Positions 1 to 64,000 of a DNA stretch of 64,000 nt are shown here, one piece after another. This stretch comes from an uncultured virus (IMG/VR IMGVR_UViG_3300031759_000012) (taxonomy: Duplodnaviria > Heunggongvirae > Uroviricota > Caudoviricetes), in IMG/VR virus record IMGVR_UViG_3300031759_000012; one strand, 5' to 3'. The position numbers and the translations under genes are program-made. Numbering within the stretch: position 1 is the first letter of the stretch; every line of letters begins with the position of its first letter. The notes beneath the pieces were generated by a model that worked only from the letters and a program-made list of their open reading frames with translations, had not been told where the DNA came from and ran no database searches.

Positions 1-148
1 GCGCCCTCCCAAAGAACATAAATTGCTTCTGAACTTTTATCATTTTCAAGTAAAATGGAAATGTTACGCAATACAGAGTATTTGCAAGCGGATTCGAACA
101 AGTTTCTAATGTTAGAGCTGTAAAATGTGCGATTTAATTCATCTATCT

Positions 149-784
149 TCATGGAGTTCCGCCAAGCTTTTGTAGAATTTGAGTTAGCTGATTATTAACC
201 AGTTTGGCAGCAGCAGGTGGCACGGCAGCAGCCTGTGGAGCTTGTTGCTGAGCAGAACCAACTGCGGCCTGTTGTGTTGTATTTAAATCTTGCCCTGCAG
301 ATTCTTTTTCAAGATATTTGATAGCACCTAGCCCTAATATCTCTGCAGTAATCAACTGACCTGCTAGTTTAGCTTTGGGGTTCTGCGGATCTCCGCTTAT
401 AGGAGAATTTGGTTTACCCCACGTATTAGCAGCCGGTAAAGGCAATTTGCTTTTTGTCAAACTTGCTTTTATCTGCTGAACTGTAGTCGGATCTGATATA
501 ATTTTTTTTGCTTCTTCTGGAGTTAATTTCAGCTGGTTGGGCATTGTCATGTATTTGAATAACATGTTCCAGGTTACATCATTAAAATCTTTCTGTTGTC
601 TTCCAATGTATTGACTGAATTTTGCCAAAGCATTTTTGGCCAGACTATGTACTTCTTTTACACCATGTTTTCTAGCTTTAGCCACAGGATCTAAGACTGG
701 AAAAATTTGTTGCAAGACATCCATAATGCCTTCATCTATCATAACATGATTATTAGAATCATTCTGTGTAGTAGGATGTTGCAT
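149..784 (-). CDS. hypothetical protein, possibly virion-internal
   Basis: 211-aa ORF with Q/A/P-rich C-terminus, in a unit downstream of a TAAATA motif. Confidence 0.6.
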   Translation of the reverse strand: MQHPTTQNDSNNHVMIDEGIMDVLQQIFPVLDPVAKARKHGVKEVHSLAKNALAKFSQYIGRQQKDFNDVTWNMLFKYMTMPNQLKLTPEEAKKIISDPTTVQQIKASLTKSKLPLPAANTWGKPNSPISGDPQNPKAKLAGQLITAEILGLGAIKYLEKESAGQDLNTTQQAAVGSAQQQAPQAAAVPPAAAKLVNNQLTQILQKLGGTP

Positions 785-792
785 GCTAGGTT

Positions 793-1041
793 CTATCCTT
801 CTTTCCTTATTTCTTTAATTTTTCTGGTAAATTTTTTCGAGTCCTCACTAATTATGCTCCTATGCAATCTTTTTATCAGATCATCTGCCTGTTCTTCCGG
901 ATAACTCTCACGTATTAACCTTATTAGATTTATAGCGCTAGCAATGAGATGCGTTGCACGACTTTCAACTACTGTATGCTTGTTTTTAGCAGGCACAATA
1001 GCATCTAACTCGTCAATAAAATTTTTCAAATGATTCACCAC
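793..1041 (-). CDS. conserved small phage hypothetical protein
   Basis: 82-aa ORF with GAGGA RBS; TAAATA at 1064-1069 on the minus strand. Confidence 0.65.
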   Translation of the reverse strand: MVNHLKNFIDELDAIVPAKNKHTVVESRATHLIASAINLIRLIRESYPEEQADDLIKRLHRSIISEDSKKFTRKIKEIRKEG

Positions 1042-1105
1042 TTGATCCTCTATATTATTGGAATATTTATGTTATGTAGCATAGAAACATAAATACTATT
1101 AATTA

Positions 1106-1795
1106 TTGGAGACTTTAATGACACAATCTAGTGCAGAAGATATTCGTAAAATGTTGCAAACTATAACAGAGTATCAGTTTGCTATACAAGAAGAGGATGC
1201 ACCTGATGATAATGAAGGGCAGCCAATTGATACTATGCTGGTAACACCTAGTAAAAAGATAGACGCTGACAAACTAGCAGGGCAGTTGAAAATAGACCCT
1301 AGTAATTACAACGAATTTGTAAGTACCATTAATGCCCTGCAAGATCAAAATTCAAATCTAACGGCTGACCAAAAAGCTATTTTAGCAAACGTCTTGCAAA
1401 AGATGTCAGCTGGTTCTCAGCAACTAAACGTTAGTGAGAGTACCGACGATGTTACTGAAGAGCCTGCTTCGATTGACGATGTGTTGAAATCTATTAAAAC
1501 TGCAAGCGAATCTAGTCCTGTCTCCAAACTGCAGGCAACAACTTTGGCCAATCTATTATTAGCTGGAATCAAAAATCGCTCATATCATGGAGGTATGGAC
1601 AAGGTTTTTAAAGGTATACAAACAGCCTTACAACAGGCACAAGATGGCAATGAAAGCGACGCATTACATGAAATCGCTTCCATTGTTAATCATGTCGAGG
1701 GCGACAAGGAAGCATTTGATCAAGATGTATTTCCTAAGATTGTTGTGTCGTTGCTTCTATTAGTTGGTGACTTAAGCCAACACACAGAAAAATAA
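1106..1795 (+). CDS. hypothetical acidic protein, possibly a head-internal protein
   Basis: 229-aa ORF; TAAATA at 1090-1095; GGAG RBS before ATG 1118. Confidence 0.6.
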   Translation: METLMTQSSAEDIRKMLQTITEYQFAIQEEDAPDDNEGQPIDTMLVTPSKKIDADKLAGQLKIDPSNYNEFVSTINALQDQNSNLTADQKAILANVLQKMSAGSQQLNVSESTDDVTEEPASIDDVLKSIKTASESSPVSKLQATTLANLLLAGIKNRSYHGGMDKVFKGIQTALQQAQDGNESDALHEIASIVNHVEGDKEAFDQDVFPKIVVSLLLLVGDLSQHTEK

Positions 1796-1797
1796 TT

Positions 1798-2304
1798 TTA
1801 TCTTCTAACTAAAGCAGTTAATGCACTTAGATCTTTTATTGCTTGTCCTGGCGACGGCAATGCTTTTTGTTCATCTTTTTTTGCAAGAGCTGCATTTTTT
1901 CGTTTAATATCTGCAAATTGGTCAGCTGTGCTATTACCAACTGGCATTTGATTATCTTCATCTTGATCGAATATTCTCAAAGTGTTCGGATCAAATCCGA
2001 GATTAACTTTGCTCCCTACACCACTAGAAGATCTTGTTTTCAAAAATTGTACTTGATATTGACCGCGCTCTTTCATTGCAGTAGATGCAAAAATTGAAAT
2101 CACATTATCAGCTGTTTGAATTTTACTAATACCACCTGAAATATGACTGTGATCATGCTCTTGTTCTTGCACTGATGAATTATGTGTTAGTATACCATTT
2201 GTATAAAATAGTTTATTTCCGGTTACATTTATATCAATGGTTTCATCAACACCGATATATTCTATAGATTCTATTTCATCTTCGATTTCAAAAAGTTGAT
2301 ACAT
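1798..2304 (-). CDS. gp41: replicative helicase gp41/DnaB, C-terminal fragment preceded by a 42-aa split-intein C-part
   Basis: IntC MYQLF...IDINVTGNKLFYTNGILTHN (2304-2179), then +1 Ser and the DnaB C-terminal motifs HISGGISKIQTADNVI and QFLKTRSS. Confidence 0.92.
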   Translation of the reverse strand: MYQLFEIEDEIESIEYIGVDETIDINVTGNKLFYTNGILTHNSSVQEQEHDHSHISGGISKIQTADNVISIFASTAMKERGQYQVQFLKTRSSSGVGSKVNLGFDPNTLRIFDQDEDNQMPVGNSTADQFADIKRKNAALAKKDEQKALPSPGQAIKDLSALTALVRR

Positions 2305-3395
2305 TTGTTTATAATCTCTTCCTTGTTATTAGTATAATCATTTTCCCATATTTCTAGCAAATCATAACCTCGTTCGGTGTAATAATCTTTTCTCAATTCA
2401 TCTTTTTTCCATATATAAGCAGATGACCAAGTTTTTTTAAATGGATGAGGGAATTCGTTCTCGGTAAACATTTGTGGGTTGGCATGAAATAAATTTCCTT
2501 GGAATTCTATTATTTTACCTTTATAAAACAAATCTGGCAAAATGCATTTTTGTTCCATAGATTCTGACCATTGTTTTGGTAAATTCCATACCATTTCATT
2601 TTCGCCATAAAAGTACAAATCATCAATAGATTCTTTTATATAATTTATACATTCTAATGACCATTTACTTACAGTGTGCTTGTTGGCAGTTTTTAATAAA
2701 AAAGATTGGTATCTTCTTGTACCTTCTTCAATACCATATTTGTCAATGAAAAAAGTTAAATTTCTAGATTTGCATAATTTTAACAATTCAATTCCAAGAA
2801 CTTCTCCATAAGTGTCTATGTAGTATTCTCTGCTTACCTTGTAAGCCTGTTTATCTTTTTTATCTTTCCATATTTGGTAACCTTTTTCATAACCATACTT
2901 ATCAATGAACCAATTTAAATTTCGTCTGGCATAAGTTCCTCGTTTTGATTTAAAACTTTTATTTCGTTTTTCCAAGTATTGGTTCCATTTTATTATACCA
3001 TCTATTTCACCATACCGTTCTTTATATATCTCAAGGGATGCGCCATTAAGTCTCAATTTTTTTAATGCCTCATCTTCTCCATATTTTTCAATGTAATATT
3101 CTTTTGTTCTTGAGCATAATTTATTTTTATTTTCCCACATAGTTGTCCCGGCTTGTTTGCCATATCTAACTATATGGGATTCTAATGAACTACTGTCATT
3201 GTTAAGCAATTTTATTTGCTCCCAATTGTCTGCTAAAATTTGAAAATCTAATCCAAGTTCATAATATTTTTTTATAAATCTGCACAACTTTTTATACGAC
3301 TTTTTATCGCAATCTATGTTTTTTAAAATATCAATTTGCTGAGTTGTTAAATTGAATTGTTTTATAAATCTGCTCTCCGCTATCATCTGTGTCAT
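2271..3395 (-). CDS. free-standing homing endonuclease, Vsr/DUF559-like, between the gp41 intein halves
   Basis: C-terminal PDLFYKGKIIEFQGNLFHANP...D..R....GY.LLEIWE nuclease motif; repeated KYGxEEG-like units. Confidence 0.8.
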   Translation of the reverse strand: MTQMIAESRFIKQFNLTTQQIDILKNIDCDKKSYKKLCRFIKKYYELGLDFQILADNWEQIKLLNNDSSSLESHIVRYGKQAGTTMWENKNKLCSRTKEYYIEKYGEDEALKKLRLNGASLEIYKERYGEIDGIIKWNQYLEKRNKSFKSKRGTYARRNLNWFIDKYGYEKGYQIWKDKKDKQAYKVSREYYIDTYGEVLGIELLKLCKSRNLTFFIDKYGIEEGTRRYQSFLLKTANKHTVSKWSLECINYIKESIDDLYFYGENEMVWNLPKQWSESMEQKCILPDLFYKGKIIEFQGNLFHANPQMFTENEFPHPFKKTWSSAYIWKKDELRKDYYTERGYDLLEIWENDYTNNKEEIINKCINFLKSKMK

Positions 3396-4710
3396 TTGAG
3401 TTCTCCTGAGTTGCAGTTGTATTTATCATAGAGAACATCATATCACTAACTTTTAATCCATCTTCTAACGATTTTAATCCATCTTTTGTTGGAAATGTAT
3501 GTTTAGCACTACATGTTACAGTTTTTCCAGATTTCGTTGTTATTTTAAATAGAGGTTGTTTTATGATTGGTGTTTTTTCTATAACTTGAACTGGACCTTC
3601 ATTTGAATCCAACCAATCGCCAACATTAACATCTTTAATTTTAATGCTATTACCGTTTGATATTACAGTTGTATCAAGAGAAAGGCAACGATTCAACTGT
3701 GCAGCAGTTTGGCCAATCATTTGTCTATCGACCAATAGTCCACGTAGTTCTTCGGTGACAAATTTGTCTTTCACGAACAAATTGCTTGGATCTATTCTCT
3801 TGTTATTTGGAAATAACAAATCTAGATAGTCAACCACTAAAACATCTGGTCGTTTTTGACGTTCAATTTCATAGGTTTTTAGATAGGCTTTGATATCATT
3901 GCATGTGCTACCTTGTGGAAGTTGTTTAACATGCAAGTCACCACTTTTACGTCCAGCTTGTTTTACTTTTATTTCTACTTCATCTATTTTTCGAAAAATT
4001 TCTTTAGTTGAAATTTCACTCAACATGCTATCCATACGCATAGCACACAACTCTTCACTAAGCTCTAGTGTGATATAAACAACATTTAAACCTTTAAGTG
4101 CAAAATTAATAGCAATATTTTGTAAAAACAGGGATTTTCCAACACCAGAACCTGCACACCAAATAGTTATCTCACCTCTATTAACACCGCCGTATAGTTT
4201 ATCATCAACTGCTTTCCATCCTGTACTAACCTGCCCATTGCTATGGCGTATACGTTCTAAACGAGCTTTTGGATCTTCAAAGTAATTTGTACCAATGTCG
4301 TTGGTCAAGCTGATTAGGATAGCTTCTCTAACACGCTTCTCTACTTCGCCATAATTACCTTTTTCAATCAAGTCAACTGCAGATAAAACTGCATTAGCCA
4401 AGGCTCTATTTTTACAAAATTCTTCAATTTCATCTAAAAATGCATCTTGATGCTGAACTGTGATGTTCTCAATTTTTTGAAAATTTAATCCAGTCTCAGC
4501 ATTTACCTGCTCTATTTTCGGCAGTACATTGTATTTTTCAGACTGCTTCAAAATATAACGTATAGCTGGCCGAAATTTATTTACAAAATAGTTTGCATCG
4601 AGAATATTTTGGCAACGAGCATAAATTTCGTCACTGCTTAGTAGCACGTCGATTAGAAGTTTTTGTTTTTCTTCGCTGTAATCTCTTGTTTCTTCTGGCT
4701 CTTTTGCCAT
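3331..4710 (-). CDS. gp41: replicative helicase gp41/DnaB, N-terminal fragment ending in a split-intein N-part
   Basis: Walker A AGSGVGKS, VVDYLDL, AAQLNR followed by intein block A CLSLDTTV (Cys at 3687) and block B TCSAKHTF. Confidence 0.93.
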   Translation of the reverse strand: MAKEPEETRDYSEEKQKLLIDVLLSSDEIYARCQNILDANYFVNKFRPAIRYILKQSEKYNVLPKIEQVNAETGLNFQKIENITVQHQDAFLDEIEEFCKNRALANAVLSAVDLIEKGNYGEVEKRVREAILISLTNDIGTNYFEDPKARLERIRHSNGQVSTGWKAVDDKLYGGVNRGEITIWCAGSGVGKSLFLQNIAINFALKGLNVVYITLELSEELCAMRMDSMLSEISTKEIFRKIDEVEIKVKQAGRKSGDLHVKQLPQGSTCNDIKAYLKTYEIERQKRPDVLVVDYLDLLFPNNKRIDPSNLFVKDKFVTEELRGLLVDRQMIGQTAAQLNRCLSLDTTVISNGNSIKIKDVNVGDWLDSNEGPVQVIEKTPIIKQPLFKITTKSGKTVTCSAKHTFPTKDGLKSLEDGLKVSDMMFSMINTTATQENSNDTDDSGEQIYKTIQFNNSAN

Positions 4711-4711
4711 T

Positions 4712-5737
4712 TTATGACCTCAACATTTGTCTTTTTACACCAATTTCTAGTGTGCTAGATGTTCTAGAAGCAATAACACTAGCTATTGTATATAATCTAC
4801 CGTACTGTTTACTAGCATCTGCACAGTCTTTTATACCTTCATTCCATTCTGGAAATGAAACTGACCATTTGTTAGCTATAGCCGCATCAATTAAATCTTG
4901 GTTCTTAAGTTGTCTATCTGGAATTACAATTTTTTCTTTATCAATACTGTTTAGCCATTGTATTTGCTGTTTGTTTAGTGTACTACCTAACGGTGATATT
5001 CCATCTATTGCTATGGCATCAAATGGTCCTTCTACTATCATTACATACTTTCTATGATAAAGATTGAGCACTCTGTTATTAAACAAATAACCAGTAGGAA
5101 TGTCACTGTTGTAATACTTTGGAATATGTTTAGGAGGTGTGCCTGCATATCTACAGGTATATCCTACGACCTTATTGTTATGATAAAACGGAATAATTAG
5201 GCGTTTATTAAGATTTGATTCTTTTATAGGCGACCAATAGTAAGTCCATCCATCTTTAATTGCTCTGCCTCTACTAGACAAATAGTCTAAACAACTTTGA
5301 AAATCTGTAGATGTATTTTGACTTTGGGACCAAAAATTTATTGGCTGCGACTGTTCGGGTAATTGGCATTCCGGAAAATGGTCAGCATGAAACTGAATAT
5401 GCTCATTTGTTTCTTCTATTTCCCCGCTTAATTTTTTACTTAATATTTCTAGTTTTGCTTGTTGTATTTTGTTTGCAGGAACACCTAGATATCTGAGCCA
5501 ATTTTCAAAATTGTGGCCTAAATCACCGCCTTTATATGCGGTTTTAAACCCGCAATTATAGCAGTTTACAATAATACCACCGTCGCCGGTTATCAATAAA
5601 TTGCCTCTGCCTCTAGTATCTTGATTATGACCCCTATGATGACAACATACTGAGTTGAAGACAATCCACCCCTTTGCATTTTGCTTGCGTTTAGGTGGCA
5701 AGTAATCAAGCACAATCTCATGAATAAGTGAGGTCAT
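4712..5737 (-). CDS. gp61: DNA primase, gp61-like
   Basis: N-terminal Zn-binding Cys motifs (VCC...CYNCG); TOPRIM VEGPFDA; position next to the helicase. Confidence 0.85.
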   Translation of the reverse strand: MTSLIHEIVLDYLPPKRKQNAKGWIVFNSVCCHHRGHNQDTRGRGNLLITGDGGIIVNCYNCGFKTAYKGGDLGHNFENWLRYLGVPANKIQQAKLEILSKKLSGEIEETNEHIQFHADHFPECQLPEQSQPINFWSQSQNTSTDFQSCLDYLSSRGRAIKDGWTYYWSPIKESNLNKRLIIPFYHNNKVVGYTCRYAGTPPKHIPKYYNSDIPTGYLFNNRVLNLYHRKYVMIVEGPFDAIAIDGISPLGSTLNKQQIQWLNSIDKEKIVIPDRQLKNQDLIDAAIANKWSVSFPEWNEGIKDCADASKQYGRLYTIASVIASRTSSTLEIGVKRQMLRS

Positions 5738-5774
5738 GTTTGTAGTTTAAACTCGTATTTTGAGTGTCACAATA

Positions 5775-6935
5775 TCAGTTTTTATACAGTATACCTGCAA
5801 AATATCCGTGATTACAGTTTATAACTGGCAATCCAGCCTGTGTCGTTGGATACGGCAAGGGTGCAGGAGGTGGAGGATAAGGACCAGGAGGTGGAGGATA
5901 GGGCGCTGGCGGATATGGTGGAGGAGGCACACATGGCGGCGGCGGCCACGAAGGTGGATTAGGGCCGCACGGCCATGGTCCTGATGGCGGATTGAAAGTT
6001 CTATTATTGGCACTTGAACATACAAAAGGTGCAGGACCGCATGAAAACTTATTGAAAAGTAGTGGATTGTTTTTACCTGCGTAATACTGATTGCATGTTG
6101 CACATTGGTAATAATAAGGGTTTTCAAAAACAAATCTTACCCAATAGTAATTTCCAGAAAAATTAAAAACCTTAATAGTAGGACTATTGTAAGGAGGGCT
6201 ATATTGAAAATAATCTGTTCCGTTGCCTATGGGTATATTAGACCAATCAAGTGATGACGGAGCATTTAGAGTAAGACTAACCTGTATCCAAAATTTTCCA
6301 GCATAGTTATTGCCGGTGTATGCTACCACTGTATGCATACCATTGCTTCGTTCTGCTTGTGCATCTCCTTGTACCGCACCAGAGGCAAAAATATATTGAT
6401 TTGTAAGGTCATCTACAGTTTCTGGAGTAAATTGGTACGCTGGTATATTAATAGCAGGAACTAGAGAGGTGCTCATACCTTCCACTAGTTCAAATGTTCC
6501 ATAGGTGCTTCTATTAAGATCAGTATACAAAAATTCTTGTCGTCCTGTTACATCAGTTAATCTTATGGTATATCTGTAGAATCCTGCTAGCCAATGCCCT
6601 ATTTCAAGATCAGTCAAAGTAAGTCTACAAGTGCCCGCAGTGTCTTGCAAAGTTTGCACAGGTTGAATTAACAAAAGTTCAGCTAATGGACTGTTGCCAT
6701 TTCCTGGAGTTGTTGTTACAGTCTCAACACGTTGGATTAATGCGTCAATTTGATATGCTGACAAATTTATAGGTTTACGGTCGTTGTTTCTCACAACAAA
6801 ATCTATTGTATTAGTAGCACCTTTATATACTTTTGTGTTATATTGTATCATAGGTCCATTTATGTTAGGTGCGTTGCCTCCAGTTGACCACAATTGTACA
6901 TATTCGCGAAATCTAAATAAAACTTGATCAACCAT
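5775..6935 (-). CDS. putative virion structural protein with a Cys/Pro-rich insertion
   Basis: beta-rich N-terminal region (KVYKGATNTIDFVVRNNDRKP); poly-Pro segment near the C-terminus; TAAATA at 6959-6964. Confidence 0.6.
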   Translation of the reverse strand: MVDQVLFRFREYVQLWSTGGNAPNINGPMIQYNTKVYKGATNTIDFVVRNNDRKPINLSAYQIDALIQRVETVTTTPGNGNSPLAELLLIQPVQTLQDTAGTCRLTLTDLEIGHWLAGFYRYTIRLTDVTGRQEFLYTDLNRSTYGTFELVEGMSTSLVPAINIPAYQFTPETVDDLTNQYIFASGAVQGDAQAERSNGMHTVVAYTGNNYAGKFWIQVSLTLNAPSSLDWSNIPIGNGTDYFQYSPPYNSPTIKVFNFSGNYYWVRFVFENPYYYQCATCNQYYAGKNNPLLFNKFSCGPAPFVCSSANNRTFNPPSGPWPCGPNPPSWPPPPCVPPPPYPPAPYPPPPGPYPPPPAPLPYPTTQAGLPVINCNHGYFAGILYKN

Positions 6936-7021
6936 GCACCTTAATCCACCTTTCCCAATATTTATGAAAATTTTACAAACCTAAAATTTGGACATAAATA
7001 AGAGCTAGAGAATTTATAGAA

Positions 7022-7393
7022 ATGACACCAGAAACACACAAATTATTACAGGAAAAATTTCCTTTCCTTACAATCATTAGCTATCTGAATACCGAGTATA
7101 TTGGTATTATGCAAAATGCCGATACGCAGTTTGTCAGCATTTACGTATTAGATCCAAGTTTTACAAATGAAAAAAAGCGAGCGTTTTTGTTATGCGGCGA
7201 AACTTGGTGGTGGGAAAGCAACAGAAGTATTCCTATAAATCTGTTTCTTGGAGAAAGATTTAAGGTCTTCAAACCTAGTCTGAAGACCTTTGCTAGAAAA
7301 GAGGTTACTATTGTAGAAGGCCCAACAATTAATCTAATGGACCTTATGAATAAGAAATTTAAAAGAAGAACTATTCAGCTGGTCAAAAATTAA
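7022..7393 (+). CDS. conserved phage hypothetical protein
   Basis: 123-aa ORF with a WWWESNRSIPINLFL motif; TAAATA at 6995-7000. Confidence 0.7.
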   Translation: MTPETHKLLQEKFPFLTIISYLNTEYIGIMQNADTQFVSIYVLDPSFTNEKKRAFLLCGETWWWESNRSIPINLFLGERFKVFKPSLKTFARKEVTIVEGPTINLMDLMNKKFKRRTIQLVKN

Positions 7394-7869
7394 GACCCGC
7401 TTATACTAGACACTTGAACTGTAACCGTTACACTTCCGTCTTTGTTTATCGTTGGCTTTACTGGTTGTTTCTTCTTCTCTTCTTGATATTCAGCTTCTTT
7501 AGCATCGTCCCATTTTTGCCACTGTTCAACATTTGACCAAGCGAAAATTGCAGCGTCGTCTTTGTTTTCAAATGTAGCATATCCGATTACAGTATCAGGC
7601 GTATCCTTCTTACGTTCAAGAATAGCCCTAATCGAAAATGTTCCTTCAAGGCTGTACAGAGTTTTTAGCATTTGTTCCCAATCCTCTGTTTGAATATTAG
7701 GGCTACGAAAAACAAATCCTGATGGCAACGAATCTACTAAATTTGCAAGCGGATTGTTTTCCAAATTTTCCGCAAGACACTCATGATATTTTTTATTCGC
7801 GGATTGCAAAAATACATTTGTTCCTAGAGAATTGGTGTTAGCCACTAAGTTTAAATCAATGGTTGGCAT
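7390..7869 (-). CDS. hypothetical protein
   Basis: 159-aa ORF, AAGGA RBS, upstream TTGACA-17-TACTAT. Confidence 0.6.
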   Translation of the reverse strand: MPTIDLNLVANTNSLGTNVFLQSANKKYHECLAENLENNPLANLVDSLPSGFVFRSPNIQTEDWEQMLKTLYSLEGTFSIRAILERKKDTPDTVIGYATFENKDDAAIFAWSNVEQWQKWDDAKEAEYQEEKKKQPVKPTINKDGSVTVTVQVSSISGS

Positions 7870-7904
7870 TACTCGTTCCTTTCTATACTATAATAGTAGC
7901 ATAC

Positions 7905-8513
7905 CTATGAAACACTGTCAACGTCTTGCGACAATTGTTCTACTATTAGATTGGCATGAACTTTCACAAGCATAGCATATGAAATAGCATGTGCATGTTT
8001 GAAACTATACCCTTCCGAATTGTCAGTCCAAATTTCATCTAAAACGCTATCGAAGCCATTCTTTATACACTTGTCTATTAGATGTTTTTTACCAGGTCGA
8101 ATAAGGGCAAGTATTATAGCAACATGTTCAACATTAGATGGCTTCAGTCTGGAAACCAAATCTGCATGGTTGCCTAAATGAATTAATTTAGAAACAAATT
8201 CTTTGTAGGTAAACAGCGTCCATTCAACTGGTTTTTCCATAAGCTCTAGTAAGTGTTGTTCGTTTTTAATCCCTTCATAAACACTTACATTTAAAAGGTC
8301 GAGTTTATACCAACCTCGATCAGCAGCAATATCGTATGGTAATGATGCAAGTTTGGTAATAGGGTCTATAGGAACTGTATGAAAATATACACCTGTATTG
8401 TGTTTGATTAGTGAGTTATTACGTATGATTGATGCAGGAGTATGATTTAATACAGAAAGAGCTAAATTTCTATCAGCAAAATCAATGTCAACATCTCCGA
8501 TAATTAATGACAT
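7905..8513 (-). CDS. miniature DNA polymerase III alpha (DnaE)-like protein
   Basis: family-C motifs in order: GDVDIDF, KHNTGVYF, YKLDLLNV, LALIRPG, YSFKHAHAISYA; only about 202 aa. Confidence 0.8.
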   Translation of the reverse strand: MSLIIGDVDIDFADRNLALSVLNHTPASIIRNNSLIKHNTGVYFHTVPIDPITKLASLPYDIAADRGWYKLDLLNVSVYEGIKNEQHLLELMEKPVEWTLFTYKEFVSKLIHLGNHADLVSRLKPSNVEHVAIILALIRPGKKHLIDKCIKNGFDSVLDEIWTDNSEGYSFKHAHAISYAMLVKVHANLIVEQLSQDVDSVS

Positions 8514-8752
8514 ATAATATATCCACTCCATGTGAGTTGAAATTCAACAGATTGGTTTTCTTCAATGTCCAGATAAAGTAATAGATAAAAATCGCGCTCG
8601 TGTATAGAATATTGTATATCTCTTTCTGTTAACCAAAGAAAAAGAGGTGAGTCTGGATTGAGAACAGGTATTGAGAAAGTATTAGATTTATTATCTAACT
8701 GATATGCTAAGCAACTTTGCTTATTGTCCCAGTTGATTTTATAAAGTTTCAT
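8504..8752 (-). CDS. hypothetical protein
   Basis: 82-aa ORF coupled (ATGA) to the upstream gene. Confidence 0.55.
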   Translation of the reverse strand: MKLYKINWDNKQSCLAYQLDNKSNTFSIPVLNPDSPLFLWLTERDIQYSIHERDFYLLLYLDIEENQSVEFQLTWSGYIICH

Positions 8753-9048
8753 TTTTCGTAACTGACCTTGTTATCAAGCTCGCCTGTTATCTCTCTAATA
8801 CGCCGTTCTTGCATAAATTGTTTACTTTTCAGAGAATGTAATTCAGTCTCTAAACGCTGTATATGAGATTGTAATCTTTTTAACGTAGATTCCATGTTTA
8901 TCACAACAGATGGATCAATAACCGCAACTTTTTTCCCTTGCATTTCAATTTCTGTTATGGCGCCGCGGACTCCTAGAAAGTTAACCGGTAAAGGGCTTTC
9001 GTTGCTAGCAGTATTTTCATCTGTTGTATTATACATGTCGTCAGTCAT
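8749..9048 (-). CDS. hypothetical coiled-coil protein
   Basis: 99-aa ORF in an operon, heptad-like C-terminus. Confidence 0.6.
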   Translation of the reverse strand: MTDDMYNTTDENTASNESPLPVNFLGVRGAITEIEMQGKKVAVIDPSVVINMESTLKRLQSHIQRLETELHSLKSKQFMQERRIREITGELDNKVSYEK

Positions 9049-9752
9049 TATATGCCGCTTTCTCTAAGTGTGTTTCTAATAAATGTGCATGTTTCTCTGT
9101 TTTTAGAAAATTTTATTTTCCATGGCCCAGGGGGTGCACAATCTTTTATTATACTTAGTTGTTCAGGAGAACATCTTTCTAAAAAATCAACAGAACTGTC
9201 AGCATTATATAATACCCATGGGCTAATTCTACCGCTTTTAATCCATAATGTACCTTGATTAGGGTTGACCATTCTAAAAAAATCGAACCAATTTTCCCCT
9301 GTAGACATGCTCCATTCGTTCATTAAAAGTATATTACGTTCCAGTGCATCTTCACCGGTTTCTTGTCTTGTAAGTTCTCTAACGTATTGTTCATATATGT
9401 AATCTTGCGTCCATCGATCAATAGGAATGGTATTTTTAATTACATAATCTATAAACTTTTTTGGATTGATAGCATTTATGTCTCGAATATGTTTTCCAAA
9501 TTTGACAAATGATTCATAATATCTACTATCAATAAAATTTTTGTAACTATTTTTCCATTGTTCAGTTTTGTTGTAACTGTTAAGTTGATAAAACCTATTC
9601 CATGCTAAAAATCCAAACCTGTTTTCTGGTTCGTTTTGTCTAAACCATCTTTGTTTTTTCTTGCACGTATGATTGATAAAACTTTTGTGCTGTACAAATT
9701 TTTTATTGCAGAATTCGCACACCAAGTCTTCTTTTATTTCTCTTTCGACCAT
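9048..9752 (-). CDS. conserved phage protein with an N-terminal Zn finger
   Basis: CEFC...H.C motif; 234 aa in the replication operon. Confidence 0.65.
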   Translation of the reverse strand: MVEREIKEDLVCEFCNKKFVQHKSFINHTCKKKQRWFRQNEPENRFGFLAWNRFYQLNSYNKTEQWKNSYKNFIDSRYYESFVKFGKHIRDINAINPKKFIDYVIKNTIPIDRWTQDYIYEQYVRELTRQETGEDALERNILLMNEWSMSTGENWFDFFRMVNPNQGTLWIKSGRISPWVLYNADSSVDFLERCSPEQLSIIKDCAPPGPWKIKFSKNRETCTFIRNTLRESGI

Positions 9753-10225
9753 GCTGCTGTCATTTCCTTAACCTCTGCATCAGTAGCTCCGCTACCTTTT
9801 ACAAAAGCATTCCAACTTTTTGAATCGTGTTGAGATTTTAAAATAGAAATTTCTTCATCATTAAGTTCTGGAAATTTTTCTAATAACCATGAATCTATTT
9901 TGTTTTTCTTTTTAGTGTTTTTGGCTGCTATCCAAGGTCTTTTTTGAGATCCACCTAGACCGGTTACACATAGTAACTTATGTTGCAAGTCCGGATATTT
10001 GCTTAATGTCCAGAAGCCTAAATTTACAACATCATTTGTAGCAATCACAGCGTATGCACAGTTACTATTTTGCGAGGTCAATGAACTCATATAGCGCATT
10101 AGCACCAAAGGAGTGTAACCTTTTTTCTCTTTGTCAGTTAACCTATCATAATAATCTAGATCGCGGTTGTCTAGTGCATAAAGTACCTGTTGCAGATCTA
10201 AAATATATTTTTTATCCCCGGTCAT
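9734..10225 (-). CDS. conserved phage protein, possibly clamp-loader small subunit-like
   Basis: 163-aa helical ORF; weak resemblance to the T4 gp62 pattern (Y.P....R.MS). Confidence 0.4.
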   Translation of the reverse strand: MTGDKKYILDLQQVLYALDNRDLDYYDRLTDKEKKGYTPLVLMRYMSSLTSQNSNCAYAVIATNDVVNLGFWTLSKYPDLQHKLLCVTGLGGSQKRPWIAAKNTKKKNKIDSWLLEKFPELNDEEISILKSQHDSKSWNAFVKGSGATDAEVKEMTAAWSKEK

Positions 10226-10391
10226 TTTTCTACCTTTAAGATTCTAACTGTATTATTTTATCATTTATCTGGTGTTGCAACAAATCAGACGCGATCAACG
10301 CACTGTTTATCGTTTTTACATAAATAAGTTTATCTAGCATTATGCGGCTGCCCAACTGCGTAGCCCTAGAACGGCATTAAGGAGAAACAAC

Positions 10392-11486
10392 ATGGGACGT
10401 CCGATTAATAAGAGATACATAGGTAATGTATCAATTGGTGGTCAACAAATAGAAGCCACTGCATACTTCATCCAAAATGGTGGTCCTGCGCCTGCGTATA
10501 TCGCAGCTCAAAAGGCTACAAATACTTATAATTTTGTGTCATTGGATGGACAATTTACTGAACGCTTGGAACTAACCAATGGCGGAGTTGCACTCCAACC
10601 CGGACAAGCAAATATTACGGTGCAACCATACGGATCAACAGGGTGCGGTGCGACAGCTACAGCTAACTTAGGGGTACAGTCGTTTAGTTTAACCTCGGGT
10701 GGATCTGGAACAACTACAAACGGATATATCCCTGGACAAATACTAAGCATGAACGGCGGAACTCCGAGCGGAAACGACATAGCAAACGCTACCGTACTAT
10801 CAGTCACGTTAGGTGCTGCTAGAGTAACAACAGATACTGGCTATACTGTTGGAGACACATTTACCTGGAATTACGCTGGCTGGACAAGTCCAACTGTACT
10901 AACTGTTGCTAGCACATCAGGTAATGGAAACATTAGCGGTGTTACAATTACCAATGCTGGTTCTGTTTACAACTCAATGATCACTAACACAACTCCATTT
11001 AGTAGCAGTGTTAAAGCAAATGCATGGGCTACAAGCGCTGCATTCCAATTACGTTGGGATGTCAGCAGCATCAACTTGCTAAATGCAGGAGATTATACAT
11101 CTCTGCCATCTAACCCTGTTAGTTTCACTGCTCAATCAGGTCACGGAACAGGTGCTGAAGCTTCAGCAAGCTATGGAATATCATCTGTTAAGGTAACCCG
11201 CGGTGGTACAAACTATCAAGCTGTAAATGTTATAACAAATCCACCGGGCAATGCGATAATTTATGGCAACATAGGTTGCGGCGGTAGCGTAAGCGAACTG
11301 ACAGTTGTTGCACCTGGAACGTTTGGACCAACTATACCTACTCTAACAGTTGCACCAATCGCAAGCACAGAATATGCCGATGTAATTAGAAATCTTACTG
11401 TAACCACATTTAATTATAATACGTATGAATGGGTACCGACTGGTACTGTTCCACAACCTGGCCAGGCTGTTCTACAGTCTGCATAA
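10392..11486 (+). CDS. putative virion structural protein, Gly/Thr/Ser-rich beta repeats
   Basis: MGRP start, AAGGAG RBS, TAAATA at 10321-10326, repeats shared with the tail sheath insertion. Confidence 0.7.
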   Translation: MGRPINKRYIGNVSIGGQQIEATAYFIQNGGPAPAYIAAQKATNTYNFVSLDGQFTERLELTNGGVALQPGQANITVQPYGSTGCGATATANLGVQSFSLTSGGSGTTTNGYIPGQILSMNGGTPSGNDIANATVLSVTLGAARVTTDTGYTVGDTFTWNYAGWTSPTVLTVASTSGNGNISGVTITNAGSVYNSMITNTTPFSSSVKANAWATSAAFQLRWDVSSINLLNAGDYTSLPSNPVSFTAQSGHGTGAEASASYGISSVKVTRGGTNYQAVNVITNPPGNAIIYGNIGCGGSVSELTVVAPGTFGPTIPTLTVAPIASTEYADVIRNLTVTTFNYNTYEWVPTGTVPQPGQAVLQSA

Positions 11487-11514
11487 CTGCCCTGTCACAA
11501 ACAGGCAGACTCAG

Positions 11515-11560
11515 AAAATCCTTGATAATTAGCCGGAGCGAAATTATCAAGGATTTTTTT
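11515..11560. terminator. bidirectional intrinsic terminator
   Basis: 16-bp inverted repeat AAAATCCTTGATAATT / AATTATCAAGGATTTT plus T-run, between convergent genes. Confidence 0.75.
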
Positions 11561-12059
11561 AAAACATTTTTCTTATGTCTAAGTTGTCTGGTATTTTACC
11601 AGAATCTTTAACGAAAAAAGCACATAACGGGGACTCGCCGCCTGATAATGGCACAGCAAGTAAATGACCATTTTTTAATTTTGGAAAATACCATTTAACA
11701 TCCGGCCATGTGTTTACAATTTCTAATCTTAAAAAGCTAGGCATAAAACCGTTTATAGGATTAAAACAAAACACATCAAAATCTTTATCCATAAGGTATA
11801 CAAGCGGCATTATTTCCAAGTCGCCCATATTCATATCGCCAATTACAACGCTCCAATCAAGAGGCATCTGTATATTATATTTTCCAATTCTAATATCAAT
11901 ACAGGGGCTATTAAAACTTTCCAGAAATATCAGTGGAAGAAAAAAATAGTCAACATCATTTTGATTTGAGTAATCTAAAACGCAATATCGTAAATCGTCT
12001 ACCTTATCTGGAATTTGAGTTATAGAATATGCCTTGTTATCGTGAGTAAGTATTTTAAT
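11559..12059 (-). CDS. conserved phage hypothetical protein with a probable ATT start
   Basis: frame of ORF 11559-11867 stays open to 12104; AGGAG lies 7 nt before ATT at 12059, giving (M)KILTHDNKAY..., 166 aa. Confidence 0.65.
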   Translation of the reverse strand: MKILTHDNKAYSITQIPDKVDDLRYCVLDYSNQNDVDYFFLPLIFLESFNSPCIDIRIGKYNIQMPLDWSVVIGDMNMGDLEIMPLVYLMDKDFDVFCFNPINGFMPSFLRLEIVNTWPDVKWYFPKLKNGHLLAVPLSGGESPLCAFFVKDSGKIPDNLDIRKMF

Positions 12060-12120
12060 TGAATTTCTCCTGGCAAATGATGCCAGGTATTTACAATTTG
12101 AAGGTCAATATTTTTTTTAA

Positions 12121-12960
12121 TCAGTAAGTTATTTTTTTCATATTAGATGGATATTGAACATCTGCATAAAATTTTTTACGTTTTAATAAATGCCTGTTGG
12201 AAAATTTACATCTACTGGCTATATCATAAATCTCAACTGCGTCCTTGTCATCTGCTTTTCTTAGTCCTCTGCCAATGCTTTGTATAACTCTTACAAAACT
12301 TTTGCCTGGTTCTAACAACACTAGATTGAAAATTCTATTAATCGATATGCCTGTAGAGGTAGTACCATACGTGGCTATCATAATAGCATTATCAGCAAAA
12401 TTTATTTCGTCATATAATACTTTACGTTTAGTACTCTTCATTTGGCCGCTTATGAAGGTTGAATTTGGTATCAATTCTGAAAGAAGTTCACCTGTTTCAA
12501 TTCTATCTATCAACACCAACGTATTTCCACTTTTAGCAATTTCTAAAATTCGTTTTGCCAACCAACCTATACGATGTTTGTTTGTGGTTAAAAACTTTAG
12601 TTCTTCTTGGTAATTTTTGTAAATTATATCTTCTTGTGTTTGTTCTATATTCACGTGACACTGTGCTAGATGCCCTTGCTCTTGCAATTCTCTAGCAGTA
12701 AGTCTGCCTATCATTGGCCCTATGGCACTGAATAAACTTGCTTGATTATATTCCTCTTCCGGAATTGTGCCTGTGAGGCCCCAACGTATTGGAATATTTG
12801 AAAACGTGTTAGTTAGCAGCCCGTGCAATACATTCATGTTTTTCACACTATGACAGTTAGACACTACGGCCCGTTCTACTATATAATTGTGATCATCCTG
12901 TACATGTAGGTTGTAAACTTGATCAGGTTTACTGATTTCTCGGCGACTTAGCAGTTTCAT
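12121..12960 (-). CDS. uvsW: UvsW-like SF2 helicase, C-terminal fragment preceded by a 35-aa split-intein C-part
   Basis: IntC MKLLSRRE...VYNLHVQDDHNYIVERAVVSN (12960-12856), +1 Cys; helicase motifs GLTGT and QSIGRGLR. Confidence 0.9.
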   Translation of the reverse strand: MKLLSRREISKPDQVYNLHVQDDHNYIVERAVVSNCHSVKNMNVLHGLLTNTFSNIPIRWGLTGTIPEEEYNQASLFSAIGPMIGRLTARELQEQGHLAQCHVNIEQTQEDIIYKNYQEELKFLTTNKHRIGWLAKRILEIAKSGNTLVLIDRIETGELLSELIPNSTFISGQMKSTKRKVLYDEINFADNAIMIATYGTTSTGISINRIFNLVLLEPGKSFVRVIQSIGRGLRKADDKDAVEIYDIASRCKFSNRHLLKRKKFYADVQYPSNMKKITY

Positions 12961-13840
12961 ATAGGTATCCTATCTTTCTTGCAGTTTCAGAATCAAATCT
13001 AGCTAGATCTGGCAATGGTACATTAGACGTTAGCCATTGTTGATCAATTAGCAATATTTTATAATCGTGTTGTTTTGCCCAGTCTTTAAGGACAGTATAT
13101 TTTGCTTCCCATTTAGTGCCATTAAACAAGTTGTAAGGTTTGACCTCAACTACAAGTTTATCAACATGATCAATAAAATCAACGATGTACACATAATTCT
13201 TACCATCTAACATGTACATTAAACGAAGTTGTTCGTATTCAGATTGTTGATTATGATAATGGTATAATGCTTCCCAGCTAGATCTGTATTTTTTACCATC
13301 AAATGTTGAATTCCATCGACCAAATTGATTACTAGATTTTGGTGTAAATTTTCCAGTTAATATTAAATTTGTTATTGTTTTGGACAGATGGCACTTCTCC
13401 TCGTCAGAGTGTAGTCGTCCATACATTCCGTTATTTTTGCCAGAATTCTGTTGTCCTATTTTATGTTTGGTCTCCGTTGAATGTTTTTTACCTGTAAATG
13501 TACCAGGTTTTCCTTTACTCCAGGGTATGCCGGTGTTTAAATTTTTCCGTATAGTCTCACTGTTCATATTCCATGATTTTTTTCCTCGATTTATTGCCAA
13601 CTGATGTTTTATATCATATTCTGTTATTTCACCACAAAACAATTTATCAAAGTTTTCAATCCATATACTAGTACGTGTGTTGGACAATCTAAGCCTAAAT
13701 ACATTTTTATTTTTTCCCGTTATTATTACCCCATTCGACAACTTAATTAATGATCTATTATAGTCATCTATTCTTAGATTTTGATTATAATTTTCTAAAA
13801 TACTATTGAATCGCGTTATTATATTTTCATACGTTGCCAT
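12929..13840 (-). CDS. free-standing endonuclease (NUMOD3 repeats + PD-(D/E)XK, TnsA/gp4-like) between the UvsW intein halves
   Basis: NUMOD3-like GKKHSTETKHKIG and GRLHSDEEK; YRSSWE...YIVDF...VVEVKP. Confidence 0.78.
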   Translation of the reverse strand: MATYENIITRFNSILENYNQNLRIDDYNRSLIKLSNGVIITGKNKNVFRLRLSNTRTSIWIENFDKLFCGEITEYDIKHQLAINRGKKSWNMNSETIRKNLNTGIPWSKGKPGTFTGKKHSTETKHKIGQQNSGKNNGMYGRLHSDEEKCHLSKTITNLILTGKFTPKSSNQFGRWNSTFDGKKYRSSWEALYHYHNQQSEYEQLRLMYMLDGKNYVYIVDFIDHVDKLVVEVKPYNLFNGTKWEAKYTVLKDWAKQHDYKILLIDQQWLTSNVPLPDLARFDSETARKIGYLYETAKSPRNQ

Positions 13841-13876
13841 AAAATACCTATATGTCTTTGACTGTATGTATTTATG

Positions 13877-14887
13877 TTAATAGTTGATAATGTCGTGATC
13901 AACAGTTATTTCATCAGCTCGGCACCACCCGATGGTGGTTAAAAACTTATGATTACCAGTAACCTGTATTTTTGAATGATTATCAAATTCTAATTCATAC
14001 ATCTTTTCATTTGTTGAATCGGTTAGATTGCAATGTTGTTTTATTACAGTGTCAACTTTGAATTGTTGTAACTTCTCAGAATAGTTGATAACCTGTTGCC
14101 CAGACGATATATCCTTTATTGGAATATATCCGGTAGGTGTTAAAACACGCATATCACCATTAAAACATTCATCGCATACCACTGCCACTAGATTATCTAA
14201 AAACACAGCCAGTTGGTCATCATCTAAAGCATCTTTATTTTTCTTATCTAAAACATTTAAACTCTGCCACGTGCAAATAGTATGGGTGCGATTATATTCT
14301 TTTCTATCGCCAAATAGTACGCCGACATCTAGTCCAATATTTCTGTAATCTTCTTCTGTTTGCAGAACTAAATTTTTATTAGGAACGATAACGATTGTAC
14401 GACCATATTTTTGGGCAATCATAGATAGACTTGCTGTAATAATTGTTTTACCGGCACTAGTTGGTGCAACCGAAATTCCCTGTAAGTTATTGACGCACTC
14501 ATTAATGGCTTGAACTTGGTAATCTCTTAGAATAATAGGTTGCCCTGCAAATCTGTGTCCTGCAGGCCACACAATATGGCTTAAAAAATTTTCATCTATG
14601 TTATCAAATTCAAAAACGTGCTTAGTTCTTTTGTCAGTTATGGTAAATTCATAGCCTTCGTCAAGTAGAACAGGTAAAATTTTATCTAGCAAATTAAGGT
14701 ATGTTCTACCACCTAAAGTACAAAAACTTGTGGTCCCGTCCCATCGTCCTAGTTTAAATGCTGGACTATAGCGAGCATGTGGTAGAAAATATTTTACAGC
14801 GTTTACACATAACCGGCGTGTTTTGAGATCAAGTCCTTCTAGTTTTACTGTAGTTTCATCTTCAATTATTAATTCAACTTGTTTCAT
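13877..14887 (-). CDS. uvsW: UvsW-like SF2 helicase, N-terminal fragment ending in a 96-aa split-intein N-part
   Basis: LRDYQ, APTSAGKT, VVCDE followed by CFNGDMRVLTP (Cys at 14167) and block B VTGNHKF. Confidence 0.9.
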   Translation of the reverse strand: MKQVELIIEDETTVKLEGLDLKTRRLCVNAVKYFLPHARYSPAFKLGRWDGTTSFCTLGGRTYLNLLDKILPVLLDEGYEFTITDKRTKHVFEFDNIDENFLSHIVWPAGHRFAGQPIILRDYQVQAINECVNNLQGISVAPTSAGKTIITASLSMIAQKYGRTIVIVPNKNLVLQTEEDYRNIGLDVGVLFGDRKEYNRTHTICTWQSLNVLDKKNKDALDDDQLAVFLDNLVAVVCDECFNGDMRVLTPTGYIPIKDISSGQQVINYSEKLQQFKVDTVIKQHCNLTDSTNEKMYELEFDNHSKIQVTGNHKFLTTIGWCRADEITVDHDIINY

Positions 14888-14889
14888 TG

Positions 14890-15357
14890 TTAGCCACCTT
14901 TTGTATCAAGATTAGCATCTTCCATGCCAACTACTCGTAGTCGAACAATGTTTGATATTTGCCAATTTTTAATTTCTAGTCCCTTCATAAGGGCTAGGTA
15001 TTTGTTTCTTACTAGGCCTACTTCATTAATAATCATATTCATGCTGACAATATCGTCCTCGCCATCAATGTATTTTTCTATACTGCGATCAGTTAAATCA
15101 CGCTGGTATCTTTCTAGATATTTTCTATAATGATCGCTTCGCATTTTGTCATATTTGATATTAAGATGTTTTAGGATAGCTTCTATTTCCTGAAGCTGCC
15201 CAAACCTGTGCGAGGTGATACCCGATAATTCTTGCGAATTTTTTTCCAGTTTACCAGATATTTTAGGTTCATTTTTAGCTGAATCAAGTTCGCTATTATA
15301 GTAATCAATTGCCGAAGGAATTTCAGCTAGATTTTCTACTATACGATTATACCACAT
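14890..15357 (-). CDS. uvsY: UvsY-like recombination mediator
   Basis: 155-aa helical protein, YIDGE motif, located between uvsX and uvsW. Confidence 0.7.
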   Translation of the reverse strand: MWYNRIVENLAEIPSAIDYYNSELDSAKNEPKISGKLEKNSQELSGITSHRFGQLQEIEAILKHLNIKYDKMRSDHYRKYLERYQRDLTDRSIEKYIDGEDDIVSMNMIINEVGLVRNKYLALMKGLEIKNWQISNIVRLRVVGMEDANLDTKGG

Positions 15358-15372
15358 TAAAACACATATCTA

Positions 15373-15840
15373 TTATAAAGTTTTCCACAATTTCCAATCT
15401 AAGGCTTTGAGTAACAGCAATGTTTTTGCTTGCAGTTGAAGTTGCAGCCACACCACTTCATTTGGATCTTTTCTAGCAACTGCATGCTCTACTTCGACTA
15501 TTAATTTACGTAAATCATGATCAGTTAACACAAATGCCTGAGATAAAGCTTCTGCATATGATGTGTGCACAGGTGTTTCTGGTACATCTTCATTTGGTTC
15601 ATTTTCAGGTTTTGGTAATTTTATCGTTTTACGCTTAATTAATGATTCTAGTGTTTCTTGTTTGGTTTCAAATTTTGGAACATCATTTTCGATGTGAATA
15701 TTTTGAATCAACATAGAATCGTCAGCGTCTTGTTGATTTAGCACAGGATCAACGGATAGTTTATCGTGTTCTTCAACAACGGAGTTGTCTGTAGACAACT
15801 CCGTTGTAGTGCTTGTGTTTTCGTTTATAGCTGTGCGCAT
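15373..15840 (-). CDS. hypothetical protein
   Basis: ORF 15373-15918; start at 15840 avoids overlap with the upstream gene. Confidence 0.5.
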   Translation of the reverse strand: MRTAINENTSTTTELSTDNSVVEEHDKLSVDPVLNQQDADDSMLIQNIHIENDVPKFETKQETLESLIKRKTIKLPKPENEPNEDVPETPVHTSYAEALSQAFVLTDHDLRKLIVEVEHAVARKDPNEVVWLQLQLQAKTLLLLKALDWKLWKTL

Positions 15841-15856
15841 TAAACGATCTTTAAAT

Positions 15857-16096
15857 TTATTCTTCTTCGTATTCAGGTTCATCTTCATATCCTTCATCGA
15901 GGCTACTTGCCAGTTCATCTAGTGCGTAGTCCAAATGCTCATCTTCTTCCCTTAATTCTTCTAGGTCATCAAGATCTATATCTGCATCTATAAAGATTTT
16001 AAGAAACCGAACAGCAGCATCATTTTTCTTACCAGGTGGTACAAAATCTGAAAATAGCTCCCAAGTTTCCAATAGTACGTGTTCAGAAATTTCCAT
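15857..16096 (-). CDS. small acidic hypothetical protein
   Basis: 79-aa D/E-rich ORF with AGGAG RBS, directly after uvsX part 3. Confidence 0.65.
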   Translation of the reverse strand: MEISEHVLLETWELFSDFVPPGKKNDAAVRFLKIFIDADIDLDDLEELREEDEHLDYALDELASSLDEGYEDEPEYEEE

Positions 16097-16097
16097 G

Positions 16098-16625
16098 TTA
16101 TTCTCCTATATCAGTTACCGTATCATTGTCTAGACTGTCTTGTGTTTGTAATAGTTTGCTTTCATCCCACTCATTCATGATTTGATCTAGAAGTGACGTA
16201 GGTATAGCTGAACGAAAATATTTGTGTTCTTTACCTGAGTTGTCAACATATTTTAGTTTTGTACTATCTTTTACTAAGACACCTTTCTTCTCAAAAAGGT
16301 CAATGAGACCACTATAAGGATCCATACCTGTATCCCAAGGGATTTTTATTTCAACGTTTTCAAACGGCTTGTTATATCTAGTCTTCATAATTTTGCATGC
16401 AGCACGAATACCACGAACATCTGTAACCTTTTTACCATCTTCGTCTTCTTTAAGCTTGCGCTTTTGCATAGCTACAACAATTGATGATGCATAAATGAAA
16501 CCCGAGTTATGGCTGACTACGCCGCTATCTAATAGATAATGATGCGCATCGGGCACTGATATATCATATACTTTTTTGATACCTATATTTTTTTTACTTT
16601 TAATTTTGATTTTTTGTAGCGACAT
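16098..16625 (-). CDS. uvsX: UvsX/RecA fragment 3, preceded by a 40-aa split-intein C-part
   Basis: IntC MSLQKIKIKSKK...VYDISVPDAHHYLLDSGVVSHN (16625-16506), +1 Ser, then GFIYASSIVV...KTRYNKPF. Confidence 0.92.
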   Translation of the reverse strand: MSLQKIKIKSKKNIGIKKVYDISVPDAHHYLLDSGVVSHNSGFIYASSIVVAMQKRKLKEDEDGKKVTDVRGIRAACKIMKTRYNKPFENVEIKIPWDTGMDPYSGLIDLFEKKGVLVKDSTKLKYVDNSGKEHKYFRSAIPTSLLDQIMNEWDESKLLQTQDSLDNDTVTDIGE

Positions 16626-17595
16626 TTTTGATATACTCCTTTACCATTTTAATTGATTCTAGCATGTTATCTGATTCCCAAACTACTATAGTATGATACC
16701 CTCTGGTATTCAACATACACTGTTGTTTGTTTTTATCTCTGTCCCATATTTCTTGTGCTGTTAAATTTGTTTGTTTATGTAAGTATTCAGAATTATATTT
16801 TTTTGGATTACAATGCCAATAGTCTCCATAAAATTCAACACAAAGATTAAATTCTGGGACAACAAAATCGAAAAAATAATAACAATTAAAATTTGAATCT
16901 AAAATTCCATATTCACCATTTTCATTGCAGGCACTATAAATTTTGCAGCCAGCAAATATATTGCTTAATTCTAGAAAAAAGTTATTTGCCTTTTCTGAAT
17001 TATGTCTATTTTTAAATTTTTTAGACCATAACTTTCGTCCTGCTACTTCTCCATGATTGTTAATATACCCATCTAGTGTATAATTTATTTTTCTAGATTC
17101 ACATAGAGCATTATATTTCAAAGTTCCTTCAGTTTCTCCAAATTTTGATATAAAATATTGCAAAGACATATTATCAGAGCGTTGCATAATGTATGATTTA
17201 GCCTCATCCTCACTCATTCCATGTTCCATCCAATATTCTTTGCAAAATGGAGATCTACGTTTTCTTTCAACCGTATCATATTTTTCTAATCTCAGTTGAC
17301 TATTAGCATGTTGCACTATAGAAACTTGCTTGGTAGCATTTTCCATAGTGTATCCCTTCTTTATCCAATAATCAACGCTACGCGGACTTCGAGATTTCTG
17401 AAGTTGAGATATTTTTTCTTGCGATTCCTGCAATGACAATCCTTTTTTTAGCCAATATTCAGCCGAAGTTTGACTGATTTTTTTAGGCTGTTTTAACTTT
17501 CTGTTGTTTTTGCACAATGATGAACATACATATTGTATAGTCATTATACTATCTTTTTTTCTTATCATTTTTCCGCATTCAACACATGGTTTCAT
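16600..17595 (-). CDS. free-standing homing endonuclease, Vsr/DUF559-like, between the halves of UvsX intein 2
   Basis: YFFDF...VEFYGDYWHCNP...D..K...GY....VWE; YWxKKG repeats; GGAGG RBS before ATG 17595. Confidence 0.82.
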   Translation of the reverse strand: MKPCVECGKMIRKKDSIMTIQYVCSSLCKNNRKLKQPKKISQTSAEYWLKKGLSLQESQEKISQLQKSRSPRSVDYWIKKGYTMENATKQVSIVQHANSQLRLEKYDTVERKRRSPFCKEYWMEHGMSEDEAKSYIMQRSDNMSLQYFISKFGETEGTLKYNALCESRKINYTLDGYINNHGEVAGRKLWSKKFKNRHNSEKANNFFLELSNIFAGCKIYSACNENGEYGILDSNFNCYYFFDFVVPEFNLCVEFYGDYWHCNPKKYNSEYLHKQTNLTAQEIWDRDKNKQQCMLNTRGYHTIVVWESDNMLESIKMVKEYIKNVATKNQN

Positions 17596-17600
17596 GTGGT

Positions 17601-17652
17601 TTGCCCTCCAGTAATTTGTGTACGGTATATTTAGCAAATTACTGGAGGGCAA
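17601..17652 (-). promoter_or_regulatory. RBS-sequestering hairpin with a late promoter in the loop
   Basis: perfect 18-bp inverted repeat TTGCCCTCCAGTAATTTG / CAAATTACTGGAGGGCAA; loop holds TAAATA (17628-17633, minus); 3' arm holds the GGAGG of the nuclease gene. Confidence 0.8.
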
Positions 17653-17662
17653 GGATTATTAG

Positions 17663-18781
17663 TTAAACAAGTTGTAGGATTTCATCATTTACGTACAATT
17701 CCGCTACAGTTTTCCATACTAATTGATTATTAGACTGTTGCGTTGAAAACTTATGTTCGTTAGTGGCCTGAATTATTTCACCAGTTTCTAATTCAATTTC
17801 GATTACTTCTTTGTCATCAAATGTAAAAGTTTCTGAAACATCAATATCACCATCTAATGTCACAACAACATCCCCTTGCCGAATATCTTCAATATTCTTT
17901 GATGAACCGTCTGCCATCCAGATTTTGTGTCCGGCTGTTAAACAACCGCCTGAAATTTTGTCATCTGGATCAAACATGTCTTGTGATTGATAACTATGAT
18001 TAGTCACAACCATGCCTACATCATACTCGCCGAACATGTTCACGCAGTTGCGTACTAGTGCAGCCAGCGCCCGTGGTTTACGTCCCATGTCTCCTTTGAG
18101 GTCGCCTGCTTCAAATTGGTTTACATCGGTAGGTGTTAGCAACATGCCAAGACTATCAAGTACAAAAAGAGTCTTCTTGCGTTCTTCAGGAGCCAGGTCT
18201 TTGTACCATGCCATATAACCGGTAATAGTTTTAGCAACATCGTCAATCATAGCTAGGTTGACTTTGAAAAGCTTATCTGGATCAGTATCAACGCCAAGAG
18301 GTTTTAACCACTTTTCATCTAATGCGTTTTCTGTATCAATTAAGACAACAAATATACCTTGTTGCTGTGCATTCCGAACCATATTACCAGAACAGATATA
18401 AGATTTACCAGAATTATGACTAGAAAATCCATCTCCCCAGTAACGGTGGTTATCATGTAGGACTTCGAAATCAAAACATTCTTGATCATCTATGTCTGTA
18501 GTTGCAATAACAGTTTGCGGTCCGCTTGTAGTTAATAAAACATCGCCTACATTCACTTCTCCAGCTAATACCCAATCTTCTGAATCTAATTGTAGAAGAT
18601 GGGTATATGCACATGATGTAGTGTGTGATTCCGTAATTATTGAAACCATTTGTAATTTGCCCTTATCAAACCATTGACCTATCGGTTGATAACCATCGGG
18701 TGTATCTATTTCAATATGGTAATTATTACTAGCGACCATGTTTTTTAATAGTTCTATAGTAACTTCCTGCTCAATAAACAT
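17663..18781 (-). CDS. uvsX: UvsX/RecA fragment 2: IntC(1, 123 aa) - RecA core (156 aa) - IntN(2, 93 aa)
   Basis: ...HRYWGDGFSSHN|SGKSYIC; RecA motifs IDTENALD, VLDSLGML, GDMGRKP, VTNHSY; DKISGG|CLTAGHKIWMADG (Cys at 17944), block B QATNEHKF. Confidence 0.93.
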   Translation of the reverse strand: MFIEQEVTIELLKNMVASNNYHIEIDTPDGYQPIGQWFDKGKLQMVSIITESHTTSCAYTHLLQLDSEDWVLAGEVNVGDVLLTTSGPQTVIATTDIDDQECFDFEVLHDNHRYWGDGFSSHNSGKSYICSGNMVRNAQQQGIFVVLIDTENALDEKWLKPLGVDTDPDKLFKVNLAMIDDVAKTITGYMAWYKDLAPEERKKTLFVLDSLGMLLTPTDVNQFEAGDLKGDMGRKPRALAALVRNCVNMFGEYDVGMVVTNHSYQSQDMFDPDDKISGGCLTAGHKIWMADGSSKNIEDIRQGDVVVTLDGDIDVSETFTFDDKEVIEIELETGEIIQATNEHKFSTQQSNNQLVWKTVAELYVNDEILQLV

Positions 18782-19913
18782 AATTTTTTCCTATACTTTC
18801 TAACAAGGTTGTAACAACTACATCAGGTTGTTGTCTATATTCATTTTCCCAAATTATGAGTAATTTAGACACGTGAGATGTATCTTCTTTAATTTTTGTT
18901 GCTCTAGTTGCGTCTGTTGTCCATTTTTCTTTCGAACAGTAACCATGTGTAAAAAAATCTGCTGAAAAAAACAATGGATTTCTATGCCAATAATCTCCGT
19001 AGAATTCAATGACTGTTTTTGATTCAAGATGATAGAAATCTACTCTAAATCCGCCTATCAATGCTTCGTGTGTAGTTGGCTTAAAATAACATGTTCCTTT
19101 GAGTTTTTCTCGAAGAGTTAAAAAAAGCTTATGCGATATATTTGAAAATGGAGACCTATTGATTTGTCGCATTCGTTCGCACATATCGCTGTATGCTGTA
19201 ATCGCATCATCCTCTGAATATCCCCTAAGTATATATCCATCAATTGATAATGATTTTTTACGATTTATAAGAGAAATTTCTTCAGTACTTTTAGATTGTA
19301 ATGTATCTAGCCACGATTTAATTCTATTCTCAAATAAAATCTTCCCGCGTTCTTTCCCGTATTTTTCAGTATAAAATTTTAATCCATTAGTGGTTTGAAC
19401 TCTACGCACTTGCTCGGCTGCATCAGATTCAGTCAATCCCTTACGTAACCAGTATTCAATCGATCTATGTGTATAAATGTTCTTGCCACGTGTTTTTTCA
19501 ACTGATTTTTTGTTCCTCTCAAGTTGTATCTCTTTAACTTTGTCATTAGCCGCTGCTATATCAAATCCTAAATCTGTCCAATATTTTACAGTATTTTTAA
19601 AATGTTTGCTACGCCTGGTGTCCTGTTCGTGCTTAATTTTTTCAAAATTTTTCTTGCCATACCGTAAAAACGCAGAAACATTTGATCGATCAGTTGGTAT
19701 TTTCATCAATCTACGTAACCTTCCAACATAATTTATTAAATCATATTTTATAAAAGTTGCTATAGTTATATGCCACGTTTCTAATGACTTGCAAGTTCGG
19801 TCTTTAAATACTGCATTTAATCTAGTTATCTGTAAATCAGTTAATGCAATATTTCCTAATATTGCAATAACTGATTTCCGTTTCATAAATCTTTTAGCCT
19901 GTTTGTTCAACAT
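18771..19913 (-). CDS. free-standing homing endonuclease, Vsr/DUF559-like, between the halves of UvsX intein 1
   Basis: FRVDFY...VIEFYGDYWHRNP...D..R...LLIIWE; YWxxxG repeats. Confidence 0.82.
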   Translation of the reverse strand: MLNKQAKRFMKRKSVIAILGNIALTDLQITRLNAVFKDRTCKSLETWHITIATFIKYDLINYVGRLRRLMKIPTDRSNVSAFLRYGKKNFEKIKHEQDTRRSKHFKNTVKYWTDLGFDIAAANDKVKEIQLERNKKSVEKTRGKNIYTHRSIEYWLRKGLTESDAAEQVRRVQTTNGLKFYTEKYGKERGKILFENRIKSWLDTLQSKSTEEISLINRKKSLSIDGYILRGYSEDDAITAYSDMCERMRQINRSPFSNISHKLFLTLREKLKGTCYFKPTTHEALIGGFRVDFYHLESKTVIEFYGDYWHRNPLFFSADFFTHGYCSKEKWTTDATRATKIKEDTSHVSKLLIIWENEYRQQPDVVVTTLLESIGKNYVY

Positions 19914-19977
19914 ATTATGTTTCCTAGTATTATTTTTACATAGTATTTATTATTATGCTGGACAAACAGGTAAAATA

Positions 19978-20214
19978 TTATTTCAATTTATATTGTATAC
20001 GAACCTTGGCTGATGCAGGCAAACAACCACTCTGACCAGCAAACATCGTAACCTTGCCTAATGGGATTCCATTCCTAAAGTTACCAGATATTGCATAATT
20101 TAGTGCATAATTACCCGAATCTACCCAGTGTTTTGGATCATTAAATCCAACAGAAATACCTGGAATACTTTTTGTCAGATCTTTTCTAAATTTTGAGATG
20201 TCAAAAGGACGCAT
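19978..20214 (-). CDS. uvsX: UvsX/RecA fragment 1, ending in a 15-aa atypical split-intein N-part
   Basis: MRPFDISKFRK...GIPLGKVTMFAGQSG|CLPASAKVRIQYKLK-stop; GGAG RBS before ATG 20214. Confidence 0.9.
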   Translation of the reverse strand: MRPFDISKFRKDLTKSIPGISVGFNDPKHWVDSGNYALNYAISGNFRNGIPLGKVTMFAGQSGCLPASAKVRIQYKLK

Positions 20215-20256
20215 GTGTGTCTCCAATGCTATAATGATGATGTTTTTTGATGTCAC

Positions 20257-20288
20257 AATTGTAACGAGGGATAACCCTCGTTACAATT
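20257..20288. terminator. hairpin/terminator after gp32
   Basis: perfect 14-bp inverted repeat AATTGTAACGAGGG-ATAA-CCCTCGTTACAATT. Confidence 0.65.
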
Positions 20289-20300
20289 TTATGATGTAGC

Positions 20301-21332
20301 TTACTTTCCTTGCTGACGCTTGCGTATTGCAGCAATAATATCATCAGGAGTTTGCATGCGGGGTTTTTCAACTTGTGTAGTTACAGATTGTGTAGCTTGT
20401 GACTGATCTTCCCATGGTGGAGTATCATCAGTTGAGGGTTTTGCCTGAACTTTATTCAGTATTGAATTACCTGTCATGGCAACAGTTGTTTTTGTTGATA
20501 CAACTGTTGCATCTGCGTCACTACTTGTGGTGTCATTACGCATGCTAGTTGGACGGTAAAATTGGCCCCATTTATCAAGATCATATAGTTCTTGATCAAC
20601 GCTAGCTTGGAATAGTTCCATTATAGCATTTAGATGTGCTTCATCTGGTTTTTTAGGCAGAAAACTACTTAGGTTCCATAATCCATGAGTATTCATAGCA
20701 GCAGTTTCTATTTCTGATAGAGCACGCTCCTTCATAGCCCACTTGCTTGATGCATAGTTTGCATAACCGCCTTTAGTAGTCTTGATAAGGTAGAAATCAC
20801 GTCCGTGGTCGAAATCAGTAGGACTATTTTCGAGATCTTGATCCATAAGGATTGATTTAATAACATCAAACACTGATGGATTGATGATAAATCTACGGAT
20901 CGGATTTTCCGGTTCCTGATCATCCTTATTAGGGTTTGATGGAACAAAGCCTTGGAACAGATAGCTCTTCTTTTTGTAATACTTCCGAGCCATGTCTTCG
21001 AGGCTCTTGTCTTTCCACCATGGACGAATTTCTGCTGTAATTGGACAAGAGCCTGCTTTCCACATATCTGTGCACGGAACTTGAACATCGACAGGTCTTC
21101 CAATAGGATCGCCTTTTACACCAGGAAATGGTAATTTAATGATTAAGCGTTCACACCAGAAAAAATCGTTTGATTCATCGCCGTCTGGTAAGAATCTAAG
21201 AGTAGCGCTTGAACCATCTGGATTATTCCAGAAAGGATAAATCGAATTGTCGCCACCGCCATTCTTTGCTCGGTCTTTATTGGCTTGTTGTGCCAGTAGT
21301 TTTGCTTGTATTTCTTTAAGACTTAGTGCCAT
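20301..21332 (-). CDS. gp32: single-stranded DNA-binding protein gp32-like
   Basis: LRFLPD, KGGYANYASSKW, flexible C-terminus; next to uvsX. Confidence 0.85.
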   Translation of the reverse strand: MALSLKEIQAKLLAQQANKDRAKNGGGDNSIYPFWNNPDGSSATLRFLPDGDESNDFFWCERLIIKLPFPGVKGDPIGRPVDVQVPCTDMWKAGSCPITAEIRPWWKDKSLEDMARKYYKKKSYLFQGFVPSNPNKDDQEPENPIRRFIINPSVFDVIKSILMDQDLENSPTDFDHGRDFYLIKTTKGGYANYASSKWAMKERALSEIETAAMNTHGLWNLSSFLPKKPDEAHLNAIMELFQASVDQELYDLDKWGQFYRPTSMRNDTTSSDADATVVSTKTTVAMTGNSILNKVQAKPSTDDTPPWEDQSQATQSVTTQVEKPRMQTPDDIIAAIRKRQQGK

Positions 21333-21485
21333 TTTATGTGCCTCCTTTATGTGCCTAATTAGTGTCTAAGACAACTGTAGATCATCATTCTGTTCTACTG
21401 TTGACAATACTATTTATCCCAGTTGGTGAAAGCAAATTTGTTTTCGAAAAAAAATTAATCAAAAAGATCCAAGAAATCACTAGGA

Positions 21486-22310
21486 TCAAGTTCGCACGAC
21501 TCTATCCAGGCTTTTTTTTTGATAAATGGATTTTTGTTCCCATAACGGATCAGGGTCCATACCCTTGTTAATGAACGGTAACTGTGAAATAGACCACGGT
21601 CTAATATGTGTGGCTTTAAAATGTCCTAGAATTTCTTTTCCGCCCATTAGACTTTTCATTGCATAAAGAGATGGAAGGTGAAATTCGTCACCATGCATAA
21701 ATTGCTCAATACCGTCTGTTAGTTGAGTGTCTAAAAAGGCACAGGTTGTTAGGTTAGCAGCAATAGCTCCGGCACGCCAATTAAAATCTGGAGCAAGTAA
21801 TCCATTAACATGAGAAATGCAGTCCAATGACATTCCACTTTTATATGTAGGGTTAAGTCTAATTTTGGTTTCTTCTTCCTGAAATCCGCCCGGTGGACCC
21901 GGGCGATAAAGTATGTCTGATCGTATGCTCAATACATTATCATACACGAAATCATTATCAAGCTCATGTTGTCTTTTCATAATTCCAGCGTGATAATCGT
22001 ATCAGGTTTGCTTCCAGTAAGACAATGGCAAAAATTTAAAGGTGTGTATAGCATTATTGCAAAATTCATATGACTTCTGCCTGTCAAAAATGCTTTGAAT
22101 CTCGCTATCGTCAAGAAAAAGGTAATCTATAAGTCTTGAATTATCAAATATTCTGTGTATTGTATTGGATGTGCATGAATTATCACAGGCTAATACAACG
22201 TACCAGTCTGGGTGGTTGTATATCCTGTCAAACAAACGTAGGTTATATGGTAGCACATGTTCCCATGTCCTTGCTTGCCCTTTTACAATAATAGCGGTTC
22301 TCATGTCCAT
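21486..22310 (-). pseudogene. hypothetical glycosyltransferase-associated gene interrupted by one in-frame TGA
   Basis: ORFs 22002-22310 and 21486-21980 share a frame and join as SYWKQT*YDYHAGIMKRQHE; IVKGQAR and YD.V...RSD motifs also occur in ORF 58633. Confidence 0.6.
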
Positions 22311-22781
22311 TTGTAAACCTTTAAACCGATTCTATGACCCAGCCATATTAACTTAGTATTAACATTTGCGTCAGGTTCATCAGCAATAACTCTATATGGG
22401 CAAACCGTTTCATTTTCAATTGCATATGTACAAGATGCCCACTTAATGAGTGCCCGTGGATGGCCAATTGCATAATTTTGTGTATCGCGCGAGTCTAATG
22501 TTGCAAAACAAATTTCGTCTCCTCTTAGAGGATTTGCCCAATTTGGTATATAATTCGCAAATGCAAAATCACATTGGCACCAAACAATAGCGCCTATCAT
22601 AGATGAATTAGCGTAAGGCCAACGGGTAAAAAAAATTATTCGATATTAACTTTTTTTGTAGGACTAGACCGCATCTAGTAATGATTTTAAAAACACTATC
22701 ATTACTAGTGCAGGTTGCTACAATATAATCTTTATCTGCAGGCGGCGCATTTATCGACGAAATAACAAGATAATCAAGCAT
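22301..22781 (-). pseudogene. hypothetical gene, apparently frameshifted at a T8 run
   Basis: ATG 22781 overlaps the previous stop; removing one T near 22628-22635 joins MLDYLV...NNFF to TRWPYANSSMIGAIVW of ORF 22301-22600. Confidence 0.45.
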
Positions 22782-25489
22782 TAAATTCCAGCAAGAGTTT
22801 TAATCCTGACTATTTCATCTTCTTTCATATGACTGCCTTCAGCAGCTATTGAGCGAGCTATTTCAGCTGATTTACTATAGAGGCCTCTATCAAATGATTC
22901 CCAAGTCTTATCTGGTTTGAGTTGATGTAATGCGTCCGATTGACCAACTACCATTACAGGCCATGCCTGAACAAGTACAGCTAACCTACCACCACTCAGT
23001 TTTAATACATCACCATCTTCTAAATCATCATCGGTTTGAGTTATATCATATACCTCGCCGTCACTATACTGTGTCATATCATGCACAGTTGGACTCATAG
23101 GTCCTTTTTCTTTCCGGCGTATAAGATCTTGTGCCGCAGACATTGACTTGCTTCTCTTCCAATCTTTATCTGTAAACGGTCCCTTTCCACCGAAGCCAGG
23201 AACATTGCCTTGTCCAGATTTTTGAACATATGATTTTAATGTATCAGATGATATTTCATTTAATTCATTATCTTCGCCAAACGCTCTTCTATACGAATTA
23301 GGATCCATGCTTGTTTTAGATCCAACGACGCTCAGGCCTTCGCCGCCTAACAGCAGATCATACATCAGCTTGACAATATCACCTGGTCTACGTTTACTGT
23401 CAATTGCCTGCGATAACCACATAACCTTTTGTGGCTTCATAGGCTTCTGGCTCGGTGTTGAAATTAATTTTTTGGCAAAATCTTTCATTTGACCAAGATC
23501 TTGTAACTTTTCTAGGTGTTTTATATCATCAATAGTGAAATTGTCAGCAGGACCTTCTTCTAAGGTGTCTTCACTTTCATCAACAACTATATCCAGTACA
23601 TCTACAGGTGTGAAATAAACTTCGTCGTCGCCTTCAAATTTTACAGGATATTCATTTCCTTCTGGTTGGCCAACTACTACACCATGCTGGCCGCTTTCTT
23701 TATGCTTTACGTGATCTCCCTTAAGAAATCCATTAGATTCATTAAAGTCATCTTCATTCATTGCGGCGTAATCATCGTGGTCTATGTAAAAATCACTATC
23801 AGGATCGTAGTATTTTCCTTCTTTTGGATCATAGTACACAGTCTTTCCACTTTTAGTCATAAAAGGACCTTCAAGCCCTGATCTTTCTTGATAGCGATCT
23901 GTGTTAATTGGCCGCACTGCATGCCAACCTTCACCTAAGGTTGTAGCTTTTTCTCTAAAAGCTTTAACAGCTCGTCCAGGCGGGTCGTATGGCATATTGA
24001 GATTATCTACATATTCCCACTTATCGCCAACTTTTCTAACTATTTCGTATTCGTTTTTAACAGTGTGTGCGTCATGCCTATCCGGGAACCAAGTTAGATA
24101 AAGATCGCCCGCTTGGTCTATAACTTCTCCTGGAAAACCTGGAATAAATCGTATTTTACTTGTGTCGCTTGAAACTTCTGAATTTTCAACAACATTGTCT
24201 GCACCAAAAATTTTAGTTGGATCAAATTCACTTAAAAAATTATCTATCTCGATTTCTTCAGGTAGGTATTGTTCATCCTCTACAATGTTTAAGCTGCTGT
24301 TGATAGCTTCTCGTACAAATGACAAGTCTTCTTCTGTTGGGCGTCTATTATCTGCAATCATTATAGCTATTTCGGATAGTCTAGCTGCAGAACGTGTATC
24401 CTCACAAGCATCTGACAGTTCTTTCAACTGTAATTGCAATCTTTCCTGCACTGGCATTCCGGAAGGAACATTTGATACGTTTGGACGTCTAGACCATTTG
24501 AATTGAGGTTTTGCCGGAAATGGACTTGCTGTGCCGACATATCTAGCTGCAACTGACAGATCCGAATAGGTATCATCTCCTTGTTGGCATGAACATTGTT
24601 CAGCAAATATCTGCAAAAGATTTTCTGTCGCTTGTTCGTCAAGTATAACCGTAGGCGAAACAAGTATAGAAGCAGCGTTTTGATACCCTTTTGGGCCTTG
24701 TACCGATTTCATACGCTTGTTAATTAGATCTAATTGTTCTCTTATACCAACAATGTATTCACTTAAGACTTGATTTTGTCTCATAGTAAATGCAGCTCTT
24801 TTTAAAGAAACATAATCGGCACTGAGAGAATATAATGATTCTGCTATATCGTCAAAATTTGTGCCGCCGTTGCTTAAATGCCTTGCAAAAGCTTTGGCCC
24901 CATTTAGATGCAAATGCGGATATGCAAATCTTTCACCATTCTTGTTTTCAACAAAAATTGCTTTTACATGCCTTGTTCTAGCACCATGTTTGTCTTGATT
25001 AACAACATCACTGTGCCTAACAATAACTTTTGCCTCGCCGATGCGTTGAAAGGAACTCTTTGTTGTCCCAAACCATTTACTAATGTCTTTGCTTTCGTGT
25101 ATGTTGTTCACGGCTTCCTCCCGAGGTTCTATTTCTTTGTCAAATACCTGCCAGATAACGTGTATGCCTTCTTTTTGTCCAACAGACTTTCGTATATGAT
25201 GTCTAATCTTGTAAATTTTTGACCAGTCTTGCTCGTTGCTTAACTTTGGTGTTTTCAAGTTAATATAACTATTTTGTCCATTATCAATTACTGACACTAG
25301 AAATGTAAATTTTTCTAATGCAGGGTTATGGCTGCGATTGACTGCGAAAAATCTTGTTGCTTCGTCTGGATCAATTGTTTCATTGCCTTTTGCATCGTAC
25401 ATGCGTACGCTATCACATGAGCCTTTTAGAATTCCAAAAATCTTATTGGTAATAATTGACCAGTTAAAACTCATTACATGCTCCAGCAA
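22781..25489 (-). CDS. large multi-module virion (head-internal) protein
   Basis: 902 aa; N-terminal domain followed by short modules separated by (L/M/F)xE sites; ends RIKTLAGI; TAAATA at 25500-25505. Confidence 0.6.
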   Translation of the reverse strand: MLEHVMSFNWSIITNKIFGILKGSCDSVRMYDAKGNETIDPDEATRFFAVNRSHNPALEKFTFLVSVIDNGQNSYINLKTPKLSNEQDWSKIYKIRHHIRKSVGQKEGIHVIWQVFDKEIEPREEAVNNIHESKDISKWFGTTKSSFQRIGEAKVIVRHSDVVNQDKHGARTRHVKAIFVENKNGERFAYPHLHLNGAKAFARHLSNGGTNFDDIAESLYSLSADYVSLKRAAFTMRQNQVLSEYIVGIREQLDLINKRMKSVQGPKGYQNAASILVSPTVILDEQATENLLQIFAEQCSCQQGDDTYSDLSVAARYVGTASPFPAKPQFKWSRRPNVSNVPSGMPVQERLQLQLKELSDACEDTRSAARLSEIAIMIADNRRPTEEDLSFVREAINSSLNIVEDEQYLPEEIEIDNFLSEFDPTKIFGADNVVENSEVSSDTSKIRFIPGFPGEVIDQAGDLYLTWFPDRHDAHTVKNEYEIVRKVGDKWEYVDNLNMPYDPPGRAVKAFREKATTLGEGWHAVRPINTDRYQERSGLEGPFMTKSGKTVYYDPKEGKYYDPDSDFYIDHDDYAAMNEDDFNESNGFLKGDHVKHKESGQHGVVVGQPEGNEYPVKFEGDDEVYFTPVDVLDIVVDESEDTLEEGPADNFTIDDIKHLEKLQDLGQMKDFAKKLISTPSQKPMKPQKVMWLSQAIDSKRRPGDIVKLMYDLLLGGEGLSVVGSKTSMDPNSYRRAFGEDNELNEISSDTLKSYVQKSGQGNVPGFGGKGPFTDKDWKRSKSMSAAQDLIRRKEKGPMSPTVHDMTQYSDGEVYDITQTDDDLEDGDVLKLSGGRLAVLVQAWPVMVVGQSDALHQLKPDKTWESFDRGLYSKSAEIARSIAAEGSHMKEDEIVRIKTLAGI

Positions 25490-25502
25490 TATAGTCGTGT
25501 AT

Positions 25503-27098
25503 TTAGTTAAGGATTACTGAAAACGGCAATGGATCTCTGTGTTCTGCCTCATTGTCGTCAAAAACGTCTTTGAGTAACTCGCCTACTTTATCATCCCAGT
25601 TTGTGACCATTTGCATCATTCTTACACATAACAATGTGCTCATAACACAATCATCGTGCTCGCCTTGTTTAGCTGCGAAACTATCGCCTTTGCTAACAAA
25701 GAACTTCAACTGCTTAACCAACATTTTACTATGTATTTTTAATTTGTTGCTTTCCAATAAACTTTTTAGTTTGGCACACGCATTTGCTTTACTGCGTCCA
25801 TTGGTATTCAAACCTCTGCGGTATCTAATCAAGCCCGTTTTGCGAGGTTCATTTAATATTACAGCGTTGAAATTTTCCTCACCTATTTCCAAGATGGACT
25901 GTAAGGCTGCTTCGCCCCACGTGTTGTTTTCAAAAGTATAATAGATATCTGGTTCACCTTTATAGCCTTGCTTTTTACATTCTTGATATATGAAATTTAT
26001 AATGAGTTGCATATTTCGCACTTGATTTGGAATACTAGTCTTGTTGCTTGTCCATTCTGCAATTTGTGTCATATCCGGCAGACTAAAAACCTGGATGCAG
26101 GCAGGGTCTTTACCAATGCCAGCACTTGGATCCAGGCTCACAAGATAGGTTTTGTCAGGTGTGATTGTGCTGTAGTAGCGTGTTTCACCAAGTTTAAAAA
26201 GGGGTTCATTTCCGCGTAAACGTTGCAGTGTTAGACTGCTTATCAATGTACTTTCTTCGCCTGCAAATTTGCATTCATATTCGCGTTGAAAACGCTCATC
26301 GCCGATTTTTGCTCGCTCAATTGCTGCCCATTTTTCGTCGCGACCTGGTACGTCACTGTAATGTGCTGAGAAAGCTTTGAAGCCGTTTATACCAAGCCCG
26401 TCAGGAACTTCAAACCCATCTTCATCTATTGTATTAACTGCGCCAAGCCAAAGCTCTGCAAATGTATCTTCGTCACTAGCAGGTGTCGATGTGATTATAC
26501 ACTTCCCACCTGTAGCTAGTGTAGGTGCCATAGCAGTCCAAAATTCCACTGCAACACGTGGTCTAACGTAAGCAAACTCGTCTAGGTAAAGTAAACTAAT
26601 CGACATGCCTCGACCACTGTCCGGAGTTGTTGTTGTAGCTACAATACGCGATCCGTTGTCAAATTTAATAGATGTAACATTATATTCTACAACACCGGGT
26701 CGGATATGGTCGGGTAATTCTTCGTATGCATATTTTATACGCATCATAATTTCATTTGCGCTTTTGAATTTATTAGCTGCAATTAAAACAGTAACATCTT
26801 CGTTAAACATGGCATACCACAGCATATAGCCAGCTGCTGTTGTGGTTTTTCCGCTTTGACGCGGAATCATTGCAATGGTGTTGCGATTCTTCCAGTATGT
26901 CTTTACTAAATCTTTTTGGAAGTGATATGCTGTAAACGGCATTTTACCGCGCAAAGGATGCTGTATATACATAAAATGCTCCATGAACCAAAGAGGGTCC
27001 TGTGCACACTGCGCAAGTTCGCTAAATTGTTGCTGTGTTAGCGTTATTTTTTTAAAAGCTGGTTTTAACTTTTCATAATTGCTTGTATTTTTTGACAT
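25503..27098 (-). CDS. gp17: terminase large subunit
   Basis: PRQSGKTT, LLYLDEFA, ITSTP, FQREYEC, DPSAGIGKD, HDDCVMS; no intein. Confidence 0.95.
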   Translation of the reverse strand: MSKNTSNYEKLKPAFKKITLTQQQFSELAQCAQDPLWFMEHFMYIQHPLRGKMPFTAYHFQKDLVKTYWKNRNTIAMIPRQSGKTTTAAGYMLWYAMFNEDVTVLIAANKFKSANEIMMRIKYAYEELPDHIRPGVVEYNVTSIKFDNGSRIVATTTTPDSGRGMSISLLYLDEFAYVRPRVAVEFWTAMAPTLATGGKCIITSTPASDEDTFAELWLGAVNTIDEDGFEVPDGLGINGFKAFSAHYSDVPGRDEKWAAIERAKIGDERFQREYECKFAGEESTLISSLTLQRLRGNEPLFKLGETRYYSTITPDKTYLVSLDPSAGIGKDPACIQVFSLPDMTQIAEWTSNKTSIPNQVRNMQLIINFIYQECKKQGYKGEPDIYYTFENNTWGEAALQSILEIGEENFNAVILNEPRKTGLIRYRRGLNTNGRSKANACAKLKSLLESNKLKIHSKMLVKQLKFFVSKGDSFAAKQGEHDDCVMSTLLCVRMMQMVTNWDDKVGELLKDVFDDNEAEHRDPLPFSVILN

Positions 27099-27099
27099 G

Positions 27100-27360
27100 T
27101 TAATTCAAACTATATAATTCGCTTACTGCGCGATATGTTTTTGGTTGATCTCCTGAAACACTGATTAGTATTTCAGCAATTACAGCATCTATAGATTTAT
27201 GCCAATAATTTAGAAAATTATGAGTACGTAATAGTTCCGGTATGTGGTCTTCAAACCCCCAACTAAATTCCTGTAAAAGGCTAGGGCGATCTGGCATCCA
27301 GTAATATACTTTTAATAGTACGGGTTTTGTAGATTTTATTATCATTGTTGCCTCCTTCAA
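27100..27360 (-). CDS. Usg-like hypothetical protein
   Basis: YWMPDRPSLLQEF.W...D..PEL...FL.YW...IDA pattern resembles the Usg family. Confidence 0.5.
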   Translation of the reverse strand: MKEATMIIKSTKPVLLKVYYWMPDRPSLLQEFSWGFEDHIPELLRTHNFLNYWHKSIDAVIAEILISVSGDQPKTYRAVSELYSLN

Positions 27361-27380
27361 AAAACTAGAGGCAACTTTGA

Positions 27381-28337
27381 TTATTTAAATGCATGTTGCC
27401 TCACTATTGTACTCATTGGACTGTGACTACCATCATCTACTGGTTCTTCATCATGTAGTGGATCTTTATCAAAACTGGGCTTTGTAGGGTCACTGAGCGG
27501 GCTCATGGCACCGCTTTCGTTTTCTCTTTCAGTTTCTTCCAGGTATTTGGTATAATCATTTATTAGTTTATTATGTAATTCCTGTATTAAACCATTATCA
27601 CCTGCACTACCTTTAATGCGTTGCGGATTTTCAACTGCTTGCCAAATATATTCAGGTTCATCAATTTCTTCACCTTCGTCTTTGAATTTACGATGACCAT
27701 AATCGTATTCAGCTACATCTTCTTCTAATTCAACATTTTCATCCATAGTTGGATCATAATAATCAATCTCGCCGCCACGTTCTCGTGCGTCAGCGCATCT
27801 ATCGCATTGGTAGCCTAATTCAACATCTCTAGCTGTCAGTCGGTTAGGATAACCACATGTCGGACAAGGTCGATTGCGTATACCTGCTCTTAGTGAGCTG
27901 CGCCCGCCGGGATCTGCAAAATCATCATCATCAAAATCATCATAATCATCATCAAAATCATCATAATCATCATCATCATCTACGTTGTTTTCAGCAATTC
28001 CTGTAGTTACATCATCAGATGCGGGCTCAGCTGCTTTAGTTGGCAGTCCTGCATTTTTTCGCAAATCATTTAAGCCGTGCATAACATCTGCGTTGGCTTG
28101 TCCATCCATAGGCTCTTGTATTGGGCCGGCGTCAACTGCTTGCATTGCTTGGTCGTCAGCAGACATTTCAGGATCAACTGGAGCTCCAATTGGGGAAGAG
28201 GCAATGTCTGCAGTTTGCGTGTGCGGTTCAATTATTCCTGCTAGTTGTGCAATGCGTGCAACTTCATCAGCGTTGACACTTTGCACGTCTATCATGGTTG
28301 TGTCACTTGTTACGTTTAATTTATATGTGCGTTCCAT
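27381..28337 (-). CDS. acidic hypothetical virion protein with a Zn-ribbon insertion
   Basis: RIAQLAGI and LRKNAGL motifs, poly-Asp repeat, CPTC...CDRC. Confidence 0.6.
   Translation of the reverse strand: MERTYKLNVTSDTTMIDVQSVNADEVARIAQLAGIIEPHTQTADIASSPIGAPVDPEMSADDQAMQAVDAGPIQEPMDGQANADVMHGLNDLRKNAGLPTKAAEPASDDVTTGIAENNVDDDDDYDDFDDDYDDFDDDDFADPGGRSSLRAGIRNRPCPTCGYPNRLTARDVELGYQCDRCADARERGGEIDYYDPTMDENVELEEDVAEYDYGHRKFKDEGEEIDEPEYIWQAVENPQRIKGSAGDNGLIQELHNKLINDYTKYLEETERENESGAMSPLSDPTKPSFDKDPLHDEEPVDDGSHSPMSTIVRQHAFK
27921..27981. repeat. ATC-based tandem repeat encoding a poly-Asp tract
   Basis: 21-nt unit ATCATCATCAAAATCATCATA duplicated; encodes DDDDDYDDFDDDYDDFDDDD. Confidence 0.8.
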
Positions 28338-28338
28338 T

Positions 28339-29127
28339 TTAGTTTTTCCCTTTTGGTTGCACCAGTTGCTTGGCTTTGCCGGTAGCCGGATCTTTTACAA
28401 ACTTAACCTTTTGTTGAGCATTGTCGCTCATGGTGCCTTTACTATTGACATATGCTGTATCAATCGGTTGTTTTGTTGAACCAGCTGTAACAGGTTTTGG
28501 AGTATCAATATGAGCGTTGAAATCACTAGTGTCTTGTATAGGTTCTCCTGGATCAATATCTTCCATTTGTAGCCAGCTGAATAAAGGTGCCGATGGCTCA
28601 ATTTCCATACTTGGACGACTGTCTGCAATACCAGCAAGATATGATAGTAAACCTTTGTTATATTCGTTTCCAAACAATGGTTCTACCGGTGGTTGTTCGG
28701 ATTGATTGTACTCTCGATCTGTGCTTAATCTTGCAGCATGCTCATCACCGGCTGCTTCAGATTCTTTATCAGCTAATCTGCGCCATATGTCATAGTCAGC
28801 ATAGCGTTCAATTGGTTCATTTGCTGCTCGTACAACAATATATTTTTCAGGTATATTTGAACAAAGTCTAAGATCCTGCTGTAAAATATAAGGGACGCAA
28901 GGTGTTCCAACTGTAAATTCCATTTTGTAGACATCCTTATTAGGAATGTCAATGAAGTCCATGTGGTCTTCTAATATTTTTTCAGGGGTAGTGATGTGTT
29001 TAAGATCAAGTTTCTTTAACCATTCTCCGATAATTTGTACCTGCTCAGCTGTTGGCTGTTGTGAAAATTTGATCACGTAATTGTGATCTTTTGAACTTTC
29101 AGCAAGATATTCACTAAAACTTTTCAT
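28339..29127 (-). CDS. putative head-internal/prohead core protein
   Basis: N-terminus MKSFSEYLAE resembles the T4 capsid-targeting sequence; TAAATA at 29150-29155. Confidence 0.6.
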   Translation of the reverse strand: MKSFSEYLAESSKDHNYVIKFSQQPTAEQVQIIGEWLKKLDLKHITTPEKILEDHMDFIDIPNKDVYKMEFTVGTPCVPYILQQDLRLCSNIPEKYIVVRAANEPIERYADYDIWRRLADKESEAAGDEHAARLSTDREYNQSEQPPVEPLFGNEYNKGLLSYLAGIADSRPSMEIEPSAPLFSWLQMEDIDPGEPIQDTSDFNAHIDTPKPVTAGSTKQPIDTAYVNSKGTMSDNAQQKVKFVKDPATGKAKQLVQPKGKN

Positions 29128-29148
29128 TTCAGACGGCTCCTATGTTCT

Positions 29149-29613
29149 CTATTTATCACTGCTATTCATTTGACGCAGTTGTTTGAGTATCTCGTTCCTA
29201 TCAAGTGCAACTGCTGTGCCATCTACAGTTTCTTTTTCCGGAGCTGTTTGCCTATCTAGTTTCAATTTATCAAGCTGCAATTTTAAAAGTTTCAGTTTTT
29301 TTTCAACTTTGTTGTTTTTGGCATCTACTGCAATTTTCAGCATGGCACTTGAACTGCTAAAAATTTCTCCTGCGTGTCTTACCTCTACATTCATACCCAA
29401 TTCTTGTAAATCTTTGTGGGCCTGTATAGCTAGATTAGCCAGTTCATCCATTTCTGTATCATGGACATCATGCCCATCAAGTTGATGTAGTTGCGATTCT
29501 ATTTCTTTAGCGTCAGCGAGGGCTTGCTCTAGGTCATTTTCCGTAATTTGATATTCCGGTGTCATGTTTGGTAGGTCAAGTGCGTCTTCTAATTTGGCAA
29601 ATGCTTTACTCAT
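29149..29613 (-). CDS. hypothetical protein, possibly terminase small subunit
   Basis: 154-aa helical/coiled-coil protein in the packaging region; TAAATA at 29619-29624. Confidence 0.4.
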   Translation of the reverse strand: MSKAFAKLEDALDLPNMTPEYQITENDLEQALADAKEIESQLHQLDGHDVHDTEMDELANLAIQAHKDLQELGMNVEVRHAGEIFSSSSAMLKIAVDAKNNKVEKKLKLLKLQLDKLKLDRQTAPEKETVDGTAVALDRNEILKQLRQMNSSDK

Positions 29614-29631
29614 AACCGTATTTACTTATTT

Positions 29632-30081
29632 TTATTTGTTTCGTTTAATATTTTTGCCTTTTGCAACGAATATATCATCTTCTGTAAGAATTCTAAATTG
29701 TAAACCGTGTTTTTTGCAATACAACATTGCGGCCGCCCATTTTGCAGTATTGACAACTAGCGCAGCCTTGTCTCTTTTGCTTTTAGCGTTTTCCAATATA
29801 GCTTCTTTACGTGGCTTGACTTCGATTATTTCAGCTCTTTGTTTTCCAAATTTATCTTTGTAGACTACCATAAAATCTGGATAATATGTATGTAATTTAC
29901 CAGTCAAAGGATTTTTATAAGGAATTGAAATGCTTTCACTTGCCCAGTTTATGACATTAGGATGAGTATCAAGCAGTCTCATTACCCGCAGTTCCCATGC
30001 GCTTCTATATACTGGAACTGCATTACCTACAAGCTTTTTTGGATTCAATGGTGTAAATTCACCTTGGCTGTATTTTGTCAT
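29632..30081 (-). CDS. gp4: head completion nuclease gp4-like (TnsA-type endonuclease)
   Basis: YRSAWE, WASE.I.IPY, YYPDF, IEVKP, KWAAA..YC...G..FRILTE. Confidence 0.85.
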   Translation of the reverse strand: MTKYSQGEFTPLNPKKLVGNAVPVYRSAWELRVMRLLDTHPNVINWASESISIPYKNPLTGKLHTYYPDFMVVYKDKFGKQRAEIIEVKPRKEAILENAKSKRDKAALVVNTAKWAAAMLYCKKHGLQFRILTEDDIFVAKGKNIKRNK

Positions 30082-30084
30082 AAT

Positions 30085-31590
30085 TTACCCTATAATTGCT
30101 GCGCTAAGTGATCCTCGTAACGTAGGATTTCTGGGCCATGGTGGCGACCATGCGGATATCTGTTGATTTACCACTCCGACTGCTGTAGTTGAAGGTGCAA
30201 GAGCGTTATATGCGGCCAGAAGTTGTAAGGTTGGCCCTGCTGGTGTAATTAACGTGCTAACCGGGATTCCTTGTGTAGCTGCAACATAGGCTGCAACGGA
30301 CGCGATGCTTTGTACCAGCTGTTGGGGTACGCTACTTCCATAATAACCGGCAGCGAGTGAGAGTGCAGTTGCGGAAATTATAGGATTATTACTTTGTTTG
30401 GGATTGGCTAGTAAAGCCGATGCAGGGCTTGGCAGGGCAGTCAACAGCTGGCCAGTTAGAGTATTTTTATACTGTAATCCGCCGCTGGCAGAAGTTATTG
30501 CTATCTGGCCGCTTTGTTGAGCTATCTGTTGTGTGATCGTTTGTGCAGTAAAATTGTTAGGTGTAGGTGTTTTGGTACCAAAATTTAGATTGGTAGACAA
30601 AGATGTTGTAGGGATTACCGCAGCTGGTAAAGATGCACCCGGAGCAAAGGCTATAGGGCCTGTACCTGCAGTCGGTGGCGGAGTAGCCGGTAATGATAAA
30701 ATTGGAATAGTCGGGTTGGACAAATTGTTTGATTGAAAGGTTGGTACCGCTATAGTCGGGTTTGTATTTAGATTTGTGGATGTAAAAATTCTAGGTATCG
30801 CTCCTTGTGTTTGGAACGCAGCCGTTTGACTTGGATTGATAAAATCATCAGCATCAAACCCAAAGTTTGGCATATAGCCATAGGGTGCGCCAGTAGACGA
30901 TATAGGTTGTGCGAATGCAAAATAATCTAGTGCTTCATATTTAAGTGTTAGGTTAACTGTTGTAGGGTCGCTTGATGAGTAGTCTTGATTTCCCCAATCA
31001 ACTGAAGTTATTTTTGGATTGACGTAGTTAAATGCAGTATAGGTGTTTGCAAACAACGTATATACACTAATGCCTGTAAAAAAATTAGTTTGAGCGTCTA
31101 ATATAGGCATGAAACCCCAACCTGCTCCTAAAGAAAATGTAGGGTCTACTGGGGACTGTGCGTAATCGATACTTGGTGTGGTAGGAGATGTGGTTCTACG
31201 ACTATCAGCAAAATAATAGGTAAAATAATCGACCCATGTTGCAAGAGGACTGTTATCAACTGTATCGTAAAGAGTTAATGACGCGTCTTGGTATTCAATT
31301 TTTTTATAAACAACGACCTTTTTATTATATTGATTCAAATCTTCGGCTATGAGATTCACTTTTGGTCTGTCAACAGTTTTAACCTTAAACGTGAGACTTC
31401 TGTTGCCATTGTATGTATTAATTGCGTTGGTGTTACTATTACCAAGCATTGTTTGTGCACCAGGGCTTAGGAAAAATTGTACATAAAATTCAAACGACGG
31501 TTTTGGAACAGCCGTCATATATTGTCCTTGATTGCTTGTGCCGAATGCTCTACTCGCAACTTGTGGTGATCTTAAAAATACCTGTGTCAT
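30085..31590 (-). CDS. tail tube-like baseplate/tube initiator protein with a low-complexity extension
   Basis: N-terminal half parallels the adjacent tube gene (VDRPKV...NQYNK...LTLYD...DYSSSD); start 31590 follows TAAATA 31596-31601. Confidence 0.7.
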   Translation of the reverse strand: MTQVFLRSPQVASRAFGTSNQGQYMTAVPKPSFEFYVQFFLSPGAQTMLGNSNTNAINTYNGNRSLTFKVKTVDRPKVNLIAEDLNQYNKKVVVYKKIEYQDASLTLYDTVDNSPLATWVDYFTYYFADSRRTTSPTTPSIDYAQSPVDPTFSLGAGWGFMPILDAQTNFFTGISVYTLFANTYTAFNYVNPKITSVDWGNQDYSSSDPTTVNLTLKYEALDYFAFAQPISSTGAPYGYMPNFGFDADDFINPSQTAAFQTQGAIPRIFTSTNLNTNPTIAVPTFQSNNLSNPTIPILSLPATPPPTAGTGPIAFAPGASLPAAVIPTTSLSTNLNFGTKTPTPNNFTAQTITQQIAQQSGQIAITSASGGLQYKNTLTGQLLTALPSPASALLANPKQSNNPIISATALSLAAGYYGSSVPQQLVQSIASVAAYVAATQGIPVSTLITPAGPTLQLLAAYNALAPSTTAVGVVNQQISAWSPPWPRNPTLRGSLSAAIIG

Positions 31591-31606
31591 AAAAATATTT
31601 ATCATA

Positions 31607-31635
31607 AAAAAACGGCGCAAATTGCGCCGTTTTTT
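31607..31635. terminator. intrinsic terminator after the tail tube gene
   Basis: AAAAAACGGCGCAA-A-TTGCGCCGTTTTTT. Confidence 0.8.
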
Positions 31636-31662
31636 GTTCTGCATGCCCGGAGTTGAATAAAA

Positions 31663-32319
31663 TTAAACTGATGCAATACCACTTGAAAGCGGCAAAGCTG
31701 GATTGAACGCTAGCGGAGCAATGCCCGTCAACGCCGCTTCATCGCCTTGTGTAGCATTGTCGTATCTAACTGTTAGCGTTAGCATAACTGCATCCGAACT
31801 ACTATAATCCATGCTATCATATGCAACTGTTTCTAAATAACAACCTTCCAGATACCAACTCTCTAGTACAGAATCATTTAGTCCTTGTACGGTTCCATCT
31901 AGTGTTTGAATAAACATAGAGAATTTGTAGTTAATACCAGCAGCAGCAGCTGATTGCGTATAGTGGTTCATCTGTTTCTGCAGTTGACCGCTAACCATTG
32001 AAGTAATGTTATTTGTTACATCATCTCTAAGGGTAATTTCAATAGTCTGCCATTCTGGTTTTTGAGCTATATATGTTATGTTGTTATAGCTGTGTAGCGG
32101 TGTATTGTTAAATTGTATCGACGGACGTGCAGCCGTGACTACTTGAATGGTAAAAACAGTTTGATTGCTGGCTCCTGTAGATCCAAAACCATTTGTTATG
32201 ATTCTAAATCTGTGTTTTAGTTTTGGCATTAGAATACCTACACCAGTTTGAGCAGGCAATGGTACGCCAAATTTGTCTACTGTTGTCAGTCCAGGATTAA
32301 TTGGTGAAACTAATGACAT
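31663..32319 (-). CDS. gp19: tail tube protein
   Basis: MPKLKHRFR, W..IEITLRDD, ESWYLEGCY, LTVRYDNA; GGAGG RBS; TAAATA 32345-32350. Confidence 0.85.
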   Translation of the reverse strand: MSLVSPINPGLTTVDKFGVPLPAQTGVGILMPKLKHRFRIITNGFGSTGASNQTVFTIQVVTAARPSIQFNNTPLHSYNNITYIAQKPEWQTIEITLRDDVTNNITSMVSGQLQKQMNHYTQSAAAAGINYKFSMFIQTLDGTVQGLNDSVLESWYLEGCYLETVAYDSMDYSSSDAVMLTLTVRYDNATQGDEAALTGIAPLAFNPALPLSSGIASV

Positions 32320-32417
32320 TATATATCCTCCGTATTTGCTATCTTATTTATGACGCAGTCTTAATTTCTAAGGGTGGGGTATTTTGCAGTTGCGGTTTGA
32401 AAAAATTATAATTGACA

Positions 32418-33032
32418 ATGATCTATACATGTGATTCTGTAACAAGTGATACACTGTCTAACGAGTTGTTGCAAAAACTCGAATTATTTGTTAGTAACCA
32501 GCAAAACGAGCATCACGATCATCCAGCCGTAATAAACATGGGGCACAATCCCTACACAGGACTATTGTGGAATATTCAAAAACAACATAGATGGCAAAGT
32601 GCCCAAGGTAGTATCGCTATCCTACTCCATTCTGATAAGATAGTAGGACTAAGCTGCGTTGAATTATCAGATGAATATAAAAATTTCAATATAACAATCG
32701 GCGGGGTTCGCTGCTGGCTTGATAAAAGACATAGGACAGAAAATCAAGTAACCAAATATCTTTTGTCACAAAATTTGTCATGGAGTATTAAACAAAAAGC
32801 TGATGCTATGATGCTTACATTTAACGACTATAACAAAATCATTTATGATACTATACGCAACAAAACACAAGGAAGAGCTGCCGGGTTAGGAAAGATATGG
32901 AGTTCTTGGTGGAATAATTGTATTTGTATTTCACGCCCATTAATTGTTAGAAACACTGCGCAATGGTGTGTTTTAAAACCTATAAACGAATTAGTAACGC
33001 TGCAAATAGCCAAGGAACTCGAGTATGATTAA
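32418..33032 (+). CDS. GNAT-fold-like hypothetical protein
   Basis: KIVGLSCV...GGVRCWLDKRHR pattern typical of acetyltransferase folds. Confidence 0.4.
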   Translation: MIYTCDSVTSDTLSNELLQKLELFVSNQQNEHHDHPAVINMGHNPYTGLLWNIQKQHRWQSAQGSIAILLHSDKIVGLSCVELSDEYKNFNITIGGVRCWLDKRHRTENQVTKYLLSQNLSWSIKQKADAMMLTFNDYNKIIYDTIRNKTQGRAAGLGKIWSSWWNNCICISRPLIVRNTAQWCVLKPINELVTLQIAKELEYD

Positions 33033-33969
33033 TGTATATGAACAATTTGAATTAACCTTAGGAAATCATCTTCAATATTGGTTTAACGATAACAGAGGGC
33101 AACATTGGCGAAATGATCCTTTAGAAGTTGCTCATTGTTGCGTAGGTGAGAATTACATCAATGCGCAATCAAAAACTTTTAATCAATCAATAACAGACAC
33201 AGCAAATGTTTTTTATTCAAGGCATGGCAGTGATTTTTTGCTCTTTCTTAGTGGCGGGCTAGACAGCGAAGTGGCATTACAAACTTTTATAAATGCTAAA
33301 AATACAGTGAAACCTTTTATTATACGTTTTACTAATGAGCTTAATAAAGAAGATGTATCCGACGCACTGAGATTATGTAACACCAACGGAATAGAGCCTA
33401 TCATATATGAATTTGATCCTTTACAATTTTTTCATTCAGGAGAATGGAAAAGAGTGGCTGAGACATATCAGTGTTACACATTCTATCAACAAATGTTGAT
33501 TTACATTGCAGAACGTACAAGGAAACCTATGATCACTGTAGATGAGGTAGAAGTTGCCAAATTGTCAGACAAATGGTATTTTGTAAAAAAGGAAGATCAG
33601 GACGGTTGCTGGCATAGATTTGTAGAACGCACTAGTTGTCCCGCATATAATAATTTTTATACGTACGATCCTGCTACAATTTTAGCATTTATTCAATCGC
33701 CTACTGTGCAAAATCTTATAAATGACAAAATACCAGGTAAACTAGGCTGGAATTCCAGTAAACACAAAATATACACCGAATTAACGGATTTTGATCTTAT
33801 TCCTAGAAATAAACGTCACGGAATGGAAAGATTAATGCATATATGGTGGTATGTATTAGAACACACTGCTAGAATATTGCATAATTCGCCTGTGGATTTT
33901 AAATTTGAAGCAACATCGATAATTCCGCAACTTTCCACAGGCAAAGGTTTAATATGCAATTCTCTGTAA
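33025..33969 (+). CDS. PP-loop (asparagine synthase C-terminal-like) adenylating enzyme
   Basis: LFLSGGLDSE PP-loop motif. Confidence 0.6.
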   Translation: MINVYEQFELTLGNHLQYWFNDNRGQHWRNDPLEVAHCCVGENYINAQSKTFNQSITDTANVFYSRHGSDFLLFLSGGLDSEVALQTFINAKNTVKPFIIRFTNELNKEDVSDALRLCNTNGIEPIIYEFDPLQFFHSGEWKRVAETYQCYTFYQQMLIYIAERTRKPMITVDEVEVAKLSDKWYFVKKEDQDGCWHRFVERTSCPAYNNFYTYDPATILAFIQSPTVQNLINDKIPGKLGWNSSKHKIYTELTDFDLIPRNKRHGMERLMHIWWYVLEHTARILHNSPVDFKFEATSIIPQLSTGKGLICNSL

Positions 33970-34520
33970 AATGGTTAGACTACAGCGACAGACACGTCAT
34001 TAAAGACATAGCCAAATCTGTTTACACCAAACCAAGTCACTTATACCCTACAAATTTAAGCGGTGATTCTCCTCTCTATAATTATTTTTTGGTGCCGCCA
34101 TCGGTTATAGGTTCTGATCAGCGTAAGGTTGCTGTAATTGTAAACAGCAACGGAGAGCCTGTTGTTGCAACAGGTGTTCGAGAATTAGGAAACATTCCTG
34201 CTTGGTTATTAAGTTGGACTGTAAGTTCAATATCTTCTATGTCGTTTGTGGCTGCATGGAGACAAACCTTAAATTTTACAACAGCCTATTACGAATCAAA
34301 AAGTATAAATGAATTTTACGTGGTTAGTCCGGTTGAGCGCGAAGAAGCATATAGTAGAATGACAAGTTTTATGAGAAACCGATATTGGACTTTTGTCGAG
34401 CAAACTATCCCCAAAGGCACTAGGCCAACACACAGTCTTTATCATACCATAACTGGTAACATTTTATATACATATGATATAAACATAAGAAGGTATATTT
34501 TGAAAAGAGATCCTGTATGA
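33954..34520 (+). CDS. hypothetical protein, possible GNAT-like fold
   Basis: 188-aa ORF overlapping both neighbours in the operon. Confidence 0.45.
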   Translation: MQFSVKWLDYSDRHVIKDIAKSVYTKPSHLYPTNLSGDSPLYNYFLVPPSVIGSDQRKVAVIVNSNGEPVVATGVRELGNIPAWLLSWTVSSISSMSFVAAWRQTLNFTTAYYESKSINEFYVVSPVEREEAYSRMTSFMRNRYWTFVEQTIPKGTRPTHSLYHTITGNILYTYDINIRRYILKRDPV

Positions 34521-35383
34521 TTAATTGGTTAAAGCAAAACTATCACACATATAAAGTAACTGGACAAATTCCAGCATTTTTTGCCATAATTGGCCCATAT
34601 CATTTATTAGCACTTATAGGCATAATTGCTGCATATTTCACATGGTCTTGGTACTATCTTGTATATTTTGTGCTTGGATATGTTGTTTTTGGAGGTATAG
34701 GCGATGCGGTTATATTACACAGACACCTATCTCACAATAGTGTTGCGTTGCGACCCAGATTAAAACCGCTACTATATTGGATAGCTTGTATAACAGGCCA
34801 AGGCTCGCCAATCTGGTGGGCAGCATTACACCGTGGCTATCATCATGCTTATTCTGATAAAGAAAAAGATTTGCATTCACCTATGAAAGGTAAATGGTCA
34901 GCTTATATGGGATGGATGTTAGCCATTACTCATGATACTGTCAATTTGAAGTATGCGGCAACCTTACTAAGAGATAAACATTTGATTTTTTTCCATAAAC
35001 ATTACAACAAAGTGATATGGGCTACCTTAGCAGTAATCTTTACAATAAATCCAATGTTCTGTCTATGGTTTGTAGTTATTCCGTGCGTATTTGCGCTACA
35101 CAGCGAAAATGCTGTTAATTTGCTCTGTCATCTGACTAATTTTGGATATAGAAATTTTGATACAAAAGACATGAGTCAAAATGTATGGTTTCTAGGTTTT
35201 TTCAGTTGGGGACAAGGATGGCACAATAATCATCATTCATGCCCAAAAAGCTTTGATTTTGGTACTACAGTAAGTAAAATTAGATATGAATTTGACCCAT
35301 GTATGTTGCTATTACCTTTGGTGGCACCACGGTCAGAATCAAAACGTATATGGAAAAATTGGAGAGAACAATGCGTTGGATAG
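34517..35383 (+). CDS. membrane fatty acid desaturase, delta-9 type
   Basis: His boxes HRHLSH, HRGYHH, WHNNHH; hydrophobic segments. Confidence 0.9.
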   Translation: MINWLKQNYHTYKVTGQIPAFFAIIGPYHLLALIGIIAAYFTWSWYYLVYFVLGYVVFGGIGDAVILHRHLSHNSVALRPRLKPLLYWIACITGQGSPIWWAALHRGYHHAYSDKEKDLHSPMKGKWSAYMGWMLAITHDTVNLKYAATLLRDKHLIFFHKHYNKVIWATLAVIFTINPMFCLWFVVIPCVFALHSENAVNLLCHLTNFGYRNFDTKDMSQNVWFLGFFSWGQGWHNNHHSCPKSFDFGTTVSKIRYEFDPCMLLLPLVAPRSESKRIWKNWREQCVG

Positions 35384-36000
35384 CAATAGCTGCAACTGTG
35401 GATAATCAAGTAATAGCAGCGCATGATGATATAGTTATTCTAGAAACAATAAGCGATTATGATTTTGAGGCTATTGTAAAAGTATACGGTTTAAGCGATG
35501 ACGAGTATAATCAACTTAAACAAGGTAATCTTAATTTTAGAGTACGATTTAATAACCTGCGTAGTACCTGGCTAGAAGCATACAATCGTGATGCTCGGAT
35601 AGTTGAACTATCTGTCATTTATAGTGCACGAATAAAGGCATTGATAAACTTAAAAGGAAGGCTAGAGCACGGGCTAAACAAACATAGAAATCTTTTGACA
35701 GATCAAAACAACGTCTATGAACGGAAAGCCAAGGAAGCTATCCAAATTCTAACCAATAAAGAAAGCCCTTTTCGCACTGATGGATTTGTTAGAGACTTTG
35801 CAGAAGAATCAAATATAGACGTTGATTCTGCAGCAGCGCAGATTTTATTAAAACATAACGGTTGGTACCAACATATGCGTAAAATAGAACGATTGCGCAT
35901 TAGACATTTCACTGCAATCAAACAGGCGAAAACTGAGCAAGACTTTCAAACAGCAGCAGCAAATCTTGATAAAGATTTGTTTATCAATATGTTACTGTGA
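35371..36000 (+). CDS. hypothetical protein, C-terminus resembling tail-fibre assembly chaperones
   Basis: YERKAKEA...FAEE...AAQIL...W.....IERLR....AIKQAKT; GGAGA RBS. Confidence 0.4.
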   Translation: MRWIAIAATVDNQVIAAHDDIVILETISDYDFEAIVKVYGLSDDEYNQLKQGNLNFRVRFNNLRSTWLEAYNRDARIVELSVIYSARIKALINLKGRLEHGLNKHRNLLTDQNNVYERKAKEAIQILTNKESPFRTDGFVRDFAEESNIDVDSAAAQILLKHNGWYQHMRKIERLRIRHFTAIKQAKTEQDFQTAAANLDKDLFINMLL

Positions 36001-36013
36001 CCAAGGAGCACAC

Positions 36014-37084
36014 ATGGAATTAATCTATTACACACCTCACAAACTATACTCGTATCAGAACATTGCTGCACTTGATCCAGTACAAGTTTCATTTTCTCAA
36101 ATGTTCAATGCAAGTATAAGTCTGATAGACCGGTCTGGCACTATTAATTGCCCACCTGTACCTATAACCGTTCTTAATCCGTTAAGAGAGTGGATCACAC
36201 CAAAATCGTTTAGTGAAATAGCATATAACAGGTTTGATACTCTATTGAAGCAGGCTATAAATCAAAACAAGCAACTTGTTATTTTCTATAGCGGTGGCAT
36301 TGACAGCACGCTCATTGCTGCGTTAGCTATTGCGCACGAATCTTTTGAACAATATAGAGAGCGCATGTTGCTTGTTTTAAGCGAGGACAGTATTAAAGAA
36401 AATCCTTGGTTTTGGCATAACAGTCTCAAAAAAGCCTGGAAACATAGAATTGCCAATTCAAATGATTTCCATAACCTAATAGCAGATGCTAACAACATAT
36501 GCATAACAGGCGAATTTGCCGACAATATATTTGGCAGCCTGACAGTCAAAAGTTATATGGATGTCACAGGCGATACCAATGCTATACATAAAAAATTCAA
36601 TGACACTGGTAAACAATGGTTGTTGAAAAAAGTTACCAATAAAGATCATGTAGAAGCGTGCGAAGAACTTATGGACAAGATTTTTTCATCAAATCCGAAA
36701 GGGTGTATTACTAACCATGACTGTTTTTGGTGGTTGAACTTTGTTTTAAAATGGCAAGCAGTCAAGTTGAGATTAGTGAGTCATGCGCCTACGCCAGCAC
36801 ATGTGAATAGCATGATCAAAAATATTGTACACTTCTTTGAAACACCTGAATTTCAAGATTGGGCAGTTCTAACAGAAGAACCAAAATTACACAATAGCTG
36901 GAGCAGTTACAAGCTTCCTGCTAAAAAGCTCATATATGATATAAATCATGACAAGGAATATTTTGAGTATAAAACCAAATATCCAAGTATTCCAAGTCTA
37001 ACAAGATATGCAAATATGTATGATTTTATATATTATGATAGAGGTAGTGATGTTTATCTGCCTTCAAAATTTCTGAAAACGTAA
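36014..37084 (+). CDS. second PP-loop (asparagine synthase-like) enzyme
   Basis: FYSGGIDST, ITGEFADNIFG; AGGAG RBS. Confidence 0.7.
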   Translation: MELIYYTPHKLYSYQNIAALDPVQVSFSQMFNASISLIDRSGTINCPPVPITVLNPLREWITPKSFSEIAYNRFDTLLKQAINQNKQLVIFYSGGIDSTLIAALAIAHESFEQYRERMLLVLSEDSIKENPWFWHNSLKKAWKHRIANSNDFHNLIADANNICITGEFADNIFGSLTVKSYMDVTGDTNAIHKKFNDTGKQWLLKKVTNKDHVEACEELMDKIFSSNPKGCITNHDCFWWLNFVLKWQAVKLRLVSHAPTPAHVNSMIKNIVHFFETPEFQDWAVLTEEPKLHNSWSSYKLPAKKLIYDINHDKEYFEYKTKYPSIPSLTRYANMYDFIYYDRGSDVYLPSKFLKT

Positions 37085-37097
37085 AAGTGAAAATCTA

Positions 37098-38147
37098 ATG
37101 CTGTCATTTGACCCCAATAAAAATTACGATAGAATTTTTTCAACCTCCATTCCAAAATGGTTATGTGCAGCATCTGACGTTCGAGAGTCAGCTTATCTAG
37201 TACCACATAGTGATCAAAGTACGGTTATTTTTCAAAAAGATAATAACATAACAGCATTGAGTAACATTTGCGCACACAAGCAATCGTTAATTTTTAAAGA
37301 GCATACGGGCAGATTAGGTACAACTATTACATGCCCTGTGCATAAATGGACCTGGGAACGTTCCGGTGCTATAAGAAAAGCACCAGGATTTGAAAACCAA
37401 ACAACAATGAATCTTAACAATATTCCTGTGTATAATTGGAATGGACACATTTTTAAAGGGCCCGATAATTGGTTGCAGGATATTGAAAAATTAGGAAATA
37501 ATACTTCATTTGTGAACATTGATAATTACAATTGGCATAGTCATCAAAAATTAGAATATAATTTTAGCTGGACTATTTTTATGGAAATTTTTCTTGATCT
37601 TTATCATGTAAAAAGTTTTCATCCAGGTCTTAGATCATTAACTGATTGTAAGGATTTTGCATGGAGTTTCGGTGATAATTGGTTGGTTCAAACAGGCAGC
37701 TTCCGTAGAGAGATGCCACTAGAACCTACATATAAGAATCTGTATGATTTTTATGTTAAGAATAAAACCTACGATACTGCTAAATTTGGTGCTGTATGGT
37801 TGTTAATCTATCCAAACATTATGATAGAATATTATCCAGGGTGCATTGTTGTCAGCACAGTTTGGCCCAACGGGCAACACAAATGTATTAATTATTTGGA
37901 CTTCTATTATGAAAAAAATCTGCTAGACATATATCCTAACTTTGCAGATGCTATGTTTGACTGTTTTATGGTAACAGCCAACGAGGACGAGGAAATAGGT
38001 CAAAGAATGCAAGCTGGAAGAGCATTAACACATAACAGGCTGCCACTTTTTAACCATCCAACAGAGGAAGTAGGTTACACTCCGTTTTTCAACTGGCTGG
38101 ACAAACAACTAAATGAATGCGAGGTTCCCACCCACCGTTGTAAATAA
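37098..38147 (+). CDS. Rieske non-heme iron oxygenase alpha subunit
   Basis: Rieske ligands NICAH...CPVHKW; mononuclear Fe site EIFLDLYHVKSFH...ED. Confidence 0.88.
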   Translation: MLSFDPNKNYDRIFSTSIPKWLCAASDVRESAYLVPHSDQSTVIFQKDNNITALSNICAHKQSLIFKEHTGRLGTTITCPVHKWTWERSGAIRKAPGFENQTTMNLNNIPVYNWNGHIFKGPDNWLQDIEKLGNNTSFVNIDNYNWHSHQKLEYNFSWTIFMEIFLDLYHVKSFHPGLRSLTDCKDFAWSFGDNWLVQTGSFRREMPLEPTYKNLYDFYVKNKTYDTAKFGAVWLLIYPNIMIEYYPGCIVVSTVWPNGQHKCINYLDFYYEKNLLDIYPNFADAMFDCFMVTANEDEEIGQRMQAGRALTHNRLPLFNHPTEEVGYTPFFNWLDKQLNECEVPTHRCK

Positions 38148-38640
38148 AATGCTCCTTGCGTGTATTGACCTTGTACCAGTGTCCATTAGCTGGCAGATGA
38201 TAACATATTGATCTAACTGCATTATTTCTAAAGCATTCGCCAAAAATTGCACTAATATTAGTCTGTAGTACAAGATGATATCTAATCTCTTTGTCAAAGT
38301 GCATACTTAATCCAGTTTTAGGCATAGCAAGCATATATCTAACTCTGCCCAGGTTTATTTTTTCATGCAAGGCAAGTTCTGTTACTATTTGCTTAGTATA
38401 ATCTGGGCAGTAGTCATTCCAGTTACTAAATTCAGCTTCTGAACTTATTGGCAATTTAGTTTCTGGATCATGAAGTCCGCCGCATGAATCTTTCCATTGG
38501 TCCTGACAATTGTCGCGATGTCGTAAGCCAATTTGATTATACGGCAGCCAATTCACATAGTTGGCTAAAACAGTGTCTAAATCCTGTCTGACGATTTTGT
38601 AATCAGATACGTAGCTTAACTTTTCTACAAATGCCGTCAA
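38089..38640 (-). CDS. 2OG-Fe(II) oxygenase, Asp/Asn beta-hydroxylase-like
   Basis: HFD...RYHL...H..YNGG.EPRIHLV. Confidence 0.7.
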   Translation of the reverse strand: MTAFVEKLSYVSDYKIVRQDLDTVLANYVNWLPYNQIGLRHRDNCQDQWKDSCGGLHDPETKLPISSEAEFSNWNDYCPDYTKQIVTELALHEKINLGRVRYMLAMPKTGLSMHFDKEIRYHLVLQTNISAIFGECFRNNAVRSICYHLPANGHWYKVNTRKEHFIYNGGWEPRIHLVVCPAS

Positions 38641-39218
38641 TTTTTATATCCTATTAACATATACCTTGAAAATTGCCAGGCAGGGTATTCGAAATCAAGT
38701 TTCCCGCTAAATTTCAAGTCCAAATCATATTGTTGTTCAAACTCTGCTAGAGATGACACACAACTAACATGAGTTGCGTGTGACATATTATTACTCTGTA
38801 ATACAAGAAGTGTTCCTTGTGGAATATCGTCGACCCACTTTGTATCTTCAAAATGTTCAACACTGCAATTTATAATAATTGTCGGTTTTTCATTGGTAAA
38901 ATTCATTTGATTACAATCGGCTGTAAATGCCTTAAATTTCCAACCTTGCCAAATCCAGTTTTCCAATAATAAATCAGCTATCGATTCTGCCGACGGATCT
39001 ATGTCAAAACTTCTTATATGTTTGATAGGAATATTATTCCTACTTAATAGTAGAAAAGACATCATACCATACCATCCGCCGTATACCCAAACAACTTGAG
39101 GTTTATCAAACTTTATTTGTTCTAATTGTTCGCATAACCAAATTTTACTACTTATTTGACCACTTGTAAAAGCATCGGGATTTATGCTGATTGTATTAGG
39201 CATGTCCAAGTTGTCCAT
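38637..39218 (-). CDS. class I SAM-dependent methyltransferase-like protein
   Basis: SKIWL, VYGGWYG, RSFDIDP, INCSVEH. Confidence 0.65.
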   Translation of the reverse strand: MDNLDMPNTISINPDAFTSGQISSKIWLCEQLEQIKFDKPQVVWVYGGWYGMMSFLLLSRNNIPIKHIRSFDIDPSAESIADLLLENWIWQGWKFKAFTADCNQMNFTNEKPTIIINCSVEHFEDTKWVDDIPQGTLLVLQSNNMSHATHVSCVSSLAEFEQQYDLDLKFSGKLDFEYPAWQFSRYMLIGYKN

Positions 39219-39486
39219 ATGTATTTTCCTCTGAGTATTCGAGTGTGAGCATCATGCTGCGATGAATAATATGTGTAATAATTTTATCATATTCCATTCG
39301 ATAATTATCGGGAATACGTGCTAGAATCAAACCTAAATTTGAAGCCAACGCACTTATAATACAATTTGCTGTCTGTTGAGGATCTAACGTATCAGATATT
39401 TTCGATTGTATATGATAAATTGTTTCATGAATCATACTGTTACAAACCGTTTGCATTTCTATCAATAGGTCATCATCTTCGTCCAT
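39196..39486 (-). CDS. hypothetical protein
   Basis: 96-aa ORF in an operon. Confidence 0.55.
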   Translation of the reverse strand: MDEDDDLLIEMQTVCNSMIHETIYHIQSKISDTLDPQQTANCIISALASNLGLILARIPDNYRMEYDKIITHIIHRSMMLTLEYSEENTYGQLGHA

Positions 39487-39695
39487 TGAAGTCTAGGTCC
39501 TTTTATTTTTTTTAAGAGTGTTTCAACTATTGTGTTAGATAATTCATCTTTGTTTTCTGGATAGGTGATATCTAGCCATTCTGCAATTTCTACACATGTT
39601 CTTTTATTATCCGCAACAAGTCTTAGCATTTGAATTGCTTCTTCTAGCTGCATTTCAAGGGCCTGTATACGAGTTATTGAACGAAAAGTTGGCAT
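39462..39695 (-). CDS. hypothetical protein
   Basis: 77-aa ORF after a TTGCAT-18-CATAGT promoter-like site. Confidence 0.55.
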   Translation of the reverse strand: MPTFRSITRIQALEMQLEEAIQMLRLVADNKRTCVEIAEWLDITYPENKDELSNTIVETLLKKIKGPRLQWTKMMTY

Positions 39696-39740
39696 AATTA
39701 ATACTATGCACTAATTTGACTAAGATATGCAAATAACAAT

Positions 39741-39767
39741 AAAAAAAGGGCCTACGGCCCTTTTTTT
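39741..39767. terminator. intrinsic terminator after the tail sheath gene
   Basis: A7-GGGCC-TAC-GGCCC-T7. Confidence 0.8.
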
Positions 39768-42700
39768 ATGAGTTAATTGCCGCAAGAGTTGTAGGCAACG
39801 GAGCACCTGTTGCAAGAACCCTTACTGGAATATAGATGAATTCTATTGCAATTTCTGGTTGTATAGCGATATCTATCCATAATTGATTTGCTGCTATTGT
39901 TGCAGGTGTATTATTACTAGAATCACATACCACCGAGAAATCGTACAGTGCTCTAGAGACAACTAGCTGTTGCAGATATGATGTAAAGACCGCTGCTACA
40001 TTTGCCCTTGTCGTTACATCATTTTGTTCAAACAAGAATGGCTGTGCCAAATTATTGAGGTTATAAGACAAATATGCAACTAATCTAGCAACGTTTACTC
40101 TATCAAGTGCACTTTGTATAGGATCAAGTGTTTTTTGGCCCCATACTACCAATCCTCTGCCTGGCATATATGCTACAGGGTTGATTGAATTTTGATATAA
40201 TACATCTCTTTGACCCTGATTTAGGGTTACAGGAATATAATTTCCAGATGCATTTAGATAACCAACACTAGAGACAGAGCTTACCAAACCGCGGTTGAAA
40301 CCTGCCGGTGCAAACCATGGAAACGATACGCTATCGCTGTAGGCTATTGTAGTAAGTGCTATCAGACTTGGAGGAACAACAACGTTGTTACCTTGTAAAT
40401 CTGCTGTTAGACCCCATGGATACCATAGTCCAATGTATGAACTGTGTGTTACCAACCCTACATCGCTATCGGTAGCAGAATCAGCCGCATTGGTAGCCCA
40501 ATTTTGTATCGAAGTACCAGTTGGTTGTAGTGTTGACGGAGTGTCACCTACAATGAATGCAACATTATTCTTATCAACATTTAACTGTACCATCTCAGCT
40601 ATGCATTCTGGATAACCTGGTGTGGCAATCAAATTGAAGTAGTTTTGACTTGCTCTAGCATCTTGACTTGCTACCAGTGCTGCATTTAGAGCTGCTACAA
40701 TGACTGCACGTTGAGCAGCAGGACCCATATATGGAGACCCGTCTGGTGCATTGCCGCTGTAGGTTACCCATGTGTCTGTTGGATACTGAGTTCCAACATT
40801 TTGTGGGAAATAGTTAACAACCCATTGCTTTACGTTATATGTACTGTATCTTGTGTTAAAGAGCAGAATATATGGAGGATATAGCAGCGGATTTGGTGCA
40901 TCAGGGTCAACAAAGGAACTTAGAATCATTGCAGAAGGAGCAGTTGAGCCATCTACCTCACCGTTAGCCGTAGCTCTTGCATCGGCAAAAATGATACCAG
41001 CACTTGTTGAATGATCGGTATTGTCAATCTGTATCCATGATGCTGTTAAGGCGTTATATCTATAGATAGCAGGATATGGAGTTATGTCAGTGTTAACCCA
41101 AATATCATAGTCAACTAATGGTGCACCTGTACTTTGAGTTACAGGAGTTGCTGAGCTTAAAATAGCACCGTTTGGATCAGTACCTGGATACATCATTTTA
41201 TAGCCTAGCCATTGTTCTCCATTGTTCACCATAATATCAACTTGTAGACTGTTATTATACCATAAAGTTCCATTAGCTGGTGGACCATTTGGGGCTAGTC
41301 TGCTTGGAACATAATCTAGTTCTACCCATGAAGTACCGTTCCAAATTTGCAGTACAATGTTACCTACAGCAGGTGATAAGCCATAGTAATTGTATTGAGC
41401 AAAGATGCTGCCTATGCCCTTTAGTCCACCAAATGCTGTGTCTGCTGCAGATGTTGAACTGTAAAGTGGTATGGTACCTGTATTTGGCACAGTATTCTGG
41501 CTTATCCATTCGCCGCTTACGTAACGTTTGACAATTAGGTTTGTACCAAGACCAGCTGGTGTTGTATTAAGCCATACATTGTTCATAGCCAATTGATAGA
41601 GTTGGCCAGGTACTGTAAGACTTGGCGAGTAACCTTGATAAACCATTGTGCGAGCAAATGTTACACCGGCTGCAATACCTGCATTGTACAATGGACTGCC
41701 GCTTAGATCTTCTAGTGTGAAGGCAGTACCGTTATTGTTGGTTATAACCAATTGATTACTTGTACTGATAGATGCTGAGATTGGCCCTGCAGGGAAAGCA
41801 ACAGTATTGATTTCGTTTACAAGTCCTGCTAGATTGTTGTATGGGCTTGCTGGTACGTGAACAACTACTGGGCTTAAACCAGGTAATGTTATGCTAAAAC
41901 TAGTGCTTGTCAGCCATGTTGATGTTAGATTAAAAGTAGCTCCTACACCAGTGCCACCTGTGATTGACACCGGATTACTTGGATAAATTGTGTAATTACC
42001 CGGTGTTGATACAGAAACGTTGTTTACACCCCATGTTAGGTCGATAGTAGCTCCTACACCCGCACCACTTGTAGCCGAAGCACTTGTATTCATAGTAGGT
42101 GGTGTAAGACCTGTAAATTGTCCAGCTTGAGTGATTGTTACACCTGTAATACCACCGCTGCCATTAATTGCATCAACAGTTACAATTACTGTAACAGGAT
42201 AATTTGCATTGTTACTACCAAATGTTAGGGTATCATTAACACGATATCCTGTACCTGGGGAATTTGGATTGGCACCTACAACTTGTAAACTATTAACCGT
42301 TAGTACTGTAGGTGATGTTTGTGTGCCGCCGTTTACAGTTAATAGGTCGCCGTTTAGATAGTTACTTCCTGGTGCTACCACACTAGCAGATTGTGTTTGA
42401 AGCGTAGCAGCAGTAAATGTTGGATTACGGACGCTACCTGTTACACTTGCCCAGTAGGTGTTTGTAGGACTAATACCACAGTCTTCCCAAGGTGTATTGT
42501 TTCCGTATTGGTCGGTTAAATCTTTAATATAGATCTGAGTAGAATCAAAATTAGTAAGTGTTAGGTAGTTATTGCCGCCTTGCGTTGTGATAGATGCTAC
42601 AGCATTTGTGCCAACAAGTGCTGTATTTAGAGCGGATACAAACCCTGCTAGGGTATTATTAGGGGATGCTGGTACTTGTACTGTTGTTATAGAACCAGAC

Positions 42701-43851
42701 CCAATTTGTATAGTGCATTGTTCTAATGCGATCAATGTTGGATTAGGCTTTGTACCAGTAATCACTGTAGGAACGGCACCTTGCCATGAGAAACCAGGGT
42801 TTTCAATTTCTGTAGTGCCAACTTGGAACCACCAATCTGTTGTGCTATTACTGGTTACAAGTGTAATTTTTTGGAAAATTGAGTTTGAATAAAGGCCTTC
42901 TGCATCTTCAAGTGTGTTGACAGCATAATTGCCGGCAATGCCTAAGGATGCCACAGGCGCCACATAGTTAACTGGATCAGCAGACAATCCTAGATCTGCA
43001 AGAATACTTGGCGTGCTTGTAGCAGGAGGCTCACCGCTCAATGTTATTTGTTGAGTGTAATCGGAACTTATTATGCGTATGTTGAAAATGTCCCCATAAC
43101 CACCGCTCGATAGTTTTCCTTGTTTAATGAAAACACTAGCTGATATGCCAAGTAATTGCAGTGAAACATTTGTATTAATAGTACTAGCTACTTGAGATAT
43201 GCTCATCCCTGCTGTTAGTTGCACAGGAACATTGTTGATTGCTAGTATACCATTATGAGTGATACAGCTAGCAGAACCACTTGTGATTGGACCGTTAGCT
43301 ACACTCAACCCCTGTACCATTCTTTCTAATTGTTTTGAGGATGTAATTACTGTAGGTGTTTGAGACTGCCATGCATAGGCAGGATTTATGTTACCATTAC
43401 TTTGAAAAATGCCCCAACTTGAATTTGTTAGGTCTAACCAATAAGTACCTGCTGTCGTTGGGCCAGTTGGCTCAGTTGTGCTAGGAATCAGTTGGTCTAG
43501 GTCTACGTCTGCTCGTATCACAAAGGCGTTTGATGCAACTCCGAGATATGTATAAAGTGTGAATAGTCCAAGTTCATTTAGCTCGTTGTTGTATTGAACA
43601 GACCCACCTGAGCTATAAAATGTTGGATTTCCAAAAGTCTGTAGTGCATCTCTCTGGCTAGTAATAAGATACAGATTACCTGCATTAGCAGGCAATGTAC
43701 CTGGTGCAATTGCTGTAGTGCTCCCTGGTGCTAATTTATTTGAAGCTGTAGCAATTACAATTAATGGAACGGTTCCCGGGCCGCTTGTGCCATATGCACT
43801 TTGGTCAATAATTTGAACCTGTACGCCTGGGGAAACTAAAGTACCTGACAT
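39766..43851 (-). CDS. gp18: contractile tail sheath protein with large insertions
   Basis: LVSPGVQV start; WFAPAGFNRG, RDVLYQNSINPV, WGQKTL, LDRVNVARL, IEFIYIP; 1361 aa. Confidence 0.93.
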   Translation of the reverse strand: MSGTLVSPGVQVQIIDQSAYGTSGPGTVPLIVIATASNKLAPGSTTAIAPGTLPANAGNLYLITSQRDALQTFGNPTFYSSGGSVQYNNELNELGLFTLYTYLGVASNAFVIRADVDLDQLIPSTTEPTGPTTAGTYWLDLTNSSWGIFQSNGNINPAYAWQSQTPTVITSSKQLERMVQGLSVANGPITSGSASCITHNGILAINNVPVQLTAGMSISQVASTINTNVSLQLLGISASVFIKQGKLSSGGYGDIFNIRIISSDYTQQITLSGEPPATSTPSILADLGLSADPVNYVAPVASLGIAGNYAVNTLEDAEGLYSNSIFQKITLVTSNSTTDWWFQVGTTEIENPGFSWQGAVPTVITGTKPNPTLIALEQCTIQIGSGSITTVQVPASPNNTLAGFVSALNTALVGTNAVASITTQGGNNYLTLTNFDSTQIYIKDLTDQYGNNTPWEDCGISPTNTYWASVTGSVRNPTFTAATLQTQSASVVAPGSNYLNGDLLTVNGGTQTSPTVLTVNSLQVVGANPNSPGTGYRVNDTLTFGSNNANYPVTVIVTVDAINGSGGITGVTITQAGQFTGLTPPTMNTSASATSGAGVGATIDLTWGVNNVSVSTPGNYTIYPSNPVSITGGTGVGATFNLTSTWLTSTSFSITLPGLSPVVVHVPASPYNNLAGLVNEINTVAFPAGPISASISTSNQLVITNNNGTAFTLEDLSGSPLYNAGIAAGVTFARTMVYQGYSPSLTVPGQLYQLAMNNVWLNTTPAGLGTNLIVKRYVSGEWISQNTVPNTGTIPLYSSTSAADTAFGGLKGIGSIFAQYNYYGLSPAVGNIVLQIWNGTSWVELDYVPSRLAPNGPPANGTLWYNNSLQVDIMVNNGEQWLGYKMMYPGTDPNGAILSSATPVTQSTGAPLVDYDIWVNTDITPYPAIYRYNALTASWIQIDNTDHSTSAGIIFADARATANGEVDGSTAPSAMILSSFVDPDAPNPLLYPPYILLFNTRYSTYNVKQWVVNYFPQNVGTQYPTDTWVTYSGNAPDGSPYMGPAAQRAVIVAALNAALVASQDARASQNYFNLIATPGYPECIAEMVQLNVDKNNVAFIVGDTPSTLQPTGTSIQNWATNAADSATDSDVGLVTHSSYIGLWYPWGLTADLQGNNVVVPPSLIALTTIAYSDSVSFPWFAPAGFNRGLVSSVSSVGYLNASGNYIPVTLNQGQRDVLYQNSINPVAYMPGRGLVVWGQKTLDPIQSALDRVNVARLVAYLSYNLNNLAQPFLFEQNDVTTRANVAAVFTSYLQQLVVSRALYDFSVVCDSSNNTPATIAANQLWIDIAIQPEIAIEFIYIPVRVLATGAPLPTTLAAINS

Positions 43852-43968
43852 GATTTACCTCACGTTAAAATTTTTTGTCGCAAACTATTTATTCAATCGC
43901 CTGTAAAACCACATGGATATAACGCTTAGGTACTTGATATTATTTCTTTAACAAAATAAACTGTCTAT

Positions 43969-44568
43969 ATGAGTAAAAAAATTATCGGTGTTTTAGGATT
44001 TATAGGTTCTGGCAAAGGGACCATAGGTAACTATCTTGTTTCAGACTATAATTTTGTGTCAGTTTCATTTGCAGCAGCACTAAAAGATACGTTATCAGCA
44101 ATCTTCAAATGGCCCAGAGACATGCTAGAAGGCGATACAGCTGAATCACGTATATGGAGGGAAACTGAAGATATATGGTGGTCTAAGAAATTGGGCACAA
44201 CTGTAACACCAAGATGGGCTATGCAGCAAATTGGTACTGATCTATTTCGTCATAAATTTCATAACGACATTTGGTCATTAAGTCTTGAAAGACTTTTGCA
44301 CAATTGTCATTCAGACGTTGTCGTAACAGACGTAAGATTTCCTAATGAGTTAGAAATGGTTAAAAACCTAAACGGTCAGTTATGGTGGGTTAAACGAGAA
44401 ATACCCAATTGGTATGATATTGCACGAGAAAATCCACAACTTATGCCAAGCTTGCACCCGCTTGTTCACGTGAGTGAATACATATGGATTAATTCCGGGC
44501 CATTTATAGAGCTGGATAATACGTCGACCTTAGATAATTTAAAATTACAAATAGATAGATTACTATAA
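43969..44568 (+). CDS. deoxynucleoside monophosphate kinase, T4 gp1-like
   Basis: GFIGSGKGT, SFAAALKD, TPRWAMQQIGTD, VTDVRFPNE. Confidence 0.9.
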   Translation: MSKKIIGVLGFIGSGKGTIGNYLVSDYNFVSVSFAAALKDTLSAIFKWPRDMLEGDTAESRIWRETEDIWWSKKLGTTVTPRWAMQQIGTDLFRHKFHNDIWSLSLERLLHNCHSDVVVTDVRFPNELEMVKNLNGQLWWVKREIPNWYDIARENPQLMPSLHPLVHVSEYIWINSGPFIELDNTSTLDNLKLQIDRLL

Positions 44569-45131
44569 TGGAAAATATATGTTTTAGCGGTGGAGCAGCC
44601 GGCGCAGATCATGCCTGGGGTCTCATGGCATTAGATAGAGGGCATAATCTGATACATTTCAGTTTTAATGGACATAAAACAAGCTCAAGCTCTAATATAG
44701 AGCTGTTGTCTAAGACACAATTACTTGAGGCAGATGTTAGACTTATAGAAGCAGCCAAGTCCATGCGTAGACGTTATCCTTCTCAAAAAGAAGGCGTAAA
44801 CAATTTATTGCGCCGTAATTGGTACCAAGTTAGATTTGCCGAAAGAGTCTATGCAATAAGCAAACTTGTAGACGATGATCCAGGAAAATTAAAAATTGCA
44901 GGCGGCACAGCATGGGCCTGTCAAATGTATGTAGATAGATGGTACGAAGAGAGAAATTTTCCAGAGTGTGAGTTGTATCTATTTGATATGAATACAAACA
45001 AATGGATGCAATGGTGGGAAACATGGAAAGAAATAAAGGAACCGCCAACCCCTCATGGTAGATACGCAGGAATTGGCAGCCGTGATATTACTGACGAAGG
45101 CATACGTGCAATTTTTACAGCCTATGGATGA
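44568..45131 (+). CDS. SLOG/DprA-like nucleotide-binding hypothetical protein
   Basis: SGGAAGAD, LLRRNWYQV, GGTAWA, AGIGSR. Confidence 0.55.
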   Translation: MENICFSGGAAGADHAWGLMALDRGHNLIHFSFNGHKTSSSSNIELLSKTQLLEADVRLIEAAKSMRRRYPSQKEGVNNLLRRNWYQVRFAERVYAISKLVDDDPGKLKIAGGTAWACQMYVDRWYEERNFPECELYLFDMNTNKWMQWWETWKEIKEPPTPHGRYAGIGSRDITDEGIRAIFTAYG

Positions 45132-45610
45132 AGAGATAGCCCTTCAAAGATGCTTGTAAATTTTACATCATTGCGATCTCCAACGAACCAAGCACAGGTT
45201 AGCTCTGGGCGCACCATTAGAACCTTGCCGTTATCCATAACTTTGATGATCTTGGTTGCATCGTCTTGCGGGATGAGGTTTGCAATTTCCATACTCTCAA
45301 CAAAGAATGGATAGCTAGGATCAATCACTCGATCATAGGCGATCTCGCTCTTCAGCTTGCCAAGTACAGCATCCATGATACCGGTAATCTGTGGTCCTGT
45401 TGCACCAAGCACAATGGTTGTGTTGAAATGATCAGCCCCTTGTTCAAGACCTAGATTCACATATTCCTGTACCAGGATGTGCAGACTGTGTTTGACTACC
45501 ATTTGCACGCCAGCATGATGCACTTGTGCAGCTAGCTTCCCAGAATTCATGCTGGGTAAATCTGTACGTGCCAGTACGTAAACGGCTAGATCTCGATCTT
45601 CTCGATCCAT
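45122..45610 (-). CDS. peptidyl-tRNA hydrolase type 2-like protein
   Basis: YVLARTDL.SMNSGKLAAQVHHA matches the Pth2 signature. Confidence 0.7.
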   Translation of the reverse strand: MDREDRDLAVYVLARTDLPSMNSGKLAAQVHHAGVQMVVKHSLHILVQEYVNLGLEQGADHFNTTIVLGATGPQITGIMDAVLGKLKSEIAYDRVIDPSYPFFVESMEIANLIPQDDATKIIKVMDNGKVLMVRPELTCAWFVGDRNDVKFTSIFEGLSLHP

Positions 45611-45672
45611 TTGAAATTCCTATTAATTATAATTTAACATAAGATAGCATAGAAGTTTTAAACAGTCAACGA

Positions 45673-46446
45673 TTAACCTATGACAATTAACGGCGGATTA
45701 CTTGCATCTATATAGAGATCTAGTTCTTTTTCTAAACCTTCGCGTTCCGCTATTGCCTCTTGTTTTAGTGCATCGCCTTTTAGTGTTGTTCCTCCGCCTG
45801 GACCAACTATGGTATTATACTTGCTGTATGCTTCACCTAATTGAGTTTTACACCAACTCAAAGCATATGACCTTATCCACGGACGAATAAAAGGATCTTG
45901 TAGTAATTCGTCGTCTACTCTTGTTCGCTGACACCACAATACAACAGTTTCTCCTCCGGTTGGCTTGCGTATCAGTTGTAAAACTTTAGTAACCGGATTG
46001 AATGTGTAATTCATATATGCACCAAACATACGCCCAGCTTGTTTCAGATATTCATTGAACAATTCGTAGGTTAGTAATCCAGCAGTATAGCCGCCGCCGG
46101 CGCCAGCTTGAAGTAGATACAAATTCGTATATGCCAGAGAGAACGGATCAAGATATGTACCACCTTGTGTTTCTCCTAGTCCTCTTCTATAAATGCCACG
46201 CACTTGAATAATTTCATCCGGTAGTGTATATTGGTTAGTTTCATATAAAATATGTAAAAAATAATATGATTCTTCTGTAGCATTACCTGCACGCTGTCTG
46301 TATCTATCAAATGCTAATGTCATTGCATTTTCATAATGCTCAGGGTCAAGTTCAATGTCGACCATTTGGCCGCCCATCATTAGTCTTATTTGATCAATAA
46401 TTTGTTGTCTAAGCGGTGTTGCCATAATTGTATATCCTAATATCAA
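45673..46446 (-). CDS. gp13: neck protein gp13-like
   Basis: VDIELDPEHY, LGEAYSKY..I.GPGGGTTLKGDALK; TAAATA 46448-46453. Confidence 0.8.
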   Translation of the reverse strand: MILGYTIMATPLRQQIIDQIRLMMGGQMVDIELDPEHYENAMTLAFDRYRQRAGNATEESYYFLHILYETNQYTLPDEIIQVRGIYRRGLGETQGGTYLDPFSLAYTNLYLLQAGAGGGYTAGLLTYELFNEYLKQAGRMFGAYMNYTFNPVTKVLQLIRKPTGGETVVLWCQRTRVDDELLQDPFIRPWIRSYALSWCKTQLGEAYSKYNTIVGPGGGTTLKGDALKQEAIAEREGLEKELDLYIDASNPPLIVIG

Positions 46447-46507
46447 TTATTTAGTTCTACAACTAGGGCATCACTAAATAATGATATATGTTATAAGGTG
46501 ATAGAAC

Positions 46508-47650
46508 ATGCCTCAATTGAGCCTTTGGCGCGGCCAAGCTGTAAAAACAAACGATTACAAATTCTTTGATAGGGTAATCAAAGAGATGTACAATGTCGGA
46601 GGCACTGAATTTTACATACATAAAACAATCGGTACATATGCACAGGATCCGGGTACTAACGATACATTGTCTGTTGATGTTAGCACATCTGGCGCCCAAG
46701 ATCCAAATACAACTATCCAAGACGTTTTGAATATGGAAAATAGAGATAGAAAATATGATCCAAATGTATACAGTCTCAAAGGGCACTATCAAGTAGCTGA
46801 TTTGGAATTTGATCTACGACAATTTGGTTTGTTTTTAAGTAATGACACTATTTTTATCACTTTTCATCTAAACGCGATGTTGGATATGATTGGTAGAAAA
46901 CTCATGAGCGGAGATGTTATAGAGATACTTCACCAACGAGACGATTCTGTTTTAGGGTCAGACGCGGCTATAAATCGTTATTATGTTGTTGAAGATGGAA
47001 CTCGACCTGCAGAAGGATATAGTCCTACATGGTGGCCGCATTTGTGGCGTGTTAAATGCAATCCTATAACAGATAGCACAGAATTTAGAGATATTATGCA
47101 ATCACCATTGTTAGATGCAAGTGGAGATCCAGTACCGGCATTAGACGGCAACGGTGGATATGCAACTGTAGGCGATGCGCTCAGTACCCGAGACGCTGAA
47201 AATAAAATCACAGATGCAATTGCTGCGGCGGCACAAGCCGAAGTTCCTTTTTATTATTTTCAAACGCAACATTTTTATATACTTCCAGGACAAGATCCTA
47301 ATGTGATTGGAAGTCCAATAATTGGTGATAATGATATATGGACGGGTGATGGTATTCCTCCTAATGGCAGCAAACCTGTAAATTGTGGAACATCATGGCC
47401 CGCAAATCCACTAAACGGTGATTATTTTTTACGAACAGATTGGTGTCCTCCTCAACTATTTCAATATGATAAAAGTATCTGGTATAGAGTGCAAACTGAC
47501 TTCCGTAATCAATGGTTACCTGCAAATCAAGGACTAGTAAGTTTCATAAATAACATGAACATTACTACCTTGCAAAATGGTGTTCAAATACCTGAACAAC
47601 AAAATTTACGCACAGCAGTGAAACCAAAACTAGATCCAGACATAATATAA
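46508..47650 (+). CDS. gp14: neck/head closure protein gp14-like
   Basis: IQDVLNMENRDRKYD, FDLRQFGLFL, GDVIEI; TAAATA 46475-46480. Confidence 0.7.
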   Translation: MPQLSLWRGQAVKTNDYKFFDRVIKEMYNVGGTEFYIHKTIGTYAQDPGTNDTLSVDVSTSGAQDPNTTIQDVLNMENRDRKYDPNVYSLKGHYQVADLEFDLRQFGLFLSNDTIFITFHLNAMLDMIGRKLMSGDVIEILHQRDDSVLGSDAAINRYYVVEDGTRPAEGYSPTWWPHLWRVKCNPITDSTEFRDIMQSPLLDASGDPVPALDGNGGYATVGDALSTRDAENKITDAIAAAAQAEVPFYYFQTQHFYILPGQDPNVIGSPIIGDNDIWTGDGIPPNGSKPVNCGTSWPANPLNGDYFLRTDWCPPQLFQYDKSIWYRVQTDFRNQWLPANQGLVSFINNMNITTLQNGVQIPEQQNLRTAVKPKLDPDII

Positions 47651-47661
47651 GGAGTATTGGC

Positions 47662-48291
47662 ATGAGCTTTGACTTTGAATTTACACCTGAACACCTTGCA
47701 CATTGTATGCCACATCCGCGCATAGATGAATGGTATCAACCGATATGTGATATTCTACCCGATTATCAAATTACTTCAGTATTGCGTGTAGCAGCATGGC
47801 TTGCTCAAATGGGGCACGAGAGTGGCGATTTACAAGAACTTGAAGAAAATCTCAATTACAGCGCCAAAGGCCTACGTGGCGTTTTTCCAAATTATTTTCC
47901 AACTGACGAGATGGCGTTAGAGTATCAACGCAAGCCTGTAAAAATAGCAAGTAGAGTCTACGGCGGCAGAATGGGTAACGGTCCAGAAGAAACTGAAGAT
48001 GGTTGGACATTTCATGGTAGAGGTTTAATTCAAATAACTGGAAAAGAAAATTACATGCATTGCTCAAATGCATTGTACGGTGATACACGATTGCTTGACA
48101 GTCCAGAATTACTTTGCGAGCAAGACGGTGCAATTAGAAGTGCATGCTGGTATTGGAATTCTCGCAATCTCAATGAATACGCCGATAGGCAAGATATGAT
48201 TACTATTACACGTAGAATTAATGGCGGCACAATTGGTTTAGAAGACAGAGTAGCTAGATATCATAGAGCACTGCAAGCGCTTTCATCATAA
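47662..48291 (+). CDS. glycoside hydrolase family 19 endolysin
   Basis: AQMGHESG, EENLNYSA, GRGLIQITGK.NY, ITRRINGG. Confidence 0.92.
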   Translation: MSFDFEFTPEHLAHCMPHPRIDEWYQPICDILPDYQITSVLRVAAWLAQMGHESGDLQELEENLNYSAKGLRGVFPNYFPTDEMALEYQRKPVKIASRVYGGRMGNGPEETEDGWTFHGRGLIQITGKENYMHCSNALYGDTRLLDSPELLCEQDGAIRSACWYWNSRNLNEYADRQDMITITRRINGGTIGLEDRVARYHRALQALSS

Positions 48292-48321
48292 GGTAGTCAA
48301 AAATAAAACTAATATTGCATT

Positions 48322-48329
48322 TATAAATA
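48322..48329 (+). promoter_or_regulatory. T4-like late promoter motif (representative copy)
   Basis: TATAAATA here; core TAAATA precedes late genes at 1090(+), 1064(-), 6959(-), 6995(+), 10321(+), 21411(-), 25500(-), 29150(-), 29619(-), 31596(-), 32345(-), 43886(-), 46448(-), 46475(+) and all four intein-associated nucleases. Confidence 0.75.
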
Positions 48330-48351
48330 ACATATAAAGGATGTTTTATAA

Positions 48352-50262
48352 ATGCAATATTGGTTTTCGGCGCAGTTAAGACAATATCGTCTACAGTTCA
48401 TACGTGCTTTTAGCGGGTTTAGTGTAAAAACTGGACGAGGGGGTCCAAATAACACTGAAGAGCTTTTGAAAGTTCCTTGCAGATACGGCGACCCATCAAG
48501 AGTGGCAGCAACTATTGTAAAAGGCAATAGTGAAAATAAAGCGCTTACGGTCCCATTTATAACTTGCTTCATAAACACCATTGCACTATCGTCCGCCAGA
48601 CGTCAAGATCCTTATGTTATTAGTTCAGTGCAGGTAAACGAACGTCAATACGATGATCAGGCAAATGCATATACCAATCAAATTGGCAATAGATATACTG
48701 TACAGAGATACATGCCAGTACCATATGATCTAACCATGCAAGTTGATATTTGGTCAAATAATGAGGATATAAAGGAGCAAATTTTAGAGCAAATTTTTGT
48801 TCTCTATAATCCAACAATAAATTTGCAAACTTCAAACAATCCAATTGATTGGACAGTTTTAACTTATATAGAGTTACAAGAAAATATAAATTGGAGTTCT
48901 AGAACGATACCAATAGGAACCGACAATCCAATCGATGTAGCAACTCTACAATTTAAAGTGCCAATTTGGATAAATCCGCCAGCTAAGGTTCAAAGACAAT
49001 ATATTATAGAGACCATTATAACCAATATTGTAGAAGGATCAAAAGACCCTAATGCTATGGAATGGAATGATTATGAATTTTTAGCTAGGACAGTTACTAC
49101 TCCCGGAAATGTTGTAATAAAAGTTTCTCCTTACACACCTACCACGTACATTTTTAGACTCTGTCAGCAAGATGGTTCAACAGTTGACCCTGAAAACTTA
49201 CCTACTGTTAGTTTTGGAAAGGCTTATGTCAACCTGTTTAAAGGTATGAGTTTTATATGGAACAATACTACAGTAACCATACAAAATACAGACATTAATC
49301 TAGCATTACAAGATATAAGACAATGTCTTGTGAATACAAACCTAAACTGCACAATTTTTAATCTGTCATCTTTTCAATTTATCAATACATCAGGCGGCAG
49401 TAATACTTTTGCTGACCTAGTACCAGGAAGCCTTGCTGCCTTAGGTTTACAAGCAACTACATATCCCGGTGGGAACCTAGCATGGTGGCGATATCTAACA
49501 TTGTATGGTACTGTAAGATCATATTCTGATTATGGTTCAAATGGTAGTCAAATAAGATTGAAAACCGTAGACGATCTATCACAAACCAATTCTGACATTG
49601 TAGGCTGGATTAATTTAGACCCTATTGATCAAAACATATTGTACTGGACACCAGATCAAGAAAGTTTTCCAAATGTTACCTTGGCGCCTGTAAATGCTAT
49701 AGTTGACCCACAAGTCAGCGGACCTGGTATCAATTTACCTGCGGCTGCTGCTGGACAACGATATCTGTTAACTACAGGTGTTCCGTACACAAGTAGTGCA
49801 TGGGGCACAGTGTCTATTGCTGGCAATCAGTTGGTAACCACAGAATTAGGTACATGGATGCAGGATACGAATTTTATCAATTTAAATAACTCAAATAGTC
49901 TCATAACCACAGGTCAATTTGTTACAAGTTCAGTCCCTGGTATACCCGATGGCTCGCTAGTACAACTGATACAGGGTAAGATCATAACTATATTAAATTC
50001 AAACGATCCTATGTCCAGTAATATAACTGTTACAAATTCTCAATTGGCGCCGGTAAACTTTTATCAAAAAAATCTAGCAAATGATATAATAACATATGAT
50101 GGCTCAGAATGGTCAGTTGCGTTTGATTCATCAAACAACGAAGACCGGACAGAATATGTTCTTAATTCAAATACAAATAGATTATACAAATGGAGCAACG
50201 GTTACTGGTCACCTGTTGTGCTTAATGAATATCAACCAGGTTATTGGACTATTGCGCTATGA
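48352..50262 (+). CDS. gp15: tail sheath stabiliser/terminator gp15-like, C-terminally extended
   Basis: VPCRYGD, MPVPYDL...VDIW, EQILEQI..LYNP; TATAAATA 48322-48329. Confidence 0.75.
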   Translation: MQYWFSAQLRQYRLQFIRAFSGFSVKTGRGGPNNTEELLKVPCRYGDPSRVAATIVKGNSENKALTVPFITCFINTIALSSARRQDPYVISSVQVNERQYDDQANAYTNQIGNRYTVQRYMPVPYDLTMQVDIWSNNEDIKEQILEQIFVLYNPTINLQTSNNPIDWTVLTYIELQENINWSSRTIPIGTDNPIDVATLQFKVPIWINPPAKVQRQYIIETIITNIVEGSKDPNAMEWNDYEFLARTVTTPGNVVIKVSPYTPTTYIFRLCQQDGSTVDPENLPTVSFGKAYVNLFKGMSFIWNNTTVTIQNTDINLALQDIRQCLVNTNLNCTIFNLSSFQFINTSGGSNTFADLVPGSLAALGLQATTYPGGNLAWWRYLTLYGTVRSYSDYGSNGSQIRLKTVDDLSQTNSDIVGWINLDPIDQNILYWTPDQESFPNVTLAPVNAIVDPQVSGPGINLPAAAAGQRYLLTTGVPYTSSAWGTVSIAGNQLVTTELGTWMQDTNFINLNNSNSLITTGQFVTSSVPGIPDGSLVQLIQGKIITILNSNDPMSSNITVTNSQLAPVNFYQKNLANDIITYDGSEWSVAFDSSNNEDRTEYVLNSNTNRLYKWSNGYWSPVVLNEYQPGYWTIAL

Positions 50263-51023
50263 TAAACTCACCTGTTAATCTTTTTGAAATTGAATCTTCA
50301 ATAGATATGGATAAATTTTCTGAAATATTCACTGCGGATATCAAAAAAGTAATTGCGATTATTAGGAAGTATGGTTTTGATTTGCGTATTGTAGGAGGAG
50401 CTGTACGAGATTTCATTCGAGGAGCTACACCTAGAGATATTGATTTTGCAACTAATGCCGAACCTGCTGAATTAATTTTTATATTTGATATGGAACAAAT
50501 AGAATATGACTCTAGTGGTATCAAGCACGGAACAATAAAAGCTAAATTTGGGAATGATATAATCGATGTAACAAGTATTGTCTACAAGTTAAAGGTACAG
50601 GACCAACGAATTATCATTCAACATCCGCATTCATGGGAACAAGATAGTCTAAATCGTGATGTTACCATAAACAGCATGAGTGTCGATATGGAAGGTAATT
50701 TGTATGATTATCAAAACGGACTTGCAGATCTTCACAATCAATTGGTGAAATTTTGCCCAAATAGTCAAACAAAAATCAATCAGGATCCATTTACGATACT
50801 TAGATGGTTCAAAGCAATAGCATTATTTGATCAACCAAAATGGTTGAAAACTGATAAAAGAATAATTGAAAAAAATGCAAATAAAGCAGCGCTACTCAAA
50901 GATGACGAGAGAAAGGACAAATTTCTATCTTCTCTTGTTACCAATAAAAACGGGCAAAAAGTATTTGAACTAATGTGCGCAACTGGAGTAGGTAAACCTT
51001 TGAATATAAATTGCAACATCTAA
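50259..51023 (+). CDS. class II tRNA nucleotidyltransferase / poly(A) polymerase-family protein
   Basis: IVGGAVRD, RDIDFAT, KHGT, RD.TINSM. Confidence 0.8.
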   Translation: MINSPVNLFEIESSIDMDKFSEIFTADIKKVIAIIRKYGFDLRIVGGAVRDFIRGATPRDIDFATNAEPAELIFIFDMEQIEYDSSGIKHGTIKAKFGNDIIDVTSIVYKLKVQDQRIIIQHPHSWEQDSLNRDVTINSMSVDMEGNLYDYQNGLADLHNQLVKFCPNSQTKINQDPFTILRWFKAIALFDQPKWLKTDKRIIEKNANKAALLKDDERKDKFLSSLVTNKNGQKVFELMCATGVGKPLNINCNI

Positions 51024-51049
51024 CATTTGCGTAATATAATTGTTCAGTT

Positions 51050-51904
51050 ATGACTGAACAATCAAAAGATCTAATCATCGGAGCGTATACCAATTATACA
51101 TGGGACCAAATAAAATATTGGGTCAACAGTATTGAACAATCTGGTTTTACAGGCGATAAATTAGTAATTGTCTATAATAGTGATTATGCCACGGTACAAA
51201 AACTTCTGGATAGAAATTTTAAGGTTCTAGGATTTAATAAAAATCCGCAAACCGGAGATTTTTTTTGGCCAGGAACTTTAAATATCGTAGTAGAAAGATT
51301 TTATCATTTATGGTGGTACTTAAGTCAGCTAACTGATGACGCATATCGTTTTGTAATTACAACAGATGTTAAGGATGTAGTTTTTCAACGAAATCCAAGT
51401 GTTTGGTTGGAAAATCATTGCAATAATAAACAAATTGTCGCTAGTTGCGAAAGTTTACATTACGAAGACGAACCCTGGGGTGCGGATAATATGTCCGGTA
51501 GTTATCCGATGCTTTGGCCGCGAATGAAATCAAAACCGATTTGGAATTGCGGAGTTCAAGCAGGGCGTATCATTGCTCTTAGAGATCTTTGGTTAAGTAT
51601 CTGGTTGCTGTCAAAAGCAGCTCAAAGACATAACCCAGATCAAGCAGCATACAACTATTTGCTAGATAACGTTTGTTGGAATAACATTACCTTGAAAACT
51701 ATGAGCGAAGATGGTTGGGCGTGTCAGGCCGGCACAACTGTTGATCCAAAAAAGATATCAGCTTTTTTGCCAAAGCTATTAGAACCAGGTCCGCTATGGA
51801 ATGGGCAAACGTCAACTACAAACAACGGTACTGTTCACACAATATTACATCAGTGGGACAGAATACCAGATTGGAAAAACATCATTCAAGTGAAATATGG
51901 ATAA
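51050..51904 (+). CDS. putative GT-A glycosyltransferase
   Basis: TTDVKDVVFQRNP, NCGV.AG, DQAAYN, ILHQWDR. Confidence 0.65.
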   Translation: MTEQSKDLIIGAYTNYTWDQIKYWVNSIEQSGFTGDKLVIVYNSDYATVQKLLDRNFKVLGFNKNPQTGDFFWPGTLNIVVERFYHLWWYLSQLTDDAYRFVITTDVKDVVFQRNPSVWLENHCNNKQIVASCESLHYEDEPWGADNMSGSYPMLWPRMKSKPIWNCGVQAGRIIALRDLWLSIWLLSKAAQRHNPDQAAYNYLLDNVCWNNITLKTMSEDGWACQAGTTVDPKKISAFLPKLLEPGPLWNGQTSTTNNGTVHTILHQWDRIPDWKNIIQVKYG

Positions 51905-52907
51905 CATGGAAATTAATTTAGAAAAAATTAATCAGGCTAAAGAATATGTCTGTAATAATTTGGTACCTATGCCTGCATATCAAGCAGGAAAAAGCCTAGT
52001 AACCAGCTGTTATAGAGCTGAATTACCAAGTATGTTTATTTTGTTAACTGAGCTAAAACGATTAGAATTTAATATTCCTATTGAAATTTTCTATAGAGCA
52101 GGAGAGCTAGATAGCAACGAGATTACAGAACTAGGTAAATGTTATCCATCATCAAATGTGTCAATCAAACAGTTGCAGACAAATGCCAGAGATTTTACCG
52201 ATAAATGGGGCAACGTAAAAGGCTGGAGTACCAAAGTACATGCCCTGTTTGAAAGTAGCTATGCTGAAAATTTATGGATTGATTCAGATAATTTTCCAAT
52301 ACGCAACTGCTTAGATCTTTTTAATGATCCTGAATACCAAAGCAAAGGCAGCTTATTTTGGCGAGATGTTTATAGCATAGACAGAGCGGAACAATATTGC
52401 GACAGCAGTAACTTGTGGCAGATATTTGCAGTCACTCCAAATGATGCAGAACCATTTGAAAGCGGTCAGATTTTATTGAATAAACCAAAAGTCTGGCAAC
52501 AATTTTGTCTAATGTTACATTATACAGAAAATTGCGACATTTATTACAGCTTCGGCGGCGACGCAGAATGTTGGAGAATGGTCTGGCAATATGTTGCCAT
52601 TAGAAATAAAGGATACCATGCTAGATTCAACTATCTAGCAAGCAACGATATTCCATATGGATTTATGCCGTTTGGGCCATTTCATAAAGGTGTAGCCAAT
52701 CCTTGGCGCAAATATGGAGGTGGGTCTGTAATGGTACAGCGAGATAGGTCCGGTGCGGAACTATTTAATCACAGGAACATTTTTAAGTTTCGCTGGCAAG
52801 GCGATAACCCGTATAACAGCGACATTCAAAATGAAAGTACATATCACATGATACTAAGACACCTTAAAGTTAAGTACGGTATAACAGATGAACCTAAGCA
52901 AGTTTAA
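51897..52907 (+). CDS. alpha-mannosyltransferase-like protein (GT71/Mnn2-like)
   Basis: LWIDSDNFP.RN...LF..PEY...G.LFW.D and ESGQILLNK. Confidence 0.7.
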   Translation: MDNMEINLEKINQAKEYVCNNLVPMPAYQAGKSLVTSCYRAELPSMFILLTELKRLEFNIPIEIFYRAGELDSNEITELGKCYPSSNVSIKQLQTNARDFTDKWGNVKGWSTKVHALFESSYAENLWIDSDNFPIRNCLDLFNDPEYQSKGSLFWRDVYSIDRAEQYCDSSNLWQIFAVTPNDAEPFESGQILLNKPKVWQQFCLMLHYTENCDIYYSFGGDAECWRMVWQYVAIRNKGYHARFNYLASNDIPYGFMPFGPFHKGVANPWRKYGGGSVMVQRDRSGAELFNHRNIFKFRWQGDNPYNSDIQNESTYHMILRHLKVKYGITDEPKQV

Positions 52908-54045
52908 CTATCAACCTGAATGGGGGTTCGTTCGTACACCTGCTAGATCTACAGAACTGCAGGTATTAAATTTTGAACAAAACTATGACTATACAACATT
53001 ATGGAATGATGTTATACAAATCAATCCAAATGCAATTTTAATTATTGGCCCACCGTTATATGATACTGTTCAATGGATCAACTTGAATTGCCAATTTATT
53101 GATGATAAAGGCCAAAAATTAACATGGCGGTATAGCAATCTAGATCGTGCGTCAGTGATACGCCTGGACACAATGCATCTAATGCCGTATCTAATTTTTA
53201 AAACTCCTTTCCAAACACACAAAATTCAAATCAATTATTGCGAAAATAAATTTAAGAATAGGAAGACTATTGTAACAATTAGTAAAAATCATCCGATAGA
53301 TTGGTTAAAACAATGGATAGACTATCATAAAACCGTACACAATGTTGACGGGTTACTGTTATACAATAATCAAAGTACATTGTATACTAGCCAAGAGCTA
53401 GAAACAGCGTTATACAGAGATGATGTGGCTATACAGGTAGTTGATTATGATGTACCATTTGGTGTAATGGGCGGAGGATTATGGGAATGGCAAGGCAAAA
53501 GCGGTAATTATCTGCCCTGGGACAGCGACTTTAGCCAATATGTTATGTTAGAACATGCCAAATGGCGTTTTTTATATGATGCTCGGTTGGTTATAAATGC
53601 GGATACAGATGAGCTACTTGTTATAAAAAATTCAAATTTAGACGGTATTGCAGAATACTGTGCATCAGGCGAACACTCTGTCTTATTGTATGATGGAATT
53701 TGGATAGAACCTATAGATAGTACAACCGGTGTTGTTGCGAAAGATGTAGATTTTTGCAACAGACATTTTTCTAATTATTGGCATACAACGCATGGCGATG
53801 GTAGAGGCATAGGCGTAAAATGGATGTTAAATCCGCAACGCAACATTCAGTATCAATGGCATTTACACAAGACATACGGCCCGCATATAAAAACGGATCA
53901 AATAACATTTGGTCATTTTTTTGCAATGAATACAAGTTGGAGTTATCAACGTGACGAATTTTTAGGAGACTTGACAAAACTTACTAGTTTTGATTTATTA
54001 CACGAAAACCTAAATCTCTGGCAACAACAAGGAAAATTTTTATGA
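52888..54045 (+). CDS. GT92/GT2-like glycosyltransferase
   Basis: WIDYHK.VH...LLYNNQS, NADTDELL. Confidence 0.6.
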   Translation: MNLSKFNYQPEWGFVRTPARSTELQVLNFEQNYDYTTLWNDVIQINPNAILIIGPPLYDTVQWINLNCQFIDDKGQKLTWRYSNLDRASVIRLDTMHLMPYLIFKTPFQTHKIQINYCENKFKNRKTIVTISKNHPIDWLKQWIDYHKTVHNVDGLLLYNNQSTLYTSQELETALYRDDVAIQVVDYDVPFGVMGGGLWEWQGKSGNYLPWDSDFSQYVMLEHAKWRFLYDARLVINADTDELLVIKNSNLDGIAEYCASGEHSVLLYDGIWIEPIDSTTGVVAKDVDFCNRHFSNYWHTTHGDGRGIGVKWMLNPQRNIQYQWHLHKTYGPHIKTDQITFGHFFAMNTSWSYQRDEFLGDLTKLTSFDLLHENLNLWQQQGKFL

Positions 54046-54692
54046 AGGCTGCAATAGTAACAACACATGACGAAAAATATAAGATCCTGGCAGATTTAAC
54101 ATGGCATCGTAATAGAATCTTATATGCAAAAAAGAATGGTTACGGGGCACTAGCGAAAACAGAAAACTTTAAACAACCTATAATCGGTTGGGAGAAAATT
54201 GCCTTTTGCTTAGAAGTAATGAATAACAGCGACTTCGATTTACTGCATTTTAGTGGCACTGATACACTCATAACAAATTGGCACGTTCCTTTAACTGAAT
54301 TTCTCTATGATGGATATTCTGTGACTATCTCAACTGATTTTAATGGAATTCAAGCCGATAGCTTTGTGGTTCGCAATGACAAAAACGCTAGAGATTGGCT
54401 ACAAATGATTATGGATAAACAACCACAATACTCTCGTCACCCTTATTATGAACAGGGCGTTATGATGGAGAGTTATCAAGATTGGAAACATACCGTCAAA
54501 GTTGTTCCACAAAGATATCTTAACGCCTATCATTATCCTCTATATAAAAACAAAGGAGCTAAAAACAACCTAGACGCTATGGGGTTTAGTGGTCAATGGC
54601 ATAAAGGTGATTTTTTAATTCATTGTCCAGATCATCCTTTACATGTTAGGTTAGAACTTTTTAATCAAATTATACCAGAGGTTATTGTATGA
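54042..54692 (+). CDS. GT34 (GMA12/Mnn10-like) glycosyltransferase
   Basis: WEKI, DTLITN, YEQG, VPQRYLNAY, W.KGDFLIH. Confidence 0.7.
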   Translation: MKAAIVTTHDEKYKILADLTWHRNRILYAKKNGYGALAKTENFKQPIIGWEKIAFCLEVMNNSDFDLLHFSGTDTLITNWHVPLTEFLYDGYSVTISTDFNGIQADSFVVRNDKNARDWLQMIMDKQPQYSRHPYYEQGVMMESYQDWKHTVKVVPQRYLNAYHYPLYKNKGAKNNLDAMGFSGQWHKGDFLIHCPDHPLHVRLELFNQIIPEVIV

Positions 54693-55066
54693 CCAAAAGT
54701 GTAAGAACAGTTGATGACATTCTACACGATAGATGCCAGGACACACTTTTTCTGCACTTTGAAAATCACGGCGACGGTTTAGGACCAGAAAAAAACTGCT
54801 TAGAAGCACACATCAAATGGTTCCGTGAAAACGGTATAGAGTATGAACCTGCTGAAATTGTTGGATATAAAGATAGCAGCGATTATTGCTATGCTGTTTA
54901 TTTTGAATCTCCAGATGATCCTCGCATACAAGAATATGCAAATAAATTTGAAACAGCCGATTTCAAAAGTCTAGAACCAGAAAATTATCAAATGTATCTT
55001 TACAATTATGTTTTTTGGTATTCAAATGGTGGCAAAGATAGAATGGAAGCTAAAGCAAAACAATGA
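54689..55066 (+). CDS. hypothetical protein
   Basis: 125-aa coupled ORF. Confidence 0.6.
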   Translation: MTKSVRTVDDILHDRCQDTLFLHFENHGDGLGPEKNCLEAHIKWFRENGIEYEPAEIVGYKDSSDYCYAVYFESPDDPRIQEYANKFETADFKSLEPENYQMYLYNYVFWYSNGGKDRMEAKAKQ

Positions 55067-55890
55067 AAATTTTTATTACCGGCTCTAACGGATTCATTGG
55101 AAAAAATTTGTGCGAATTCTATGCAGATAATGAGGTATACAGATATACTCGCGGAAATTTAAAATTAGAGTTATCTACCTTTTTACCAGATGTAATAATA
55201 CATTGTGCCGCTGAAATCTATAAATCTGATTTAATGATGGACACTAATGTATTACTAACACAAGAGATTTTGGATTGGTTGCGCACGCATACACAAACTA
55301 AGATGATACACATAGGGTCTAGTTCTGAATATGGGCCAAGTTCAATTGCAAGTTCAGAGCAGCATAGAATCAACCCTATAGACATGTATCAAGCTACAAA
55401 AGGCATGGCAACTTTACTATGTCAGGGTTACGCTAGAACGTATGCATTGGATATCAAAATTGCTAGACCCTACAGTGTTTACGGAAGATATGAGAAACCG
55501 CATAGACTATTTCCTAGACTGTGGCGTGCATTTCAATTAGATGAGTCGATGACCTTATACAACGGAGTGCATGATTTCATTTACATTAATGACTTTATAG
55601 ATGGTATTAATATTTTACTTCATGTAGATAAAACTAATTCAGGTGATATTATAAACTTTGGATCCGGTAAGCAATATAGTAATATAGAAGTACTAAAACT
55701 ATTTGAAACAGTAACCGGAAAAACTGCCCCGATTGAGCATGTATCACGAATGGCAAAGAATTTTGAATCCAATGTATGGTGTTGCGATACTTCATATGCA
55801 TCGAAATACTACGGATTTAATTGTAGATACGACTTGATTACAGGTATCAAAGATTTTTTAGAAACAGCTAATTACAAGGATTTAACCTAA
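55063..55890 (+). CDS. NAD-dependent epimerase/dehydratase
   Basis: ITGSNGFIG, GSSSEYG, YQATK. Confidence 0.9.
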   Translation: MKIFITGSNGFIGKNLCEFYADNEVYRYTRGNLKLELSTFLPDVIIHCAAEIYKSDLMMDTNVLLTQEILDWLRTHTQTKMIHIGSSSEYGPSSIASSEQHRINPIDMYQATKGMATLLCQGYARTYALDIKIARPYSVYGRYEKPHRLFPRLWRAFQLDESMTLYNGVHDFIYINDFIDGINILLHVDKTNSGDIINFGSGKQYSNIEVLKLFETVTGKTAPIEHVSRMAKNFESNVWCCDTSYASKYYGFNCRYDLITGIKDFLETANYKDLT

Positions 55891-56603
55891 TGACAATTTT
55901 CCGGCAATTAGTTACTGCTAATAAAGGTGTAGTAACCATAAATTCCGATGATGAACAGTTAATAAAACATTTTAATAATCCTGCAAATTATGCCGATGTT
56001 GTGCTTGATATGTTTAACAATGACAGGTTTTATGATATATTTTTTGAAGGATGGAATGATATTACTGTTTTAGATATAGGTGGCAACATTGGGCTGTTTT
56101 CTCTTTACATACAAGATATAGCCAAAGATGTGTATACCATTGAACCTACCCCAAGTCATTTTCAACTCCTTAGTCTTCTAACCAAAGATTACAAAAACAT
56201 ACACCCTATTAACGCTGCATTACATAATAAAAACGAACCTATTGATTTTTATATTAGTTCTGAGAATAGCACTATGAACAGTAGTGTTAACAAGTATGGA
56301 CAAAAAGTTGCTGTCACAGGCACCACACTTGCTAATTTAATCAACCAACTGGCTCTAACAAAGGTGGATTTTGTAAAATGCGATATAGAAGGGTCTGAAA
56401 TGCAAGCATTAACTTATGAAACTGTAAACGAAGTTAAAGATATCGTATCGGTGTGGAGCGTAGAGGTTCATGCCACAGATACAACACTTTTGCCCGAGAT
56501 AAGTCTAAATCGCAATCGCGACAATTTAATGCAAATCTTTTCGCAAAATGGTTATAATACAATAAAACATAGATATGATGCACTTTATGCATACAAAGGA
56601 TAA
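55890..56603 (+). CDS. FkbM-family methyltransferase
   Basis: LDIGGNIGLFS, IEP, VKCDIEGSE. Confidence 0.85.
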   Translation: MTIFRQLVTANKGVVTINSDDEQLIKHFNNPANYADVVLDMFNNDRFYDIFFEGWNDITVLDIGGNIGLFSLYIQDIAKDVYTIEPTPSHFQLLSLLTKDYKNIHPINAALHNKNEPIDFYISSENSTMNSSVNKYGQKVAVTGTTLANLINQLALTKVDFVKCDIEGSEMQALTYETVNEVKDIVSVWSVEVHATDTTLLPEISLNRNRDNLMQIFSQNGYNTIKHRYDALYAYKG

Positions 56604-56604
56604 T

Positions 56605-57213
56605 ATGCACCAGATAGAAAGACGTATTATAGATATAACGTATCAAGAAAAACTAAGTCACTTGAGCAGTGTTTTATCGGCTTGGCCTATTATACATGAA
56701 ATTTATGACGAAAAGGCTAACGACGAAGTTTTTATTCTAAGTAATGGGCATGCTGGTTTAGCATTATATTGCGAATTGGAATATCGTTACGGCATTGATC
56801 CTATTATGCTATTACATAAACATGGAATACATCCTGGAAAAGACCTTGACAACAAGCTCTATTGCAGCACAGGGAGTCTAGGTAGTGGGCTGCCGATTGC
56901 TGTTGGGCATGCTTTAGCAAATCGTTCTAAAAAGGTTTACTGCATGATATCCGATGGCGAAGCTGCTGAAGGCAGTATATGGGAAAGTTTGCGTTTTATT
57001 AATGTTGCCAAACTGGATAACTTAATAGTATATGTCAACATAAATGGAATGAGCGCATACGAATACTTAGATGTTGGTTATTTGGTTCAACGTCTGTTGA
57101 CATTCCTTCCTAGCATACGTATACGAATTTCTTCGCCGCCTAAATGGAATTTTGCCACGGGCCTTCTAAGTCATTACTATGTCTTAAAAGAAGAGGATTA
57201 CAAACGCATATGA
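56605..57213 (+). CDS. transketolase-like, ThDP-binding N-terminal subunit
   Basis: LSNGHA, STGSLGSG, SDGEAAEGSIWE. Confidence 0.88.
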   Translation: MHQIERRIIDITYQEKLSHLSSVLSAWPIIHEIYDEKANDEVFILSNGHAGLALYCELEYRYGIDPIMLLHKHGIHPGKDLDNKLYCSTGSLGSGLPIAVGHALANRSKKVYCMISDGEAAEGSIWESLRFINVAKLDNLIVYVNINGMSAYEYLDVGYLVQRLLTFLPSIRIRISSPPKWNFATGLLSHYYVLKEEDYKRI

Positions 57214-57692
57214 GAAAAGAGTGTATGGAGCTATTGCATGCTTCGATGGCAGATAACCCAAACATATTTGTATTAACTGCAGATTTAGGATTTGGTATAT
57301 TAGACCAAATTAAAGATACATATACAGACCGGTTTTTCAATGTCGGTGCAGCAGAACAACTATTAATTGGTGCAGGTATTGGACTTGCAGAATCTAAAAA
57401 AATTCCCGTTTGTTACTCTATGTCTAGTTTTTTACTATATAGACCTTTTGAAATGTTACGAAACTATGTTAATTATGAAAAAATTCCAGTCAAATTGATA
57501 GGAAGTGGCAGAGATCAAGATTATAATCACGATGGTATAAGTCATTGGGCACATGACGACGAAGCTGTGTTGTCTGTTCTACCTAATATAAAAATCTTCA
57601 AACCAGCGTCTATACGTCAACTAGAAGAATTCTGGCCAGAGTTTATATATGGTGACGGACCAGCGTATCTTAATTTAACGAGGAAAATATGA
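57210..57692 (+). CDS. transketolase-like, pyrimidine-binding subunit
   Basis: LTADLG, FFNVGAAEQ, DGISHWA; lacks the C-terminal domain. Confidence 0.85.
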   Translation: MRKECMELLHASMADNPNIFVLTADLGFGILDQIKDTYTDRFFNVGAAEQLLIGAGIGLAESKKIPVCYSMSSFLLYRPFEMLRNYVNYEKIPVKLIGSGRDQDYNHDGISHWAHDDEAVLSVLPNIKIFKPASIRQLEEFWPEFIYGDGPAYLNLTRKI

Positions 57693-58636
57693 CAAAAGTT
57701 GTTACAATCACTGGGTGTCTAGGATTTATTGGTAGTTATGTAACAAAAACTTGTCTGGAAAAGGGGTGGCAAGTTTTTGGTGTTGATAGCCAAACATATG
57801 CTGCTAATACAGCCTTACTTGAAGATTTTAACGCCTATAAAAATTTTCGTTACTCATCACAAAACATATGTAATTTGAATAGTTTGTATGACTGCGACTA
57901 TATTATAAACCTAGCAGCAGAAACACATGTTGATAATAGTATTGCATGTAGTGACGAATTTATACGTAGTAATATAGATGGTGTACACAATCTACTACGA
58001 TTGATTCAAAACAAGCACAGGTTTAGAATGCCTACACTTGTGCATTTTAGCACAGACGAAGTTTATGGCGATATAAACGAAGGTAGTCACTATGAACACG
58101 ATCTATTGCTACCTAGCAATCCTTATTCGGCAACCAAAGCTAGCGCCGATATGCTGATTCAAGCATGGCATAGAACTTTTAGAGTTCCATATCTTATAGT
58201 ACGTCCAACTAACAATTATGGCATCGGACAGTATATTGAGAAGTTCATTCCTAAAACTGTTCAATATCTAACACTAGGGAGAAAAGTACCACTGCATGAA
58301 AATGGAACACCAAAACGAACTTGGCTACATGCACAGGACACTGCAGATGCGTTGATATTTTTGCTAGAAAAAGATTGTAAGAATGACATCTTTAATATTT
58401 CAGGTAATTACGAAGATAGTAATCTTGCAATTTTTAAAAAAATCTTAGCTTGTTTAGATTACAATCCAGATGAATTTGAAACCTATGCCGACTTTTCTGT
58501 AAAGCGGCCTGGACAAGATGTTCGTTATAGCATAGATGATACAAAATTAAAGCTTTATGGATGGAATAACAAAAAAGATTTTGATACAGAATTACCTGCT
58601 ATTGTAAACTATCATAAAAATAGGTTTATCTGGTGA
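57689..58636 (+). CDS. rmlB: dTDP-glucose 4,6-dehydratase-like
   Basis: TGCLGFIG, AAETHVDNSI, STDEVYG, PSNPYSATKA, RPGQDVRY. Confidence 0.88.
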   Translation: MTKVVTITGCLGFIGSYVTKTCLEKGWQVFGVDSQTYAANTALLEDFNAYKNFRYSSQNICNLNSLYDCDYIINLAAETHVDNSIACSDEFIRSNIDGVHNLLRLIQNKHRFRMPTLVHFSTDEVYGDINEGSHYEHDLLLPSNPYSATKASADMLIQAWHRTFRVPYLIVRPTNNYGIGQYIEKFIPKTVQYLTLGRKVPLHENGTPKRTWLHAQDTADALIFLLEKDCKNDIFNISGNYEDSNLAIFKKILACLDYNPDEFETYADFSVKRPGQDVRYSIDDTKLKLYGWNNKKDFDTELPAIVNYHKNRFIW

Positions 58637-59346
58637 ATATAGCTTTACAAATAAGTGGTCGTTTACGTTTTACTGAACGAAGCATATCAAGTCTAATAGG
58701 AGCCATTATTGAACCGCTTCAGCCTGATATTTTTTTTAGTTTTTGGGAACCTAACCATTCGTCTACTTTAACATATTATACAACTGCTCTTAATCCCTGC
58801 TTAGTTGAGATTGAGAAGCAAAATTCAATTAAACCATACCTAGACGATCTGTTTCATTTTAATGTACACAAAAATATGCCAAGCATGAGCTATAAGTTCT
58901 ACCGCGTGAGTCAGATTAGAAAGACTTGGGAATTACGCACATCTAAAAAATACGACTTGGTAATTCAAGCACGAAGCGATAACTTGTTTTTTGAAATGCT
59001 AGACTTATCAAGATGCCAGCAAGCATTAGAACAAAACGCTATACTTTGCGCTAATCACGGGTATAATCCAGTAATCGACGATTTTAGTTTACATCCGCGA
59101 ATGGTTGATAATTTTTATATTGGACCAACAAATTGTATTGATATAGCCAATAACACGTTTTGGTCATTGAGATATCAAGCTGAGGAATATACAAAGTTGG
59201 GACTATTACACCACGTAAGAATTCCAGAAATTATTCAAACTAAAATCTGGCATGACGCAGGAATAACTATTAGCAGCTTAAATGGATCAGGTAGCTTGGG
59301 TAATTTTTGGTACGATATTGATAGATCAGAAACTAAATGGACTTAA
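58633..59346 (+). CDS. hypothetical glycan-related protein
   Basis: IALQISGRLR, YDLVIQARSD. Confidence 0.55.
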   Translation: MNIALQISGRLRFTERSISSLIGAIIEPLQPDIFFSFWEPNHSSTLTYYTTALNPCLVEIEKQNSIKPYLDDLFHFNVHKNMPSMSYKFYRVSQIRKTWELRTSKKYDLVIQARSDNLFFEMLDLSRCQQALEQNAILCANHGYNPVIDDFSLHPRMVDNFYIGPTNCIDIANNTFWSLRYQAEEYTKLGLLHHVRIPEIIQTKIWHDAGITISSLNGSGSLGNFWYDIDRSETKWT

Positions 59347-60317
59347 AAATGAAATTATTGTTTGTTGTGCATAGATACGGATTTCCAGGGGGCTCAGAAA
59401 TTTATGTTCAATCTATGGCGGAAGACGCGTCACGCCGCGGGCATCAAGTCTGCGTTTTCGCCGGCCAACATAAAGGTGACATGAATAATGTTTCTGTTTC
59501 AAATAACTCGGCAATTTTGCATCACGATTGGGATTTAATAATTGTACATGGAGGCGATGTTGCTGTGCAGGATTATGTTCTTGCAAACGCAGCAGTTATT
59601 AAAAGTCCTATATTGTATCTTTTGATTCTACCTAGCAATAGTAAATTGTGTTTACAAGCTTTAGCGGACTGTAACTGGATCGGATGTAGTACTGAAGAAG
59701 ATTGGGAACACTGTTATGCTAATAATGTTGCTCATAAAGCAGTGTCTGTAAGACACGGAATTAATTGGCAAACCTGTTTGGGCAATACTGGTTTCAAACA
59801 AAAATACGGCATTACAGGCAAGATGTTTTTAAGTTGTGGAGGGTATTGGCCAAATAAAGCTATGCATGAACTAGCTACTGTATTTGACATTGCAAATGTC
59901 AAGGATGCTACATTAGTAACCACAGGCTATGATAATAGAATGAATCTAATGCCGATGCCTACTCCTAATATTATGCCATTATTATTAGAAGATAGAAGCG
60001 AGATGTTGTCGGCCCTTCACGACGCAGACTGTTTGCTAATGCACAGCTATAGCGAAGGTTTTGGACTAGTGTTGCTTGAAGCCATGCTTAATCAAACACC
60101 CTGGATTGCGCGTAATATAGCAGGTGCCAAGCTACTAAAGCAATATGGCCAAACATATTCCACTGATGGTGAATTGATTTATCGGTTGAGAACATTTAAT
60201 AGGGAAGATTTTAATATACGTGCTGCATACGATCATGTATGCAACAATCATATGATATGGAACACTGTAGATGACATAGAACGTGTTGCAATAGAGTCAG
60301 CGCGGAATAGATATTAG
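59337..60317 (+). CDS. GT4 (GT-B) glycosyltransferase
   Basis: GGSEIY, SEGFGLVLLEAM. Confidence 0.85.
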   Translation: MDLKMKLLFVVHRYGFPGGSEIYVQSMAEDASRRGHQVCVFAGQHKGDMNNVSVSNNSAILHHDWDLIIVHGGDVAVQDYVLANAAVIKSPILYLLILPSNSKLCLQALADCNWIGCSTEEDWEHCYANNVAHKAVSVRHGINWQTCLGNTGFKQKYGITGKMFLSCGGYWPNKAMHELATVFDIANVKDATLVTTGYDNRMNLMPMPTPNIMPLLLEDRSEMLSALHDADCLLMHSYSEGFGLVLLEAMLNQTPWIARNIAGAKLLKQYGQTYSTDGELIYRLRTFNREDFNIRAAYDHVCNNHMIWNTVDDIERVAIESARNRY

Positions 60318-60318
60318 T

Positions 60319-61169
60319 ATGGGAACATTAAGTCAAGACTCTATTAATACTCTAGCGCACGTACGTATATCATCTAGATTTAGTTACACGACAAATCTTG
60401 ATCTTGTATTAATGGCCAATCAAGTAACCCTATATCAATTACCACCCGATGTTCTTGCGTAATTCAAACAAATCTGCAAACTCAACCTCAAGATTGGTAT
60501 TATAGAACACATCCAGTTAAGTATACTTTAAATACCAGAAGATTCCGCACAATTGAAATTGAACAAATTAATTTCGATAATACCATAGTGCTTTTAGGAG
60601 ACAATGCTATTTTTGGAATGGGACTGGACGATTCTGATACGTTAAGCTCACAATTAGAAAAAATTACTGGTATTCAATGCATAAATTTAGGTTGCTCGGC
60701 AACATCAGGGGGTAGTAATAATCTTACCCTTTTAAATGTCAAGGTTTTATTAAGTGAAGTGAAGCCAAAAGCAGTTGTTATCGGGTGGACAGACCTTGAT
60801 AGGTATGCATACAAACACATGTATATACCCACAGGTGCCTGGGTTCCTCTAAGTCCAACTACATTAGGTAATAATCCAACGAAAGATCCTGTTTTTCAAG
60901 CGCATCTTAATGACGGGACTATATTGCAGTTAGCACAACAATCTATTGCCGATGCACAAGATGTAATTACTTCAGCAGGTGTTCCTTGTATTCAATGCAC
61001 ATTTAGTGACTATACAAAATGGCCAGCAGCAACATTGCCGCTTCTTAATAGTTTAAAATACTATGCATCAACTGACCTAGCAAGAGATCTAAAATCCCCA
61101 GGCAGGAAAACCATAAGTTTTGCTGCTCAAGATATTGCACAGCAACTAAAAACATTGAACGTATGGTAA
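60319..61169 (+). pseudogene. SGNH-like hypothetical gene, frameshifted near 60460
   Basis: ATG 60319 frame stops at 60460-60462; the -1 frame continues QTNLQTQPQDWYYR...LLGD...INLG...VVIGWT to 61169. Confidence 0.5.
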
Positions 61170-61277
61170 GATTTTTTACAAAATCTCAAAATTTCTCTCA
61201 ATTCCTGTGTTGAAATTATCAGAAATAATACCTGTGTACAGGGTTACCTTACCTTCCGAAAAGTTTTCTGCCACGTC

Positions 61278-62327
61278 TTACTGACCCGGACCTCGACCAT
61301 CCTCGAAGTTTTCGTCTATGTAGTTTTCCCATTCGTCTGGATCGCCTGATAATTTTTGGAATTTTACATCGCCAGTTTCGAACTTTATATCAGGTATCTT
61401 GCTCCAAGAGTAGCCACCACCTTGTTCGTATACATGATATGGTATGTCAATCTCATAGATACCTTCGTCAAATTTTGCCACAACATATACATGTTGTTCC
61501 ATGGAACAACTTACTGGTGTGCAGTCTATTCCATTTTGACCTAATATATCACATATTCCATCTGCTATTATATGACAGATGCCTCCGCCAGCATATGTGT
61601 CACGATCTGATTCGTCCCAATCATCATATATTTTTTGTGCTTTGGCCAATATCTGCGGCATAAGGGCTTTTGCTTGATTTACAGAAGGTAGGTTTTGATT
61701 CTCAACATCGTCATGTTCAATATTTTCTCTTACGCTTTTGCTCTTTGTTGGCTCATGGCGTTGTCGTTTTTTTCTAGCAGCGCAATGGGCACGCTGGCTA
61801 AATCCTCGTGGATGGCTGCAATTGATGCTGCTCTTGTATTTCTTGCTCCAAGTTTCATCTAAAGAACCAGAAGCCTGTTTTGCTTCCCAGTCTATAAAAG
61901 TTTCTGCCAATTTATGACAAAAATCACGTATGGATGGATTGCTAGTTTCTATTATGTTGAAATTGCGCTGTTCTTCAGGCTGTGTAGGATCATCATACCC
62001 TGCATATACCTTGTGTATATTACTGCGATTAATCAAATCCGTGCAGCTTTCCAGATATCTATCACCCATGCGTTCACTGCAAGGGCTGCACGTGGTTATG
62101 CAAATGCTGCCATTGGGAATATCACCATGGAGTTGTTCATATTTCATCATAGCACATCTTTCCGCATGATGCCATTTACCACGGATTTTCATTCCTGTAC
62201 TGGAAACAAGCCTATTGTTGGGATCCAATATGGCCGCAGCAACCATGCCGTGTGTATTAGGATCCTGTTGCTGACCCTTAACAACCAGTTCACATAATTT
62301 TACAAGTATGCTATCCAACCGACACAA
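61278..62327 (-). CDS. multi-domain protein with an N-terminal cytidine-deaminase-fold domain, probably 5'-truncated
   Basis: HAE...SPC Zn motif; WSKKYK.SINC..P.GFSQRAHC module; further C-terminal domain. Confidence 0.7.
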   Translation of the reverse strand: MCRLDSILVKLCELVVKGQQQDPNTHGMVAAAILDPNNRLVSSTGMKIRGKWHHAERCAMMKYEQLHGDIPNGSICITTCSPCSERMGDRYLESCTDLINRSNIHKVYAGYDDPTQPEEQRNFNIIETSNPSIRDFCHKLAETFIDWEAKQASGSLDETWSKKYKSSINCSHPRGFSQRAHCAARKKRQRHEPTKSKSVRENIEHDDVENQNLPSVNQAKALMPQILAKAQKIYDDWDESDRDTYAGGGICHIIADGICDILGQNGIDCTPVSCSMEQHVYVVAKFDEGIYEIDIPYHVYEQGGGYSWSKIPDIKFETGDVKFQKLSGDPDEWENYIDENFEDGRGPGQ

Positions 62328-63193
62328 GTTACAAAAGCAAAGAAGAACTGGATTTGTTGAATTTTGTCAACACACAAATCAAGTGTAATGTAATAAGCGG
62401 TGATCGAGCAGTCATATATCCATACGAAATAGACATATACATACCAGATTTAAATATTGGTATCGAATACTGCGGACTATATTGGCATAGCGAGCGTAGC
62501 GGGAAAAAAAGCTGGAATTATCATTATAGAAAATGGGCAGCAGCTAGGAATGTAGGAATTGAATTGATCACCGTGTTTAGCGACGAATGGTTACATCAAA
62601 GGACAATAGTTGAAAATATCATAAGGTCCAAGCTTGGCACAGGGTTGAGGAATATCGGTGCACGCAAGTGCAGGGTAGTTATTCCATCTCGTCAATCTAG
62701 CATTGATTTTTATAACTCATATCATTTATTAGGATCTCCCACAAAACTTCCTATTAATATTGGATTAGAGCATCAAGGCGAGCTAGTAGCATTGATGAGC
62801 TTTGTAAAGGATTCTAACCATCGTTACGAGCTTATAAGATTTGCATCAAAAAACATGATACCTGGTGGTGCCAGTAGGTTGTTAACTTCGTTTGTTGATA
62901 CATATCACCCAGTATCAATCATTAGTTTCAGTGATAACAGATATAGCCAAGGTGATTTATATAAAAAATTAGGATTTGTGCAAGTTGGTACAGTACCCCC
63001 TATGCAACAATATGTAGAGAACTACACAATAAAACATCATAAATTAAGTCTTAATAAAGTGAAATTACAACAACTACATCCAGATATCGATTTAGATAAA
63101 ACGGAATGGCAAATTTTACAGGAATTAGGGTATGACAGGATTTGGGACTGCGGTAAAATCAAATGGGAGTTACAGCTAACGAGCACAAAATAG
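62303..63193 (+). CDS. Hef/Vsr-like homing endonuclease, apparently lacking its N-terminus
   Basis: YEIDIYIP.LNIGIEYCGLYWHSE, GARKC, GGASRL, SFSDNR, RIWDCG; frame open upstream of 62354 as QVCYP...SKEE. Confidence 0.7.
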   Translation, partial: QVCYPTDTSYKSKEELDLLNFVNTQIKCNVISGDRAVIYPYEIDIYIPDLNIGIEYCGLYWHSERSGKKSWNYHYRKWAAARNVGIELITVFSDEWLHQRTIVENIIRSKLGTGLRNIGARKCRVVIPSRQSSIDFYNSYHLLGSPTKLPINIGLEHQGELVALMSFVKDSNHRYELIRFASKNMIPGGASRLLTSFVDTYHPVSIISFSDNRYSQGDLYKKLGFVQVGTVPPMQQYVENYTIKHHKLSLNKVKLQQLHPDIDLDKTEWQILQELGYDRIWDCGKIKWELQLTSTK

Positions 63194-63221
63194 AAAACCC
63201 AGGATTTCTCCTGGGTTTTCT
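63192..63221. terminator. bidirectional terminator downstream of the capsid gene
   Basis: AGAAAACCCAGGA-TTTC-TCCTGGGTTTTCT. Confidence 0.8.
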
Positions 63222-63282
63222 TTAATGCCTTTTAAATTTTTATTTTCAACAAATCTTTGTAACCTGCTGAAAATAAAAGATT

Positions 63283-63999
63283 TTATAGGAATTTTAAATG
63301 AGACGTATTTATAGCAATTCCAGCTAGATAGTCAGCTGCGTTACCTAAGCTCGACGCAGTGTTATTCAGTTCAAGATAACCATAACGTGTCATGAATGAT
63401 ACAACTGGTTCGAATGTGCTTGGATCAATGATAACCCCTGAGCTTGTTAGCGGAACGTATGGGCAATAATAAGCAGCCGCATCAATTTCGCCAGGTCCTT
63501 TATAACCAACTAGAACGTTTGTATCGTCAGCAGCATACTGATCAACATACACTCTCATGCTGTTGTTTAGTGTGCCAACGAACTTGGTGTTAGTTGGGGC
63601 TTCGAAGGTACCTTCTGTGGTACGAGCGAATGCTGAAGTTGTAGCACTCTGTAGGATGGTAAGAGCAGTTGGGGAAACAACAACCCAGTTACCAGCACCA
63701 CGACGTGTACGTGCAGCAATCAAGTTTGCACCACGGTTGATCAGCACTGCTAGAGCAGCGTGTTCATCACCAACATATGTTGCAGTACCAGAAACAGCAC
63801 CTTGGTCATATGTTAGAGTAGTACCAGCTAGTGTACGCAGTGACACAAGAATTTCTTGGTCAATTTCTGCGGTAATTTCTTGAGCAAGAGCAGCCATAAT
63901 TTCTGCTTCAATGTCAATGCCTTGTTGTGCTTGAGCATCTTGTGCAGCTTCAAAGGTCCAACGAGCTGACAACTTACGTGTCTTAGCTTCAACTGTTTC
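63283..63999 (-). CDS. gp23: major capsid protein, 3' part (runs off the window)
   Basis: VEAKTRKLSARWTFEAAQD, EITAEID, RTRRGAGN, YYCPYVPL, FMTRYG. Confidence 0.95.
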   Translation of the reverse strand, partial: ETVEAKTRKLSARWTFEAAQDAQAQQGIDIEAEIMAALAQEITAEIDQEILVSLRTLAGTTLTYDQGAVSGTATYVGDEHAALAVLINRGANLIAARTRRGAGNWVVVSPTALTILQSATTSAFARTTEGTFEAPTNTKFVGTLNNSMRVYVDQYAADDTNVLVGYKGPGEIDAAAYYCPYVPLTSSGVIIDPSTFEPVVSFMTRYGYLELNNTASSLGNAADYLAGIAINTSHLKFL

Positions 64000-64000
64000 C

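Follow-up and report, generated by a model that had tools for sequence, protein, structure and literature searches.

Four probable fractured genes: split inteins with free-standing homing endonuclease genes in the replication block of an uncultured phage

The closest described systems are the fractured genes of Dassa et al. (2009; PMC2677866). According to the accessible part of that report, their hosts are gp41, IMPDH, DnaE, NrdA, NrdJ, ligase and terminase, each seen singly on short metagenomic assemblies; the homing endonuclease (HE) gene is preceded by a late-promoter-like element, and alleles that have lost the HE are known. The control elements are described there as moving with the HE gene, the late-promoter-like TATAAATA being situated within a hairpin over the ribosome site. 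The stretch of uncultured phage DNA analysed here (64,000 nucleotides, hereafter the window) contains a block, at 1,798 to 20,214, in which the genes of the gp41 helicase (two pieces), the UvsW helicase (two) and the UvsX recombinase (three), all on the minus strand, are broken by four split inteins. A free-standing HE gene, absent from the original prediction for this DNA, lies between the halves at 4/4 loci, and each locus therefore qualifies as a fractured gene as Dassa et al. used the term. Compared with the loci in the accessible part of their report, the four here share a single genome, have UvsW and UvsX among their hosts and break one gene twice.

The seven polypeptides and eight intein halves of the original prediction, which would assemble into three enzymes, are borne out by ORF and boundary analysis. 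All four inteins have Cys1, the block-B His and a terminal Asn, with Ser or Cys as the next residue, and Pfam Intein_splicing and Hint matches map to the intein halves, scoring 31.6-31.8 bits against a curated cut-off of 35.8, as expected of half domains. The extein pieces are colinear end to end with whole homologues (blastp against PA5oct UvsW, Atu_ph07 and Phosso gp41, and PA5oct UvsX; SCTP-2 was also used), and in intein-free relatives the UvsW junction has a gap of 0 or -3 nt and each of the other three a gap of 0 nt. The colinearity of the seven ORFs on the same strand suggests that they are co-expressed. Within the 64-kb window no further ORF beyond the split-intein pieces gave a Hint or intein match, and the block had no megablast match in the phage collection. 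Primase, gp32 and terminase, already noted as uninterrupted in the original prediction, are indeed whole ORFs, as is UvsY:

5737..4712, minus strand: primase, uninterrupted
15357..14890, minus strand: UvsY, uninterrupted
21332..20301, minus strand: gp32, uninterrupted
27098..25503, minus strand: large terminase, 531 aa, uninterrupted

The gp41 locus, which lies furthest to the left, comprises the following features:

4710..3331, minus strand: gp41 N-piece, 459 aa (N-extein of 341 aa plus intein N-half); DnaB_C, phrog_19 (E 7.7e-58)
3334..3687, minus strand: gp41 intein N-half (88-aa core at 3424-3687 plus a 30-aa tail overlapping the HE start); 6qaz match
3419..3426, minus strand: ATAAATAC motif, ~30 nt upstream of the gp41 HE start
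2271..3395, minus strand: gp41 HE gene, free-standing, 374 aa; phrog_22677 (E 6.8e-22), weak Pfam MTES_1575 match, C-terminal D..E-x6-H..D motif
2179..2304, minus strand: gp41 intein C-half, with a His-Asn end followed by Ser (..THN / SSV)
2304..1798, minus strand: gp41 C-piece, 168 aa (42-aa intein C-half plus 126-aa C-extein); phrog_19

The N-extein ends in ..AAQLNR and the N-half, which starts with CLSLDT, matches the gp41-1 intein 6qaz (E 9e-9), while the C-piece aligns to Atu_ph07 and Phosso gp41 from residue 43 on. By hand count, the N-half of the gp41-8 split intein shares 53/85 identical residues with the intein described here, and about three quarters of the last 34 residues of the C-half are identical to the gp41-8 C-intein. 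The two inteins have the same host gene, a primase upstream and Ser at +1, the upstream primase of the gp41-8 locus being recorded in the accessible part of Dassa et al. (PMC2677866). Compared by eye from the intein parts alone (supplement of Dassa et al. 2009), the gp41 intein appears to be a diverged gp41-8 allele.

The second helicase, UvsW, is broken at a single site:

14887..13877, minus strand: UvsW N-piece, 336 aa (N-extein of 240 aa plus 96-aa N-half at 13880-14167); ResIII/DEAD, Intein_splicing (E 1.7e-7), phrog_16259 (E 1.2e-50)
13868..13875, minus strand: ATAAATAC motif, ~30 nt upstream of the UvsW HE start
12929..13840, minus strand: UvsW endonuclease gene, free-standing, 303 aa; NUMOD3 (E 1.8e-7), phrog_22417 and phrog_15427 'endonuclease', weak TnsA-like N-domain match
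12960..12121, minus strand: UvsW C-piece, 279 aa (35-aa C-half at 12856-12960 plus 244-aa C-extein); Helicase_C, phrog_9690 (E 2.8e-56)

The N-extein, ending in ..VVCDE, aligns to residues 3-242 of PA5oct UvsW and the C-piece to residues 238-483, with the boundary ..VSN / CHSV, so that the intein terminates in Ser-Asn instead of His-Asn. The missing penultimate His would fit a reading in which the halves hold their pieces together non-covalently and the complexes are active without peptide-bond formation, and fragmented phage enzymes held together by other means have a precedent in the accessible part of PMC3045599. This reading is nevertheless very unlikely, given that all four inteins and their relatives retain Cys1, the terminal Asn and the +1 nucleophile, that a P-loop and a DExH box split by insertions could hardly function around a folded intein, and that the VidaL and gp41-8 relatives splice. 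Trans-splicing, demonstrated experimentally for relatives of only two of the inteins, is what we infer for the halves in the block.

The recombinase UvsX carries the remaining two inteins, termed a and b:

19978..20256, minus strand: UvsX N-piece, 92 aa from GTG 20256 (probably 78 aa from ATG 20214), with the N-extein and the 15-aa N-half of intein a (19981-20025); phrog_97
19943..19950, minus strand: ATAAATAC motif, ~30 nt upstream of the UvsX-a HE start
18771..19913, minus strand: UvsX-a HE gene, free-standing, 380 aa; phrog_22677 (E 7.1e-13)
17663..18781, minus strand: UvsX middle piece, 372 aa, with the C-half of a (123 aa, 18413-18781), 156 aa of extein and the N-half of b (93 aa, 17666-17944); RecA, phrog_97, Hint
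16600..17652, minus strand: UvsX-b HE gene, free-standing, 350 aa from TTG; phrog_22677 (E 3.6e-23), phrog_3339 'homing endonuclease', motif alignment
16625..16098, minus strand: UvsX C-piece, 175 aa (40-aa C-half of b at 16506-16625 plus 135-aa C-extein); phrog_18112, phrog_97

The ORF of the N-piece as listed opens at GTG 20256, and its true start is likely to be ATG 20214, the position at which the original prediction ended the block. From residue 16 the N-piece is 68% identical to the 81-aa N-piece of PA5oct, with the boundary ..FAGQSG / CLPASA..; the C-half of a ends in ..SHN and the extein that follows starts with SGKS, and the C-piece, with the boundary ..VSHN / SGFIY, aligns to PA5oct and SCTP-2 UvsX. 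VidaL (6vgv) matches residues 2-126 of the middle piece (phmmer, E 5.9e-39), with 64/125 residues identical as counted from the alignment. The UvsX-a HE is homologous to PA5oct gp275, itself located between the PA5oct UvsX pieces, and the true start of the UvsX-b HE may lie downstream of the TTG. Intein a is split approximately 15 residues in, at a point through which the contiguous alleles of P0020 and SCTP-2 run uninterrupted, whereas the other three inteins have the canonical split site. The pair of halves carried by the middle piece would thus overlap structurally and not be complementary, and cyclisation or mis-joining of this piece would be prevented. Three-piece UvsX is seen repeatedly in metagenomes, including one instance (L009) without HE genes, in which the spacers are 65-67 nt.

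Endonucleases could be assigned at 4/4 loci, with phrog_22677/3339 for three of them and NUMOD3 plus phrog_15427 for UvsW. The motif D..(I/V)EF(Y/Q)G..(W/F)H..P...W..D is aligned in three window HEs and PA5oct gp275. As given in the accessible part of Dassa et al. (PMC2677866), the hallmark of Vsr-like HEs consists of a conserved Asp, a His that follows two aromatic residues and has a Glu seven positions ahead of it, and a later Asp; by eye, the same three window HEs and PA5oct gp275 fit this description. Pfam searches of the window endonucleases gave no Vsr match at E up to 5 and only the weak MTES_1575 match, and no solved structure in the PDB was matched in sequence or profile searches. The three are therefore labelled Vsr-like by motif only, and their family is argued from motifs and PHROGs. 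The fourth, of the NUMOD3 and TnsA-like type, differs from the GIY-YIG or Vsr-like HEs that the accessible part of the 2009 report describes.

With respect to expression, ATAAATA(C) precedes the HE gene in 3/4 cassettes of the window. Among relatives, ATAAATA is found ~35 nt upstream of the HE in 23/23 UvsW clusters that are split and carry the HE, at HE identities down to 34%; among the other cassettes examined it occurs in 4/4 gp41, 2/4 UvsX-a and 0/5 UvsX-b clusters. The downstream pieces have their own ATG, preceded by a purine-rich stretch, and overlap the HE stop by 11-34 nt. Hairpin control of the HE was considered and is not claimed here, the motif pairing with the start region in only 5/14 distinct UvsW sequences (four at about -3 kcal/mol and one at -10.9 kcal/mol). 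Scans for sigma-70-like promoters (88 found, 84.6 expected) and terminators (9 found, 11 expected) were at chance level.

When relatives were surveyed for contiguous and empty alleles, as the original prediction had envisaged, empty sites, contiguous mini-inteins, split inteins with the HE and split inteins without it were all seen at three sites. Empty alleles account for 91/109, 108/116, 52/86 and 51/55 of the scored sequence clusters at the four sites. Both UvsX inteins are contiguous in SCTP-2 and P0065, whereas in PA5oct site a is split and site b has no intein. Split alleles have been kept after HE loss, as in L009 and in HE-less clusters at UvsX-a (5), UvsX-b (1) and UvsW (5). Values of dN/dS are 0.05-0.23 across exteins, intein halves and endonucleases (0.06-0.23 for the halves, where dS is unsaturated). 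These values, together with intact catalytic motifs and splice residues and the recurrence of split layouts across many lineages as well as in PA5oct and PM2, which are cultured phages, make it extremely unlikely that the genes are decayed, non-functional remnants in a phage relying on other copies or on host enzymes, even though gene copies were sought inside the 64-kb window only.

The UvsW cassette shows 99-100% nucleotide identity across phages whose flanks and exteins are 71-74% identical, which indicates recent homing, and the UvsX-b cassette shows 91-98% compared with 71-86% for its flanks. The gp41 and UvsX-a cassettes exhibit no excess similarity over their flanks, and the evidence of recent homing is therefore confined to the other two cassettes. 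Among relatives whose UvsX exteins are 81-89% identical, the number of UvsX and UvsW elements present is 0, 1 or 2 (gp41 was left out of this scoring), in varying combinations. The differing subsets in close relatives and the cassette identity imply that the elements came separately, some of them recently. The sharp identity boundaries in these sequences show what appears to be ongoing homing, and with the allele series they support the gene-breaking model of 2009.

Metagenome assemblies can break or mis-join at identical mobile cassettes common to related phages, and the 1.3-kb UvsW cassette, identical among diverged co-assembled phages, separates the gp41 locus from the UvsX loci. The block might accordingly be a chimera of related genomes joined through this cassette, the four inteins not occurring in one phage, and two contigs do stop at or inside it (G004 at 12959 and G001 at 14088). 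The objection that the region is a mis-assembled composite is, however, largely answered by five independent contigs (G001-G005) that tile the window at 99.99-100% identity. G005 begins at 14758, ~590 nt outside the UvsW cassette, which besides the window's own assembly is crossed by G002 only; this contig matches window positions 5634-20000 at 100% identity and, on the left, shares 5.5-7.3 kb with G003/G004. Loci that span the cassette always have matched flanks, either both of the window type or both ~72% identical, and one contig holds the UvsW and both UvsX inteins regardless. An assembly artefact is thus decidedly improbable.

It is highly probable that the block consists of four independent fractured genes, with trans-splicing inteins, HE-driven homing and orthogonality that stems from independent origins; it is a rich instance of a familiar type of selfish element rather than a system built for a purpose. 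The inteins sit in catalytic motifs of essential enzymes (gp41 ..QLNR, the UvsW DExH box, the UvsX Walker-A loop and the UvsX ..ISGG loop), and on this reading a free-standing HE gene has invaded the coding sequence of each, so that the host gene is read as two ORFs, or three for UvsX. Cognate halves would pair after translation and trans-splice to yield gp41 of ~467 aa, UvsW of ~484 aa and UvsX of ~354-368 aa. The HEs would cut intein-free alleles in relatives that infect the same cell, and the cassette would enter these alleles through repair, a homing cycle that may be read from the pattern of sequence identity.

The original prediction attributed mutual orthogonality of the four pairs to selection. 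Pairwise identity among the inteins is 15-35%, and in the accessible part of Pinto et al. (2020; PMC7090010) 15/16 dissimilar split inteins were mutually orthogonal; at such identities orthogonality is likely, and the four pairs, being unrelated in sequence, probably do not cross-react. Orthogonality is thus plausible, also from split topology, while selection as its cause lacks support, the subsets varying and the elements having arrived separately. The location of all four inteins in same-strand genes of a single pathway, together with the harm that cross-reaction on the UvsX middle piece would do, by which a cross-reactive incoming cassette would be weeded out, could suggest that selection shaped the pairs into an orthogonal set. 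The same reading takes trans-splicing as a post-translational switch for recombination-dependent replication, and fragment ratios could shift during infection through the conserved late-promoter-like motif that precedes the HE and the downstream piece. No evidence for the proposed switch was found, and a required switch is hard to reconcile with relatives that are mostly intein-free at each site. Given also the differing element combinations in close relatives, the recent gain of the UvsW and UvsX-b cassettes by lateral transfer and a level of identity that predicts orthogonality without selection, this adaptive reading is improbable. Orthogonality is likely to be a by-product of four unrelated, separately acquired elements.

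The suggested swapping of fragments between co-infecting phages would require identical halves on diverged exteins, and such halves do occur. Since identical UvsW halves and near-identical UvsX-b halves are attached to exteins in which roughly one nucleotide in four differs, the N-piece of one phage might be expected to trans-splice to the C-piece of another during co-infection. Tentatively, and with some doubt, three consequences may be proposed: hybrid helicases and recombinases, as a protein-level counterpart of recombination; a UvsX middle piece acting in a one-pot three-fragment ligation by two inteins of different split topology; and a ready four-member orthogonal set that includes gp41-8-like and VidaL-like pairs. 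The block places relatives of two protein-engineering tools in wide use, gp41-8 and VidaL, in a natural setting, one large phage genome, where two uncharacterised split inteins (UvsW and UvsX-b) would share the cytoplasm with them. These inteins are candidates for multiplexed protein ligation, a natural three-piece assembly among them, and the relatives form an unusually complete series of empty site, contiguous mini-intein, HE invasion, split gene and HE loss.

The literature searched, outside which most subscription journals lay, yielded no published description of a three-piece UvsX and no papers on UvsX or UvsW split inteins or on several split inteins in one phage. Several phages nevertheless offer direct parallels. 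Gene 204 of Salicola phage SCTP-2 has both UvsX sites occupied by contiguous mini-inteins (429 and 402 nt) in one 656-aa protein, and Pseudomonas phage PA5oct has the same short-N-half split and HE gene at UvsX site a, with site b empty. In Proteus phage PM2, which is cultured and T4-like, relatives (~50% identity) of the UvsW and UvsX-b inteins described here split UvsW at DE / C and UvsX at ..TGG / C, with an HE gene between the halves in each and no intein in the UvsX P-loop; its UvsX endonuclease appears to be of a different type, with a YYIG string in the translation. Presumably VidaL derives from a UvsX gene. It has a homologous C-half (6vgv/6vgw), ~51% identical to that of UvsX-a, and an N-half of 16 aa compared with 15 aa, and both inteins are cysteine-dependent, as far as the accessible part of PMC13014065 goes. 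Unlike for VidaL, the genomic setting of UvsX-a is visible here: an HE gene separates the halves, and the same protein carries another intein further downstream. Pseudomonas phage MIJ3 has inteins at the same UvsX sites, grouped with those of SCTP-2 and PA5oct, while the accessible part of its paper reports only a split PolB intein. The engineered ligation of Pinto et al. (PMC7090010, accessible part) uses several split inteins side by side, its middle fragment bearing a C-half at the N-end and an N-half at the C-end; compared with that design, the UvsX arrangement has an orthogonality that is predicted, and it is natural and lodged in an essential recombinase.

The feature is real and well supported: the replication block is an unusually rich example of the fractured gene, i.e. 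a split intein combined with an endonuclease gene that is free-standing, in the sense of Dassa et al. 2009 (PMC2677866). As originally predicted, seven ORFs on the minus strand are pieces of three enzymes (gp41, UvsW and UvsX), with intein halves and conserved splice residues at every break. The 341-residue N-extein of gp41 ends in AAQLNR and is followed by an N-half starting with CLSLDT, and the gp41 C-piece begins with 42 intein residues that end in His-Asn before a Ser. The UvsW N-extein stops within the DExH box (VVCDE) and continues into a 96-residue N-half, and its C-piece opens with 35 intein residues that end in Ser-Asn and precede Cys-His. UvsX is broken at site a, in the Walker-A loop (FAGQSG/SGKS; an N-half of only 15 residues and a C-half of 123), and at site b (ISGG/SGFIY; a canonical 93-residue N-half and a 40-residue C-half), so that its middle piece begins with a C-half and ends with an N-half. 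The exteins line up end to end with uninterrupted homologues, and in intein-free relatives the two extein queries meet directly (gap 0 nt; 0 or -3 nt at UvsW). PHROG families 16259, 9690, 18112 and 8337 span these pieces over their full length, the intein portions too. The primase, gp32 and large terminase are whole, as had also been predicted, as is UvsY, and no Hint/intein signal was found in other ORFs within the 64-kb window.

The original prediction omitted the free-standing endonuclease gene that sits between the halves of each of the four pairs. Three of the enzymes (374, 380 and 350 aa) belong to phrog_22677/3339 and have in common with gp275 of phage PA5oct the C-terminal pattern D..EF(Y/Q)G..(W/F)H..P...W..D, which fits the description of Vsr-like homing endonucleases in the accessible text of Dassa et al. 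2009 (PMC2677866); none of the three significantly matches Vsr or any solved structure. The UvsW-cassette endonuclease (303 aa) contains a NUMOD3 motif and gives a weak signal for a TnsA-like nuclease. Repeated modules of 20-35 residues, with the pattern (Y/F)(W/Y)(I/L)xK(G/Y)(G/L/Y), make up the N-terminal two thirds of the three Vsr-like enzymes; they have no Pfam match and may constitute a modular DNA-binding array:

2271-3395 (-), Vsr-like endonuclease with repeated modules
16600-17652 (-), Vsr-like endonuclease with repeated modules
18771-19913 (-), Vsr-like endonuclease with repeated modules

In all four cassettes (intein N-half, endonuclease gene and C-half) the endonuclease ORF and the downstream host piece overlap, by 34, 32, 11 and 26 nt: the start codon of that piece falls within the 3' end of the ORF, after a purine-rich stretch. 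The ATAAATAC motif occurs five times in the window, as against 6.3 copies expected by chance, and three of these copies sit some 30 nt upstream of an endonuclease start codon. Among relatives, all 23 UvsW cassettes have ATAAATA at about 35 nt upstream of the endonuclease gene, despite divergence of the enzyme to 34-46 % identity; it also precedes the endonuclease in four of four gp41 and two of four UvsX-a cassettes and in none of five UvsX-b cassettes. A hairpin covering the ribosome site was not convincingly conserved. The placement of ATAAATA resembles that of the T4-type late-promoter element reported upstream of such genes in the accessible text of Dassa et al. 2009 (PMC2677866), and the endonuclease genes may possess a late-type promoter of their own.

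Each site was scored in 335 fetched relative loci, representing 229 sequence clusters.

Allele states at the four intein sites, in sequence clusters; the figures are counts and not prevalences, since intein-targeted and extein-targeted queries were mixed in the sampling
UvsX site a (109 clusters): 91 empty, 7 contiguous mini-intein, 4 split with endonuclease, 2 split with remnant, 5 split without endonuclease
UvsX site b (116 clusters): 108 empty, 1 contiguous mini-intein, 5 split with endonuclease, 1 split with remnant, 1 split without endonuclease
UvsW (86 clusters): 52 empty, 2 contiguous mini-intein, 24 split with endonuclease, 2 split with remnant, 5 split without endonuclease, and one further cluster of near-identical sequences containing both full and deleted endonuclease
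gp41 (55 clusters): 51 empty, 0 contiguous, 4 split with endonuclease, 0 split with remnant, 0 split without endonuclease

The survey of related genomes proposed with the original prediction thus yielded intein-free alleles at all four sites (for instance L155 and L156 at UvsW, and L089 at UvsX) and contiguous ones at UvsX a, UvsX b and UvsW. Among the best 80 relatives retrieved with the UvsX middle piece, an intein occupies site a in four and site b in one. Both UvsX inteins are contiguous in phage SCTP-2 and in one further relative protein (P0065), and in two others (P0020 and P0034) the site-a intein is contiguous while site b is split. PA5oct has a split intein at a and none at b, and P0025 has the opposite arrangement. 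Relatives with 81-89 % identical UvsX exteins differ in which of the elements they carry. In one relative (L009) UvsX is in three pieces and both endonuclease genes are gone, leaving spacers of only 65-67 nt. The UvsX middle piece is matched in both length (369-387 aa) and coverage (at least 98 %) by 17 of its 120 best protein clusters, two of which were read. The UvsW endonuclease is polymorphic for presence or absence between near-identical phages (L089-L091 versus L093/L094), the two groups being set apart by the loss of about 620 nt with the first two thirds of the gene (equivalent to window 13199-13817). The gp41 cassette of a 120-kb IMG/VR contig (L149) shows an extein gap of 2895 nt as compared with 1509 nt, the extra insert adjoining the endonuclease gene.

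That split alleles outlive their endonuclease is an argument that the intein halves are needed, i.e. that they splice. Intact gp41, UvsW and UvsX would arise by pairing and trans-splicing of cognate halves, and the endonucleases would drive homing into intein-free alleles at co-infection. Both the halves (dN/dS 0.06-0.23) and the endonucleases (0.13-0.19) are under purifying selection, and two cassettes have been transferred laterally. The UvsW cassette (N-half, endonuclease gene where present, and C-half) is 99-100 % identical in nucleotide sequence between the window and loci L092-L095 and L089, whereas identity in the UvsW exteins on either side is only 71-74 %. For the UvsX-b cassette the figures are 91-98 % within it and 71-86 % in its flanks, and its dS is 0.09-0.30 against saturation in the flanking exteins. 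The gp41 and UvsX-a cassettes show no excess identity over their flanks.

Being identical across diverged phages, the UvsW cassette is a repeat for assemblers, shared between strains, at which assemblies break; two independent contigs stop there. Five independent IMG/VR contigs tile the window at 99.99-100 % identity:

G003, window 1-11144
G004, window 1-12959
G002, window 5634 to at least 20000
G005, window 14758 to at least 20000
G001, window 14088-64000

Mis-assembly, the objection named in the original prediction, is answered for three of the inteins, as UvsW and both UvsX inteins lie on the single contig G002; G002 is also, next to the window's own assembly, the only sequence that crosses the UvsW cassette. 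G004 (12959) and G001 (14088) end at or inside the cassette, and G005 starts about 590 nt outside it, so that the gp41 side might be thought to belong to a different genome. Given the near-perfect tiling and the presence of both flanks of the same type in every locus spanning the cassette, such a junction is very improbable, and a single genome carrying all four inteins is preferred.

The four inteins share only 15-35 % pairwise identity, the closest pair being UvsW and UvsX-b (N-halves 27 %, C-halves 35 %), which also agree in charge polarity, and the net charges of the halves of the four inteins differ:

gp41, N-half +1, C-half -8
UvsX-a, N-half +4, C-half -17
UvsX-b, N-half -13, C-half +4
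UvsW, N-half -4, C-half 0

The 123-residue C-half of site a and the 93-residue N-half of site b each represent most of the Hint fold and would therefore be unable to complement each other, which removes the risk of cyclisation of the UvsX middle piece. According to the accessible text of Pinto et al. 2020 (PMC7090010), 15 of 16 dissimilar split inteins were mutually orthogonal; for four unrelated elements, orthogonality of the pairs is thus the expected default. The proposals that selection had shaped an orthogonal set and that trans-splicing serves as a post-translational switch fared less well, as the polymorphism and recent transfers argue against both co-evolution and a required regulatory switch. 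Selection may possibly filter out incoming cassettes that cross-react.

The window is part of a large myophage; its replication and recombination module is T4-like, as are structural genes of the window (terminase, tail sheath and tube, gp23 capsid protein). Its closest named relatives are the jumbo phages Salicola SCTP-2, Pseudomonas PA5oct and MIJ3, Agrobacterium Atu_ph07 and Sinorhizobium Phosso, at about 45-75 % protein identity, and a nucleotide search of the block against the phage collection gave no match. Other features include:

5775-6935 (-), 386-aa virion-structural-like protein (phrog_14467) whose C-end is a long proline-rich tract of PPPP runs interspersed with Y, A, G and C
29632-30081 (-), 149-aa protein amid tail and head genes, with a strong TnsA-like endonuclease N-domain (PF08722, E 1.5e-22) and matches to phrog_218 'head closure' and to phrog_15427, the latter common to the UvsW-cassette endonuclease
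34517-38640 and 50244-60317, auxiliary genes of kinds unusual in phages (fatty-acid desaturase, Rieske ring-hydroxylating oxygenase, Asp/Asn beta-hydroxylase, tRNA nucleotidyltransferase, and a sugar-nucleotide and glycosyltransferase cluster including transketolase in two ORFs, 56575-57213 and 57144-57692)
39766-43851 (-), very long tail sheath protein (1361 aa), only the last ~700 residues of which match sheath families
62354-63193 (+), free-standing homing endonuclease (phrog_3339, E 4.4e-88; phrog_559 'HNH endonuclease')
63283-64000 (-), gp23 major capsid gene, directly adjoining this endonuclease and exceeding the window end; the neighbourhood 62354-64000 is without intein signal

The literature searches found no paper describing split inteins of UvsW or UvsX or a phage with several split inteins, and in the accessible text of the MIJ3 paper a split PolB intein is the only one reported. 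As far as these searches reach, four fractured-gene loci in one genome, UvsW and UvsX as fractured-gene hosts, and a recurrent natural three-piece UvsX with one atypically and one canonically split intein are new. The block should be of use to intein engineers and homing researchers, and will be no great surprise to the specialist. Among cultured phages, Proteus phage PM2 has relatives of the UvsW and UvsX-b inteins that are about 50 % identical, likewise split, and enclose an endonuclease gene; Salmonella phages S16, STP4-a and SEA1 resemble PM2 at the level of matches. Downstream of the intein-split UvsW pieces of PM2 lie a second annotated homing endonuclease and then an ORF of 73 aa whose annotation is a UvsW-related helicase piece, which may mark a further, intein-less break.

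Two of the inteins are homologous to experimentally active ones. One is UvsX-a, whose C-half matches the VidaL intein of known structure (6vgv; E 5.9e-39); our own count on the printed alignment gives 64 identical residues out of 125. The accessible text on VidaL describes it as naturally atypically split and cysteine-dependent, with a 16-residue N-half (PMC13014065). The gp41 halves resemble gp41-8 in the accessible part of the Dassa supplement (53 of 85 N-half residues identical by hand count), where the primase gene lies upstream as it does here (PMC2677866), and gp41-8 ranks with the fastest of the split inteins compared by Pinto et al. 2020, as far as the accessible text of that paper shows (PMC7090010).

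Follow-up and report, generated by a model that had tools for sequence, protein, structure and literature searches.

How can a phage recombinase be made from a gene whose coding sequence lies in three separate open reading frames (ORFs), with a nuclease gene filling each of the two gaps? The question is raised by a stretch of 64,000 nucleotides from an uncultured, T4-like virus of the Caudoviricetes (IMG/VR record IMGVR_UViG_3300031759_000012), which is hereafter called the window. An earlier note, made from the letters of this DNA, had proposed that UvsX is encoded there as three polypeptides and joined through two different split inteins, with a homing endonuclease in each gap, and this proposal was upheld by every in-silico test. 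We are confident that two unrelated split-intein cassettes have inserted themselves into uvsX, each at a conserved site, and that splicing, which we infer, would yield a UvsX of 354 aa.

Layout of the uvsX Locus

The ORF list of the window gives the order uvsX piece 1, nuclease 1, piece 2, nuclease 2 and piece 3 on the minus strand, and all five ORFs lie where the earlier note had put them. The features are listed below.

19978..20214, minus strand: uvsX piece 1, 78 aa (ORF list; PHROG 97, UvsX-like, E 2.9e-12)
20026-20214, minus strand: extein 1, 63 aa, ending FAGQSG, the first half of the Walker A loop
19981-20025, minus strand: IntN1, 15 aa, CLPASAKVRIQYKLK, then the stop codon
18771..19913, minus strand: nuclease 1, putative homing endonuclease, 380 aa (phrog_22677 and phrog_3339, "homing endonuclease")
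17663..18781, minus strand: uvsX piece 2, 372 aa (ORF list, Pfam, PHROG 97)
18413-18781, minus strand: IntC1, 123 aa, ending SHN
17945-18412, minus strand: extein 2, 156 aa, SGKS to ISGG (RecA core)
17666-17944, minus strand: IntN2, 93 aa, beginning CLTAG
17601..17652, minus strand: perfect 18-bp RNA hairpin between the stop of piece 2 and the start of nuclease 2 (folding against shuffles)
16600..17595, minus strand: nuclease 2, putative homing endonuclease, 331 aa from ATG 17595
16098..16625, minus strand: uvsX piece 3, 175 aa (PF14890; PHROG 97 and phrog_18112, recombinase)
16506-16625, minus strand: IntC2, 40 aa, ending SHN
16101-16505, minus strand: extein 3, 135 aa, beginning SGFIY

The fragment lengths given previously (63+15, 123+156+93 and 40+135 aa) were reproduced by script, and the junction motifs FAGQSG/CLPAS, SHN/SGKS, ISGG/CLTAG and SHN/SGFIY were all found. 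Piece 1 starts at an ATG with GGAG 5 nt upstream (the ORF caller's longer version begins at GTG 20256), the ATG of piece 3 is preceded by AGGAG, and the ORF caller's start for nuclease 2 is TTG 17652. The IntN stop and the nuclease ATG are separated by spacers of 64 nt and 67 nt at the two gaps, while at the other end of each gap the genes overlap, by 11 nt between the stop of nuclease 1 and the start of piece 2, and by 26 nt between the 3' end of nuclease 2 and the start of piece 3.

The Predicted Spliced Product and Its Junctions

Removal of the intein parts in silico again gave the 354-aa product, with Walker A restored as GQSG+SGKS, and its alignment to uninterrupted UvsX is free of indels at both junctions. 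Among full-length uninterrupted homologues, the closest (L173) is identical to it at 287 of 353 aligned residues, and PHROG 97 (UvsX-like recombinase) matches pieces 1, 2 and 3 collinearly, at profile positions 18-84, 83-238 and 344-460. The insertion sites lie in the Walker A loop, GQSG/SGKS (site 1), and in the motif ISGG/(Q/S)GF (site 2). According to tblastn coordinates, the exteins abut exactly at junction 1 in 220 of 221 loci without intein 1, the sole exception being a match at a contig edge, and at junction 2 in 225/225 loci without intein 2, although these and other locus counts are not independent, since in several cases one contig, present in two collections, supplies two loci (for example L085 and L169, each of 17084 bases). 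Because the exteins abut exactly in loci lacking the respective intein, the three-piece reading is not due to chance. The exteins evolve with a dN/dS of 0.03-0.08.

Two Unrelated Split Inteins

Residues 2-126 of piece 2 match VidaL (PDB 6vgv/6vgw) in a phmmer search with an E of 5.9e-39, the +1 SGK included, at about 55% identity over 125 residues, and IntN1 and IntC1 jointly correspond to the fused VidaL chain. IntN1 has 15 aa, and that of its relatives 15-17 aa; VidaL itself is described, in the portion of PMC13014065 available to us, as a fast intein whose atypical split is natural, with an IntN of 16 aa and the S1 split position. By its sequence, intein 1 is thus assigned to the VidaL family of natural split inteins with an ultra-short IntN. 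A two-piece uvsX locus (L005) comes closer still, as over 126 aligned residues its IntC has 3 differences from the VidaL crystal chain and its IntN with the last extein residues matches VidaL chain residues 1-18; this locus identifies the natural host of VidaL as a two-piece uvsX cut at G(E/Q)SG/SGKS. Intein 1 shares with VidaL the split point, the Cys1/Ser+1 chemistry and the insertion site. VidaL-type loci such as L005, however, are in two pieces and without a nuclease, whereas here the polypeptide with IntC1 ends in the IntN of a second intein, and the gap of the VidaL-type intein is occupied by a homing endonuclease gene.

Pfam HINT/intein matches are found at both ends of piece 2 and at the N-terminus of piece 3. 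The C-terminal end of piece 2 covers positions 13-93 of the 155 in profile PF14890 and piece 3 covers positions 122-155, by which the fragments of intein 2 are recognised as complementary halves of one HINT model placed on separate polypeptides. Intein 2 has no characterised close relative, the nearest solved structure being the gp41-1 intein, which IntN2 matches at only E 2.9e-4 (6qaz), and a comparison of inteins 1 and 2 gave no in-register similarity. Intein 2 is of the conventional split type and, by sequence, unrelated to intein 1.

In both inteins residue 1 is Cys (CLPAS and CLTAG, respectively) and the C-terminal SHN is followed by Ser+1. Every intein-bearing locus listed has Cys1, the block B His, the terminal HN and Ser+1, and the catalytic residues are likewise intact in 18/18 clusters of middle pieces, where Cys1 is that of intein 2. 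Both inteins thereby carry the hallmarks of class 1 split inteins and are predicted to be active in trans-splicing. At site 2 the +1 residue is Ser in all 16 loci with intein 2, as against 223 Gln, 1 Gly and 1 Ser in the 225 readable loci without it; at site 1 it is Ser in 15/15 loci with intein 1, and Ala (134) or Ser (88) in those without. The dN/dS of IntN2 is 0.12-0.16 in three comparisons (dS 0.18-0.30) and 0.10 against L004, and that of IntC2 is 0.07-0.12; for IntC1 the ratio is unusable, as the comparisons are either near-identical (dS 0.013) or saturated.

The fragments also differ in charge. Across all loci and the 17 middle-piece clusters computed, IntN1 carries +1 to +6 and IntC1 -8 to -19, and IntN2 carries -9 to -21 and IntC2 +1 to +5, with the result that both intein fragments on piece 2 are strongly acidic. 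The same pattern is seen in two-piece relatives; it therefore characterises each intein class, rather than being an adaptation to assembly from three pieces.

Relatives, Nucleases and Cassette Mobility

Besides the window, three-piece loci occur on three contigs identical to it (L003, L164 and L165, 100%) and on L084 (91%), L004 (68%) and L086 (63%). The five-ORF layout that the earlier note had suggested looking for elsewhere is found on the three identical contigs and, diverged but with both nucleases, on L086, while L004 and L084 hold a nuclease-free form in which each gap retains a stop codon, a spacer of 65-74 nt and a new ribosome-binding site with ATG. Among the best-scoring 120 protein clusters listed, 18 have the middle-piece architecture IntC1-extein-IntN2. 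The relatives cover all intermediate forms: loci with both inteins contiguous, with one alone split, and with three pieces that either have or lack the nucleases. Salicola phage SCTP-2, L007 and P0113 carry both inteins in contiguous form at the same sites. In SCTP-2 (MF360958, gene 204) both homologues lie in one ORF of 661 aa. In Pseudomonas phage PA5oct (gp276/gp275/gp274), piece 1 bears an IntN of 17 aa and is accompanied by a Vsr-like nuclease gene and by an IntC joined to the remaining UvsX, but this UvsX is in two pieces and lacks intein 2. Neither of these two phage records has an intein annotated.

The nucleases are paralogues of 22% identity (BLASTP, E 1e-15). Nuclease 1 has the motifs EFYGDYWHRNP and IIWE, nuclease 2 has repeated YW..G helix modules N-terminally and a Vsr-like nuclease domain C-terminally, and the Vsr-type fold is present in both. 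They are thus putative Vsr-like homing endonucleases. Their identity to I-Bth0305I and the Vsr-like (EDxHD) homing endonucleases is only 12-16%, and the N-terminal DNA-binding repeats of those enzymes are unlike theirs. The hairpin ahead of nuclease 2 has a dG of -30.7 kcal/mol (z -7.7; 0/200 shuffles as stable), and its 3' arm holds the Shine-Dalgarno of nuclease 2 (GGAGGG); it is kept in L085, L166 and L167, and L086 has one of different sequence.

Close relatives show clean presence or absence of segments of ~1079 bp and 966 bp, the former being window positions 18896-19974 in the nuclease 1 region, which are missing from the 91%-identical L084; this is an indirect sign of the site-specific cleavage that the nucleases would perform on alleles free of the nuclease or intein. 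In a comparison of the window with L084, identity is 96-100% for intein DNA and only 64-84% for extein DNA (synonymous differences, pS, of 0-0.05 for intein parts and 0.69-0.79 for exteins), and the cassettes are therefore mobile. Three split inteins and three endonuclease genes lie inside 8 kb of the window.

Proposed Assembly of UvsX

Each cassette consists of the IntN end of one gene, a free-standing Vsr-like homing endonuclease gene and the IntC start of the next gene. Translation would give three polypeptides, of which piece 1 may dock its basic 15-aa IntN1 into the acidic 123-aa IntC1 of piece 2, in the manner of VidaL with a split after the second strand, while the acidic 93-aa IntN2 of piece 2 would zip with the basic 40-aa IntC2 of piece 3 as in a conventional split. 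Each rebuilt HINT domain would then splice via Cys1, the block B His, the terminal His-Asn and Ser+1, giving the 354-aa UvsX with its P-loop intact. The endonucleases would be selfish passengers by which the cassettes are carried into uvsX alleles without inteins when phages co-infect a cell, and the translation of nuclease 2, at least, may be held back by the hairpin over its ribosome-binding site.

The earlier note had further held that the order of assembly is structurally enforced, which stands in part. IntN1 with IntC2 (15 + 40 aa) lacks the middle ~78 HINT residues, and direct joining of pieces 1 and 3 would be barred in this way. IntN2 (residues 1-93) and IntC1 (16-138), on the other hand, together hold every fold element, and completeness therefore does not bar cyclisation of piece 2; this is most likely prevented by sequence divergence and like charge, as both fragments are strongly acidic. 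Wrong pairings would thus be like-charged and unrelated in sequence, with the fold of IntN1 and IntC2 incomplete besides. Only the linear order 1-2-3 would be fixed, and since the two reactions are independent, either may go first.

Among the alternatives, an unlikely one is that the fragments associate through their intein halves with none or one of the junctions spliced, leaving UvsX as a non-covalent complex of two or three chains; the ribonucleotide reductase of phage Aeh1, made from "genes in pieces" without inteins, is a parallel. The accessible part of PMC10448857 cites a case in which a gene interrupted by a homing endonuclease still functions as two peptides, and intein 2 is without a characterised close relative; but all catalytic residues of both inteins are invariant in relatives down to 38-60% identity, the Ser+1 that accompanies each intein matters only if splicing occurs, and such a complex would keep an unspliced 138-aa domain within the P-loop. 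Less probable again is that uvsX is in decay under a load of selfish elements, with recombination supplied by another phage or by a host recombinase. The crowding of inteins and endonucleases would fit decay, and the sequence surveyed is the window, so that a second intact recombinase may lie elsewhere in the genome; against this, no further RecA-family match was found among the 66 other window ORFs that were scanned, none of the five ORFs is interrupted and each has a ribosome-binding site, the exteins are under the constraint given above, and the arrangement is maintained in lineages as far as 63% identity.

It is scarcely credible that the layout is an assembly chimera, a concern raised by the uncultured source, as it recurs on the identical contigs and, diverged, on L086, and in nuclease-free form on L004 and L084. 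Removal of the nuclease-bearing gaps from the RNA, leaving a single ORF to be translated, is just as improbable. Endonuclease-bearing group I introns do occur in T4-like phages, according to the sections of PMC2988022 available, but a search of positions 11500-21500 gave no group I intron or other Rfam family at E <= 1, HINT half-domains flank each gap, and the nuclease-free relatives keep a stop, spacer and restart at each gap. Trans-splicing of three UvsX polypeptides is thus the reading that we retain.

Relation to Known Systems and Implications

The individual parts, a VidaL-family intein and the fractured-gene layout, are already known. Genes fractured by split inteins with an interposed homing endonuclease, which the earlier note had mentioned, are described by Dassa, London, Stoddard, Schueler-Furman and Pietrokovski 2009 (PMC2677866), in whose accessible text the same-strand order is, as here, N-extein-IntN, short spacer, free-standing endonuclease and IntC-C-extein, with a Vsr-like nuclease and with replication and recombination genes of T4-like phages as context. 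This order occurs twice within one gene here. The genes in that text are "fractured in two", with spacers of 27-51 bases as against our 64 and 67 nt, and uvsX figures there only as an intact neighbouring gene, whereas in the window uvsX is fractured in three, by one atypical and one conventional split intein. An identical design is known from engineering, as far as the consulted parts of the reports on tandem trans-splicing or "protein transposition" go (PMC11185735; bioRxiv 10.1101/2023.01.23.525296; PMC12707363), namely N-fragment-IntN(A), IntC(A)-insert-IntN(B) and IntC(B)-C-fragment, the two split inteins being orthogonal; in the available part of the Muir preprint, the N-side intein is likewise atypically split (VidaL or Cat) and the C-side one conventional. 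Those pairs are man-made from inteins of different organisms, while here the pair co-occurs naturally on one essential protein.

Our literature search found no paper on the three-piece combination, which alone appears to be undescribed. We tentatively suggest, with slightly more doubt than belief, that this is the first described natural tandem (two-junction) trans-splicing, in which the only recombinase of a phage would be assembled from three polypeptides by co-resident, mutually orthogonal split inteins, with orthogonality provided by inverted charge polarity (both wrong pairings being like-charged), and that independent homing of the two cassettes produced it four times or more. The arrangement would also be self-referential, because the endonucleases sit within the gene for the recombinase that repairs their breaks.

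Engineers of three-segment proteins have spent much effort on finding orthogonal split-intein pairs, as portions of PMC12707363 and bioRxiv 10.1101/2023.01.23.525296 relate. Nature offers matched pairs on a single essential protein, and does so in 18 or more diverged versions, with one member of the pair related to VidaL, already a laboratory tool. Having been selected to work in one cell without cyclising the middle piece, these pairs are direct candidates for one-pot ligation of three fragments. The locus family, moreover, forms a full natural series, on host backgrounds that are nearly identical, of contiguous inteins, split inteins, split inteins with a nuclease and those that have lost it, at one or two sites, and thus the origin of split inteins, their movement by free-standing endonucleases and the coexistence of two cassettes in one gene become testable by comparison.

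Locus Organization

The window holds a portion of a T4-like myovirus genome, with Pfam matches to gp23 capsid, gp15, tail sheath and large terminase, as well as to a DnaB-type helicase, gp32 and a UvsW-like helicase. Immediately 3' of gp32, the ORF listing gives five minus-strand ORFs, which comprise three uvsX pieces and the nuclease genes lying between them.

Features of the uvsX locus
19978-20214, minus strand: uvsX piece 1, 78 aa; GGAG ahead of ATG
18771-19913, minus strand: nuclease gene 1, ORF between pieces 1 and 2
17663-18781, minus strand: uvsX piece 2, 372 aa
16600-17595, minus strand: nuclease gene 2, ORF between pieces 2 and 3
16098-16625, minus strand: uvsX piece 3, 175 aa

The earlier note had claimed that the three pieces are joined into one UvsX by protein trans-splicing through two split inteins, intein 1 (IntN1 and IntC1) and intein 2 (IntN2 and IntC2), and every detail quoted in it proved correct. 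Cutting in silico at its motifs yields 63+15, 123+156+93 and 40+135 residues and a spliced product of 354 aa, in which GQSG-SGKS (Walker A, site 1) and ISGG-SGF (site 2) are restored. The pieces match positions 18-84 (piece 1), 83-238 (piece 2) and 344-460 (piece 3) of the PHROG 97 profile (UvsX-like recombinase). The seven natural parts, namely exteins and intein halves, were searched by tblastn against 243 related loci (80 + 80 + 80 from three collection scans, and three others). The end of extein 1 directly adjoins the start of extein 2 in 220 of the 221 loci without intein 1, the sole exception being a contig-edge match, and exteins 2 and 3 directly adjoin in all 225 loci without intein 2. 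Alignment of the spliced product to uninterrupted UvsX homologues, a check proposed in the earlier note, is free of indels at both junctions. Some jumbo phages, Serratia phage BF among them, gave matches that reach 20 residues into IntN2, but their uvsX is of the ordinary, uninterrupted kind.

No match to the 4.5-kb region came from a megablast search of 50,697 phage records, and neither promoter-like sites (20 vs 23.3 in shuffles) nor terminator-like sites (1 vs 2.4) exceeded the shuffled sequences. Elsewhere, the window carries host-like metabolic genes (34517-38640 and 51897-60317), which encode a fatty-acid desaturase, a Rieske ring-hydroxylating oxygenase and an Asp/Asn beta-hydroxylase, together with a gene cluster for sugar-nucleotide epimerase/dehydratase, a transketolase half, methyltransferase and glycosyltransferase. 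A 1361-aa ORF (39766-43851, minus strand), much longer than the usual sheath protein, has tail-sheath domains confined to its last ~230 residues.

Related uvsX Loci

Uninterrupted uvsX accounts for 219 of the 243 loci and the three-piece form for six, and the remaining arrangements form a series. The five-ORF layout, for which the earlier note had suggested a search, recurs in three identical loci and one diverged locus.

Arrangements of intein-bearing uvsX
Both inteins contiguous: Salicola phage SCTP-2, one 661-aa ORF annotated 'hypothetical'
Only intein 1, contiguous: L007
Intein 1 split, without nuclease: L005, L006, L211-213, L215
Intein 1 split, with nuclease: Pseudomonas phage PA5oct group
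Intein 2 split, with nuclease: L085, L166-171
Intein 2 split, only nuclease remnant left: L172
Intein 2, distant version: L228
Three pieces with both nucleases: window; L003, L164, L165 (100% identical); L086 (63%)
Three pieces without nucleases: L004 (68%), L084 (91%)

In a collection of 5.8 billion proteins, 8000 candidates were scored, and the architectures of the best 120 were counted.

Architectures among the best 120 of 8000 candidates
IntC1 + rest of UvsX: 43
N-part + IntN2: 33
IntC1-extein-IntN2 middle pieces: 18 (332-387 aa, one truncated)
Only intein 1, contiguous: 13
Contiguous intein 1 + IntN2: 12
Both inteins contiguous: 1

Among the 50,697 deposited phage records, SCTP-2 is the only one to match the middle piece over 80% or more of its length. 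The deposited annotation of SCTP-2 gene 204 (L001) and PA5oct gp274-276 (L002), both intein-bearing uvsX, leaves the inteins unmentioned and names the genes 'hypothetical protein' or 'UvsX-like recombinase'/'structural protein'.

Identity of the Two Inteins

Residues 2-126 of piece 2 match VidaL (6vgv/6vgw; phmmer, PDB sequences, E 5.9e-39), the +1 residues SGK included. VidaL is described as a naturally and atypically split, cysteine-dependent intein with an IntN of 16 aa, split after strand beta2, and a half-life of ~1 min (PMC13014065). L005 is a two-piece uvsX without nuclease; between its IntC and the VidaL crystal chain, 3 of the 126 aligned residues differ, and residues 1-18 of that chain match the end of its N-piece. 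Because these pieces are near-identical to the VidaL chain, the natural host gene of VidaL is a uvsX interrupted within its P-loop; intein 1 of the window is a VidaL orthologue at the same insertion site.

Intein 2 is of another type, with a conventional split. Complementary halves of the Pfam Intein_splicing profile fall on separate pieces, positions 13-93 on the C-end of piece 2 and positions 122-155 on the beginning of piece 3, and the closest solved structure is the gp41-1 intein, at an E of only 2.9e-4. IntC1 and IntN2 share a single 33-residue out-of-register match (E 0.001), and IntC1 and IntC2 do not align even at E <= 100; by sequence, then, intein 1 and intein 2 are unrelated.

A second fractured gene lies 1.2 kb downstream of the uvsX locus (12121-14887, minus strand), where a third split intein, of conventional type, interrupts the DECH box of a UvsW-like SF2 helicase.

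Features of the helicase locus
13877-14887, minus strand: helicase N-part, ends ..VVCDE/CFNGD.. with IntN
12929-13840, minus strand: nuclease gene in the gap, NUMOD3 and phrog_15427 'endonuclease', differing from the uvsX nucleases
12121-12960, minus strand: helicase C-part, starts with IntC ending ..VVSN/CHSV

In L098, L173, L174 and L177, an IntN2-like match (residues 13-81, 34-37% identity) lies outside uvsX, ~2.7 kb downstream of the intact gene, and is probably an intein of the neighbouring helicase gene.

Nucleases and Possible Translational Control

Nucleases 1 and 2 are paralogues (22% identity, E 1e-15), and each has a match to phrog_3339 'homing endonuclease'. No usable Pfam match was obtained for either up to E <= 10, and a phmmer comparison of nuclease 2 with PDB sequences yielded chance-level matches only; nuclease 2 was therefore placed by fold search. 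An AlphaFold2 model of its C-terminal 151 residues (29-row alignment, pLDDT 89) returned E. coli Vsr first in Foldseek (probability 1.00, E 0.01), with the homing endonuclease I-Bth0305I ranked tenth. The nuclease 2 search gave 46 homologues; the source name of some is 'very short patch repair endonuclease', and some carry PF18741. A Vsr-like nuclease family was found in 12 fractured genes in a 2009 study (PMC2677866). A small ORF at 29632-30081 (minus strand), amid unannotated phage genes, matches a TnsA-like endonuclease N-terminal domain (E 1.5e-22) and may be another free-standing nuclease.

In the computed fold, the RNA upstream of nuclease gene 2, at 17601-17652 (minus strand), forms a perfect 18-bp hairpin (dG -30.7 kcal/mol, z -7.7) in which the Shine-Dalgarno sequence of that gene is buried. 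The hairpin is retained in L085, L166 and L167; L086, which is diverged, has one of differing sequence that likewise covers AGGAG. Upstream of nuclease 1 the folding is less convincing (z -3.05). The same hairpin-over-Shine-Dalgarno regulation is reported for T4 I-TevI, segB and Aeh1 mobE (PMC2988022).

Cassette Mobility and Origins

Compared in 45-nt bins, the window and L084 are 96-100% identical in intein-coding DNA and 64-84% identical in extein DNA, and the switch coincides with the intein/extein junctions. Synonymous difference is 0.69-0.79 in the exteins and 0-0.05 in the intein parts. This mosaic is evidence for cassette mobility. In L084, 1079 bp and 966 bp are missing, and with them nearly all of each nuclease gene; only the last ~41 and ~29 codons, from a conserved (I/V)(I/V)WE motif on, are left (L084 3386-3508 and 4642-4728). 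These remnants, like that in L172 (1486-1572), overlap the starts of IntC genes. The losses in L084 look like deletions that kept the ribosome-binding region of the downstream IntC gene, and the remnants in both loci may be retained for ribosome-binding or promoter function.

The extein 2 tree (121 rows, 156 columns) is poorly resolved, with 56 of 113 inner branches open, and only a lower bound on origins is therefore used: the three-piece state requires 14 changes, at least four of them forced by well-supported branches. In addition, near-identical extein backgrounds occur one intein apart (P0071 vs P0098, P0052 vs P0112).

Evidence for Function and Alternative Explanations

Across all intein-bearing loci and 18 of 18 middle pieces, there is no variation at Cys1, the block B His, the terminal His-Asn or Ser+1. 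The +1 residue tracks the intein. Loci with intein 2 have Ser at site 2 (16/16), whereas 223/225 without it have Gln; loci with intein 1 have Ser at site 1 (15/15), and those without it have Ala (134) or Ser (88). These locus counts are not independent, because some contigs are present in two collections and are counted twice. PA5oct is the only readable locus of the 225 with Ser at site 2 in the absence of intein 2, which could reflect either the past loss of an intein or a site that was pre-adapted. Values of dN/dS are 0.12-0.16 for IntN2 (where dS is 0.18-0.30), 0.07-0.12 for IntC2 and 0.03-0.08 for the exteins; IntC1 and distant pairs, being near-identical or saturated, gave no usable values.

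A pseudogene, or non-covalent use of the pieces without splicing, is unlikely in view of these invariant catalytic residues, the tracking of the intein by the +1 residue and the low dN/dS, as well as the mobility evidence. That the nuclease gaps are removed at the RNA level is scarcely credible, since no Rfam match was found at 11500-21500 and each gap in the nuclease-free relatives retains a stop codon, a spacer and a new start. An assembly chimera has just as negligible a probability, contradicted as it is by independent contigs. Trans-splicing of the three pieces is the preferred explanation.

Order of Assembly

The earlier note held that the fold enforces the order of assembly. This stands for IntN1 with IntC2, which at 55 aa together could form no HINT domain, but fails for cyclisation of piece 2, because IntN2 and IntC1 would contain all HINT elements. 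Net charge is +1 to +6 for IntN1, -8 to -19 for IntC1, -9 to -21 for IntN2 and +1 to +5 for IntC2, with this polarity present in every locus and in 17/17 middle pieces computed. Cognate pairs would therefore attract while both wrong pairs are like-charged, from which we infer that charge may be a better candidate than fold for keeping the order. The polarity is a class property rather than a special adaptation, since two-piece relatives also show it.

A full-text literature search, which covered few subscription papers, did not turn up a natural gene that two split inteins interrupt. The component parts of the three-piece uvsX are of known kinds, and piece 2 shares its layout with engineered systems. 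Tandem trans-splicing has this layout, and so does the 'protein transposition' design of Muir, as described in PMC11185735, with its IntA-C-insert-IntB-N arrangement, in which the N-side intein is VidaL or Cat and the C-side one is conventional.
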